Position numbers and translations under genes: made by a program. The notes under the pieces are model-generated. The model saw only the letters and a list, made by a program, of their open reading frames with translations, was not told the DNA's origin and did no database searches. A stretch of DNA of 64,000 nucleotides from Mobula hypostoma (lineage: Eukaryota): positions 28,398,001 to 28,462,000 of the forward strand of contig NC_086108.1 of the NCBI RefSeq assembly GCF_963921235.1, read 5' to 3'. Numbering within the stretch: the stretch's first letter is position 1; each line of letters begins with the position of its first letter. Positions 1 to 64,000 of this stretch are shown here, one piece after another.

Positions 1-149
1 CTGATGCACCACAGTGTGACTCAGCTGTACTTTGATATCATCCTGAGCTGACTCCAATCGTGAACTGCAGAGTATTTTGGATCCCAAACAACAATGACAC
101 TAGCCAAGGTACAACACAACTAAGCCCAGCTGCATACCCACTCTGTCCT

Positions 150-3100
150 GGAGTGGCTTGTGGAGTATTTTTTCTTCAGCGGTTTGATCGAGGCACGACT
201 GCGCAGGCGTGTGGATGTCAGCGAGTTAGACCGGCTGGAAGAATGTGAAAAGAAGACAGCTTTATGGAGTGGATGTCAGAGGAGGAGGGGTTTGGCTCAA
301 TGGGTTGAGGCGAGCTAAGTTACTTGTGAATAATATGAATAGGAAGTATGTCTGCAAGGCCGGTGTTCTGTACTGGATGTCAGATGTGGGCTGTCCAGGA
401 AACTCCCAGCCTCCCGGACAACCACATCTGCGCCAGCTGCGTCAAGCTGCAGCTCCTTAGGGACCACCTTAGGGAACTAGAGGTGCAGCTCGATGATCTT
501 CGTCTGGTCAGGGAGAGTGAGGAGAAGGTGGAGAGGAGCTATATGCAAGTAGTCACACTGGGGCCTCGGGAGACAGACAAGTAGGAACAGTCAGGAGAGG
601 GAAAGAGTCTCATACTAGAGAGTACCCCTGTGGCTGTCCCCCTTAACAATAAGTACTCCCGTTTGAGTACTGTTGGCGGGGGGGGGAGCTGACCTGGGAG
701 AAGCAACAGTGGCTGTGCCTCTGGCACAGAGTCTGGCCCTGTGGCTCAGAAGGGTAGGGAAAGGAAGAGGATGGCAGCAGTGAAAGGAGACTCTATAGTT
801 AGGGGGTCAGAAAGGTGATTCTGTGGACGGATGGTAGATTGCCTCCCAGGAGCCAGGGTCCAGGATGTTTCTGATCGCGTCCACGATATCCTGAAGTGGG
901 AAGGTGAACAGCCAGAAGTACCAATGACATAGGTAGGAAAGGGGAGGAAGTCCTAAAAACAGACTATAGGGAGTTAGCTGAGAAGCAGGACCACAAGGGT
1001 AGTAATCTCGAGATTACTGCCTGTGCCACGCGGCAGTGAGTGTAGGAATAGAGTGAGGTGAAGGATAAGTATGTGGCTGAGGGATTGGAGCAGGGGGCAG
1101 GGATTCAGATTTCTGAATCACTGGGACCTCTTTTAGGGCAGGTGTGACCTGTACAAAAAGGACGGGTTGCACTTGAATCCGAGGGGGACAAATATCCTGG
1201 CAGGGAGGTTTGCAAAGGTGATTGGGGAGAGTTTAAAGTAGAATTGCTGGGGGTGGGGACTGAACTGAAGAGATAGAGGAAGGGGTGGTTGGCTCACAAA
1301 TAGAGAATGCTTGTAGACAGTGTGAGAGGGAGGATAGAGAATGGATGCGCTCAGATTGATGGTTTGAGATGTGTCTATTTTAATGTAAGGAGTATCATGA
1401 ACAAAGCGGATGAGCTTAGAGCATAGATCGATACTTGGAGCTATGATGTTGTGGCCATTACAGAGACTTGGATGGCTCAGGGGCATAAATGGTTACTTAG
1501 AGTGCCAGGCTTTAGATGTTTCCAAAAGGAAAGGGAGGGAGGCAAAAAAGGTGTGGGCGTTGCACTGCTGATCAGAGATAGTGTCACGGCTGCAGAAGAG
1601 GAGGAAGTTATGGAGGGACTCTCTATTGAGTTTCTGTGGGTGGACGTTAAAAACAGGAAGGGGTCAATAATTCTACTGAGTGTTTTTTGTAGACCACCAA
1701 TTGTAACAAGAACATCAAGGAACAGATAAGGAGACAGATTCTGAAATGGCGCAATAATAAGAGGGTTGTAGTGGTGGGAGATTTTAATTTCCCCAATATT
1801 GATTGACATCTCCCCAGAGCAAGGGGTTTAGATTGGGTGGAGTTTGTTAGATGTGTTCAGGAAGATTTCCTGACACAATATGTAGATAAGCCTACATGAG
1901 GAGAGGCTGTACATGATCTGGTATTGGGAAATGAACCTAGTCAGGTGTCAGGTCTCTCAATGGGAGAGCATTTTGGAGATAGTAGTCACAATTCTATCTC
2001 CTTTACCATAACACTGGAGAGGGGCACAGGAACAGACAAGTTAGGAAATTGTTTAATTGGAGTAAGAGGAAATATGAAGACATCAGGCACGGACTTGGAA
2101 GCATAAATTGGGAACAGATGTTCTCAGGGAAATGTATGGCAAAAATGTTGCAAATGTTCAGGGGATATTTGTGTTGCGTTCTGCATAGGCACATTCCAAT
2201 GAGACAGGGAAAGGATGGTAGGGTACAAGAACCATGGTGTACAAAGGCTGTTGAAAATCTAGTCAAGAAGAAGAGAAAAGCTTACGAAAGGTTCACTGGG
2301 TAATGATAGAGATCTAGAAAATTATAAGGCTAGCAGGAAGGAGCTTAAGAATGAAATTAGGAGAGCCAAAAGGGGCCATGAGAAGGTCTTGGTGAGCAGG
2401 ATTAAGGAAAATCCCAAGGTATTCTACAAGTATGAGAAGAGCAAGAGGATAAGACGTGAGAGAATAGGACCAATCAAGTGTGACAGTGAAAAAGTGTGTA
2501 TGGAACCGGAGGGGATAGTGGAGGTACTTAATGAATACTTTGCTGCAGTATTCACTACAGAAAAGGACCTTGGCGAGTGTAGGAATGACTTATAGTGGAC
2601 TGAAAAGCTTGAGCATATAAACATTAAGAAAGAGGATGTGCCGGAGCTTTTGGAACACTTCAAGTTGGATAGGTCACCGGGACCAGATGAGATATACCCC
2701 AGGATACTGTGGGAGTTGAGGGAGGAGACTGCTGAGCCTCTGGCAATGATTTTTGCTTCATCTATGGGGATGGGAGTTGTTCCAGAGGATTGGAGGGTTG
2801 CAGATGTTGTTCCCTTATTCAAGAAAGGGAGTAGAGATAACCCAGGAAATTATAGACCAGTGAGTCATACTTCAGTGTTTGGTAAGTTGATGGAGGAGAT
2901 CCTGAGAGGCAGGATTTATGAACATTTGGAGAGGCATAATATGATTAAGAATAGTCAGCATGGCTTTGTCAAAGGCAGGTCGTGCTTTGCGAGCCTAATT
3001 GAATTTTTTGAGGATGTGACTAAACACATTGATGAAGGTAGAGCAGTAGATGTAGTGTATATGGATTTCAGCAAGGCTTTTGATAAGGTACCCCATGCCA

Positions 3101-3543
3101 GGCTTATTGAGAAAGTAAGGAGGCATGGGATCCAAGCAGACCTTGCTTTGTGGATCCAGAATTGGCTTGCACACAGAAGGCAAAGAATGCTTGTAGATGG
3201 GTTATGATCTGAATGGATCTTAGTGGCCAGTGATGTGCCTCAGGAATCTGTTCTGGGACCCCTTCTCTTCATGATTTTTATAAATGACCTGGATGAGGAA
3301 TTGGAGGGAGGAGTTAGTAAATTTGCTGGTGGAAATGTTGTGGATAGTGTGGAGGGCTGTCAGAGTTTACAGTGGGATATCAATAGAATACATAACTGGG
3401 CTGAGAAATAGCAGATGGAGTTCAACCCAAGTAAGTGTGATGTGGCTCATTTTGGTAGGTCAAGTATGATGGCAGAATATAGTATTAACGGTAAGACTCT
3501 TGGCATCGTGGAGGATCAGAAGGATCTTGGGGTCCAAGTCCAT
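150..3543 (+). mobile_element. Decayed, nearly full-length CR1-clade LINE (ORF1 zinc finger + SGNH esterase; ORF2 APE endonuclease + RT), 3' end missing
   Basis: ORF1 from 348 (CTGC...CASC plus coiled coil) and a GDSIVRG esterase motif at ~787. ORF2 fragments: LRCVYFN at ~1365, AITETW, VVVGDFNFP, SPGPDEIYP, VPEDWRVADVVPLFKKG, YMDFSKAFDKVPH, VPQESVLGPLLF. Many stops and frameshifts. Confidence 0.9.
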
Positions 3544-5270
3544 AAGAACATAAGATATAGGAGCAGAAACAGGCCATTCGGCTCATCAAGTCTGCTCTGC
3601 CATTCAATCAAGGCTGATCCAATTCTTCCAGTCATCTCCAGCTCCTCTGCCTTCTCCCCAAAGCCTTTGATGCTAATCAAGAACCTATCTATCTCTGCCT
3701 TAAATGCACCCAATGACTTGGCCTCCATGGCCGCTCGTGGCAGCAAATTCCACAGATTTACCACCCTCTGACTAAAGTAATTTCTAAACATCTCTGTTCT
3801 AAATGGACGTCCTTCAATACTAAAGTCGTGCCCTCTTGTCCTAGACTACCCTACCATGGGAAATAACTTTGCTATATCTAATCTGTTCAGGCCTTTTAAT
3901 GCTTCTATGAGATTCCCCCCTCATTCTCCTGAACTCCAGGAAATACAGCCCAAGAGCTGCCAGATATTCCTCATGCAGTAAACCTTCTGTTCCTGGAATC
4001 ATTCTTGCGAATCTTATCTGAACTCTCTCCAATGCCAGTATATCCTTTCTAAAATAAGGAGCCCAAAACTGTACACAATACTCCAAGTGTAGTCTCATGA
4101 GTACTTTATAGAGCCTCAATATCGCATCCCTGCTCTTATATTCTATACCTCTAGAAACGAATGCCAACATTGCATTCACCTTCTTCATCACCAGCTCAAC
4201 CTGGAGGTTAACCTTTAGGGTACCCAGCACAAGGACTCCCAAGTCCCTTTGCATCTCTGCATTTTGAATTCTCTCCCCATCTAAATAATAGTCTGCCCCT
4301 TTATTTCTTCCACTAAAGTGCATGACCATATACTTTTTAACATTGTATTTCATTTGCCACTTCTTTGCCCATTCCCCTAAACTATCTAAGCCTTTCTGCA
4401 GGCTCTCTGTTTCCTCAACACTACCCGCTTTTCCACTTATCTTTGTATCATTGACAAATTTAGCCACTAATCCATTAATCCCATAGTTCAAATCATTGGC
4501 ATACATCGTAAAAAGCAATGGTCCCAACACTGACCCCTGTGGAACTCCTCTGGTAACTGGCAGCCAGCCAGAATGGGATCCCTTTATTCCCACTCTCTGT
4601 TTCTGATGCAAATGCTCCACCCATGCTAGTAACTTCCCTGTAAGTAGCCTCATGTGTGGCACCTTGTCAAAGGCCTTTTGAAAATCCAAGTACACCATAT
4701 CGACTACAGCTCCTTTGTCTACCCTGCTTGTAATTTCCTCAAAAAATTGCAGTAGCTTAGTCAGACAGGATTCTCCTTTCAGGAAACCATGCTGGCTTGG
4801 GCCTGTCTTGTCATGTGCCTCCATAATCTCATCCCTAACAATCAATTCCAACAATTTCCCAACCACTGATGTCAGGTTAACTAGCCTATAGTTTCCTTTC
4901 TGCTGCCTCCCACCCTTCTTAAATAGCGGTGTAATGTTTGCAATTTTCCAGTCATCCGGTACAATGCCAGAATCTATCGATTCTTGAAAGATCATTGTTA
5001 ATGCCTCCGCAATTAACCCGAGGGTGCATTCCATAAGGTCCAGGAGATTTTTCCACCCCCAGAGCATTAAGCTTCCTGAGCACCTTCACAATCGTAATTT
5101 TCACTGCACATACTTCACTTCCCTGACACTCTTGAATGTCCGGTATACTGCAGTTGTCTTCAACTGTGAAGATTGATGCAAAATACACATTCAGTTTCTC
5201 TGCCATCTCTGCGTCTCTCATTACAATATCTTCAGCATCATTTTCTATTGGTCCTATATCTACCCTCAAC
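3542..5270 (-). mobile_element. 5'-truncated CR1-clade LINE (RT and 3' tail)
   Basis: ORF 3841-5067(-) with YLDFQKAFDKVPH, GVPQGSVLGPLLF and LEYCVQFWAP; NYFSQRVVNLWNLLP C-terminus; (cataaga)-type 3' tail repeats at 3541-3556. Confidence 0.92.
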
Positions 5271-5612
5271 ATCTAGGAGAAGAAAATCTTTGATCTCAAA
5301 CCTCCACTACCTTGCGGATATACCTACTCATGGGGAAGACTTTGGGCGTAAACCCAGAGGAAATATCTGGAGCTAGAGTCCCTAAGTCAGTCCTACGTTG
5401 AGGTGAACGCTGACTGGCAAACCCTGCGATGCCACTGGCACGTAACTGTACCAATCTCTGTCATCCTTTGGATTAATCAGCTGCGTGGGGAGGAGTCTGC
5501 TGCAGGGGCAACAGTGGTGCTCTCCACATTGTATTTCCCTGGCTTGCATATCATGTAGACAACTAGGACTCAATATCCATGGCTGACCCCAACCAACTGA
5601 GAGCCTCATAGG
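5271..5612 (+). mobile_element. RTE-related non-autonomous element / SINE body
   Basis: Its 3' half (ggcacgtaactgta...ggggcaacagtggtgctctcca) resembles the body of the SINEs at 23333 and 25885. The 5' ctaggagaagaaaatct resembles RTE 5' UTRs as I recall them. Confidence 0.5.
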
Positions 5613-6184
5613 TCAGAGATGAACAAAGACCAATTAATGTAAGTATACAACTAAATAACTAATGCCCATAATGTACATTCATGTATTTTAGCAGGGAATT
5701 CTCAATATTCCCATAGTATATTATTATTCATTCATGAAATGCATAATCTCCATATAGTACATTGATGTATTGACTCAAAGGTATGTTAATAACCTTTGCC
5801 GTGAATCAGTCCCTATCCCTATGTAACAGTAATAAACCATGACATCAAGTGGAATTTGTTCTTATAAAGCGTTAGTCATCATTTTCCTTTAGATGCTGTT
5901 CAGTGTAAAAATCCATACAGTAATATATGTACCATGAAACCTTCAAAAACTACATTAACAAACTGAGCTCTGGCAGCTTCACTATCACAACATTATTTGT
6001 TATCATACCATGGTGCAGGACTCAATGCACAACTCCATAATGGAATGGTCAATGAAACTGCAGAAGTTTATTTCATTTAATGTTTCATACACTATTGTAT
6101 ACTGTAATACTATCTAGTGCCCTGACTTCTAAACATCACTTTGAATATTAACATAAAGTGTTTGATGTTGATTTATAGATCGAC

Positions 6185-6390
6185 GACCTCACCACCCAAC
6201 ACCTTTTCCTCCTCACCTGGTCTCACCTATCACCTGCCAGCTTGTACTCCTTCCCTACCCCCCACCTTCTTACTATGGCTCCCCCCCACTTCCTTTTCAG
6301 TCCTGATGAAGCATCTTGGTGACTGTTTATTTCCCTCCATAAATGCTGCCTAACTTTGCTGAGTTCCTCCAGTACTTTGTTTTGCTTTAA
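6185..6390 (+). mobile_element. Penelope-like element 3' pseudo-LTR remnant with broken hammerhead
   Basis: cacctatcacctgccagc...cagtcctgatgaag...gactgt...atgctgcct...gctgagttcctccag, homologous to other PLE ends in the window; the GAAA arm of the ribozyme is deleted. Confidence 0.7.
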
Positions 6391-6774
6391 ATATTGCTCA
6401 TAATGAATGGTGAAACTACATGATATTGTGCAACTGAAACTAGGCAAGAATAACAGCCTTCTTTGATGGAGCAGACACTGTTAATTAAAATACAGGAGAT
6501 CTGATTCTAAAAATCTCTGGATTAAAAGTCAGTCAGCAGAGAAAGAACAACACTTGTCACTGAGCTTAAAAAAGGCTACTCAAAAATTGGATGTGTCAAT
6601 TTTCTCTTTCCCTGATAATTGCCACGGGTAAGTGTCAGTTCCAAAGGGGCCTGGGCTTCCATCAGCTATGATAGCAACAAGCATGCGGAGTGGCAACCCC
6701 CGTTAAATAATTCTAAATCAAATCAAACTAATAGAAAGGAAAAAAACCCATAAATTTTGATCACTTTTAGGCAT

Positions 6775-7165
6775 GAGCAGACTAGGAAGTCATTTTCTGG
6801 AATGTAGGAGTAACTTGGAAGAGGTGTATAAGATCTTGAGGGATATAAACACATGAAAGTACATGGTCTTTTCTCCAGGGAACAAATGCTAAATACGAGA
6901 GGAGCACTGGGTTTAAGATCAGAGAAGAGAGATTTAAAAGGGGCTTCAGGGGAGGCTTCTTCATGCAAACGATGGTGTATTTTTGGAATGAGCTGCCAGG
7001 TCAAGGAATAAGGCGGGTGTATTAGCAACATTTAAAAGCAATCTGAATAAGTACAGGAATAGGAGCTGGTTAGATGGCTATGGGGCAAACACGGGTAGAG
7101 GAGCCTAACACAGCTGACATGGACGAGTTAACTGAAGAGACCATTTCTATGCGATATGATTATGC
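6775..7165 (+). mobile_element. Old CR1 3' fragment
   Basis: gggtttaagatcagagaagagagatttaaa...ttcttcatgcaaacgatggtg...tggaatgagctgccag resembles the CR1 ORF2 C-terminus and 3' UTR. Confidence 0.7.
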
Positions 7166-8172
7166 CTTTATACCAGAAAGAAGTGCCCCACTGATGTCGA
7201 AATCTCTTTAGTATATATTTAGACTCTACCATGTAATGCTTTCACACACGTTAGTGTGTCACGTTGAGATGCTCGTCTGTTCCACGTGGTACAGAGATGT
7301 AGGGTGAAAAAATGCTCACTGTCACTATAGTTCACCAATATACAGTGTAGGCAGTGATCACATTGTACTTTCCATAGCAATGGAATGCACTATACTGTGT
7401 TTATGTAATGTAGTAGTAGTGTGAATATTTCTACACTGCATTGCTTGATGTAACTAACCTGCTATGCAGAGGAGAAGTCAATATCTCAGAATCAGGTTCA
7501 TTGTCACCGGCATGTGACATGAAATTTGTTAACTTAGCAGCAGCAGTTCAATGCAATACATAAATAGAAGAAAAAAAATAAAATTAATAATAATAAATGG
7601 ATAAGTAAATCAATTATGGTATATGTATATTGAATAGATTAAAAATTGTGCAAAAAACAGAAATGCCGTTTATTAAAAAAGTGAGGTAGTGTCCAAGGGT
7701 TCAATGTCCATTTAGAAATCGGATGGCATTTCAGAAGGGAAGAAGCTGTTCCTGAATCGCTGAGTGTGTGCCTTCAGGCTTCTGTACCTCCTACCTGATG
7801 GTAACAGTGAGAAAAGGGCATGCCCTGGTTGCTGGAAGTCCTTGATAATGGACGCTGCCTTTCTGAGACACCGCTCCTTGAAGATGTCCTGGGTACTTTG
7901 CAGGCTAGTACCCAAGATGGAGCCGACTAAGTTTACAACCCTTTGCAGCTTCTTTTGGTCCTGTGCAGTAGCCCTCCCCCACACCAGACAGTGATGCAGC
8001 CTGTCAGAATGCTCTCCACGGTACAACTATAGAAGTTTTTAATGTATTTGTTGACATGCCAAATCTCTTCAAACTCCTAATGAAGTATAGCCACTGTCTT
8101 GCCTTCTTTATAACTGCAGCGATATGTTGGGATCAGGTTAGATCCTCAGAGATCTTGACACCCAGGAACTTG

Positions 8173-8963
8173 TGAGGCCTTATCCGCTCGTCCATCCCCA
8201 CTGATGTTCCCTTTCCGCACGTCCATCCCCACTGATCTCCAACCTGGCACTTATCCCTGTAAGCGTAAGTGCTGCACCTGTCCCTACATCTCATCTCTTG
8301 CAATCATTTGGGGCCCCAAACAGTCCTTCCAGGTGAGGCAACACTTCACTTGTGAGTCTGTTGGGATCATCTATTGCATCCGTTGCTCCCGGTGCGGCCT
8401 CCTCTACATCGGTGAAACCGGATGTAGATTGGGGGACCGCTTCGTCGAGCACCTCCACTCCATCCGCCACAACAGACAGGATCTCCCGGTAGCCACCCAC
8501 TTCAACTCTGCTTCCCATTCCCATTCAGATATGCCCATACATGGCCTCCTCTACTGCCATGATGAGGCTAAACTCAGGTTGGAGGAGCAACACCTCATAT
8601 ACCGTCTAGGTAGTCTCCAACCCCTTGGTATGAACATAGAATTCTCCAACTTCCGGTAATTCCCTCCCTCTCCCTTCCTCTATCCCTATTTCACTCCACC
8701 CCCTCCCCCAGCTCCCTCATGGTTCCGCCTCCTTCTTCTACTACCCATTGTTTTCAGGACTATGGCGTCAATGGTACCTCTCCCCCACCCCTTGTCTTTC
8801 AAATTACTGGACTTTCAACTGAAGCTACAAGCATTCTTCAAATCCTTCCCCTTCAAATTCTTTCACTCTTCAGTCCTGACGAAGGGTTCCGGCCCGAAAC
8901 ATCGACTCATCATTTCTAACTGATGCTGCCCGACCTGCTGAGTTTATTCAGTACGAAAGTGTT
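8173..8963 (+). mobile_element. 5'-truncated Penelope-like (Neptune-type) retroelement: GIY-YIG endonuclease, pseudo-LTR and hammerhead
   Basis: ORF 8204-8659: Cys-rich linker PCKRKCCTC, GIIYCIRCSRCGLLYIGET (GIY-YIG), RFVEH, HFN, EQHLIYRLGSLQPLGMN. 13-bp TSD acccaggaacttg at 8160-8172 and 8964-8976. Confidence 0.9.
8872..8907 (+). ncRNA. Minimal type I hammerhead ribozyme motif (PLE-associated)
   Basis: agtc-CTGACGA-a-ggg ttccgg ccc-GAAA-c-ATC-gact: stem I agtc/gact, stem II ggg/ccc, conserved core. Stem III reads ACAU instead of palindromic ACGU. Confidence 0.65.
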
Positions 8964-9699
8964 ACCCAGGAACTTGAAGCTGCTCACTCTCTCCACTTCT
9001 GATCCCTCTATGAGGATTGGTATGTGTTCCTTCATCTTACACTTCCTGAAGTCCACAATCAGCTCTTTCGTCTTACTGATGTTGAGTGCCAGGTTGTTGC
9101 TGCAACACCACTCCACAAGTTGACATATCTCACTCCTGTACGACCTCTCATCACCACCAGAGATTCTACCAACAATAGTTGTATAGTCAGCAAATTTATA
9201 GATGGTACTTAAGCTATGCCTAGCCACACAATCATGGGTTCATTTGTATAATGAAGCGTCAAGCAGGCAATGGCCAATGATTTGGTTATATCATGGCACA
9301 ATGTGTTTGATAATCATATAATGCATCAATATACCATGTCTTGGAATGACTGATGTCATCATATTCAATGCACAACATCAGTATAGCATATTAATATACT
9401 GCACCATAGAGTCCTCAATGTCCTTAAACTATAGTAATATACTGTGGTCATTTAATGCTTAATGTCTCTGGAGTAAATTAATTTACTCTTATGTGCAAGC
9501 TCATAGTCCCAAAAGTACTTTAACAAAGCATGTCCCAGAACAATCAATGTCTTGATTGTACATTAATATACAGTGACACGGAGAGCTTGGTGTGCCTATA
9601 GCAGAATGAGGGACAGCCCCTGCAGGGAGGGTCAGACTGACAATTCAAATCATTTCTGAGAGCCACAGACACGAAACCTGTTTTGTTTTAATCACACAC

Positions 9700-9749
9700 A
9701 CAATTCTGTGCAAAACTCCTATGTACACTGTGTGTGTATATATATATAT

Positions 9750-9809
<60 letters not shown>

Positions 9810-10138
9810 GCCTGGGTGTCTGTTGTGGACTGAGATTGGGAAGGGGACAGGGAGAGGGAATCATAGTTGGGAAGAGGAGTAGAGAGAGGGGAGGGTGTGG
9901 GAAACTCCAAAGGGACAATCTGTAATGATCAATAAACCAGTTGTCTGAAATCAAGTGACCTTGCCTGGTGTCTCAAAGCTAGATGTGTCTCCACCCGTAC
10001 CACACCACCCACGCCTGGTGCTCCTTCTCTGCCACAATTCCCATACCCCTCCTGCATTGCTCCACCCTCACCATTCCCAACATCCTTTGATCCTGCCTGC
10101 CTTCTGCTCTACATTGACAAATACAGTATGTGCAAAAG

Positions 10139-10199
<61 letters not shown>

Positions 10200-10230
10200 A
10201 TATACATACATAGCTATGGTGTCTAAGTAC
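9700..10230. mobile_element. Composite repeat: two decayed Tc1-like mini-elements with (CA)n/(TA)n expansions flanking a ~300-bp body
   Basis: caattctgtgcaaaactc at ~9701 and cagtatgtgcaaaagtctta at ~10124 match the TIR of the MITE at 54812. The body 9815-10123 is homologous to the reverse complement of ~37886-38190. Confidence 0.6.
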
Positions 10231-10554
10231 TATAAGAATTTCTGGAAACTGATATTAGTCTCACACAAATGCTGGTGTCTATCAACAGTCTTGTTGCTGC
10301 TTAGATTTCTATCAGGTTTCTTTAGTTAACACGCAGGGAGTTATGACTGGTGCTTTCAATTTGCTTAACAGCATACTTTTCTTTGAAATGATTTTATAGC
10401 ACTTTGTTGTTGCCAGTAATCGGCATAATTGAAGGAGTTTGCCATAACTGAGCAAATTCCTTGAGCTGAACATCCAGAGATTTGCAGACAAATCTCAAAT
10501 ATGAGGTGTCCTGTCAGCAGGAGGCGGGCACATAACACATGCAGAAACATGGTG

Positions 10555-10775
10555 CCCTCTGAGAGACAGGGCTTGAGTTGGAAATATCTCCACTGACACT
10601 GTCATCAGAGTGACTATTGCACTGGTTGATGACAAGAGGTGGTAAATGAGGCCTGCCCCTTTCGGCATCTGAAGTGGTAAAGGAAGATTCCACAGCACTA
10701 TTTTGAAGAAGTGCAAGAGAGTTATTGAGGTACTCCTGGTCAAATTTGTACCTTGAAAAACACAAGTGAGACCCA
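10555..10775 (+). mobile_element. Ancient DeuSINE (SacSINE1/AmnSINE1-like) relic
   Basis: gaagattccacagcactattttgaagaagtgcaagagagtt...tcctggtcaaatttgtacc resembles the Deu-domain core as I recall it. Confidence 0.5.
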
Positions 10776-11107
10776 CTTTCTCACACTTCAGTTTGTAGGA
10801 TTCATCTTGATGTTTCCTATCACACAGCAGTGAGTGCTGTGGATGTACAGAGCTTTAGAACATCTTGAAGGACACACAATAGTCAACATACAAATAAATG
10901 TTGCCATTTCTTTTTGAGAGCCATTTACTACTTGAATAAATCTTATTGTGGCAACCTCTTCACCCAGACTAGGTTTCTGAAATTCTGTTATCAACAAAAG
11001 CATTATTTTCTGAACAATTGATGACTGCTAGAGTTAGAATTATTTTTTTCAATATATGTGCCTCAGCTTTTTTCTGTGTTGTCTAACTGCAAGGTAGCAG
11101 GGTTAGG

Positions 11108-11621
11108 CTCAGCAACACACATCAAAGTTGCTGGTGAATGCAGCAGGCCAGACAGCATCTCTAGAAGGAGGTACAGTTGACGTTTCAGGCCGAGACCCTT
11201 TGTCAGGACTAACTGAAGGAAGAGTGAGTAAGAGATTTGAAAATGGGCGGGGGAGGGGGAGATCCGAAATGATAGGAGAAGACAGGAGGGGGATGGATGG
11301 AGCCAAGAGCTGGACAGGTGATTGGCAAAGGAGATATGAGAGGATCATGGGACAGGAAGCCCAGGGAGAAAGAAAAGAGGTGGGGGGGGGGAAGCCCAGA
11401 GGATGAGCAAGGGGTATAGTGAGAGGGACAGAGGGAGAAAATGGAGAGTGAGAGAAAGAATGTGTGTATATAAATAACGGATGGGGTACGAGGGGGAGGT
11501 GGGTCATTAGCGGAAGTTAGAGAAGTCAATGTTCATGCCATCAGGTTGGAGGCTACCCAGATGGAATATAAGGTGTTTTTCCTCCAACTTGAGTGTCGCT
11601 TCATCTTTACAGTAGAGAGTT
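11108..11621 (-). mobile_element. Penelope-like element 3' end (last GIY-YIG codons and pseudo-LTR) with a hammerhead carrying a core G8->A change
   Basis: Closely similar to 12148-12650. Minus strand reads cagttagtcCTGACAAagggtctcggcctGAAAcgtcaactg (11174-11215). Flanked by agggttagg at 11099-11107 and 11622-11630. Confidence 0.85.
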
Positions 11622-12207
11622 AGGGTTAGGAAGTTGTCATGTAGATCTCTAAATAATTGTTAATTGTAAGACATGATGTTAGAAGCTTCTAACAGGTGCA
11701 CCACAGAGCTGTGTGCTTAGCCCCCTGCTCTACTTGCTTTACACCTTTGACTGTGTGGCAAAGTACAGCAACAATGCCATTTTCAGGTTTGCTGATGACC
11801 CCACTGTCATGGGCCAAATCAATGGTGGTGATGAATCAGCATACAGGACAGAGATTGAAAACCTGGCTGAGTGGTGTCATAACAACAACCTTTCGCTCAA
11901 TGTCAGCCAGACCAAGAAACTAATTATAGACCAGGAGAGGGAAACCAGAGGTCTATGAGACACTCCTCATCAGAGGATGAGGTGGAGAGTGATAGCAACC
12001 ATAGATTCCTGAGTGTTACTATTTCAGAGGACCTATTCTGGACCCAGCACTTAAGTGCAATTACAGAGAAAGCACGGCAGTGCCTTAACTTCCTTAGGAA
12101 TCTATGGAGATTTGGCATCACATCCAAAACATTGACAAAATTCAATAAACACACATCAAAGTTGCTGGTGAACGCAGCAGGCCAGGCAGCATCTCTAGGA
12201 AGAGGTA

Positions 12208-12248
12208 CAGTCGACGTTTCAGGCGAGACCCTTCGTCAGGACTAACTG
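12208..12248 (-). ncRNA. Minimal hammerhead ribozyme motif, intact core
   Basis: Minus strand: cagttagtc-CTGACGA-agggtctcgcct-GAAA-CGTC-gactg; palindromic ACGU stem III, GUC cleavage triplet. Confidence 0.75.
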
Positions 12249-13177
12249 AAGGAAGAGTGAGTAAGGGATTTGAAAGTTGGAGGGGGAGGGGGAGATCCAA
12301 AATGATAGGAGAAGACAGGAGGGGGAGGGATGGAGCCAAGAGCTGGACAGGTGATTGGCAAAAGGGATACGAGAGGATCATGGGACAGGAGGTCCGGGAA
12401 GAAAGACAGGGGGGGGGAACCCAGAGGATGGGCAAGGGGTATATTCAGAGGCACAGAGGGAGAAAAAGGAGAGTGAGAGAAAGAATGTGTATATAAAAAT
12501 AAGTAACAGATGGGGTACGGGGGGAGGTGGGGCATCAGCAGAAGTTAGAGAAGTCGATGTTCATGCCATCAGGTTGGAGGCTACCTAGACGGAATATAAG
12601 GTGTTGTTCCTCCAACTTGAGTGTGGCTTCATCTTTACGGTAGAGGAGGCCGTGGATAGACATGTCAGAATGGGAATGGAATGTGGAATTAGAATGTGTG
12701 GCCACTGGGAGATCCTGCTTTCTCTGGCGGACAGAGCGTAGATGTTCAGCAAAGCGGTCTCCCAGTCTGTGTGGGGTCTCGCCAATATATAAAAGGCCAC
12801 ACCGGGAGCACCGGACGCAGTATATCAACCCAGTCGACTCACAGGTGAAGTGTTGCCTCACCTGGAAGGACTGTTTGGGGCCCTGAATGGTGGTAAGGGA
12901 GGAAGTGTAAGGGCATGTGTAGCACTTTTATACACACATTCTTTCTCTCACTCTCCTTTTTCTCCCTCTGTCCCCCTGAATATACCCCTTGCCCATCCTC
13001 TGGGTTCCCCCCCCCCTTGTCTTTCTTCCCAGACCTCCTGTCCCATGGTCCTCTCGTATCCCTTTTGCCTATCACCTGTCCAGCTCTTGGCTCCATCCCT
13101 CCCCCTCCTGTCTTCTCCTATCATTTTGGATCTCCCCCTCCCCCTCCAACTTTCAAATCCCTTACACACTCTTCCTT

Positions 13178-13219
13178 CAGTTAGTCCTGACGAAGGGTCT
13201 CAGCCTGAAACGTCGACTG
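13178..13219 (+). ncRNA. Minimal hammerhead ribozyme motif, intact core
   Basis: cagttagtc-CTGACGA-agggtctcagcct-GAAA-CGTC-gactg. Confidence 0.75.
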
Positions 13220-14059
13220 CACCTCTTCCTAGAGATGCTGCCTGGCCTGCTGCGTTCACCAGCAACTTTTATGTGTGTTGCTTGAATTTCCAGCATCTGC
13301 AGAATTCCTGTTGTTTGCGACAAAATTCAATAGATGTGTAGTGGAGAGTATATTGATTGGTTGCATCACAGTCTGGTATGGAAATATCAATGCTTTTGAA
13401 TGAAAAATCCTACAAAAGGTAGTGGATTCAGTCCGGTCTATCACAAGTAGAGCACTCCCAACCATTGACTACATCTACATAAAATACTGTTGTAGGAAAG
13501 TAGCAACAATCATCAGAGATCCCCACTACCCAGGTCATACTTTTTTCTTCCTGCTGCCATCAGGTAGAAGGTACAGGAGCCTTAGGACTCACACCAGACA
13601 GTTCAAGAACAGTTACTACCCCTCAACCATAGGCTCTTGAATAAAAGGGGATAACTACACTCCCTTGCCCCAACAGTGAAATGTTCCCACAACTAATGAT
13701 CTCACTTCTAAGGTTTTTTAATTTCATTATCTCATAATCTTGTTATTGCTATTTATTTATATTTGCATTTGCACAGCTGGCTGATCATTCATTGCTCTTG
13801 TTATAGTTAATATTCTATAAGTTTGCTGAGTAGGCCCACAGGAAGATGAATCTCAGGGTTGTATATGGTGACATATACATACAGTACATACTTCGATACA
13901 AATTTACTTTGAACTTTTGAACTTTTTAATTGGAGGGCACTTGATGTTAGTGGTTTCTGATCATGCTGTAGAGTCATAGAATCATAGTATTGAAACAGGT
14001 CCTTCCAACCAAGTCTACACAGACCATCGACCATCCATTAATACTAAATGTACACTAAA

Positions 14060-14260
14060 CTGACTTTATTTTAGGTTCTATCACTTAACTACACACTAGA
14101 GATAATTTACAGTGGCCAGTTAATCTGTCAATCTACCTGTTTTGGGATGTGGGAGGAATCTGTTCAGTTACAGGAAGAACATGCAAACTCCACATAGACA
14201 GTACTTGAGGTCAGGATTGAACCTAGCTCACCGACACCGTGGGTTAACTGGCCACAGCAC
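14060..14260 (-). mobile_element. Old V-SINE (HE1-like)
   Basis: ttgggatgtgggaggaa...atgcaaactccacatagaca...aggattgaacc is the reverse complement of a V-domain and B box. Confidence 0.6.
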
Positions 14261-14739
14261 TGAGCCATCCTCTGCTCCACTACCAGCAGCACTTTCTGTC
14301 GTCTCTGTCACATCAGCTGGCACCACCCTGTGTTGAAACCTCAGCTCTGTCTCTGCCCCACCCTCCATAAAATTCAACTCCCTTATCCAAGCTCATGCAA
14401 TGTTCTTTTCACTCCTCGGTGCTTAATGAGGCATTTTAGCTCCCAGCAGGCCAATGAAAGAATTTTTAAATTCCCCGCTTTAATTTCACATTCCTCAACA
14501 AACAAAACCCATCCTATCTATTAGCTGCTCTCCTGCACTACAACCATGTAAAATATTGCCCATCTCCATTCCTAGCTGTTGTGTATCCACAGATTTAATC
14601 AATTCCTCACTGAATGCTGGAATTTTCTGCCTAAACCTTTTTGCCTGTGCAGCCTTAGCATGCCCCCTGCTATCCTCTTATGCCAAACTATTAGTCAGCT
14701 GTTTATTATCTCATACGTGGAGCAGCATGTACCCCAACA

Positions 14740-14975
14740 GCCTATGCTTTCTCTGCGTGGAGTTTGCATGTTTTCCCTGCGACTGTGCGTGCTTTCCTCC
14801 ATATCCCAAAGATGAGCTGATTGGTAATTTAATTAGAATGGAGGTGAGTGACACGAGATCTGGGGAGAATCGATGGACTCATGAGAGAATAGCTTATGGA
14901 GAAATAAGCAAGGGATGGGACTGATGGGATTGCTCCGAACATTGGCAAAGACAGTGGACTAAATATCCTCCCTAC
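14740..14975 (+). mobile_element. Old V-SINE (HE1-like)
   Basis: tgcgtggagtttgcatgttttccctgcgactgtgcgtgctttcctccatatcccaaagatg. Confidence 0.6.
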
Positions 14976-15325
14976 CTTTCATGAGAATATATAATATATT
15001 TTTTAATTGTTCTTTCATGAGATGTACTTAATACAGACTCTTAGAGCTCATTCTTGAGAAGACAGTGATGAGAAACCTTTGCAAATTGTCACCATCCACT
15101 TGCTGAAAGAACTCCCTCCCACAATGGATTGGGGGGGGGGTCAGAGATTATATTGTCCAGTGAGAAAGAGGAAACTGCAATATATTGAGAGTTCTAATTA
15201 ATTGGTGATGTGGAGGGCACCTCAGAACTGAAAGTGTTCCCTTCTGACATCTGTCCCTGTTCTTATAGCTGATAGAGATTTGAGGTGCCTCTAAGAAGCT
15301 TTAGTGAATGATTTCACTGCATTTT

Positions 15326-16064
15326 TGTCACACCTCGCTCTCAGGAGTGGATAAGCGTGCGAACGAGGGTCACCAGTTGGTGAAAAAAGCAGATGGCAAG
15401 CCACAAAAGCACATTAGTGCAAAGGGTTTCATTTAGTGCTAGGTGGGGAAAAAAAGAGCAAAGGCTGCCCAAAAGTTGTGAAGTAAAAAATTATTTACAA
15501 ATAGACAAGTGAAAACAAACATGTACAAAAATTTGCAAATATACAGAGGCTTTTTCCACAACACATTTTGTCATTAACTTTCCAGTATAACTATTCACCA
15601 ACCATCAAATCCAACCTCCACACTCCTCAGCAAAGCCAAACTGAGAGTTTAAATCTGCCTGTGTAGGGTGTAGTGTGCCTGTTCCCACTAACCCAGACAT
15701 TATTTTAGGATGCCCCAAACTGTCCCTTGGGTCTTTGGGGCCATCCTGCTGTCTACAAACTGATATAATTGTGTGAGTGAAAATAAATGACACAGTTTGG
15801 AATGCCTGTGTTTAGAATCCTTATTTTTATGAGTTATAAACCAGTAGAGCACATTAACTGAAGGGATTGTTTTGATTAGCCAAACTAGCGATAGATTTAC
15901 TATTGGGGTGTGGAAATGGTGAACTACAAAAACTGCGGAATGGGAGGGCAAAGTGTGTGAACTACTGGGGAAACTAGACCAGGGACAGAATGAAAAGGAC
16001 TGACTAACTGGGCAAGGGGGCAAGGTTAGCGGGAGAATTAGCATTGCCAAACTGTTCTGTCACA
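15326..16064. mobile_element. Solo LTR (739 bp) inserted into an older LINE relic
   Basis: Begins TGTCACA and ends TGTCACA (TGT...ACA termini); 5-bp TSD atttt (15321-15325) / atctt (16065-16069). The flanks rejoin as ...actgcat(c)ttgtagatggcacatactg. Confidence 0.65.
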
Positions 16065-16292
16065 ATCTTGTAGATGGCACATACTGTAATAGTAGTGTAA
16101 GGAGTATAGATGACATGTCAACACTCAGGCAGGCTGCTTTGCCTTCAATTGCATAACATTTCTTGAATGTTGTTAACCAAGTTCTCATCAAGTTAAATTA
16201 AGTATTTCATCACAGCCCTGACTTCTATATTTTGGGAAGTGGAAGGCATTGGGGACTCATTTCAGTGATTTATTATAGCATACTAAGTGTCT

Positions 16293-16918
16293 CTCCCAAC
16301 TGCCAATTGTGCATTGGTAACCAAGAGATTGAACAAAAGACCAGCTTTTATTACCTTGGTAGCTTTATATCACAAGATACTAGAAGTAAAGTAGAAATAA
16401 AAAGAAGAATTGCCATTGCCGAAACCAACTTCCAAAAAATGAAACCCATTTTTACCAACAGACACATTTCTATGACAACAAGGCTTAAGCTACTAAAATG
16501 TTACATCTGGTCAATTTTGCTGTATGCTTCCGAAACATGGACTGTAACACCAGAACTCCAAAGAAACTTAGAAGCAACAGAAATGTGTTTCTTAAAAGAA
16601 TGCTGAAAATATCATATATAAAAAGGGTAACTAATGAGACAGTACTCCAACGTGCCTGTACAAAAAGATCTTTAATGAGAACATTAAATGAGAGGAAACT
16701 TAAATTCCTGGGCCATGTCATCAGAGATGCCTTACATTACAAGGCCATGTGGCTGGGAAATATGGAAGAGGAAGGCAAAGAAGAAAATAAATGGACACTG
16801 TGAAAGATCTAACGGATCTAAGTGTGCGAGATATCATTGAGGCTGCGAGGGATCGTTTGATGTGGAGAGCCGTGATCGCCCAAGCATACAACGCGCAGGG
16901 CACATGAAGAAGAAGAAG
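16293..16918 (+). mobile_element. 5'-truncated RTE-clade LINE
   Basis: FYYLGSFIS...EIKRRIAIA...LLYASETWT...LKFLGHVIR; (GAA)n tail; 11-bp TSD actaagtgtct at 16282-16292 and 16919-16929. Confidence 0.88.
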
Positions 16919-17869
16919 ACTAAGTGTCTGAGATACATTTGATAACTAGTCCAGTTAAGTCTTTGGTCCATGGTAGACCACAATAATGAAGTGGTGGAGA
17001 GAAGGTGAGATGGGGTAATGACAATGTATTGAATATCAATATAGCGATTTTGATATTTCTCTTTGTGGAAGATGATCATTGTTTGGAACTTGCGTCTTTC
17101 CAACTACCAGCCCAAGCCTAAATTATGTCCACGTCTTTCTGTGTTCAAGCAAGGATGCTTCATTACAGATGCGTTGTGAATAAAACTGATTACTGCATGC
17201 TCTTCTGCAATGTTTCATTTCTGGATTTTTACAGGATAGTTATCAATCAAGCAGGTGAGGATGGTCAATCCCAAGAGGAATTCCTCCAGTGATACTTTGG
17301 GGCTAAGATGACATGCCTCTAACTATATCTTACTTCTCTAAGGAGTGACTTCAGCTGATAAAGAGCTTCCCATATAATTCCATTTACCTTAATTTTACCA
17401 ACTTCTTGATACCACAAAGGAACGTTACCTTGATGTCAAGGGCATTCGCTAAAATTCAGCTTCTATGATCAAGGTTTGGCCAAGGCTGTAATGAGGTCAG
17501 GAGTGGAATCATTCCGATAAAACACAAACTACACATTACTGATTAAGATTTGGAGACTAAGTACTACTTGATGGCAATCCTCATCACTTTACTGATTGAT
17601 GTTAGGCTGATGGGGCATAAATTGGCAAATAGGATTTGTCCAGCTCTTTCAGACAGGACATTCCTGGACACATTCACATTGCCAGATTGAAAGCAGCATT
17701 GCAACTACATAGCCATGCCTGCTAGTATATTAGCTCTAAAGCAATATACAGTAGATGTATTCAAAACTCCACAATATATCAATATATTCTGCTATCAGGT
17801 GCATCTTATTTTTCTACTGTCTTACAAAATGCCAGGATACTAGAAGAGAAGCAGAAGGCATTTTTCGCA

Positions 17870-20800
17870 TAGCAGAACGATGGTTCTTCCAGCCTGAAAC
17901 GTAATCACTTTAAACATCTTCAGATTGCTCTAAGCAGAACGCAAACTGAAAGGTGGAAGAGACTGGCTGAGGAAATCCAGTGCTATGCTGACACTAAAAA
18001 CTTTAAGATGCTCTTCGGTGCCATCAAAGAAGTCTATATACCACAGAAGCCATCCACCACACCCCTTCTGTCAGCAGATGGTCCAGGCCTGCTCCGAGAG
18101 AAAAAGAGCATCAACAACAGGTAGAGAGAGCACTTCCAGCAACTTGTTCAACAGGCCCTCTACAGAGACCAGGCTGCACCTGATCAGATCCCCCAGGAAC
18201 CCACTGTCGAAAGCCTCGGCCACCCTCCTACAAGGGTTGAGGTCAAACAAACCATTGTTTGCTTAATTTCTGGAAAAGCCTCAGGGAAGAACAGAATCCC
18301 TGCCGAGATCTTCAACTCAATGGGTCCAGTTGCAATAATGGCCTTTCGTTCTGATGAGCATCTGGGAAGATGAAAATGTGCCCAATGAATTCAGAGGTGC
18401 TTTGAACGTGCTTCTTTTCAAGAACAAAAGCAGCAAAGCTGACAGTGGTAACTACTGCGGCATCTCACTGCAGTCTATCGAAGCGAAGATCCTAGTCTGT
18501 ATCATTCTCAACCACTTAACCGCCACAATGTCAGAGAAGAACCCGCCCAAGGCACAGTGTGGATTCTGCCCTGGAACAACCATCGATAGTTGTAGTCATA
18601 GTCATACTTTATTGATCCCGGGGGAAATTGGTTTTCGTTACAGTTGCACCATAAATAATTAAATAGTAATAAAACCATAAATAGTTAAATAGTAATATGT
18701 AAATTATGCCAGGAAATAAGTTCAGGACCAGCCTATTGGCTCAGGGTGTCTGACCCTCCAAGGGAGGAGTTGTAAAGTTTGATGGCCACAGGCAGGAATG
18801 ACTTCCTGTGACGCTCTGTGTTGCATCTCGGTGGAATGAGTCTCTGGCTGAATGTACTCCTGTGCCCAACCAGTACATTATGTAGTGGATGGGAGACATT
18901 GTCCAAGGTGGCATGCAACTTGGACAGCATCCTCTTTTCAGATACCACCGTCAGAGAGTCCAGTTCCATCCCCACAACATCACTGGCCTTACAAATGAGT
19001 TTATTGATTCTGTTGGTGTCTGCTACCCTCAGCCTGCTGCCCCAGCACACAACAGCAAACATGATCGCACTGGCCACCACAGACTCGTAGAACATCCTCA
19101 GCATCGTCCGGCAGATGTTAAAGGACCTCAGTCTCCTCAGGAAATAGAGACGACTCTGACCCTTCTTGTAGACAGCCTCAGTGTTCTTTGACCAGTCCAG
19201 TTTATTGTCAATTCGTATCCCCAGGTAATTGTAATCCTCCACCATGTCTACACTGACCCCCCTGGATAGAAACAGGAGTCACCGGTACCTTAGCTCTCCT
19301 CAGTTCTACCACCAGCTCCTTAGTCTTTTTCACGCTAAGCTGCAGATAATTCTGCTCACACCATGTGACAAAGTTTCCTACCGTAGCCCTGTACTCAGCC
19401 TCATCTCCCTTGCTGATGCATCCAACTATGGCAGAGTCATCAGAAAACTTCTGAAGATGACAAGACACTGTGTAGTAGTTGAAGTCCGAGGTGTAAATGG
19501 TGAAGAGAAAGGGAGACAAGACAGTCCCCTGTGGAGCCCCAGTGCTGCTGATCACTCTGTCGGACACACAGTGTTGCAAGCACATGTACTGTGTCTGCCA
19601 GTCAGGTAATCAAGAATCCATGACACCAGGAAAACATCCACCTGCATCGCTGTCAGCTTCTCCCCCAGCAGAACAGGGCGGATGGTATTGAACGCACTGG
19701 GGAAGTCAAAAAACATGACCCTCACAGTGCTCACTGGCTTGTCCAGGTGGGCATAGACACGGTTCAGCAGGTAGACGATGGCATCCTCAACTCCTAGTCG
19801 TGGCTGGTAGGTGATATGATGTGCATTGCCCATCAGGTTCAAGAAAGGTGTACTGAGCAGAACCTGAATCTATACGTTGTCTTCACAGATTTAACCATGG
19901 TTAACAGAGAAGTGCTTTGGCCAATCTTGTCAAGGTTGGGATGCCCACGCAAGTTCATCATTCTTACTCGTCTTTTCCATGATGCTATGACTGCCCTTGT
20001 TCTCTTAAATGGGAAGCCTCAAAAGCAATCAATATTCTAAATGGCATGAAGCAAGGGTGTGTGCTGTTCAACCTCTTTTTTCACATATGTGCTCAATGAC
20101 GTGGTCAGGGTCGTTTGATATGGGGTGTATTACAGTGCAGACTTGGTGGATCATTGTTTGATCTGCATTGCCTAAAATCCAAAAAAGGTTACAAGAGTCA
20201 TCCTTGAAGCACTCCAATGGTCCACATGGTGTCTGATCTGCAAATGGTTATTGTCATGTTCACAGAAGTCTCACCTCTATCTGGCCTCACCATCAGTCAG
20301 GACTAACCAGATTTCAGCCTGCTCCTGAACCCACTGCTATGCTGTCTTCCATCACCATCAAAGGCACAACACTGAGAGGTAGTAAAGCTATTTAAATACC
20401 TTGCCAGTGTCATCTTCAGTGCTGGCTACTTGCAGAAAGAACTCAACACCAGGATTTGCAAGGCTAGTCAGGGCCTGGGTCACCTGCGATCACATGTGCT
20501 AAGTCAGTACAATATCCAGGTGGCCACTAAAATCAACTTGTACAAGTTGTTGTCCTGAGTAGCTTCCTGTGTGGTTGTGAAACATGGAACGTATGTAAAA
20601 GGCAACTCAAGCTGCTGGAGTGTTTCCGCATGCACAGCCTGAGATCTATTATGGGTGTCTGCTGGCATGACTGTATCACAAACCTGGAAGTCCTCAATAG
20701 GGCAAAGACTACCAGAATTGAAGAGGTGATCATGAAAACTCATCTTTGTTGGACTGGACTTGTTCTATGCAGGAGTACGCAAGACTTCCTAAACAGTTAC

Positions 20801-21165
20801 TCTATGGTCAGCTATCACAGGGAAGCAGAGATTATGGTAGACCCTGTAAGAGGTAAAAAGACTATGTGAAAGCCAGTATTGGTTATAGTGGGTTTGCTCC
20901 CTGGCATTTGGAACATAGGACACAAGAAGGAACTGGTTGGTGTGCCTTGGTTAAACTTGCTCACAGCAACTTAGAAGATAGGCGTCACACGAACCTGGAG
21001 ACCTCCCGACAGAAGAGGAAAGCAGCAGCAATAGCTGTGCCTACAGAATCAGGGCAATTCCCTTCTCATGTTCAAGAACTGGCCTCGACTGTCACCTCCG
21101 AATGCACATCAGATGAGCTGCACAAACACAATCATCATCATTGAAATCGGCAGATCACCAACATA
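17870..21165 (+). mobile_element. Decayed RTE-clade LINE, split by a Rex1 insertion at 18589-19812
   Basis: IWEDENVPNEFRGALNVLLFKNK..ADSGNYCGISL, QCGFCPGTTID continuing after the insert as MMCIAHQVQERCTEQNLNLYVVFTDLT, GMKQGCVL, FKYL, LCGCETW and SLRSIMGVCWHDCITNLEVL. Confidence 0.85.
18589..19812 (-). mobile_element. Relatively young 5'-truncated Rex1-type LINE
   Basis: VRVMFFDFPSAFNTI, GAPQGTVLSPFLFTIYT, QKFSDD and YLGIRIDNKLDWSKNTEAVYKKGQSRLYFLRRLRSF; (tagtca)n tail at the left end; short gata duplication at 18585-18588 / 19813-19816. Confidence 0.9.
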
Positions 21166-21189
21166 CTTAGCTACTAAAAGAGGGTAGAG

Positions 21190-21315
21190 AAGGAATTTAA
21201 ATACCTCACCAGTGTCATTTCCAGTGATGGCTCTTTGGATAAAGAAATCATCGCCAGGATTTGCTAAGCTAGTCAGAGCCTGGGCTGCCTGCGATCACGT
21301 GTGCTAAGTCAGCTA
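21190..21315 (+). mobile_element. Second RTE fragment homologous to 20385-20510
   Basis: atttaaatacc...ccagtgtcat...ccaggatttgc...gctagtcag...cctgcgatcac.tgtgctaagtcag occurs in both places with scattered mismatches. Confidence 0.75.
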
Positions 21316-21415
21316 TGCGCTAGGTCCTCATGACACAACATCCCACATTATGTAATAAACGTACTGAAATATCTTTATTATGTAGCAGGCCAGGCAGCAT
21401 CTCTAGGAAGAAGTG

Positions 21416-21457
21416 CAGTCGACGTTTCAGGCCGAGACCCTTCGTCAGGACTAACTG
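21416..21457 (-). ncRNA. Minimal hammerhead ribozyme motif, intact core
   Basis: Minus strand: cagttagtc-CTGACGA-agggtctcggcct-GAAA-CGTC-gactg. Confidence 0.75.
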
Positions 21458-21811
21458 AAGGAAGAGTGAGTAAGGAAGGCTCCAACCTGATGGCATGAAC
21501 ATCGACTTCTCTAACTTCCGCTAATGCCCCACCTCCCCCTCGTACCCCATCTGTTACTTATTTTTATACACACATTCTTTCTCTCACCCTCCTTTTTCTC
21601 CCTCTGTCCCTCTGAATATACCTCTTGCCCATCCTCTGGGTCCCCCCCCCTTGTCTTTCTTCCCAGACCTCCTGTCCCATGATCCTCTCGTATCCCTTTT
21701 GCCTATCACCTGTCCAGCTCTTGGCTCCATCCGTCCCCCTCCTGTCTTCTCCTATCATTTTGGATCTCCCCCTCCCCCTCCAACTTTCAAATCCCTTACT
21801 CACTCTTCCTT

Positions 21812-21853
21812 CAGTTAGTCCTGACGAAGGGTCTCGGCCTGAAATGTCGACTG
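21812..21853 (+). ncRNA. Minimal hammerhead ribozyme motif (stem III C->T)
   Basis: cagttagtc-CTGACGA-agggtctcggcct-GAAA-TGTC-gactg. Confidence 0.65.
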
Positions 21854-21999
21854 TTCCTCTTCCTAGAGATGCTGCCTGGCCTGCTGCGTTCACCAGCAAC
21901 TTTGATGTGTGTTGCTTGAATTTCCAGCATCTGCAGAATTCCCGTTGTTTGCATCTTTATTATGTGTTGTGTTTGATGTTTAAATTGTTCATAAATATG

Positions 22000-22290
22000 G
22001 GGTGTTAGGAATTACTTTAATAATATGATACTGCACTTCATTCAACAACTCCAATGAACATGCAGGCACTCTGCCATGATATACTCAATATTCTCAGACA
22101 TCAGTGCATACTATGTTAGAGAATGTAATGCCCCTTTAACGCATTGATATACTGTAAACTGGAATGCAGGCTCATGGTAAATTAGTACGTTCTATCATGG
22201 AGCAATATATGTCCCTACAATTCATTAACGGTATCATGTAAAACTCATTGTCCCTATAGTACATGAATACATTATGCTATGGGGTGTAGT
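22000..22290. repeat. Further block of the degenerate ~43-bp tandem repeat
   Basis: gcattgatatactgtaaactggaatg, atgtccctacaattcatt and ctcattgtccctatagtacatgaatacatt match the motif seen at 9240-9600. Confidence 0.55.
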
Positions 22291-23332
22291 GTTAAGCAGA
22301 AGGGATCTTGCCTCTGACTAGGAACATGCTACATCCCTGAAAGTCCATAATCATTGGCCCACTTTGCTGTCACAACTCTCACTCATGGGTCGATGTAGTT
22401 GCTCATGCGTGACAACGGCCATGCCCTAGCAAACTGTGTTGGCTCGCAGTCTAAACTAGTTGAGGGTAGCCTGTTGATTTGTATCCAGATTGATGGAGAG
22501 ACAACCATTTCTGGAGGGCACAGTGACGATTGTGGCGAACGGGGCAGGTGTACTCCAAACAAGAAGATATGGCAGCAATGTCACTCAGGTCCTGGGTATG
22601 GGGACATCCGTTTCTAATGGCTATCCAACTCTACCCTCCCACATCTGCTAAACTTAACTTCATACCATTGGACGGAAATGTTGGAGGAAAGGAGTATAAG
22701 ATAAACTAATTGAAGCAATCTCATATAAAATGCCATTGCATGCAATTAAAAAGGAAAGGAACAGGTCATCCAACCACTAACAACTGTCTACAGTGTACAA
22801 AAACATCTTCCTGCCATCCTTCACCATGTACTTTGAGCCAATCTTCTACTCCTTTCTATTTCTTATACTTATCTGATTTTTCCCAAAGTATATCTTACAA
22901 TAGCAGATTCCAGATCCTCAATATTCACCAAGTATAGTAGTTTCTCCTCGATTTATTAATGGCCAACAATATTTATAGCCTCTGATTCTGGACTTGTGCC
23001 GCAAGTAGGAGTAATATCTCTACATAAAATTTCTTCATAATTTTAGGGACCTTTTACAAGTTGCCTCTCAATCATACCAGGAAAAAATGTCACAGCCCAT
23101 TGAGTCCTTCCAGTCTTTCCCCAGTTTTGGTATCAAGCTGTAAGATATTTATTCTACCCTTTTCCAATCATTGTATATTTTAAAAAATTTGTAATATAAG
23201 GGACAATGCACAGCATTATAGGTGGGGTCTAATCAAAGTTTTTTATTGGTTTTACATGACTATTTTTGAATTCTATTCATCTTGATATGAACTCTTCACT
23301 CTACTTGCATATTTGAGGCCTGGTTCAACTAT

Positions 23333-23649
23333 GTGTGGGCATGTGGCCAAGTGGTTAAGGTATTGGACGAGCGACCTGAAGGTCGTGAATTCGAGCCCCA
23401 TCCGAGGCAGCATGCGTTGTGTCCTTGAGCAAGGCACTTAATCACACATTGCTCTGCGACAACACTGGTGCCAAGCTGTATGGGTCCTAATGCCCTTCCC
23501 TTGGACAACATTGGTGTCGTGGAGAGGGGAGACCTGCAGTATGGGCAACTGCTGGTCTTCCATACAACCTTGCCCAGGCCTGCGCCCTGGAGAGTGAAGA
23601 CTTTCCAGGCGCAGATCCATGGTCTCGCAAGACTAACAGATGCCTTAAA
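23333..23649 (+). mobile_element. tRNA-headed CORE-type SINE with RTE-related body/tail
   Basis: A box tggccaagtgg (23344), B box gaattcgagcc (23387), CORE-like tgtgtccttgagcaaggcacttaa; TSD tggttcaactat (23321-23332) / tggttaaactat (23650-23661). Confidence 0.8.
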
Positions 23650-25035
23650 TGGTTAAACTATATTGTTACTTAAAATGATTTGTGATTCGACATCTATAAT
23701 TCTGTTTCTTGTCAATTTACATTCTTGCTTTCCCGCGAGTCTGTGGCTTCTGATATTCTTTCTACCTAAAGTGTCACATTACATCTTGGAATTTATATTC
23801 TATGTAGATTCTTGTTCTATACATTTTCACTCAGATGAACTTTACTCACCACCTCACATCCATCAACAATTTGTGTCATCCACAGATTTTGATACTATGT
23901 TTCCAATTCCAAGATCCTAGTTGATTGTGTAAATGTTAAACTGTGGGGTAAACGTTAAACTGTGGAGTAATTTAACTGGTGACAGATGACACACATTGTT
24001 CATAATAGAAACTGTTCTACATAATTCATAATCACCATCTTTGAGTCATTGTGTTCACTTTAAGAGACGGTGTCTGGCATAATGATGTCAGTGTAAAGCA
24101 ACTGCGTTTGTTTTGTTGGCAATGGAAGTAAAGGACTGCAGCTTTTGTTAAGCACATGTTTTATTGACAAAATCCTACAAAATAAAAGTCCTAGCATCAA
24201 TGTCAGTTGAATATCACTTCCTACTTTCTTCCAGAACTGCTGCTATTAAACCCTACTCTACTTTAACTATTTTTTTGCCAGTAGGCTCACCATTCTTCTC
24301 ATTTTTCTCCCCATTATTCAACATCTTAATTCCACAACTACTCCAGAGAAGGATGGACAAAAAAGTAGGTGAAGTTACTCTAAAGCTGTGGTTGGAGATA
24401 AACATACAGTAGGATCATTCATCAATATACTAAATAAAAATCTTTGTTGCCAGCTTTCACAAGATTGAGAGAACAATTTTTCGTGTAGGAATAGATTGGA
24501 TTGATACAACATCCTTTTAATATCGTTCATAAGGTTCTTTACAGAAGTACAATCAAAGAATAGGTGTCATGATCCAATAAATGGAAGCAAGTGTCTTTTA
24601 CATTATATTTCAAGGAGCATCTTGTGAGGAAAGAGATGGTTTTCACAGATCATCCAAAGGTTAGTGCTAGAACAATTGAAGGTAGAGCCAATAGAAGGTG
24701 TATGAAAACTTTTAAGAATATGAGAAGTTTCAATTATCGCAATCTGGCGTGACAGACGACAGAATATAAATAAAACTATTTGCAAGCAAGGGTTGGAAAT
24801 TTAAAGTTGTAATGGCACTGAACTGGGAACCTAAGCACTCAAGCAACTTCAATCGGATCATGAGAAAGGGACTTTTTGAAAGTGTTGGTGGTTTGGGATG
24901 ATTTCATAATTACGGAGGGTTCAAAATGGAAGAGTCTGGATGAGGATCTTGGCATCAAATGAGATGGGGCGGAGTACAAATAAGGTAGGAGAATGATAGA
25001 AGAAATGGTGTGATTAGCTGAGGATCAAAATGATT

Positions 25036-25322
25036 AGTTATTTATTTATTGAGATACAGCTCAGAGTAGGCTCTTCCGGCCCTTGAAGCTGCAAAGCCCA
25101 GCAACACACAATTTAACCCTTGCTGAATCATGTGACAATCTACAATGACCAATTAACCTACCAACCGGTATGTCTTTGGACTGTGGAAGGAAACCAGAGC
25201 TCCCAGAAGAATTCCATGGAGTCATGGGGAGGATGTACAACCTCCTTGCGGACCGTAGCGGGAATTGAACCTGGGATGCTGGTACTGTAAAGCATGGTGC
25301 TAACCACTATGCGACTATGCCA
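25036..25322 (-). mobile_element. V-SINE (HE1-like)
   Basis: Reverse complement of the family at 37228, 40501 and 42271; (TTAT)n tail at the left end. Confidence 0.8.
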
Positions 25323-25884
25323 GTATTTCAGGTCAAAGCCCTAATACAGATTTTTGACCCAAAATATCAACTATTTCCTTACCTCAAATGATGCTGCCTG
25401 ACCCACTGAGTTCCTACATCAGATTGTTATTCCTGAATATTATGCTATGGTTGAATGGAGAGCAATTTTTTTGAAGCCAAAAGCATTCCAAATCAAGAAT
25501 AAAAACCGTTCTCTCAGCATTATTTGAACACTTCATTGAATCTGGTTCTGACAGATTTTGATTCTGAAGACGTAAAGTAGACTGTACAAAATTAAGCAGA
25601 AGTGTCTGTGCTGAATTTGTCAAGCTTAAGGAAGCTGGTATCTATTTTACTAATATATGGTGTAGAGGAATTTTAAAAAGTCAGTGTGTTCTTTTTATGT
25701 TTGTGGTCAAGGATTGATTTGGTTGGGAGTGTTAGTGAATGGACGAGCCAAATAGAAGAATTGTTATTTTTTGCTTAGAATCACTGTAGTGTAAGATTCA
25801 GCATCCTATTTTGTCAATTCATCAAAGACACAGAAAGCACAATTTGATTTGCATGTAGATACAGCTGAACAATCAAGGATGTAT

Positions 25885-26191
25885 TTTGGCATCCGTTAGT
25901 CTCGTGAGACCATGGATTTGTGCCTTGAAAGGTTTCCAGGGTGCAGGCCTGGGCAAGGTTGTATGGAAGACCAGCAGTTGCCCATGCTGCAAGTCTCCCC
26001 TCTCCATGCCCCCGATGTTGTCCAAGGGAAGGGCACTAGGGCCGATACAGCTTGGTACCGGTGTCGTCACAGAGCAATGTGTGGTTAAGTGCCTTGCTCA
26101 AGGACACAACACACTGCCTCAGCTGAGGCTCGAACTAGCAACCTTCAGATCACTAGACCGATGCCTTAACCACTTGGCCACGCACCAACTA
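25885..26191 (-). mobile_element. tRNA-headed CORE-type SINE, same family as 23333-23649
   Basis: Reverse-complement match to 23333-23649; TSD aaggatgtat at 25875-25884 and 26192-26201. Confidence 0.82.
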
Positions 26192-26493
26192 AAGGATGTA
26201 TGGTCAGTCCTTAAAAACCTTTAAGTCTTAACCATAAGGATGTTCCACATACTAATTTCACTTCAACCCTTATTGCTACAGGTTTACTCCAAAAACCTCT
26301 GCTCTAAGAATAACCATCTCTGAGACCTATACGTGCCACTCACCTTTTCCCAACTAACTCCTAAGGACAATTATTTTTCCTCCCCATGTTCCATTCACAG
26401 TAGCTCCTTTAGATCAGGCATTCTCTCTCAAACAAGAGGACCCACACCTAATCAAGGTGCCCATTGAAGGTATCTAACTTTCTTCACCTGAGA

Positions 26494-26764
26494 AACACAC
26501 ACAAAGTGCTGGAAGAACTCAGCAGGCTAGGCAGCATCTGTGGAAAAAAGTACAGTCGACATTCCGGGCCGAGACCCTTCAGCAGGAGTAAGTTGATGTT
26601 TCTGGCTGAGACCCATCAGCAGATCCTTCAGTCCTGCTGAAGGATCTTGGACTGAAACGTCGATCGTACAGTATTCTTTTCCACAGTTGCCTGGCCTGCT
26701 GAGTTCCTTCAGCATCTTGGCGTGTTGCTTGGATTTCCAGCATCTGCAGATTTTGTCTTCTTTG
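26494..26764. mobile_element. 271-bp non-coding PLE-derived fold-back element with three hammerhead-like motifs
   Basis: Inverted arms; 15-bp TSD tttcttcacctgaga (26479-26493) / tttcttcatctgaga (26765-26779). Motifs at 26553-26588(-), 26591-26623(-) and 26629-26665(+), all with CTGCTGA. Confidence 0.8.
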
Positions 26765-28690
26765 TTTCTTCATCTGAGAGATCTTCTCCTCAACACCCTT
26801 GTATATTCTATTATTTTTAATTTATGCTTAAATCATGCTGATTCTGTCCTCTTGTAATACGTGTTCAAAATTAGGAAGTAAATGTAATATATTAGCATCA
26901 TTTGTCCTTCTCAAACTTACGGTAAACCCAACAGTATTTAAATAAAGGATTTGCATTAATATGGGACCTCCTAACTTTCAGAACTTCCAAAGTGCTTTAG
27001 TGTATATTACTATTATAATGTAGAAGGCATCATCCTTCTAAATGTTGTTCTGCTTTGCACAAACAGTCCCATTATTCCTTTGCATTTAATACCATTCTTT
27101 TCAGGGTATGTCGAATAATTATCTCTCATGTTGCTTCTGATTTGCAGCCCCTCTTCTCCCTCTCTCAAAAACTCTTAATCTTCGCACAGCTGGAAATGGA
27201 TCTGATCTCCAGTGGAATGATTAGTATGTGGCACATCTGAAAGTATGAATATTGCAGAAATTGGGTTTATTGGTAAAAACATATTTTAATTACTTGTAGA
27301 TGCAGCCAGTGACTCAATGGTGAATTATGGAATGTTAAACTTTCAGATATCAAACACCCTTGATTTGAAACGAAAGTTGACTGACAGAAGTTGTCTTACT
27401 CATTGAGTCCCTCATGCTGACTTCAATTCAGGTCACCTTCTCCAACAGTACCGCCGGATACTCACCCTTTGATTTCATCTCTCTGTCCCACCACTAATAG
27501 AAGACCTTAAATGTTCTTTGGTTCCACTCCTTTGAAATCTATCCTTCATCAAACTTCCGTTCCTTTGAAAGGCTCCTAAAGCCCACTTCTTGATGATTTT
27601 GCAAATTCCTCCATTAGGGCTTATTGTCTGTTCCATTTTATCTAATCTATTATAAAGCATCTTCTTTTCTCCACTTAGCAGTTCTTATTTTAATCAGATT
27701 ACCCCTATGACTATACACTGACCTTAGTGGAATATTGAAGTAGTAATTCTACATGGCAATGAATGGTGTTATTTTGTATTGTTGTTTGTCCTTGGTTCAG
27801 GACAGGCTGAGCTGAATGGTTAAAGTGTTAACACACTACCTTGACTTACTGGCATTGTTAAAAAAATCATGTTTCTTAGTGAGAGGGGAATTGTGATGGG
27901 ATAAAACAAACTGAGCCAGTTTATGGACACAAATAGTTGCAAGATCCAAACAAAGTTCCAGAATGTTTCAACGATAAATGAAGAAGTTACAACATATTTG
28001 ATCAACCAGGCTATCAGAACATATTTCATATATTCATGGAGACACAAGAAACCACAGATGCCACTGGAAGAACTCAGGTTTTTGATGCAAGGTCTTAAAC
28101 TGTGATGGAATTGGGTTTACTGACCGTGAAGTTCTAAACTCAAGCGAAGATCGTAAGCTCTATTGGATATAAATGGCCATGAGTATTCTCACTAAGGAGA
28201 GGTTACACTGCAGCCATCTACACTTCAAAGGCTAGGTTACTTCCCTGTTGATCCTGCACAGTGAGTTTAGCTACCAATAACCACGGTGGAGCAGTGGGTA
28301 TCCCCTCCCTACCAAGGAGGAGATACTTCTAGCTATCAAAGTACATTAAACACAGTTTTTATTTATTTTTAATTATTCACACTTAAATTTACATAAATGT
28401 ATTAAAACTCATTAAAAACTCACAGAAGTTTTCTATCTTATAAAAGATTTCTCAATTACAAATGATTTCTAAAACATAAAGTATTTTCAAAACACAGATA
28501 CAATTCCTATAAGCTAAAAGGGTACCAATGAGTTACAAATGAACAAGTCATCTGTTGCAGAAATCGAAGGCAGAGGAATGCACCCTGATTTTCTGTCAAT
28601 CACCTTGATTTTCCTTGACCATTCCAAACAAGCCTGATTGCTCGATTACATGTATACTTTTGGAAATAATTCTGAAAATGTGCAGTTTGT

Positions 28691-29124
28691 ATGATTGATG
28701 TTGGGTTGAGTTGTTTGCCGATCTTGACAGTTACTTGCAAATGTTTCATCACCGTACGAGGAGACAGCATCAAAGCTCTGTTAACGGTGGTGTGTCCTCT
28801 GAATGCTTGGCATTTATATACTCATCAGTTGACTGATTGGTCATCGTTACAGAAACTCAATTGTGATGTGGAGAGGAAATCTCATTGCTGATTGGTTGCA
28901 GGTGTTGTGGTCTGGAATTTGGCCCGCATTGGCTCATAAATAGGATCGAGGTCTACGTCACAATTGAGTTTCTGTAATGATGACCAATCAGCTGATGGTT
29001 ATATAAAGACCAAGTATTTGGAGAACACACCACAATTAATAGCACACTGATGATGCCTCCTCGGATGGTGAGGAAATGTTTGCAAGTAGATCACCAAGAT
29101 CACGGAACAACTCAATCCAATCAT
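28691..29124. mobile_element. Inverted pair of pseudo-LTRs from a second, unrelated Penelope family, with a hammerhead remnant on each strand
   Basis: Arms ~28691-28866 and ~28959-29124 are reverse complements. Plus strand: ca-CTGATGA-tgcctcctcggatggtgag-GAAA-tgtt-tgc (29042-29083); counterpart at 28737-28776(-). The spacer's minus strand encodes VDLDPIYEP, which resembles PLE ORF C-termini as I recall them. Confidence 0.7.
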
Positions 29125-29221
29125 TTATACCATTTTTTGCCACTTGTGTGACTTCACACATATGTGATTTTTTCAGGGACCTTTTCACAGAGATGATCTA
29201 AAAGCTTCTGGGGACAGATAT

Positions 29222-32200
29222 TGTCAAGCTTGCACAGGCAGGCACTTCCCAGTCTCCACCAAGCTAAGGACTCATGTCCCACTTGTTTCCAACTCATCAC
29301 CTGCAGCCAATTTAAACCCAGCTCTCATATAGTCCTTGTTCACCCATTGAGCCAGTCAGCCTCAACCAGTTGCTCCTAGCCTTCAGTTACTTTGTTGCCT
29401 GTGTTGTTTGGTATCTACTCTCTCTCATTTTGAAGCCCCTCATGGCTTGTGATTTTTACAATCTATTATTAATGTTATTGTTCATTGCTGAATCATCTCC
29501 ACTACTCTCCTATTCGGTCAAGCCTCTGCTACATTCCCTAGCAGGATAGATGAACCACCGATTGATCCAGAAAAGTTTGTTTGCCTAAAAGTTGCCGTCA
29601 ACACGAGCACACAATCCAGAAGCAGCAGGAAACTGTTGACAATCTGCTTGTCACTCTTGTCTCAATACAGCAACCCAGCACCAGTCACCCTCCTCCCACG
29701 GAACCCGATTCCAGTGCCTGAACACTTCGATGCATCCCCAACCCAAAGCTGCAACTTTGTGTCCCAATGTGTCTGCACTACAAGCTCCAGCCATCTCTGT
29801 ACTCTACAAACCAAGCCAAGATTGCCTCCCTCTTGACTGAGTGAACGTTGACACTGGCCGTGCTAACTGGGACAATAAAACCACCATTTGCAATAAATAT
29901 GAGGAATTCACTTCTGAGATGCATCGGGCTTTTGAGCATCTGGGAAGTGGAAAGAGGCAATGAATTGGAATCTTAGCATGTGTCAAAGCTCACACTTGGT
30001 GTTGGATTACACGGTGGAATTCCAGACCCTCACGGCAGAGTGCAGCTGGAATGTAGGAGTGCTGCTGACCCATTACCATCTTTTGTGGTTACTGAGGAGC
30101 AGTTGATCACCCACACATCAAATATCCACTGTGTCCGGCAAACAACACCACCAGGGAGAGATGAGGGGCCTTCTAACTTGTAAACTCCCCTCAGTCCCTC
30201 ATTCCAGCACCATAGCCTAACTCACTCTTTCTGATCTCCCTCACCACCCCTCCCCATGATTGTTTCTTCTCCTCTCTTCTTCTAAGACCCAAGTCATAAT
30301 GACTACATCACCAAAGCACTACAACATGGCTTCATTCAACCATCTCAGTCCTCAGCCGGAGCAGGATTCTTCTTTGTCAAAAAGAAAGATGCATCGACTC
30401 CAGTGAACACACTGACACAGGTGGGCTATGGTGAAACTGTCGAGCCATTTTCCAGGACCCCATTAACGAGCTCCTCTAAGACCTGCTACATAGGTACATG
30501 TTTGCATACCTTGATGACATCCTCATCTTCTCCAAGGACCCCCAGGACCATGACTGTCACACGTGTTCATTCTTCAGCATCTCCTCGAAAATCAACGGTA
30601 CTGCAAGTTATAGAAATGCCAGTTCCATCCACACCCTGGCCATTTCCTTCCTGGGTTACGTTCTTGCACCCCAAGGCCTAACTGTGGACCTAGGGAAAAT
30701 GTGTGACATCGTTGAATGGCACTTTTTGGGCTTCACCTTCTACTGTCATTTCAATAGGAACCATAGCCAAATCACTGCTCCTCATACCTCCCTCAGTGCA
30801 TCACCTATCTCACGGATTACCTGGTCTGCTGCTGTGGACTGCACTTTCGAGGAGCTCAAGAGAGTCTTCACCACCGCTCACATACTCTGCCATCTGAACC
30901 ACTCTGGATCTTTTGTGGTAGCGGTGCATGTATTTGACATAGGTGCCAGGGCCATCCTTTCCTAGTAAGGACACGATGGAAGGACACACCCTTGTGCCTT
31001 CTTCTCGTGTACATTCAACTCTACACAATGCCATTATGAAGTAGGAGACAAGGAGCTGATGCGAGAAACCAAACCTTTCCTGATCTGGACTGACCACCAG
31101 AACCTCATATCTGTTCAACAGATATGCTAATTCAACCCACATCAGGCTCGCTGAGCTCTTTTCTTTGAGCAATTCAACTTCACCATCTCCTCACGATCTG
31201 AATTCAAGGACACTAAGGTGGATGCCCTGTCACAACAGTTCAACCCAGTTGAAATGGAGAATGACCTTCAGATCATCATTCCATCTTTGCAGATCCTTGC
31301 CGCAATCATCTGGGACCTTGAGAACCAGATCCACCAGCCCCTACAACATAAGCCTACTCCGGCCGACACACCTGACAACAGCATGTACATGCCAGCAGCC
31401 ATGGGCTCTGTGATACTCCAATGGACTCACCCCTCTCCAGCCACCTCGGTGCACGATGGAATCTGGATTTTCTGTGACACTGCTGCTGGTGGCCCACCAT
31501 GATCACTGATGTACGTACATCAGTTTGTTGCTGCATGCCTTCACTGTACCCAGTCCATTTCCTCCAACAGTGGCCCTTTGAGTTTTTGCAGCCCCTACCA
31601 GTCCCTCATCACCTGTGGTCCCATATTTTCATGAACTTCTTCAGGGATTTTGCCACCTTCCAATGAGGGCACAGTGATCATAACAGTGACGGACTAGTTC
31701 TCCAAGGAGGCAACTTCGTTGCCTTCCCAAACTCCATCAGCCACTGAGATCTGGTTTTCCAACAGCTAGTTCGCCTCCACAGTTTCCCTCAGGATATTGT
31801 GTCTGAAAATTCATCTCCCACTTCTGGTGAGCCTTCTGCTTCCTCTGTCCTCTGGCTATCATCTGTAGACCAATGGTCAGTCAGAAAGAGCCAATCAGCA
31901 AGTGGAGAAGTTCCTGTGATGCTTTGCCATCTCTTACCGTTCCACATGGAAGAAGTATCCGCCCTGGGCCAAGCTGTCGCACAGTCTATACATCTCCTCT
32001 GCTGTGGGTATGTCAGCCTTTGAAATGTATCATGGCTACCAATCCCTGTTGTTCTCCATAGAGGAGCCAACGGTGGATGGTCCATCCATGAGGGCCCTGG
32101 TTTGCCACTGCTAGAATGCTTGGAAGAGGGCACAGAAGGCCATCTCGCAGCCAGCCTTGCTGGCAGCACCAAGCCAGGCAAATCTGGCTCGGGAGCCATG

Positions 32201-32904
32201 TCTGGTTGTCCACTAGAGATCTGCCCTTGTGCACCAACTCCCACCGGCTCTCATGCTGGTTCACTGATCCCTTTCAGACTACCCATCACATCAATCCAGT
32301 CACCTGCCGTCCCTCAGGATCATACCTCCTGCCTCAAGCCCATTGCCTTTGGACCATTCAACTCACCTGAGCCTACACCTCCAGAACCTCGGATGGTGGT
32401 AGGTGGTGTTATGTTCACAGTTCGCTAGTTGATTGCCTCACATCACCGTGGATGGGATATGCAGTAGGGAAAGGGTATTACCCAGAGGAGAGGTCATAGG
32501 TGCCGTCAAATTTTATTTTAGATCCATCTCTCATTGAGGAGTTCCACTGGACCCATCCAGATCACCCTGGGCGATTGGGTACTGGCTGTAGGAGGAGGGA
32601 GCCTGTGAGGCTTGCGTGTGCAGGCACCTCCGAGTCTCCACTCAGCTAACAGGAGTAACTTGCCACTCCTTTCCAACTCATCACCTGCAGCCTATTTAAA
32701 CCCAGCTCGCATCCACAACCCTTGTTCCTCCATTGAAACAGTCAGTCTCAACAAGTTGGTTCTGGCCTTCAGTTACCTTGTAGTCTGTGGTGTTTAGTAT
32801 CTGTTCTCCCTTGTTTTGCGGCCTGTCATGGAGTGTTATCGTTTATTGCTAAATCATCTCCGCTGTTCTGCTTTTAGGTCAGGTCTCCTCTACATTCCCT
32901 GACA
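29222..32904 (+). mobile_element. Decayed Ty3/Gypsy chromovirus (Sushi-like) LTR retrotransposon with both LTRs
   Basis: LTRs 29222-~29543 and 32604-32904 (TG...CA, diverged); TSD gatat/gatac; PPT aggaggagggag at 32590-32601. Gag PEHFD, RT AYLDDILIFS, RNase H YEVGDKEL and WTDHQNL, integrase remnants, chromodomain-like GYYPEERS...ILDPSLIEEFH at ~32400-32560. Confidence 0.88.
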
Positions 32905-35404
32905 GATACTGCACACACCCAAAATTATTGTTGTGAAGTTGGCTCTCTAAGCACACAAAGCTTCCTACTATTGATAGGTCAGCTATTGATAAATGATAGT
33001 ATCGATCTGGTCTGCAAGCTTCCGTGAACTAAATATCTTAGCCAGTGTTATCTGGTTTGATACAGACCAATTAGCATAACCCCATTGTTTTACACTGCAT
33101 CTCCCAAGCAATTAACCCTATGCTATGGGCCAGCAGTCTATGTTCTGTAGACGGTGTCTTTTAATTTCACAGATTGCTACTTGCAATTTATATCAAGAAC
33201 TGAAGATTGGATCCCATTTACAACAATAAATTGAAAAAGAAATATTGGTTGGAAGTTCAACTCACTCAAAATCAACTTTTTGACCTCTAGAAGGGCCAAC
33301 TGCTGTTGGAAAGTTGAGCTTGGCAAAAAGGCACCCCCACCACCCCCACCCAGCCCTGGACCGTTTTCCTCCACAAATGCTACTTGACCCATTGAATTGT
33401 TCCAGCAGGTTATTTTTTTCCTTTCTATATTCATGTGGTCTTCACAGAAAACTATCACTTATTATCCATCCCTGATATAAATATGTGCTCTGAAGGACTG
33501 ATCTGAGAAATACGGTGACTCCTAAAGGAAATTGCATTAGATGTGGTTTGTGAGAATATTTCTTCTGTACTGATTGAGATTAGGGGCCATGTGCACAAGA
33601 CTTCCTTCTGAAAAGACTGAGACTAAGGTTGTTTATACAATGCTTTCCTCTAAAGCCACTAAGATTGGGATGACATGAACAATTCTTTCCTATGAAGGGA
33701 TTAAGAGCAAGGCTGTTTTATTCCCATTCGGGAATTATGGTTAATATGGGAAACCAGTTTAGTAAATTTTCAAGTGAATGCATCTGGGGGTTTCTGATGC
33801 ATGCTTCATTGACTTTTGTATAAACAGTAGATCTGTGAAATAGAATGAATGTAGAATATTAGGATCACTTACATGTTAGAGTGGAAAGAAAAAAAAATGA
33901 GTAGCAGTTGAACTACTTTAAGAATACAGTAATTAGTATTAGTGGCTGTCCAACAAAGTTAAGATACTATGCTTACTCATATAACCATCTAAATGCAAGG
34001 TTGACTGTTGCCAGAAATAGTTAGCCCAATAGTTTACTCTGATGGTCTGTTGTCTGAGGGATTGAGAGTATGTGAAAAGGTGGCTGGGAAGGAGGAAGAT
34101 AAAAAAGAACCAAGGGATAAAAGTAACATTTGAGTTATACTATAAGGGTCAGTTTAAAATTCAACGTCTGCAGAAGATGTGGATGTATTAAAGATTAGCT
34201 GAGTGGCCTAATTCTGCTCCTATAACTTATGGTCTTATGGTCTTATTCTTGCTATAAAGTCTACATAAGCCAGACGTTCCTTTTATGTAGGTCGGAAAGG
34301 AGAGCAGGTTATTCATCCAGTATTTATGATATTATCAAAGTTCAAAGCATATGTATTATCAAAGTACATATATATCATCACAACAAAAGTGATGTATTTT
34401 CTTGCAGGAATACTCAATAAATCTATAATAGAATAATGACCATAACAGAATCGATGAAAATCAGGAATGAGATTTGACTGATTATTATCACCTCACTCCC
34501 TATGCCTACCACTCACTTCTCAATTATTTTCCCTAACCTCACCTGTCAATTACCTTCCCTAAGCTCACTATCAATCACTACCTCTACCCCTTGCCTGTCC
34601 ATCACTCTCTCCTCGCAACTACCCAAAAAAAGTTGTGAGGCTCGCAACCCCCCTGGTTAAAAGCATTGAAGTTAGCACAGAATAAAAATGAAGCCTATAG
34701 TCTTCCTGATTAATATGGTTGATTTTCTTTGAATTTTCATAAGGGCCTCCATCTGTCCAGCTCTTAAGCTCTGAAATTTGCATCTAAGCCTTTCTGTTCC
34801 TCTCTCCTACTCTTGAGTGCTTTTTGCAACCAACCATCTTGACCAATACCTGCATGATCACTTTGTGGTGGCTTGTTTTCAAATCCTGTTGTTTTATCAT
34901 TCATGTAAGGCATACTGAGACACTTTACTAAGTTTAAGGCGCTATGTAAATATTTGTTTCTGTTGAGATGGATTTAATCGCTAAATCAATGGGACAATTA
35001 AAAGGTCATATAGAGTGCATAGTATTCAATCAGAAGACTACCCTCTTCTCCCTCAATATCCGTTCTCATGTTTCTGTATTTAATTGCAATTTGAGGTGGG
35101 GGGTGGGGGAGTGCTGTGGTGTGGTAGGTGAGTGTTTGCATTTGACACAAAATTTCACATGATGAGAGTGGAGAAAACTTTGTCAGTCATGCTGGATACA
35201 CATAGCTGTGGTGTTTACATGTGCTTTGCACTATCTCATACTAACTGCTCTTTCTAAATAAAATGCCACTGCTTTTGCTGAGAGATGTTGGTGTAGTTTT
35301 TTTTCCCCCTTTAAGCAATAGACTGATATCTGTGAATCACCTCCAACCTATGAGTTGGCACAATGTTGGTAAGAAGTACTTTCTCATTTACAATTGAAAA
35401 GCGA

Positions 35405-35600
35405 AAGTGTACAGATGCTGAAAATCTGAAATAAAGACAAAAGTGATGGAAAGCCTACAAAGCAACGTCTATGGAAATGGGAACAGTAAGCATTTTGGAT
35501 CAATGACCTTGCATCAGAACTGAGTCTAAAAATTTATTCAGCTTCCATCTCCACAGATATTGCCTGACCTGTTTGGTGTTTCAGGATTTTCACTTTTCTC
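35405..35600. mobile_element. Old PLE-derived palindromic remnant
   Basis: cagatgctgaaaatctgaaata...gaccttgcatcagaactg (decayed minus-strand hammerhead)...ctccacagatattgcctgacctg. Confidence 0.55.
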
Positions 35601-36239
35601 TGTAAACTCCTCTCCATGAACTTGGGCTGTCTATTCCTTCATAGGAATATCATATGTAACCTCTGGGAATATTGAGGAACAATGATTAAGGGCCATTGGA
35701 ACCAACAAGCTTTTCCTTTTCATAGGTACCCACCAGTTTAACTTTTGCCTGACCCTGTAATCTCCCCACAGAAATAATTCAAACATCTATTGAATCCAAT
35801 TTTTCATGATCTATAACAAGGATATTTCCCACTTTGGGCCCTCAGCACGGCAGACATCTAACCAGATTCATTTCCAAAGCATTGACAGAAAATGAATCTT
35901 TGCATCTTTCAGTCAAGATAAGCTGATACATTCAAATGTGGCTCTTCCTCGGAGCCAGTGAAATAAAAAAGCTTGCTCCCTGGGACTTACTTGTTTTTTC
36001 ACTGCACTGCCTGAGCAGCTCAGCACTAATGAGGCAAAAGCAACCTGCAGTCTGCAAGTCCGTGCCAGCTTTCCTACATTAATAGCAATTTTTCACTTGT
36101 TTCTTTGGCAGAGAAGGGCTGTATGCTGCATTAATGTCACCTACTGCTGCAATATTTTTGTCTGCGCTTTTTCCTGAGATACTCTGCATGGCGTGTGGGT
36201 AATTCTTGTTGTGTCAGTTGCTTTTCTATCTGACAGCAA

Positions 36240-36420
36240 GACTGAAATCAGAAAATGCTAGAGATACTGTACACTATAGGGCAGGCAGCATCTCTGAACA
36301 GAGAGGAAAAGATTCAATGACCTTTCTTTATCCACAGATGCTATCTAACTGCCAAACATTTCCAGCAGCCTCTGTGTTTTTTTAATTTCAGATTTCTAGT
36401 ATCTGCAGTACTTTGCTTTG
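36240..36420. mobile_element. Old PLE-derived palindromic remnant
   Basis: gaaaatgctagagatact...caggcagcatctctg / cacagatgctatct...tccagcag...ttcagatttctagtatctgcagta. Confidence 0.55.
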
Positions 36421-37227
36421 GGGAGGGTGGGACTGGTGATTCTGAAAGTGAATTAGAATGTTGAGTGGTTTGTGTCCTGTTCTGGTGAAAGGAATCTTTC
36501 CCATGTAAAACACAGCAAATATTTAATGATGAACATAATTTAAATTTGTTACCAGTACAAGTGGATCACCAGTGCGGTAGGGGTTAGTGATGGTCACATT
36601 CATTTTGATACACCATCCCAGCCCATGCTGACTTGCTTTCACCTCCTCTAACCTTTGGAGGATTAAGCTGAATCCGGTATAGATGATAAACCGTCCCCTG
36701 GAATGCCCCAGCAAACATTCAGATCAGGATTTGACTCAAGGTAATTAGTCAAAGTCTACAGTGCAGTGACAGCTATCTGGGTTCTATAACAAAATAAATC
36801 TCTTCCTTCTGTGTTCTGTTCTGCCAAGCGCACTGAATCCAGGAAAACTCCAGGCTCCATCTGTGGTGAGATGCTGGAACTGACCTTAGTAGCCCTGGTC
36901 CTGATGTTAATCATCAATCATATTTGCAATGGACAGTGATTGGACTGGTGAAATTAACGATTGGCTGGTTTGTGTCAGTAGAAGATTAGATGGTGGTGGA
37001 AGTGTATTTTGCCATGAGATAAACAAGTTAGGATAAGGTTAAGGTAACAGAATGCAATGCTTCTATGAAAGTTTAATCAAGTCTTAATGCTTTAAGAGTC
37101 ACGGAGTTAGTCTATCTTCAGCAACTTCAGCACACCTTGTCCATACTCACCATATATTACTCCCATTTACAAGCACTTGGTCCATAGCTGCCTAAGCCTT
37201 GGTGATTCAAATTTTTGACAAAATGAG

Positions 37228-37506
37228 GGATGACACAGTAGCATTGTGGTTACCACAACACTTTACAGGACAATCGACTCGGGTTCAATTCCCTCTACTG
37301 CCTTTAAGTGGTTTGTACATTCTCCCTGTTTCCTCCTGTTGCTCCGGTTTCTTCCCACAATCCAAAGATGTACTGGCTGGCTGGTTAATTGGTCATTGTA
37401 ATTTATCCCATGATTAGGCTAGGATTAAATCAGGAGTTGCTGGGTGGCGTGGCTCGAAGGGCTGAAAAGGCCCATTCCGAGGTATCAATAAATTTAAAAA
37501 ATAAAT
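37228..37506 (+). mobile_element. V-SINE (HE1-like)
   Basis: tRNA-like head with B box gggttcaattccc, V-domain gctccggtttcttcccaca and AATA tail. Confidence 0.8.
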
Positions 37507-37835
37507 GCATATATACATACATCGATACGCATATAGATAGATAATTAAATTAAATTAATAAAATTAAAATATTTCTTAAATGTAGTGGGAATACCTGCCT
37601 CCGTCACTGACTCAGGCAGTGTGTTCCATAATCCATCCATCGTGCACATGAAAAGGTTCTGTCACAACTCTTCCCAAACCTTATACTCTGCACTTTAAAC
37701 CCACGCCTTCCAGTATTAAACATTTCGGCCATGGGGAAAAGTTTTTTAGGGTTTATCTCTGTCTCTCGTAATTTTGCATTGCTCGATCAGGATCCTCTCA
37801 GCCCCAGTCCAACTCATACAGACCGGTTCAAACGC

Positions 37836-38250
37836 CTTAGGACATGTATGTAGCTAAGGAGCCTAAGACTTCAGTGCAGTACTGTATTTGCCAATGTGCA
37901 GCAGAGAGCAGGTTTGAAAATCTGGTGGGAGTAAAGGATGTTGGGAATAGTGAGGTTGGGGTTCCATGGGAGGTGTGTGGGACAGGTGGCACAGAAGAGT
38001 CAGGAGGGTTCGCACGAGTGCAGACACATTCAGCCCTGAGACACCAGGCAAGGACATTTGATTCCAAACAATTGGTATATTGATCATTACGGAATGTCTC
38101 CCTGATGTTTCCTATTCCCTCCCCTTTTCCCAACCATGATTCCCCTCTCTTTGCCCCCTTCCCACTCTAAATCCACAATACAGGCACATATCAGAATCAG
38201 GTTTTTCGTCACTAATATGTCACAAAATTTGTATCTTCTGGTGGAAGTAT
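37836..38250. mobile_element. Second copy (opposite orientation) of the MITE + body composite, joined to a Rex1-like tail
   Basis: gcctaagacttcagtgcagtactg TIR followed by tatttgccaatgt (reverse of acattgacaaata at 10111); the body matches 9815-10123; then atcagaatcaggttt as at 7485. Confidence 0.65.
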
Positions 38251-39247
38251 ATATATGAAGAAACATGAAAAAATTCTGACTCAAACCAAAATTTAAAAGA
38301 GGACTTGGACAGGGATCAGAGCTATCCTTTATAGATATTAGCAAGAATTTCCCCAAAGTTTTCCTGAAACATGATGTAGATTTTTCTTTAGTCCTGTAGT
38401 CTGCATTATCAGTGATCCAGAAAACCAATACAGCAGGATGTACTGTTGTGTGGGTAAGAACTTTGTGTCCTTCTGGTCTTGTATCACACACATTTATGTC
38501 TGTGTTTGTGGAGCCCTGGTCTCTCTGCCCTCCACTATCTGAAGCAATACAATGGAAAATTGCGTTAGGCAATCTCAATCCAGTCCCTGGTGGAAATATG
38601 TTCAAAATAATTTAGAAAAGACAACTCCATTTTGACAGAGATTAGTACTTACCCATGACCTTGCTATAAATGTCGACAAAGATTGCTGATGTTAAAAACG
38701 AAATGTCATGTGCTAACAATGAGTGATGCGGTCCCGTGTGTAGAATTGAACTAATTGGTTGAGACAGAGCAAAGAAGGCCTCAGTCTGGGCATGGCCCGA
38801 GCTTAACAAGTGTATGATCAGAGCGTGTGGTAAAGAGGGTTCTGAGACTGCACTCCAGGAATAAGACAGTGTCAATATGTTCTCCATACCCCGCCGCTAA
38901 TAACCGGCACATTGGGCATTTTCAAAGGAAGAATAGAATAAAAATGTTCTAACTATTCAGGTTGTCAGGAAATGGAGTGGTTGTCTATCGCCATAGTAAT
39001 GATAAATATGTTGAATCCTTACTCGTCCAGGCTCCTGCTGAATACGCTGAGAACATCGAATATTTAAGGTTCCCAAACTCAGAAGGAAACTCAACATATA
39101 GAAAGTTCCGTGTTGGATCTGTGGCACTCCTCCCAGTAAGATGTGCCACTGGAATGGTACCCTGTCTGGGAACGGGGTGGGGAGGGTAAAAAGGGGGTCC
39201 TGAGCTTATTGGGATAATGGTCTGAGATTGAGTCAATTGCTCCATTT

Positions 39248-39533
39248 AGATTATTTATTTATTGGGGATACAGCACAGAATAGGCCTTTCTGGTCTTTTG
39301 AGACACGTTGCCCAATAACCCTGGTTTAACCCTAGCCAAAACAGGGAACAATTTACAATGACCAATTAACCTACCAATCAGTATGTCTTTGGAGTGTGGG
39401 AGGAAACCAGAGCTCCTGGAGGAAACCCACGCACTCACAGGGAGAACGTACAGAGTCCTTACAAGCAGCAGTGGGAATTGAACCCAGGTCGCTGGCACTG
39501 TAAAGCGTTGAGCTAACCACCGTGCTACCATAT
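39248..39533 (-). mobile_element. V-SINE (HE1-like)
   Basis: Reverse-complement V-domain (gtgggaggaaaccagagctcctggaggaaaccc) and B box. Confidence 0.82.
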
Positions 39534-40085
39534 TGCACTGAGCAGCTTCCTTGACGAACATTGCCCCTGAGGAGCTGGGAACTTTTATATTCAATGGGTT
39601 GGAGGGATCTCTCGCCTCAACCCCTCTGAGAAAAGCCACCCATGCAGTTTGGTGCAGGGCAGGTTACTTGGCTGTCCTGGTGATGGGCATGGTAGAGGGG
39701 AGCATTCCCAGTGTCATTGGAAATGGTCCCAATGGATGAGGTCTCGACACGATCACTGAGTGGCACAGGTATTGGCTCCTATGGCAACCCTGTGTCTGAA
39801 TCTGCCCAACTTTAACATTTACTGTTAGCTGCCGCCACTATATTAACCATGTGGTATCAGTGATTGAATTATCTCTCCCTCTGTAAAAGTTCATTATTAC
39901 TTTCCTTAGCGGTGCTAATTTTCCTCTTTTGACTCTCAATAATTTGAAAAGAATTTTGGAACAAAAAATCCTGAAATACCGAACTGATTTCTATTTGTTG
40001 TATCCTAAAGTTGGGGGGTGGGGGGGAATGCATTTTAAAAGCTAAAGTACTGTGGTGCTTGAAATTGCATAATTCCACCTGAAGT

Positions 40086-40420
40086 GGCACAGTGGTAACC
40101 CAGTAGAAGCCCTTCCTTACAGCTCCAGCAGTCCATGTTGGATTCTTACCTCAGGTACCGCCCATGTGGAGATGGCACATCGGCCCTGTGACAGGTGAGT
40201 TTCCTACAGGTGCTCCAATTTCCCCCCACCTGCCAAAAATGTGTGGCTTAGTTGTTTTATTTGTTGCTGTAATTTGCCCCCAGTCAGCGAGTGGTCAAAT
40301 TTGGCGTGTTGAGATTTGATGATAAGAAAGTGGGGAGAATGAAATGGGTTAGGGTCAGATCAGTACAGAAATGGCTTGGTGTACTGATGGGCCTGTTTCC
40401 ATGTTGTATTTCTTTCTGAC
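40086..40420 (+). mobile_element. Older V-SINE subfamily
   Basis: ggcacagtggt...ttacagctccagc...gagtttcctacaggtgctccaatttcccccca; CR1-like tail gggcctgtttccatgttgtat. Confidence 0.65.
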
Positions 40421-40500
40421 AATGACTCCATGGCATGTCAACTGCTTTGATTGGAATCTCTCGATGGTGCTAATTATTGCGATAGGACAAAGAGGGAAGA

Positions 40501-40772
40501 ATGGCACAGTAGTATGGTGGTTAGCATAAGAGGCGACCCAGGTTCAATTCCCACTGCTGTCTGTAAGGAGTTTGCAGGATTTCCCCATGACTGCATGAGT
40601 TTCCTCCGAGTGCTCCGGTTTCCTTCTACAATCCATAGACAAACCAGTTGGTAGGTTAATTGGTCATTGTACGTTGTCCCATGATTAGGCTTGGGTTAAA
40701 TTGAGAGATTACTGGACGTCACTGCTCAAAGTGCCAGAAAGGCCTATTCTCTGCTGTATCTCAATAAATTTT
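40501..40772 (+). mobile_element. V-SINE (HE1-like)
   Basis: ggcacagtagtatggtggttagca, ggttcaattccc and gtttcctccgagtgctccggtttcc. Confidence 0.82.
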
Positions 40773-41009
40773 AAAAAATTAAAAATGAAATATGTATCTC
40801 GGCTGAAATAAATAGCTTTAGCAGGCAGTGAGTAAGACACAGGGTTTTTGTTTTCGAGTTCACACCCACTTCGTTGCTGTCTTGCCCAGTGTTTTTAACA
40901 GGCTGAAGGAGAGCATTCGTCCAGTTATCCAGGTGAATGCCTGAACCCTTAACTCCATCAGAAACTCGTGTCTCCTTGCACTCCGAGTGCATGAATAAGT
41001 TCCCAGTTC

Positions 41010-41162
41010 TGTCTTGCATGAGAAAGATCACACCTCTGATGGTGCAGCCATCCCTTCATTCGGCACTGGAAAGACAGGCAGATGTAGTTCTATAGCAGCC
41101 CTCGAATCCACGGCCTTGTGCCACTGGTGAGATTTCTGTCCACTTAGTCACAGCTGACACAA
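41010..41162 (-). mobile_element. DeuSINE (SacSINE1-like) 5' part
   Basis: aaagatcacacctctgatggtgcagc..ccttca..gcactgg...gaatccacggcctt...cacttagtcacagctgacac resembles the reverse complement of the SacSINE1 head as I recall it. Confidence 0.5.
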
Positions 41163-41861
41163 GCGCAATGCCTCTTGAGGGCAATGCAAAAATGCAGCCG
41201 GTAAACGAGTTTTGTCATCGATGATGGATTCGCTTGAATGTGGATCTTTCAGTGAGGCTAGGAACTTGGCCCTAGAGTGCTGAAATTTATAACGTGCTGC
41301 ACTGTTTCTTCATTATGGATAGCCTTCTCATCAGTCAACCTTAAGCCATTCACTCAGGAATATTATAATAATCTTTCAAACTTGGAACGATGATGTGATG
41401 AGTAAACACATTTGTGGATGGCATGCAGCCAAAAACATCCTGCATTAAAAGAAGGGATGGCTTGCATTCAGTGATAGTTCTTCAAGTTCTGATGGCACCT
41501 GCTTGATTCATTCACCTGCCCCCATTAAGCTTCAATTCTGCTGTTTGGCGTTAAATGGTGTCAGTGGCAGCTTGCTATACAGCCTCTTTATCTTTGGGTC
41601 AATGGGTTAAGGGCTCAGTCCCTCTCTAAACATACAAGTCTGTAGCCTCGGCTAACGTTATACTGCGAACAGAGGAAGTGAATTAGCATGAGATCCCCGT
41701 CTGCCCACCCTGGCCGATTTAAAACTCCCACCCCTTTGGAGAGGACATACTGTCGTGTGTCTTCCGGAACTTGCAGAGTTTTAGAGAGCCACAAGTAATT
41801 CTGCCTTTGCCTATCGTGGAGCAAAGGAACAATGTTGTGTTCATGTTGAGTAACCCTGTAA

Positions 41862-42221
<360 letters not shown>

Positions 42222-42270
42222 TGACATTGAGGATTGTCATGTACACAGTTACATGTGAGCACACTAAAAC

Positions 42271-42563
42271 AGGGCAGTGCAATAGCGTAGTAGTTAGCAT
42301 ACAGTACCAGTGACCTAGGTTCAATTCCCGCCGCTGCCTGTAAGATGTTTGTACATCCTCCCCGTGACTGCGTGGGTTTCCTCAGGGTGCTCTGGTTTCT
42401 CCCACTTTCCAGAGACGTACTGGTTGGTATAATTTGTCATTGTAAATTGTTCCGTAATTAGGCCAGGGTTAAATCAGGGGTTGCTAGGCAGCATGGCTCA
42501 ACGGACTGGAAAGGCCTACTCTGTGCTGTATCTCAACAAATAAATAGATAGATAGATAGATAG
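42271..42563 (+). mobile_element. V-SINE (HE1-like) with (ATAG)n tail in LHX4 intron
   Basis: A/B boxes and gcgtgggtttcctcagggtgctctggtttctccca. Confidence 0.82.
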
Positions 42564-42564
42564 A

Positions 42565-43150
42565 AATCTTACTTGCAGCAGCATCACTGGCACATAGCAA
42601 CAGACAAGCAGCATTAACAAGAAAAATGGGAATTAAACACAAATTATCTACAATTTCTTTTACAAGAAAGAACACAATTAGAACAACAAAGGTCCATCAT
42701 CGTGTAAAGTGATCAAGGAGGTTATAGATTTGCTATACCGAGTAAGGTTGTGTGCCTTGGTTCAAGAGCCAATTGTTTGAAGGGAAGGGGAAGTCCCTGA
42801 ACCTGGTGATGAGAGAATTCAGGCTTCTGCACTTCCTGCCTGATGGTTGCTGTGAGAAGATGGCATGGTGAGAACCTTTGATATTTGATGTGGCTTCTTT
42901 GAGGCAGTGCCTCGTGTAGATATACCGAAGACGGAGAACGGATGTGTCCATGATGTGCTAAGTCCACTACTCTCAGCAACTTACGTTCCTGCACATGTAA
43001 ATTGCCATATCAGACAATGATGCAACCGGTGAGCATACCTTCAACAGTACATCTGTAGAAATTTATCAGTGTGTGGTCACTTGCCAAACCTCCTTAACCT
43101 TCTTAGAAAGTAAAGATGCTGGCATGCCTTCCTTGTGATTGGTTCTACAT
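42565..43150 (-). mobile_element. Rex1/Babar 3' fragment
   Basis: HCLKEATSNIK...PSGRKCRSL...RFRDFPFPS on the minus strand. Confidence 0.7.
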
Positions 43151-43624
43151 GCTCTAAGATTTAAATGTTTAAAAACATTTTACATTAAATTGTCTTGTAA
43201 AAACCTTTAGAAATTTAGAAGCCTCCATGCATTTACTTTAACAGGGATGTGGCATATCGTTGACCTGTACCACACCCGCTGTGATCTTCCACTAAGTATG
43301 TTCTGATCATAATTATCGCTGTGCTTATACAAACCGACAGGTTCATCTCAGCGATTCAGCCCTCAGTGACCGAGAGTCTACACAGTAGGCAAAACATTCA
43401 TCCTTGAACCAGGCAGCTCAGGAATGCTCCTGAAAAGTGGCTGAAAACCTGAGGTTCTCCTTGAAAAGATGCTGAGGGTAAAGAGAAGCAGATTTGAAAT
43501 GATCTTGTAAGCAAGGATATCAAGAGATAGAACCAAGATAGTCGCATAGGATTAGGAATCACATGATCTAACTGAACACGGAGACCAGCTCAGGGGTTCA
43601 ATTGCATATTCTTTCTTTTCAAGA

Positions 43625-43880
43625 CATAGACAGATGTAGCACAGCTACAGGCTCTTCAACCCATCAAGTCCATGTGACCATTAACCTTGCATTTAAACTA
43701 ATCCTATCCGAGCTGAATTTAGCCTCCCCACATTCATATCCAATCTCACAAGATTAAATCTCCCAAGAAGAAGTTTACAGTGCCAATTAACCTGCTTTTG
43801 GGATGTCAGAGGAAACTATAGCTCCCAGAGGAAGCACACATGGGAAAACGTGCAAACTCCACACAGATAGCACCAGAGAA
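43625..43880 (-). mobile_element. Old V-SINE fragment
   Basis: ttttgggatgtcagaggaaact...gtgcaaactccacacagatagcacc. Confidence 0.55.
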
Positions 43881-43884
43881 CGTA

Positions 43885-44210
43885 AACATAAGAACATAAG
43901 AAATAGGAGCAGGAGTAGACCACCCGGCCCATCGAGCCCGCCCCACCATTCAATAAGATCATGGCTGATCTGTCTGTAAACTCAGCTCCATCTACCTGCC
44001 TTTTCCCCATAACCCTTAATTCTCTTACTATGTAAAAACCTATCTAACTGTATCTTAAATATATTTAGCGAAGAAGCCTCAACTGCTTCCCTGGGCAGAG
44101 AATTCCACAGATTCACCACTCTCTGGGAAAAATAGTTTCTCCTCATCTCTGTCCTAAATCTCTTCCCCTGAATCTTGAGGCAATGTCCCCTAGTTCTAGT
44201 CTCACCTCCC
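43885..44210 (-). mobile_element. CR1 3' end
   Basis: TRTRGHCLKIQGKRFRTEMRRNYFSQRVVNLWNSLP; (aacataag)n tail. Confidence 0.85.
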
Positions 44211-46369
44211 AAAGGTCAGAATTGAACTTGGTTTGCTGGAAACATCAGTTCTACAGACAGAACCTCTATGCTGCCTTTTCATACAGTGCAGGAGCCAATT
44301 TGGAAATTTGCAGTGGCAACTGTGCTGCTCCTTTAATTGAACAGGGCTCCATCCAGAAGCTGCTGGCTGTTTGCATAGTGGAGGTGACTGTGGGCAGAGG
44401 AGAGGTCTGCACACAGATCACCCTGTTGTCAGGCTTTAAAGAAGGGAAGCAAAGGAACTACAAAAGCTAAGTGAAATTCTGTCAGCATGACAAGAATGAG
44501 ATGCAGATGGGTTGATTGTTCTGGTCATTTTTATACATCATGCTTCTCCAGTCACAGCCTTGTTACTGAAATGTTCACATCTAATGTCTTTCGCTGACCT
44601 GTAGTCCACTGATCGACTAATATTAATGAGATTAATGACAATTACTAATAACCTGTTGTGCAGATAGTTATTAATAGGTCCCCGGAGCAGGTGTTGTGCA
44701 CTGAGTAATATCACAACACCAAATACAAATGTGCATTACATCACCTGAGCCAATCAATCAGATGGCAAGGATGCCACAATTTATGGTTACCCAGCAATCC
44801 TTTCTGTCAGCCTTGTAATGAATTAACTCCTTCACTCATGCAAGAGAGCGGCACTGAATATTTGAACCTATGAGGGCAGCGCCGGACGTCCTACCAGAGT
44901 ATAACACCAACTGGGCATTAGTTGCATTGGAACTGAAGTCTTGGAATTACGTTTTTGTCAATTTACAAAGGGGCAGGAAAGAGAGAGAGAGAGAGAGAGA
45001 ATAAAATCTAACCACTCCATAGCACAGTGCCAAATTTTATTAGGAATTCAACACTAGCTCTGAAAACATTTGATTGATCCACTAATAGTTAAACTTCACT
45101 GATCAATTTAGGGATACTTTATTGATCAGTGAATGACTCAATTTCCTTTCATATGCAAATGAAGCACAGGACCGAACTATCTGTATTGGTTAACAAGTGT
45201 TAGCAGATGAAAAGCATATGGAAGTTATAGAAATAATTCAGACTTAGCATTGGGCTGTCAAATGCCTTTACTTACAGGCTAGTCCATTTACAATTCTTTC
45301 AGGCTACTGACAGATTGAATGCAGACATGTCTGAAGTATAAAATCAGGTGCCTGCAAATAACCAGACCATTTTCAGCAGCAATTGCCCCACCATGAGTTC
45401 CACATTAGACTCTTGAATGTTTTCCTTGTCCTGAAATAATATCATTTGCTTAAATTGAAGGCTTAGTAAGCCATCAAGAAACATGAATTGTAAGATAATA
45501 GAATCAAAATTCATCTACACCGACTACTGCCTTCCTTGAAGTTCCATTATACAAAGGAAATGCATTTTTATATATGATATTAAATGATAACACTTACTGT
45601 CTATCAGTTAGTCCACAACATCTGGAGCTATGAAATCCCCTGAGGTAGAAAGTCTTAACATCCATAGATCCAAAGCCACCAGTCTATCCTGAGGTTCCAC
45701 ACTCCATCCAAATACATTAATTCCTAAAGGAAATCTCCAATTTTTAACTTTAATTTGGATTTGACCATTTATAGCACCAAGTCTTTAATCTGGGCAGAAA
45801 TATGATAAATTTTCATTATCTCTCGTCAATACAGTCTAAAGTATAGAATTGTAGATGTGAAGTAAGTGTTCATGAGCACAATTGTATATTCTTTTAAAAA
45901 TTCAGTAAAGCAGCTTATATATCAAGTAATTTTTATTTTGCTTTGCTAAGGTATTTTCACCTCTGCATTAACTTATTTGTTCAAAACAGAATGTGGTCAT
46001 TAAATCTATCCTATGACCAGTGTTGACAGAAGTGCAACAGATTGTGATAGAGCACATTATTCCAGTCCTACCTCAGAATCGTCTAATCATCATCACTTTA
46101 ATACATAAAATCAAATGTGTGTTTTTGGAAAGAAAATCTAACCCACAGAACCCAACTTTTGAGGGGATTATGAGTCGGGAATTGGCTAGATCTTAAGAAT
46201 AAAGGGGTACCTTAAATACTTAGCTCCAAGGAATTGCCTTTGTTGCTCTCAGTTGTATAGTGGAGAGCAGGCAGCACCTCACGGACAATACAACAACAGT
46301 GTATCAGTTGCTTAGAAAGGTGAGTACCAGACAGAGAAAGAATAAATGGATACAGTAAAAGGAAAGATA

Positions 46370-47050
46370 AAAAGTAGAATAAATTTTATTATCAGAGTAC
46401 AGACATGTCACCACATACAGCCCTGATATTCATTTTCTTGTGGGCATACTCATCAATTCTATAGAATAGTAACTATAACAGGATCAATGAAAGATCATCC
46501 AGAGTGCAGAAGACGATAAACTCTGCAAAGGCAAATATACATAAATAGTAATAATAACAAAACCATGAAATAACAAGATAAAATGTCCTTAAAATGAGAT
46601 CGTTGATTGTGGAACATAACAATGGATTGGTAAGTGAGCATAGCTCTCCCCTTTTGTTCAAGAGCCTGATGGTTGAGGGGTAGTTAGCTGGTGGGGCAAG
46701 TCCTAAAGCTCTTGTACCTTCTGTCTGATGGTAGCAGCGAGAAAAGGGCATGGCCTGGGTGGTGAGAATCGGTGTTGATGGATGCTGCTTTCCTACGACA
46801 GTGTTTCATGTAGGTGGGCTCAGTGGTTGGGAGGGTTTTGCTCGTGATATACTAGACTGAATCCATTACCTTTTATAGGATTTTCCATTGAAGGGCATTG
46901 GTTTTTCCATACCAGGCTGTGATACATTCAGTCACTACACTTTCCACTACACATCTAATGAAGTTTGTCGAAATTTTTGACGTCATGCCAAATCTCTACA
47001 GACTCCTAAGAAAGCAGAGGCACTGTCATGTTCTCTTTGCAATTATACTT
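46370..47050 (-). mobile_element. Rex1/Babar 3' fragment
   Basis: Reverse-complement homology to 13330-13900 (gcctgatggttgaggggtag, cttctgtctgatggtagcag). Confidence 0.78.
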
Positions 47051-47689
47051 GTTTTGAATCAACCTCTGTATCTTCAGCCTCTGTTGTGAATGAGTTGTGA
47101 GACCCAGGTTTAACTCTGACCTGTAACACTGGAGCACTTGCCACATATCTTTGCCATAAAAGTTTGATGGCAATAACACACAGCCAGAAAACTGATATGT
47201 CCAGCAAACATCATACTCTTCCAGTTTCTTCAGGCTGTTTAAGCATGTGTTTGAAGTTTGCAGCTGTGTAGGTCTATGACAATGTGGAACAGGATATTTG
47301 AAAGTCAGAAGTTCTAAGTGTTAAATGAGTGGCAAGGGGCGTGTTAAGTTGGAGTGTGTCAGTAGGTGTTACATGACATCTAAATATGAGACCTCTAACA
47401 TTGACCACATGAGTGGATCCGTTCCAAGGGACTTGATACTTGGCACTGTCTATTGCTGTTAGGTCGTCATGAGGCTGTGTCTGGAGGACCTCCTGGTTTG
47501 TATAAAGTACCTCTCCTTTCTTCTCCTGCTTTGAATATTGTGAACCATATCTGAAAAATATAGCAGCCTTCCCTGCCTCGATATATGCCATTCTTTAGTG
47601 TTTCCTCAGACAGTTTCGCTTGCTGCATGACTGCCAGCCACTGGCATCTCAGCATTATGTTTGTGCAAGTTAGCCTAAGCATTGCAGAC

Positions 47690-47910
47690 ATTAGAGAGTG
47701 CAGATGCTGGAATCTGGAGAAAGGCACAAAACTCAGCAGATCAGACAGCATCTATGGAGGTAGAAATAGGCAGTCGATATTTCAGGTCGGGAACCTTCAT
47801 CTGGACTGTAGAAGTTCAGATGAAGAGTGTCAGACCAAAACATCGACTATCCATTTACCTTTATAGATGCTGCCTGACCTTCTGAGTTCTTGCATGTCTT
47901 TGTGTGTTGA
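47690..47910. mobile_element. PLE-derived palindrome with back-to-back decayed hammerheads
   Basis: Minus 47771-47808 cagtcCAGATGAaggttcccgacctGAAAtatcgactg; plus 47813-47850 agttCAGATGAagagtgtcagaccaAAAcatcgact; inverted flanking arms. Confidence 0.7.
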
Positions 47911-48773
47911 TTAAGTATGTATATACAACTTGCTATAGCTAGTTGCATGACTATAGTCTCTGGCAATGCATCCAGTCAGCGAAGAAATGGGGGCACTGAT
48001 TAGATGTGGATATAATTTAAATGAGAAAGCAACACATTTCACGACGTATGCCAGTGATACTAAACCCGATTCTGATTCTGAAAACCACAAAGCTGATGTG
48101 CTGCCTATAATGGATGTAAATTCTAAATGAATTGTCAAGATTCAAAATTCAAGTTTATTTGTTATGTGTGCATTGAAACATACAGTGAAATGCATTGTTT
48201 GCCTTAACAACCAACACACCTGAGAGTGTGCGTGACGCCACATATTACGGCATCAACATAACATGCCCACAATGCTCAGAAAAACAACACACAATATAAG
48301 GAGCAACTGAACAACAACAGCAAGCCAAGCCCTTTTCCTCCCTCTCACCCATGCACTTACACAGCCCTGTAATTCCAGGACAGGCCTCTAGGGGACTCAG
48401 AGTTGGGCCTGTGGACATTGGGCTTCACCTTACCCGGTGGACTCACAGAGATTCACAGACTCGGCTCAGGCCAATGAACCTCAATTTCCGAACTTCTGAT
48501 TGACCCTCGACCCCTGGCCTGCGATCCCAGGATCATGACAATCATTGATTAGGCCTCGAATTCCGTATTTGCTGATGATTGGACCCTGAACACTAGGACC
48601 ATATCATTTGTAAACCCCATACTAGTTTTCCGGGACCATCTGAGGTAAATCCCCCTCGCCCCATGGACTGAATTGTTACTTTTCCAAGAAACTGGTTGAG
48701 ACAACTTATACTTTGACTTTGCACGTCCTTATACATACATTATAATATAAAACATGTACTTTGTTTGCACTGA

Positions 48774-49229
<456 letters not shown>

Positions 49230-50377
49230 TAGTAAATCCTTTCACTCCCATAAAATGTGGGAACTTCAAGGCAGAATGGGATAAAGATGCAGGTCGCTTG
49301 GAAGCTTCATGGCAGAATAGGATAATGATACAGTCCACTGAAAAAAGTTGCTATTTTTGGATTTTTTTCAACTATGTAAAATAAATCAAATTTGCAATTA
49401 TGGAAAAAAGTCATTGAAAATATCTGCGAACCTATTGCATCCAGTCTCATAAAAGCTGACCATATCATCTAAGGTCAATAGTGTTTATTATGCACACCCA
49501 CTATACCAGGAAGAAGGGTTCAAGGTTGTAGCCCTGTGCTAATGCAAAAGGAAAGGAGAGCAAATTAGGAGCTTGAAGACTATGTGCTGTCTTGCTGAAG
49601 AACCAGTGCTTAGTCCATGAAGTCCTGGAAGGGGAGATGACCTGCACAGTTCTACCCCAAAGCAGCAATGCCTGGCTCTTACAGATCACTCCTAACATGT
49701 TGAAGGACAGGAGGGTACAAGGTAAGAAAAACATGAAAACCTGGGTTCTACAGCTTACTTGAGGAGAACCATCTAATGGCCAGCTGGGAAGTAGTGAAGT
49801 GTTTTCAATCAGCAAATTACTACAATGTGGACTGAATATCTGATGTCTGAATTCGCAATCAAACTTTAGGCCCCAAACAAGAACTGCATTGTACCCTAAA
49901 CTGCAGATGCTGGAAATCTGCAATAAAAACTGTAAATATTATAAACATTCAGCGGGTTAACCAGTATCAGTTAACACAATGTCTGAAACCCATTGTCACA
50001 CTTCGGAATAAGATTTTTCAGTAATAAAGAAATTCAGAGAATGATGGATGATAGGTTGAGACTTTTATTTTATTTCCCAATCAAATAAGTCCTCATTATC
50101 ATCTATGGTTTTGAGTGTGGGCTGAAAATAGGAAATGCCATGAATATTAATAAGGTACATTTTATGTTTGACTGATCATTCAGTTTGAATGCATTCATGA
50201 TCCCTAATGTGGTCTATCTGATATTTGACTGATCATAAATGTATTCAATAATTTTCATAGCAAAGTCTATGAAGATTTGACATACATAGACCACATTACC
50301 TTATCTAGCATAACACCAGCATTTGCCAGGTGATACTGAGCAAATATTTATAGATGGAAATTGCAAATTTCTTTCAG

Positions 50378-50549
50378 GTTTGGTTCCAGAACAGAAGAGC
50401 TAAGGAGAAGCGCTTGAAGAAGGATGCTGGCAGACACCGATGGGGACAGTACTACAAGAACGTGAAAAGAAGCCGTGGTGGAACAAAGAGTGGGAAAGAG
50501 AGCTCAGTGGAGGATGCAGGCCTCAGTGACAGTGAGCTGAGTTTCAGAG
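50378..50549 (+). CDS. LHX4: LHX4 coding exon (exon 5 equivalent): homeodomain helix 3 and linker
   Basis: Acceptor tttcag|GTT, donor AGAG|gtgagt; 172 nt. Encodes [57 protein letters not shown]. Confidence 0.95.
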
Positions 50550-51184
50550 GTGAGTAAGCTAAACATGGTCAACATAGTTTAATAGCTTGGTAACCACTTG
50601 AGGAAATTAGCACATGAGCCTTCAAGAAAGAGTGTTAGTTATTCAGGTATTCAGTTGGACATCAGAGCTATTCTTTGCAGCTTTTACTAATCATGGCATT
50701 AAGGCTTTTTCAAACAATAGAAGAATTGTTGCAATGAGATCCCTGCCACTACATTGAGAAATCCTCAGATGTTCATTGGGTGGCTGTAAGAATCTATAGA
50801 AGCCGTGTCACACAGCCCAGGGAAAATTTCAGGCTCTACTGGTTTATCTTCTTGATACCCAAAGTCTTTCTACTGCCTCCAATTTGTGTGATGGCTTGAG
50901 CTCCCTTTAGCCAGAGAGCAGTGGCTGCAATGAGTTTCAAGGAACTCACCCCTAGCATGAAGAACTAGATTATTTGATCACTGTATCCAGAACTCATTTA
51001 TTCATTCCAGTCTTTAGTGTATTATCTATAGTGAATATGCGTTAGCATCTCATCAATTCTCAATGAAAAACATCTGACAAACCGGTCTGCACTGCAAACT
51101 GGAAGCACAGATTTACAAAGGCATATTTTCTCCTACTAATTTACATCACTTTAATATATAGTACAAATTGACCAAAAAATGAGA

Positions 51185-53582
51185 GACATAAAGTAATTCA
51201 GCACAGAAACAGGCCATTTGGCCTGTCTAGCCCATGCCAACCTGATTGTCTGCCTAGTCCCATCTACCACATAAATACCATATCTCTCCAACCCTTCTCA
51301 CCCATGTATCTATCCAATCTGTTTCAAATGAACCCACATCTATCACATCTGCTGGCAACTCATTCCACGTGAGCACCACGCTCCAATGGGAAAAAGCCTG
51401 TGTGGATTCACCCTATCTACAGCCCTCAAAATTTTGGTATGCATCTTTAGGGTGCATCACAACCTGGTATGGAAGTTGTCCTGTCCAAGACCGGAAGAAG
51501 CTGCAGAAGATTGTGAACACAGTGCAGCACATCACACAAAATCAATCTTCCGTCCTTGGACTCACTTTGCACTGCACGCTGTCGGAGCAGTGCTGCCAGG
51601 ATAATCAAGGACACGACCCATCCAGCCAACACACTTTTCGTCCCTCTTTCCTCCGGGAGAAGGCTCAGGAGCTTGAAGACTCGTATGGCCAGATTTGGGA
51701 ACAGCTTCTTTCCAACTGTGATAAGACTGCTGAACAGATCCTGACTGGGATCTGGGCCGTACCCTCCAAATATCCGCACCTGCCTCTCGGTTTTTTTGCA
51801 TACCTTACTTTCCCTTTTCTATTTTCTATTTATCATTTATAATTTAAGTTTTTAATATTTACCATCGATTTGTACTCCAGGGAGTGCGAAGCGCAGAATC
51901 AAATATCGCTGTGATGATTGTACACTCTAGTATCAATTGTTTGGTGACAATAAAGTGTAAAGTATAAAGTATAATATCTCCCCTCATCTCCTGTGCTCCA
52001 AGGAATAAGGTCGTAACCAATTCAAATCTTTCCCTATAACTCAGGTCCTCAAGTTCTGGCACCATCCTTATGAATTTTCTCTGCACTTTTTCCTTTTTTT
52101 TCAAATCTTTCTTGAAGGTAGGTGACCATAGCTGCACATAATAATGTAAATTCAGCCTCATGAACATCATGTACATCTTCAACATAACATCCCAACTCCT
52201 GCACTTGGTGACCTGAGTTATAAAAGTCAGTGTGCCAAAAGCTCTCCTTATGACCCTATCTACCTGTGGTGCTAATTTCAAGGAATTGTTGATCTCTATT
52301 CCTAGATCTCTCTGCACACCTCAGTGTCCTACAGTTCACTAAGTCTTAGCCTCACTTGTCCTCCCAAAGTGCAAACCTTGTACTGTCTGTGTTGAATTCC
52401 ATCTGCCATATTTCAGCCCTTTTCCCCAGCTGGTCAAGATCACACTGCAAGCTTCCTTGCTGACCCCTATACTCCCAATCTTGGTGTCATCCACAAATTT
52501 GCTGATCCAGTTTACCATATAATCATTAACAGATGATAGACAACGATGGACTCAGCACCGATCCCTGCACCACACCAAGAGCCACAGGCCTCCATTCAGA
52601 GAGACAACCATTTGCTACCAAATTCTGGCTTCTCCCACTAAGCCAATATTGGGTCTAAATGGCTACTTCATCCTAATTACCAAGAGATATATCCTTTTAG
52701 GCCAGCCTCCCATGCGGGACTTTGTCAATGCCTTGCTATAGTCCATGTAGACAAGGTCCACTGCCTTCATAAACTTTAGTAATCTCCCCAAAAATCTCTT
52801 TAGACATGATCCTCCATGTACAAAACTATGTTGACTATCCCTAATCAAGCCCTGTCTATCCAAATATTTATGTATCCTGTCCATTAGAATAGCTTCCAAT
52901 AATACAGTATCACAACTGATGTAGGATCACAGGACTATAATGTCCTGACTTATTTTTAGAGCCTTTCTTAAACTCCTGTCCTCCAGCACCTCACCAATGG
53001 CTAAGGACATTTTCAGTATCTCTGCCAGGACCCCTACAATTTCTGTACTGGCTTCCCACAATGTCCGATAGAACACCTTGTCAGGCCCTAGGTATTTATC
53101 GACTCTAATTTGCCTTAAGACAGTCTCCTCTTCCATCAACTGGATATGATCCATGACCTCACTACTCTTTTTTTCCTCAATTCTACACTGTCCATGTTAT
53201 CTCCCAAGTAAGTGCAGATGTGAAAAAAATAATTTACAATCTCCCCTATGTCTTTCAGCTCCATGCACAAATATCCTCTCTAATCTTCAAAAGGACCAAT
53301 GTTGTTCCTTGCTAACCTTTTGCTCTTAATATAGTTATAAAAGCCCTTGGGATCTCTTTCACCTTGTCTGCCAGAGCAACCACATGACCTCTTTTAGCAC
53401 TCTTGATTTCTCTCTTCAAGTGTTCTCTTGCACTTTTCTTACTCCTCAAGTGCCTCATTTGATCCTAGCTCCCTATACCTGATGTATACCAACCAATTTT
53501 TCTTTACCAGGGCCTCAAAATCCCACGATAACCAGGGTTCCCTAAACCTGTTAGTCTTGCCTTTTATTCTAACAGAAACATC
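51185..53582 (-). mobile_element. Decayed CR1 LINE, split by a Rex1 fragment at ~51436-51972
   Basis: FREPWL, VDKYLGPDKVF, SQHSFVHGGSCL, VYMDYSKA, QRDLG and YYVQLWSP pieces; 3' tail at ~51185-51250. Confidence 0.82.
51436..51972 (+). mobile_element. Rex1/Babar 3' fragment
   Basis: GCITTWYGSC..DRKKLQKIV, IIKDTTHPANTLFVPLSSGRRLRSLKTR..RFGNSFFPTVIRLLN; (taaagta)n tail. Confidence 0.85.
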
Positions 53583-53675
53583 CAGAATTGACCTAGCTAA
53601 GAAACTGGTTAAGTACCAGGACAGGGACAGAAGTAGAACACCATTGTTTAAGAGAGAATAAATAGAACCATAGAC

Positions 53676-54051
53676 CATCATCATCATCATCATGTGCCAT
53701 GTCATATGATGTAGATGATCATGGTTTTATGACCATGATTGCTCTTGGCAAATTTTTCTACAGAAATGGTTTGTCAATGCCTTCTTCTGGGTAGTGTCTT
53801 TACAAGATGGTTGACTCCAGCCATTGTTAATACTCTTCAAAGGTTGTCTGCCTGCCACCAGAGGTTGCATTACCAAGACTTGTGATATGCACCAGCTGTT
53901 TATAGACCATGCTGCCATATTTTCATGTGGCCCTGATCAAGAGGATAAGCTGGTGACATACCTTGCCCAAGGGTGACCTGCAGTCTAGCAGAGAGACTGC
54001 AGAGCGCCTTACACCTCCTTGGTAGAGACGTATCTCCACCCCACCACCCAC
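53676..54051 (-). mobile_element. SINE-like element with RTE-type 3' end and (ATG)n tail
   Basis: (cat)n at 53676-53694; the minus strand gaagaaggcattgacaaaccatttctgtag resembles the 3' regions of RTE-mobilised SINEs. Confidence 0.55.
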
Positions 54052-54539
54052 TGGCTTGATATTAGTACTATGGAACCTCCTGGAATCCACAATTATGGTC
54101 GCAGTCCCAGGGCACAGAAAATAATAAGAGGATTAGGCAGAGTCATCTGGGATTTATGAAATGTTTTTGCAAATTTATCGGTATACTTTGAACTTGTAAT
54201 GATCAGAATCACATGACATTTGTTGTCTTTGTAGCAGCAGTACAATGTAATACATAATAGGGAAAAAGCTACAAATTACTGTAAGTATATATATATATAT
54301 AATAGTTAAGCTAAATAAACAGTGCAAAAGTAAAAATAAAGAAGTAGTGTAGCGTTCATAGTTTCAATGTCCATTCAGAAATTGAATTAGCAGATTTGAT
54401 CATGCAAGTCACTTTAATGTAGTGTTGTTAGTAAGGTGCCACAGGAGATACTGCTAAACAGAATTAGAGCGCTTTTTCTGCCGGGTATTATACTCATGTG
54501 GAATGTTAGTTTGTTAACAGACAGAAAACAAATCTGTAG

Positions 54540-54809
54540 GAACAAATACGCATGACACCAAGGCACCAGAGGAACTCATCAGGAAGCATCGGTGGAGGGA
54601 AATGAGAGTTGACATTTTGTTGAGCCCAGTCAAGCAGGAGAGGATAGATAGAGGGGAGGAAAAGGTAGAGGGAAGGGCTGGAGCAAGAGCTGACAGGTGA
54701 TAGCTGGGTCCAGGGAGTGATAGCAGATGAGGGAGAGAGGAGATCACTCAGCTGGATTCATCTATCATCTGTCAGCTCTTGCTACACCCCTTCACCTTTT
54801 TATACTAAA
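54540..54809. mobile_element. Old PLE pseudo-LTR inverted remnant
   Basis: agagctgacaggtgatag (minus arm) versus ctatcatctgtcagctct (plus arm); ggaactcatcagg..gcatc. Confidence 0.6.
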
Positions 54810-54811
54810 TA

Positions 54812-54880
54812 CAATACTGTGCACAAGTCTTAGGTACATATATATAACTAGGGGGTGCCTAAGATTTTTGCACAGTACTG
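54812..54880. mobile_element. 69-bp Tc1/mariner-type MITE
   Basis: TIRs caatactgtgcacaagtcttaggtac / gtgcctaagatttttgcacagtactg (~26 bp), with TA on both sides (54810-54811, 54881-54882). Confidence 0.8.
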
Positions 54881-55228
54881 TATACTGTTTACTCTGTAAG
54901 CTTCATGCAAGCAAGGAATTTTATTTCACCCTGATGTATATGAGAATAAACTTATCTGAATCTAATAAGAATCCGAGTCTGTTTACATCGAGCAATATTA
55001 GACAGCAGAGTTTAGTCATATTGGCCTAAGAGAAATATGATGTGATTATACCTTAATATAAAACCTTAATTGCAAGAGTTATCTTAAAAAAGCAAGATTA
55101 TGCAGATTCGGGTTGTATTCCCTGGGATACAAATTAAAGAGATTATTTGATTGCCTTCCATGGTAGACTATTTTTCCCAGGTATGTTGTTGACAACAACT
55201 CTAATTTTTCTGCTTGTCATTGTTCCAG

Positions 55229-55614
55229 ATGATCAGATACTCTCTGAGCTAGGACATGCCAATGGGATATATAGCGGTGTGAGTGACGTGACTGGCCGGC
55301 AGTTACTGAATGGGGCCTTCACCGTGGATGTCACAGGACAGCAGTACCATGACCTGAGAGCAAGCAGCCCCTATGGAATACCCCAGTCTCCATCGTCCAT
55401 AGCCTCTGCCCCCGCACACACCCCACTTATGAACAACCTCGGTTATATTGACAATAACTTGGGACTTATAGCACAAGGAGGACAGGGAATGGGCCACGCC
55501 CTGAGAATGATGACAGGAGGTCCCACGTCTGATATCTCCACAGGTAGCAGTGCTGGTTACCCAGACTTTCCAACAAGTCCTGCCTCCTGGCTTGATGACA
55601 TGGACCGGTTTTAA
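55229..55614 (+). CDS. LHX4: LHX4 last coding exon: C-terminal region with LHX3/4-type tail
   Basis: Polypyrimidine tract and ttccag|AT; phase 1 fits the previous exon. Encodes (D)DQILSELGH...[12 protein letters not shown]...[32 protein letters not shown], then TAA at 55612-55614. Confidence 0.93.
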
Positions 55615-57994
55615 TGCGCCGTGAGGTTAGCCTGAGATGCAATGGAGATGTCCGAAAGAGGGCGAGCAGCCTCAAACACTGCAGGACTTCTGCAGGCAAG
55701 CGATGTATGTGTTTACAGCTTTGGTTTCCTCACCCTGTGGCAGTGAATTCAACTCAAATTTAGCACAGAGTTTCATGGACCAAAACCATTGGGTCTGAGA
55801 CAAGCACCCTTCTTGATGGGCCTTCCTGCTACGCCAGTGCTTGCGATTGACAACAGGACCACTTGGTGATGTGTCATTGGCTGAAATGTCAAAGTGATAG
55901 AAGCATGCAGGTGTGTGAGGGAGGAGGCACTTGTGCAATGGTCTAGTCATAAAGGGGACAATGAAACTTGAGATGGGCTTACTGGAGGGTGCATTTCACT
56001 ATAGCTAAACTTCAAATCTACAAACCTACAAGCAAAGGGACAAACTGTAGAGTTGGCCATAAACGCCACTGTAAAATAAGCAGTAGACACAAAAGCTCTG
56101 CCACACATATCTGACTTCAACATGGTATTTATGTTACTGAAGACATAAGTGGTGATACAGAGGCTAACCTCTCTTTCCTATCCCAATGTTATTGGATTGA
56201 CATTGAATGTGTGTGGCCCAGATGCAGATGGCGTTGCGACTGTGGTTGGGGTGGAGGGTGGAGGGGAGAAGGGTGGCAGGGGCAGGGCTTGACAAGGAGG
56301 TAAGAAGAACTCTAACCTTCCCACTCTTGCCAAGTTCACACCTCCTTAGGATCTCTTTCAATTGTTGTAGGAACAGCAGCTGGTCAATTCAGCCCAGTGA
56401 GTCAACTTTGGTTCCACATGCCCAATACATTAGGCTAACTAGATATGGGTTCTACTCCAGGTTGAAACTGTGAGAGAAACACAGAGCCAGTGATGCACAT
56501 TTAAGCCTGTGAGTCATAGCTGAAACATACTATGTTCAGCATCTAGCAGAATCTAGAACTCTCCCACGAACATTTCGAGATTTGTAAACTTCTAATTGTG
56601 AACACAGGCAAATTCAAATGACTGTGCATAGGTGTCCTGGTAATTGAACAAGTCCCATATAATTAGCAACTGTAGAAATAAGCCTCAAATAAAACAGCAG
56701 GCTGGAGACTGAGTTCTTAACCTGCTACTGAGTAACTGTCTCCATGTTGCCTCTCAGCTCCAGAAAAATCACCTACTTAAATCCATACAATACCCTTCAG
56801 CCTTGCCAGTCAAGTCTGAAACTTGTGGAAAGAGTCAGCCCTGTTCAAGTTTGCCACACATTTTTGTCCTGTGGCATACATATATATTTTTTTCCAGGTA
56901 CAACGAGAGCTTTATTAAACACTGTATTTTACGCAACTTGATTCTAGGTGGGGCTGTTGGAAGAATTTTCCCTTTGCGTATGTGCTATTTTAGGGAAAAG
57001 GATGGCAAATGCACTCCAGAACTTCTTTCTAAGTCTATTTTTTTTGTGAAACAGTTTTTTAATTTTTCCCTGATATATAAAAATGTATTGTGATACCAAG
57101 ACAATCTTCTACTGGCTTTGATACGACTCGTAATGAAGGTACACGCAACCTCACAAGTATAGAAGATGTGGAATGAATGTGAAAGGTCAGTTGCCCATTT
57201 ACTTTGGTTAAATCCTGACGGGTATGAACCAGTTTGCTTTGTAAAGCTATGTCTTATTTCAGGAATTGCACTGCGTTCCATTATTTTTTTTAATCCAGTT
57301 TGGAAATCCTACCCACATCCCTTTTAATCAATAATCCAACAATTCACTGGAAGCATAAAGCAGTTTAAGCAAAACATATTGCAAAGTAATTTCTCAGTTG
57401 TGTTAGCAACATGTGAAATTAATCCTGTATTCAGCAGAAAAAGACTGGCAATTGATGAACATTTTAGTGATTTTGCATTTGAAAGCGTTGTACTGAGGCA
57501 AGAGGTAGTAATTTGGTGCACAGGAGCCCATTATAAATTCTACACAAATGATGAGATATTTGATCCCCAGCCTAACACAGCAATCTGGTCCTCTGAAATT
57601 CTACATGATGGTGCACTATGACAAATGGTTTGGCCTCTTGAAGTGTTTTATTGGAACTTAAAATGATGGCAATAAACAATGTTATTCTGGCCCATTCTAC
57701 CTTGATTTAATATGAGTGAAGGGAATTTTTATGCTCTGCTCGCTTTTCTGAAGCTGAATTAACATCTGCAATTAAGATTGAAATTTGTCAAAAATTTGAT
57801 TTTTGTCCAGCACAAAAGGCACAAATGACACAGAGCTGACTGCAGGAAGACGCTGCTCGTCCAGGATGCTTTTGAACATGTGGTTTGTTTCGGTGATTCA
57901 CAGGTTTTTGCTAATACTGATTTGAGGATGAATCACAAAGATAAAATCTAAAGCCAATTGGCAGCCAATCTGCTTTCTCATGTTACAATGGAGT

Positions 57995-58315
57995 AATGCA
58001 ACTTGGAGACGGTCGTCAATCCACTACCTTACACCCACACACAGTGATCTATTAATCTAATCCTATACTAAGCATATTTTATTCTTCCCACAATCCCAGC
58101 AACTCACCCTCCACCCCCAGATTCTACCATTTACGTACACACTAGAGCTGATTACAATGGCTAATTAACCTACCAAACTGCATGTCCTTGGAATGAAGGA
58201 GATACTGGAGCACCCAGGGCAAACCTAGACAGTCACAGGCAGAAGTCCATGAAGACAATTTTGGAGGTCAGGATTGAACCTGGGTGGCTAGATCTGCAGG
58301 CAGCAATTCTGTTGC
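57995..58315 (-). mobile_element. Old V-SINE downstream of the LHX4 stop codon
   Basis: aattaacctaccaa...ctggagcacccagggcaaacc...aggattgaacctggg. Confidence 0.62.
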
Positions 58316-59119
58316 TGCCCCAATACTGATTTATAAATGCCCATGTGTAATGGTAACAATGAGGGAATCATGACCTTTTAGCAATATCAATAGATAAATA
58401 GTAATCAGTAATCAAAGCAGGATTGATACCACCCAGACAGACACTTCAAAGCCATACTCGTTGGATCTGAAATGAATTTGCGTTTGTTGTTGTCCACGCG
58501 CTTTGAAGTTTGCTTCTTTTATTTACTTCTGTTCACTCTCTGCACTCATGCACTTTGACTTCGCATCTAGTCAATGAACTTTTTCTTCACTGGTTTCTCT
58601 GACGTTAATGCCGGTGAGTTTTGGAAAAGTACTTCAAGATTTATAATCGTTTACTGAAAGCCTTAGTGTGGGCAGGGCATGGTCAATGTGTCTTGCAAAA
58701 TGAATGTGAAAACTGATAGCCATCATTTAATCTTATGTCATTGTAACTGCTCTGTAACTGGAGCTAAACTGGAAATTGAAATAGCACATTAAGCAGAAGA
58801 GCAATATTAAGCATTAGATCTTTTGTTCCACACTTTCTAGTCCCTCAGGGGGATTTTTTGTTTATTTCAACACAAATATAGTATGTTGAAGCAGTCACAT
58901 CATAAACATTCATGTGGAAATAGTGGTTATTGAAAATGAAGATCATAAGACCACAAGACAAAGGAGCAGAATTATGACGTTCGGCCCATCGAGTCTGTTC
59001 TGCCATTCCATCGTGGCTGATTTATTATCCCTCTCAACCCCATTCTCCTGCCTTCTCCCTGGAACCTTTGATGCGCTTACTAATTAGGAACTTACCAATC
59101 TCTGCTGAAAATATACCCA

Positions 59120-59211
59120 CAAACCTGAAACAGCCTGAAACATCGACTGTACTCTTTTCCAAAGATGCTGCCTGGCCTGCTGAGTTCCTCCAGCACTTTG
59201 TGCGTGTTGCT
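59120..59211 (+). mobile_element. Very short PLE 3' end nested in CR1 (half hammerhead)
   Basis: cctgaaacatcgactgtactc...gatgctgcctggcctgctgagttcctccagcactttgtgcgtgttgct; flanks tgctgaaaatatacc / tgctttaaatactacc look like a decayed TSD. Confidence 0.7.
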
Positions 59212-59413
59212 TTAAATACTACCAATGACTTTGCCTCCACAACCATCTGTGGCAATGAGTTCGACAGATTCACCACCAGTTAGCGAAAAAAATTCCACCT
59301 CATTTCTGTTCCAAAGGGATGTCACTCTGTTCTGAGTCTCTGCCCTTTTGGTCCTAGACTGCCCCACTATAGGAAATGTCCTCTCCATATTCACTCTATC
59401 TAGGCCTTACAAT

Positions 59414-59670
59414 CTTCTTCTTATCGTGTCCACGGACAGTCTATACATGGCCCAGCCAGAACTGGACACGTTTTTGTGCCTTGTTGTTGAATTCGGCATG
59501 ATCTGCAACAGTATAGGGTTCCTCTAGCGATGGGCATTGCAGGAGACGTTGCATAGTTTGTGACTCAGTTCCATATTCACAAGTTGTCGGGCTGGTTGTA
59601 TATTCCCATTTGCTTAGTGACACCTTTGAACGACCTACATCAGTCCTAAATCTGTTAAGGCACTTCCAGT
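59414..59670 (-). mobile_element. Ingi/Vingi-type LINE 3' end nested in CR1
   Basis: WKCLNRFRTDVGRSK...KW...TCEYGTESQTMQRLLQCP (decayed CCHC finger); (GAA)n tail; 10-bp TSD gccttacaat at 59404-59413 and 59671-59680. Confidence 0.72.
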
Positions 59671-62600
59671 GCCTTACAATATTCAACAGGTTTCAATGAG
59701 AGCGCCCTTCATTCCTCTAAACTCCAGTGAGTACAGGCCCAGAGCCACCAAACGTTCTACACACGTTAAGCCTTTCATTCCCGGAATCATTCTCGTGAGT
59801 ATCCTCCAATACCAGCACATATTTTCTTAGATAAAGAGCCCAAAACTGTTCATAATACTCCAAGTGTGGTCCGACCAAGGTCTTATAAATCCTCAGCATT
59901 ACATTGTTACCTTTATATCCTAGTCCTCTTGAAATGAATGCCAACATTGCATTTCCCATCCTTACCACAGACTCAACCTGCAAGTTAATCTTTTGAAATT
60001 CTGCTCGAGGACTCCCGTCCAAAATACCCTTTCATTTATTTCCCATTTGAATATGTAGTAAACAATTCGAACAGAAATGAGGAATTTGATCATACGTAGT
60101 TAGTCGTTTTGTTCAAAATGTTCGGTGATTCCACAGACTGTTAAGATCAAGTGCAGAATCTGAGACCCAACCTACAATGGAGATATGTTATTATACCCTG
60201 CTTGTATTGATTAACACTAAAAACTGGACATGCCTTAAAACAGGCTAGAAGCCTCTCAATAGTTGAAGAACTCAACATCTGTATTAGATGGGGTGAGTGG
60301 CTTTGCCCTCAAAAGTGTTTTAGCTTGTATGGGGGGTGGGTGGTAATGATTAGTGGGGGACATCTACATCACCTACATCTGAATTTAATTCCCCAATCCT
60401 TGGTTTAACATGCAAAGACTTAATGGAAATATAAGGTCAACGCGGTGGATTAATAAGTAGGACACCAGCTCAAACAGTCTTACCAGTTTTAAAAGAATGA
60501 AAATATGTCAAGAAATTGTAAGACAATGGATAAGCACATAGTCATGTTTAGAATTGACAAAGTGCAGATCTAGGTTACCCTGTCGGGCTCAGCATTTGTG
60601 GTTGAGTGTGAATCATGTAGAATGGTTAAGAGAGAGATTCAGAAAAGAAAATACCCCTCGAAGTCAGCAGCAGCCATTTCTTCAAACAAAATTTACTTGA
60701 AAAACTGTTTGGATTGTTCAGGACCAAATTGTTAATGAATTGATTTACTGAAATGCTGTGAAACAGAGATATTCGTTCAGTGTTTTTTTATATAATTTGA
60801 AAGCTTTTTTTAAGATATGGACATGTGTTTTAAAGGCCACCTTAAAATATGAAGTATATGTACATTTTTTCATTTCTAACTTTCTAGATTTGCACTGTGA
60901 ATCTCCATCTATTAAACCCTACTTGATACTGAAGACCAGTGAATGGCCCTGAGAGTCCCCATCTCATTATCACAGTCCTGTATACAGTTTGACCAAGCAA
61001 AATAAGGTGCTTAACACAGTGCTCCTGATCAAAATGGACCTGCACAATTTTGCTTTGACCTCTTGCCATACAGCTGGCTGATATCAGATCTAAATAGAAC
61101 TAAGCTTAATCATATAATCACCTCAAAGTGAAAAAAATTACAAGCACTCCAATCAAAACTATCTGGGTTGCTTGAATTACTTACTTCCTAACTGCTTAAA
61201 ATGCAGACCTTATTCATTGACTGCTGGCAAAGGCACGGTTTTACTGCTTATCTCTAGTTAACCTTCCATTGAGTGAGTGGCTTGCATGGCTATTTTTAAA
61301 AGATATTCAAGAGCCAACAATTGCAATTTTTTGTGCCTCTGAAATCTTACATAGGCTGGATTGATTAAAGTTGACTCATTTCTTTCCTTGAATTGCACTG
61401 ATGAATCAGATGAGCTTCTGCCAACCTCCTATTTAGCAGAAGCAGCAAAAAAATCACAACACTGGGTGTTTGTTTTTCCTACCATTATCTATGTTATTAC
61501 TGTTTTATTCACATTAAACTGAGAATAAATCTAACTATGCATCAAGTCAAGGATTGGGACCTATCATTATGCTCCCCTTCCTCCACCCCAATACAGTAAA
61601 CTTTCTCTAGTAGGTTCCTGGTTGATATACTGACCAATGGCTCTGTAAATTTGCATGTGGAGGAACATCTGACCTGAAGGATGCAGACAAAGGTTAAGAA
61701 AATATCTGCAACCAGTAACTGAGTAGTTTTGCAGTCAAATAGGGAATAATAAGATAGGTTGTTATAAATGGCAGGGGTTTGGTAGTTGAGAAAAATGGAA
61801 CTTGGTAATCATTGAAAACCTTTATTAATCTCTGATTCAGTTGGTACACCAAATAACCTAGATAGTTTTATCACATGTGCTGATGCACTGTTACTGGAGG
61901 AAAGACATGTGTGGATGCTGAAGTGATCCTAGATAATTTAACACAGAAGAGGAGGCAAATGAAAGGCATTGCTTTCCCTTAGCTTCTGTCTCCGGCCATT
62001 TGGCCTTATTATGGCACAGGTAAAAATTATGAGATAGCAAAGCCTGAAGAATCTAGGCCGACAATTAGCTAGTAGCATTATTAGAATAAAGAATATCTCT
62101 GCACTTCCTGAAATAAAATTCTAACAACCAAATCTAAAGTAAATGCTTAAATTGGAAAGAAAATTTAGGAATGGTTACTTAACTTTTTTATGTGTGTTTG
62201 ACCTTTGAAGGAGAACTATATCCCATGGGCAGAGTTCTATTAAGTGATTTACCAATTAATTGAGATAGGTCAACTCATTACCCTGCCAGAATCACTGCAT
62301 TTTACTGTGGTGTTTTGCTATCTTTTGGAGAGATGTGTAAGATGTGATATCAATGTTATTCCTTCTGTCATTTTCATCACATGACTGATGCAACATCAAA
62401 CCACCAAGGAAATTGTACTTGCCACAGTAACAGGACTCCTACCAGATAGAGTTTGATCGCTGGTACTTTTTGATCTTGTGCACTTTTGAAGAAAATAAAT
62501 CACAATAACTCTGATTATCTGTTAGTTGACTTGTTCGCACTTTTTCACAATTAAGTGTGAGGATAAACATAGAGGTTCGAGTCTTTGCCTGCAGACACGT

Positions 62601-62689
62601 GGCTGCACTGGAAAATATCTACAGCTGCCCATCTTGATGGTTCTAGCGTACCTGAATCTGCACCATGTCACCTGTCTTGTAGTCATTGT

Positions 62690-62900
62690 TTCAAATTATT
62701 ACCATTTGTAAATTTTGTACAGCTTAACAGTGCAGTAATGTTTGCGTATTTTGTTTTTCTGTAACTATTTATTGCCATGTGTCTTTGCAAAAATAAAGTG
62801 GTGATTTAATTTGTATATGCCTCCAATGAACTTGGCATGAAATCTGTGAAGAAATCTAATAAAATAAACTTCAATAAGGTTTATATGTTGGCGTGTCAAT
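62690..62900 (+). terminator. Candidate distal polyadenylation region of LHX4
   Basis: U-rich, TGTA-containing block with AATAAA at 62792-62797 and overlapping AATAAA at 62858-62863/62863-62868, followed by a GT/T-rich tract. Confidence 0.45.
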
Positions 62901-64000
62901 TTTTATATTTCCTTCAGATCACGTTACCAGTTGGTATTAAAACAGATAGCCATTGAGGCATGATTTTGACAATTATTCTCTGCTCTATGGGTGCAATTGT
63001 AATGGTTTGTAGTTGGTTCCAGCAGCTAGATATTTCCTTCAGTCAGCAACAAATACAATGGGATTTTTCGTATAGATACATGTAGATAGGTTGTGGGATT
63101 CTTCTTATTATGTCATGAACTACTATCAGTTCCCAACTTGAGTCCTTGCATCATTTTGAACAGCCTGCTGGATAAACATGCCACTTTTAATGTGTTTTCT
63201 AAGTCTGAGGGTTGTCAATAACATTTCACATTACCTTATCTTTGTCTTTGTGCATTCTTTGATTATCCACAGGAAATCAGAATGTACTGTTGAATTGAAG
63301 TTCCTGCTTAATGATAGTATGAAATTGTTAAACAGTCATTAAATAAGCTGATTTTAACACAGATAAGAACACCCAAGTGTTTACTGTCGATAATTATATC
63401 GACAGAATTTCTATCATCTTGAATTGATTTATCTTTTAATATTGTGCAAGTCATAAACTTTTCTGTTGTATTTATACTATTTTAGTAAAAACTTTATTTC
63501 TCAATCATGTTCTTAAAACCTTTGCTGCTGACAAAGCTAAGAGGCCCTAGGCTCCAGCCATTAATGGGCAAATATCAAGTAAGAACAGTAGGCCATTTTA
63601 AAAAGGTTTCTCTGCTCTGCATATAAATTCCAGCTTCACTCCATATCCACCCCCTCTTGCACCCCCGAAGTGTGATGGAACACCCAATGTACTAAAAATC
63701 GACATTATTTTTCTAACTTATCCTTATATTCTACATTCTTCTAGATTCAGCGGGTATTACTAAACAGGGAGAGCATTTAAGGTGTTATTCTTAAACCACT
63801 GCAGTGATAGATTGCAGTTAAATGCGAACTGGCAGCATATAAATAGTCTCTGCCAGACTAAAAGTCATACTAAACATCTGAAGTTCAGCTCTTCGAAAGT
63901 AGGTAATCTAAGAGACTATTCCCTATAGTACTGTTTGTTCTCTACAGCTCATTTCATTAAACATGTCACTCATCAACATGGGGGCGCGGGGAGGGGGGAG

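Follow-up and report, generated by a model that had tools for sequence, protein, structure and literature searches.

A 64-kb window of the Mobula hypostoma genome (64,000 nucleotides, the whole stretch of DNA analysed) contains inverted pairs of Penelope-derived arms with hammerhead ribozyme motifs or their remnants. A preliminary description proposed that such fold-back units form a non-autonomous, retrozyme-like family mobilised by enzymes of Penelope-like elements (PLEs), which raises the question of whether they have been copied as units or whether each is a by-product of its own insertion. We favour the latter, at a probability of roughly 0.8: the fold-backs would be independent 5'-truncated insertions of endonuclease-bearing (EN+) PLEs, formed at integration and not copied afterwards.

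Hammerhead copies are numerous and mostly broken

The window lies within and around an LHX4-like gene. A profile built from 13 copies in the window returned 20 matches above the best of 20 shuffles (7.9 bits), comprising the 13 seed copies and 7 non-seeds. Two more come from the pair at 28.7-29.1 kb, which is of an unrelated family, for a total of approximately 22 copies or remnants of the hammerhead and 3' tail in 64 kb, in line with the earlier count of more than a dozen. The strict CUGAnGA...GAAA...UH core was kept in only 6 of 18 audited motifs and the palindromic ACGU stem III in 3; fully intact motifs, with the conserved core, stems I and II and palindromic stem III of a minimal type I hammerhead, likewise number 3/18, and only the 12-kb unit (U12, Table 1) has one in both arms. 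All three cores in U26 read CUGCUGA and both cores in U47, which sits in an intron of the LHX4-like gene, read CAGAUGA, while U28 retains CUGAUGA and GAAA in its plus arm only. One paper reportedly treats hammerhead core variants.

The audit confirmed that minimal hammerheads lie in pLTRs, though most copies are broken; in U21 and U12 the motif is ~335 nt downstream of the ORF stop, i.e., in the pLTR. An Rfam scan of the window gave no hammerhead at E<=1, only chance microsatellite and hairpin matches below the gathering score, and an NCBIfam search gave nothing further. A 3'-end motif was absent from the viral and the metagenome contigs searched (0 matches in each). The copies resemble the metazoan PLE hammerheads in the accessible text of PMC4209133 in their CUGAnGA core, extra base before stem II, pLTR location, palindromic positions 15.2-16.2 and lack of a real helix III; that text does not name cartilaginous fishes, and the CUGCUGA and CAGAUGA cores were not found in it.

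Table 1 Coordinates of Penelope-derived copies and associated features in the window. Signed ranges and turns are relative to the hammerhead cleavage site.
Feature	Position	Strand	Details
U12, head-to-head insertion	12148..13318		exact 14-bp TSD (12134-12147 and 13319-13332), inside decayed LINE ORF
U12 long arm	12927->12148	-	GIY-YIG end, pLTR, hammerhead, no tail; -714 to +65
U12 short arm	12926->13318	+	pLTR, hammerhead, tail; -286 to +104
GIY-YIG C-terminal fragment, open 130 aa, CCHH type	12538..12927	-	U12 spacer; Pfam GIY-YIG 23.1 bits, cut-off 22.6
Intact minimal type I hammerhead	12207..12246	-	palindromic ACGU stem III; loop II short by one base
Intact minimal type I hammerhead	13180..13220	+	predicted cleavage after 13214
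U21	21384..21952		exact 13-bp TSD (21371-21383 and 21953-21965); both arm ends also found in related organism
U21 short arm	21475->21384	-	-54 to +37; then 4 extra nt
U21 long arm	21480->21952	+	GIY-YIG end, pLTR, hammerhead, tail; -368 to +104
U26	26494..26764		minus arm -32 to +65; plus arm -41 to +103, with tail; 15-bp TSD, one mismatch (26479/26765)
U26 tandem second hammerhead remnant, 36 nt	26588-26623		precedes minus arm in sense
U28	28689..29130		decayed inverted pair, unrelated family, hammerhead-like motif; 79-nt unpaired spacer; no TSD found
U47	47690..47910		both arms start at -31; 5-nt spacer; tail on minus arm only
Single-armed 5'-truncated copy, related subfamily	8173..8963	+	GIY-YIG with CX3CxxC linker, pLTR, hammerhead core
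TSD of 8173..8963 copy	8160-8172 and 8964-8976		13 bp, exact
Single-armed 5'-truncated copy, U12/U21 family, 8-10% diverged	11108..11621	-	9-bp flanking repeat (11099/11622)
U35, decayed head-to-head pair	35405..35573		turns at -31 / +6
U36, decayed head-to-head pair without hammerhead core	36278..36420		turns at ~+3 / +1; plus-arm score below shuffle maximum
U54, decayed pLTR-arm pair	54552..54800		-182 / -145; plus arm shortened
Decayed copy with weak inverted remnant on left	25322..25430		turn near -20; abuts another repeat
Decayed single copy	6185..6390	+	pLTR end; GAAA segment of hammerhead deleted
Short single copy	59125..59215	+	begins inside stem II; no CUGAnGA core, no tail

The copies derive from EN+ Penelope-like elements

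A Penelope origin was borne out by the presence, beside the pLTR hammerheads, of a C-terminal GIY-YIG endonuclease with a CCHH motif, as expected of EN+ PLEs. The spacer of U12 and the start of the long arm of U21 are plain GIY-YIG sequence. No PLE reverse transcriptase (RT) was identified in the window, where every copy is 5'-truncated. Among five scanned relatives (816-927 aa), four have an RT followed by GIY-YIG, all scoring below the Pfam cut-off except one RT. The 8-kb copy and its closest relative share the linker motif CKRKCCTC, which fits the CX2-5CxxC that precedes GIY-YIG and, in the accessible text of PMC8557442, defines the Neptune and Nematis clades. Most copies are probably of Neptune/Nematis type, a joint label.

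Each pair resembles a single head-to-head insertion

Self-alignment recovered all five inverted pairs named in the preliminary description, with arms head-to-head: U12 (350/361 identical; 12138-12498 versus 12926-13289), U21 (88/92; 21384-21475 versus 21794-21885), U26 (78/93; 26491-26587 versus 26632-26729), U28 (144/176; 28689-28872 versus 28952-29130) and U47 (70/85; 47720-47807 versus 47813-47901). Four further decayed pairs lie near 25.3, 35.5, 36.3 and 54.7 kb. The second arms at 25.3 and 36.3 kb have weak profile scores, and the 35- and 36-kb pairs, for which self-alignment found no arms, rest on profile and mapping. Among 21 matches, 6 adjacent head-to-head pairs fall within 950 nt, against 1.46 expected by random placement (P=0.0003), with the 950-nt limit picked so that the 12-kb unit falls inside and with one tail-to-tail pair counted as well.

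The claim that three pairs are each bracketed by a single TSD also held, with lengths of 14, 13 and 15 bp (Table 1); when random 56-nt flanks were compared in pairs, 0.03% of trials gave an exact repeat of >=13. The 14-bp TSD of U12 translates as TKFN in the same LINE frame on either side, and U12 is thus one insertion. No TSD was found by self-alignment for U28, U35, U36 or U54, and none was clear for U47. The tail is present on one arm only in all pairs with both outer ends mappable (6/6), so that inverted 5'-truncated copies, one-sided tails (6/6 pairs) and TSDs (three), as known from EN+ Penelope-like inserts, are all found here. Single-armed copies are flanked by TSDs too.

These observations make it very improbable that the pairs arose from two insertion events, the second landing in or next to an existing copy, with deletions trimming them afterwards. 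In favour of such an origin, copy density is high (~22 in 64 kb) and a PLE protein cleaves its own pLTR in vitro (PMC11167929); but in three units one TSD encloses both arms with no second TSD seen at their junctions, head-to-head pairs exceed chance, the tail asymmetry is regular, and in U26 and in U47 an unusual core is common to both arms.

Two primed strands can account for the arms

In the pathway that we favour, the GIY-YIG of the element would nick both target strands 13-15 bp apart, and reverse transcription, primed by both nicks, would begin at internal sites downstream from the hammerhead, which would explain a ~40-nt tail on one arm and its absence from the other. Two cDNAs, probably from two RNA molecules, would stop variably and be joined head-to-head. 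The sole reason for a hammerhead in each arm would be its position ~65-105 nt upstream of the RT start sites. Experiments on the Anolis Poseidon element PAc are consistent with this pathway, having revealed two-strand cleavage and extension in vitro and a hammerhead dispensable for insertion (PMC11167929). Two internal RT start sites bound the PAc tail, and the same arrangement would explain the one-sided tail in the ray. PAc belongs to another PLE clade, and inverted inserts and junctions are not treated in that study.

Of the 9 differences between the two U12 arms, 4 are common family variants (one at +6), a pattern that fits two templates; the evidence is a few sites in two units, and one of the four U12 variants is at a CpG, prone to recurrent mutation. 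Alternatively, a single template could give rise to each fold-back if an antisense transcript or cDNA snapped back and primed its own copying (self-priming), a model put forward for rotifer Penelopes and discussed in the accessible text of PMC3846280. Self-priming would suit the head-to-head polarity and near-palindromic junctions such as -30/-30, but one template would give neither the four common variants of U12 nor the difference at the +6 variant in U21, and both target strands are seen to be extended in vitro (PMC11167929). We therefore consider it unlikely. It would alter the mechanism only, with the units still by-products.

Junctions differ between units and cluster at a hot spot

The preliminary description had set a retrozyme-like family against pairs that each possess a unique internal junction, and inside the window all 9 of the 9 mapped pairs have different junctions. 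Public contigs contain at least 899 joints of all kinds, and the best 15 of these 899 have 15 different coordinate pairs. Summed joint depth in X1 declines smoothly (780, 404, 400, 302, 264), no joint having more than 14 contigs, against a depth of 2-14 million for the element itself. Among the joints listed, drawn from subfamilies at least 80% alike to U21, no junction dominates, though a very high-copy junction could split into contigs too short to register. Summed contig depth was rejected as a copy number and serves for rough ratios only. In one run, 174,855 contigs match a 781-bp stretch, and the family appears very numerous in the genome.

The junctions are non-random, with many short arms turning at a hot spot ~30 nt upstream of the cleavage site, at the 5' base of stem I. 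In 14 of the 15 best-supported joints the minus arm ends at -19 to -43 and the plus arm at -46 to +8; the sequence between is given as not known for 11 of the 15, so that the genome-wide hot spot may partly mark the limit of alignability between subfamilies. Arms may stop near -30 because the RNA begins there or because RT is strongly arrested. Turning at the cleavage site was rejected as a rule, being seen among window pairs only in U36 and in one arm of U35, and +8 is an end in only 1 of the 15 listed joints. The idea that a spliced 5' exon separates the arms was rejected as well, since, in the 12 of 424 rows listed, longer inter-arm inserts match upstream pLTR sequence. At 21480, 503 loose ends in public contigs continue into GIY-YIG sequence.

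Single contigs across some junctions reach depths of 260-400, compared with 4-12 in their flanks, and one joint sums to 780 across 7 contigs; some junctions are shared by both organisms, from which certain junction sequences exist in tens of copies. Because junctions cluster at the hot spot and some exact ones recur at low level, small-scale re-copying is conceivable: PLE enzymes acting in trans might copy transcripts of some short fold-backs (220-270 bp, turning near -30) in their entirety, yielding low-copy non-autonomous palindromic families. The U47 turn at -31/-31 resembles the best-supported joints, the PLE family is represented in RNA-type contigs, and the accessible text of PMC3846280 indicates that pLTRs suffice for trans mobilisation and suggests that one inverted-pLTR copy spawned another. 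We nevertheless judge such re-copying improbable. No junction is dominant; with a hot spot spanning ~20 nt of either arm, a very large family should show recurrence; the short units are old, their decayed arms sharing 82-84% identity; segmental or carrier-element duplication could also give extra copies; and a perfect hairpin is predicted to hide the sense hammerhead and presumably the RT start site.

Folding is predicted to sequester the ribozyme

The suggestion that a read-through transcript folds into a long hairpin was upheld by modelling of the two shortest units (predicted z = -7.9 and -11.7). The inverted arms place hammerheads on both strands, and any transcript has one sense hammerhead per arm pair. 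In a fold-back unit the antisense copy is transcribed before the sense copy, and 76-100% of the hammerhead's bases are predicted to have partners elsewhere in the transcript, with no pairing inside the motif, from which the fold-back would sequester the ribozyme and supply no dimer partner. An intramolecular hammerhead dimer was rejected, the second copy being antisense. If transcribed within host pre-mRNA, a unit would adopt a long duplex with its ribozyme sequestered, and would more likely be an ADAR substrate than a self-cleaving replicon.

Relation to known systems

The proposed retrozyme-like family is not supported, given the differing window junctions, the lack of a dominant contig junction, the single arms with TSDs and the sequestered ribozyme. 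An amplified unit with shared internal structure, as expected of retrozymes, was not found in the window, and contigs show low-level recurrence only. According to the accessible texts of PMC7229834 and bioRxiv 10.64898/2026.07.22.740005, animal non-LTR retrozymes are likewise non-coding and PLE-related, with type I hammerheads and sometimes long TSDs; they are head-to-tail tandems whose same-strand ribozymes release monomers and circles, whereas the ray copies are head-to-head and mostly broken. No head-to-tail array of units with complete hammerheads is present in the window, the sole same-strand tandem being the broken 36-nt duplicate in U26.

The fold-backs instead look like head-to-head leftovers already known from Penelope insertion, rather than a new self-copying ribozyme element. 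In the accessible texts of PMC3846280 and PMC8557442, Pen2a_Av-type inserts of EN+ PLEs have an adjacent inverted pLTR copy head-to-head, one TSD around the unit, heavy 5' truncation and a 30-40-bp tail on one arm (31 bp in a published case). Ray TSDs are 13-15 bp and those of rotifer Pen2a_Av 8-10 bp, ray copy number is very high, and a turn hot spot at the 5' base of stem I was not found described in those texts. Opposite-strand hammerhead pairs 100-700 bp apart were already noted in Schistosoma (accessible text of PMC4209133). The kind of element is ordinary, and the value of these copies lies in data on how PLEs build inverted inserts, still unresolved in the accessible text of PMC8557442.

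In a bolder reading, a discrete hammerhead-plus-tail RNA of ~135 nt would start at the -30 hot spot, and fold-backs with two such arms would undergo transcription, A-to-I editing and whole-unit copying by Neptune-type enzymes; the outcome would be a palindromic family of non-autonomous PLEs, distinct from the tandem retrozymes. We hold this to be quite doubtful. A literature search covering few subscription journals and main texts (the supplements of PMC4209133 and PMC11167929 may bear on it) found neither a palindromic non-autonomous PLE family nor a -30 hot spot; if some fold-backs were re-copied as units, they would represent a new non-autonomous PLE type.

RNA-type contigs of the family contain 2.3-fold more A>G sites with T>C flat, a hint only, as the contigs come from other individuals. 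The accessible text of PMC5625713 describes ADAR hyper-editing of inverted or palindromic repeats, including lizard Penelope, where repeats likewise form long duplexes in pre-mRNA. In rays, fold-backs may provide ADAR with intronic double-stranded RNA on a large scale.

Copies, pairs and identity of the arms

A hammerhead/tail profile built on 13 copies in the window, with the best score among 20 shuffles as threshold, returned 20 matches, seven of them non-seed; addition of the unrelated pair at 28.7-29.1 kb brings the window to a total of about 22 copies and remnants. Each of the inverted pairs named in the preliminary description, five in number, exists in head-to-head orientation, and four additional decayed pairs lie near 25.3, 35.5, 36.3 and 54.7 kb. 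Head-to-head adjacency was above chance (6 pairs among 21 matches vs 1.46 expected, P = 0.0003), at a distance cut-off picked so that U12 is included. The bracketing of three pairs by one TSD each was confirmed at 14, 13 and 15 bp (U12, U21 and U26, respectively). U12 splits a LINE reading frame and has a copy of the frame's TKFN codons on either side, and is thus one insertion. Other copies have just one arm and are bracketed by flanking repeats of their own, which shows that the fold-back is not an obligatory unit. The shorter of these flanking repeats resembles the vertebrate telomere repeat.

Coordinates of features in the window; arm positions are counted from the predicted cleavage site (0), with an accuracy of ~1 nt
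Feature	Position	Minus arm at junction	Plus arm at junction	Remark
U12, inverted pair	12148-13318	-714	-286	
U21, inverted pair	21384-21952	-54	-368	4 extra nt between
U25, decayed pair	25322-25430			turn about -20; weak
U26, inverted pair	26494-26764	-32	-41	36-nt tandem remnant on minus arm
U28, inverted pair	28689-29130			79-nt spacer; different family
U35, decayed pair	35405-35573	-31	+6	
U36, decayed pair	36278-36420	+3	+1	
U47, inverted pair	47690-47910	-31	-31	
U54, decayed pair	54552-54800	-182	-145	
Single-armed copy	8.2-9.0 kb			13-bp exact flanking repeat
Single-armed copy	11099-11630 (11.1-11.6 kb)			9-bp flanking repeat
LHX4-like gene exons	41922-55614 (+)			LIM exon near 41.9 kb; homeodomain exons 48.8 and 50.4 kb
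Decayed LINE RT fragments and LTR-retroelement-like RT/RNase H fragment	2596-5085, 18733-19278, 30480-30965, 51258-52320			
Other dispersed repeats, inverted pairs	23343-23644 with 25888-26181; 37238-42521			1-3 kb apart; 78-91% complementary
Pyrimidine run and AG upstream of stem I	8860-8875, 13165-13186, 6280-6302			3' splice site-like

The 427-nt 'spacer' of U12 is the minus arm running on into an open 130-aa GIY-YIG fragment, and the long arm of U21 begins at the very end of this ORF, within its final codons. RT is followed by GIY-YIG in four of five scanned relatives of 816-927 aa, and the 8 kb copy carries a CX3CxxC linker, a type that marks the Neptune and Nematis clades in passages of PMC8557442. 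Together, these features identify each arm as a 5'-truncated PLE 3' end.

Layout of the pairs

The tail, reaching +87 to +104, is confined to one arm in all six mappable pairs, while the outer end of the tail-less arm lies near +65 in three and at +34 to +37 in three. The latter ends (at 21384, 35571 and 36278, two of the three old and weakly aligned) may mark a third preferred RT start site. An inverted pLTR, a one-sided tail and a single TSD form the layout described for PLE inserts in sections of PMC3846280 and PMC8557442; the window units work like endonuclease-bearing (EN+) PLE inserts and, taken together, share their GIY-YIG end, hammerhead-bearing pLTR, one-sided tail and TSD. For a lizard PLE in vitro, both target strands are cleaved and extended, RT begins at two internal sites bounding the tail, and insertion does not need the hammerhead (PMC11167929). 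We consider the units to be inverted inserts of EN+ PLEs, with a probability of roughly 0.8. Hammerhead pairs on opposite strands, 100-700 bp apart, were already noted in 2014 (part of PMC4209133).

The preliminary description had instead proposed a non-autonomous, retrozyme-like family, and had named unique internal junctions as evidence against it. Inner junctions are distinct in 9/9 window pairs, and single-armed copies exist. Retrozymes are defined by tandem same-strand ribozymes and by amplification as a unit, according to portions of PMC7229834 and bioRxiv 10.64898/2026.07.22.740005, whereas the window units showed neither a tandem same-strand array, in a tandem scan of the window, nor unit amplification. 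The proposal is therefore not supported.

Junctions in public contigs

Contigs from 4 of 24 listed runs were matched to U21 at 80% likeness, more distant subfamilies lying outside this sample. Two DNA-type runs gave 174,855 and 98,749 contigs, and summed depth in run X1 was 2-14 million over the U21 element (all bins except the edge) vs 4-12 over its flanks; the family is clearly very large, although summed depth is not a copy number. A second organism also has both ends of U21, which is thus older than the split between the two.

At least 899 joints of all kinds were found. The best 15 have 15 distinct coordinate pairs, an X1 depth declining smoothly from 780 and at most 14 contigs per joint, which argues, for the joints listed, against a dominant amplified fold-back. 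In fourteen of these 15, the minus arm ends between -19 and -43 and the plus arm starts between -46 and +8, the sequence between the two sides not being known for 11 of the 15. Some junctions are spanned by single contigs at depth 260-400, implying tens of identical junctions, and some occur in both organisms. This concentration and recurrence could reflect low-level re-copying of fold-backs, but a narrow hot spot within a huge family predicts the same recurrence, and we consider re-copying improbable. The hot spot is independently backed in the window, where U26, U35 and both U47 arms stop 31 or 32 nt upstream of the cleavage site, where stem I of the hammerhead has its 5' base; an RNA 5' end and a strong RT stop are the two candidate causes. 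In D. virilis, an intron end falls at the helix I 5' end (excerpt of PMC4209133), and several subfamilies here carry a 3' splice site-like pyrimidine run and AG directly upstream of stem I. U36 turns at the predicted cleavage site, a 6-bp palindrome in intact copies, where cleavage and microhomology are indistinguishable. Separately, an RNA-type contig of run X22 (depth 696) joins minus arm -24 to tail fragment +77 (21445 to 21925), and is absent from the joints listed for the other three runs.

Templates, hammerheads and possible editing

The two U12 arms differ at 9/351 sites, about equal to U12-U21 divergence (3.0-3.3%). At four of these sites the difference corresponds to a variant that is common among the family's contigs (shares 0.76, 0.47, 0.29, and 0.37 at +6), one of the four being a CpG, and the U21 arms likewise differ at +6. 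As far as sequence comparison of this tiny sample goes, the differences lean toward two RNA templates.

The strict hammerhead core is kept in 6/18 audited motifs and the palindromic stem III in 3/18. All three U26 cores read CUGCUGA and both U47 cores CAGAUGA, changes probably inherited from source elements rather than acquired by later decay. Minimal PLE hammerheads are thought to require a same-sense partner and cleave weakly (parts of PMC4209133 and PMC6765202); the partner in a head-to-head unit is antisense, and is transcribed first whichever strand is read. Predicted folds of the five named units, on both strands, pair 76-100% of hammerhead bases outside the motif and none inside, and the shortest units are predicted to fold far better than shuffles. 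Of the long-hairpin transcript with ribozyme envisaged earlier, the hairpin is thus likely, but in these models it should turn the ribozyme off.

The family is abundant in two presumed RNA-type runs (status guessed; other individuals). Among 100 A positions in U21, A>G changes occur at 34 and 35 places in these, vs 15 in each of the two DNA-type runs (P about 0.002-0.003), with no rise in T>C. The excess is consistent with A-to-I editing, which is documented for a lizard Penelope (section of PMC5625713); the signal is one-sided and no proof of fold-back hairpins. Overall, the fold-back observation holds and its initial interpretation survives only in part; the hot spot and the hints of two templates and of editing deserve genome-wide attention.

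Genomic setting

The window is vertebrate DNA rich in repeats, including decayed fragments of other retroelements, and the closest named relatives of the PLE protein are from stingray (80% identity) and skate (64%), which makes a ray the most likely host. U47 and U54 sit in introns of the LHX4-like gene, whose first LIM exon was not found within the window and whose last exon, from our reading of the translation, is probably near 55.3 kb. Other dispersed repeats also lie in inverted pairs and are potential additional intronic duplexes.
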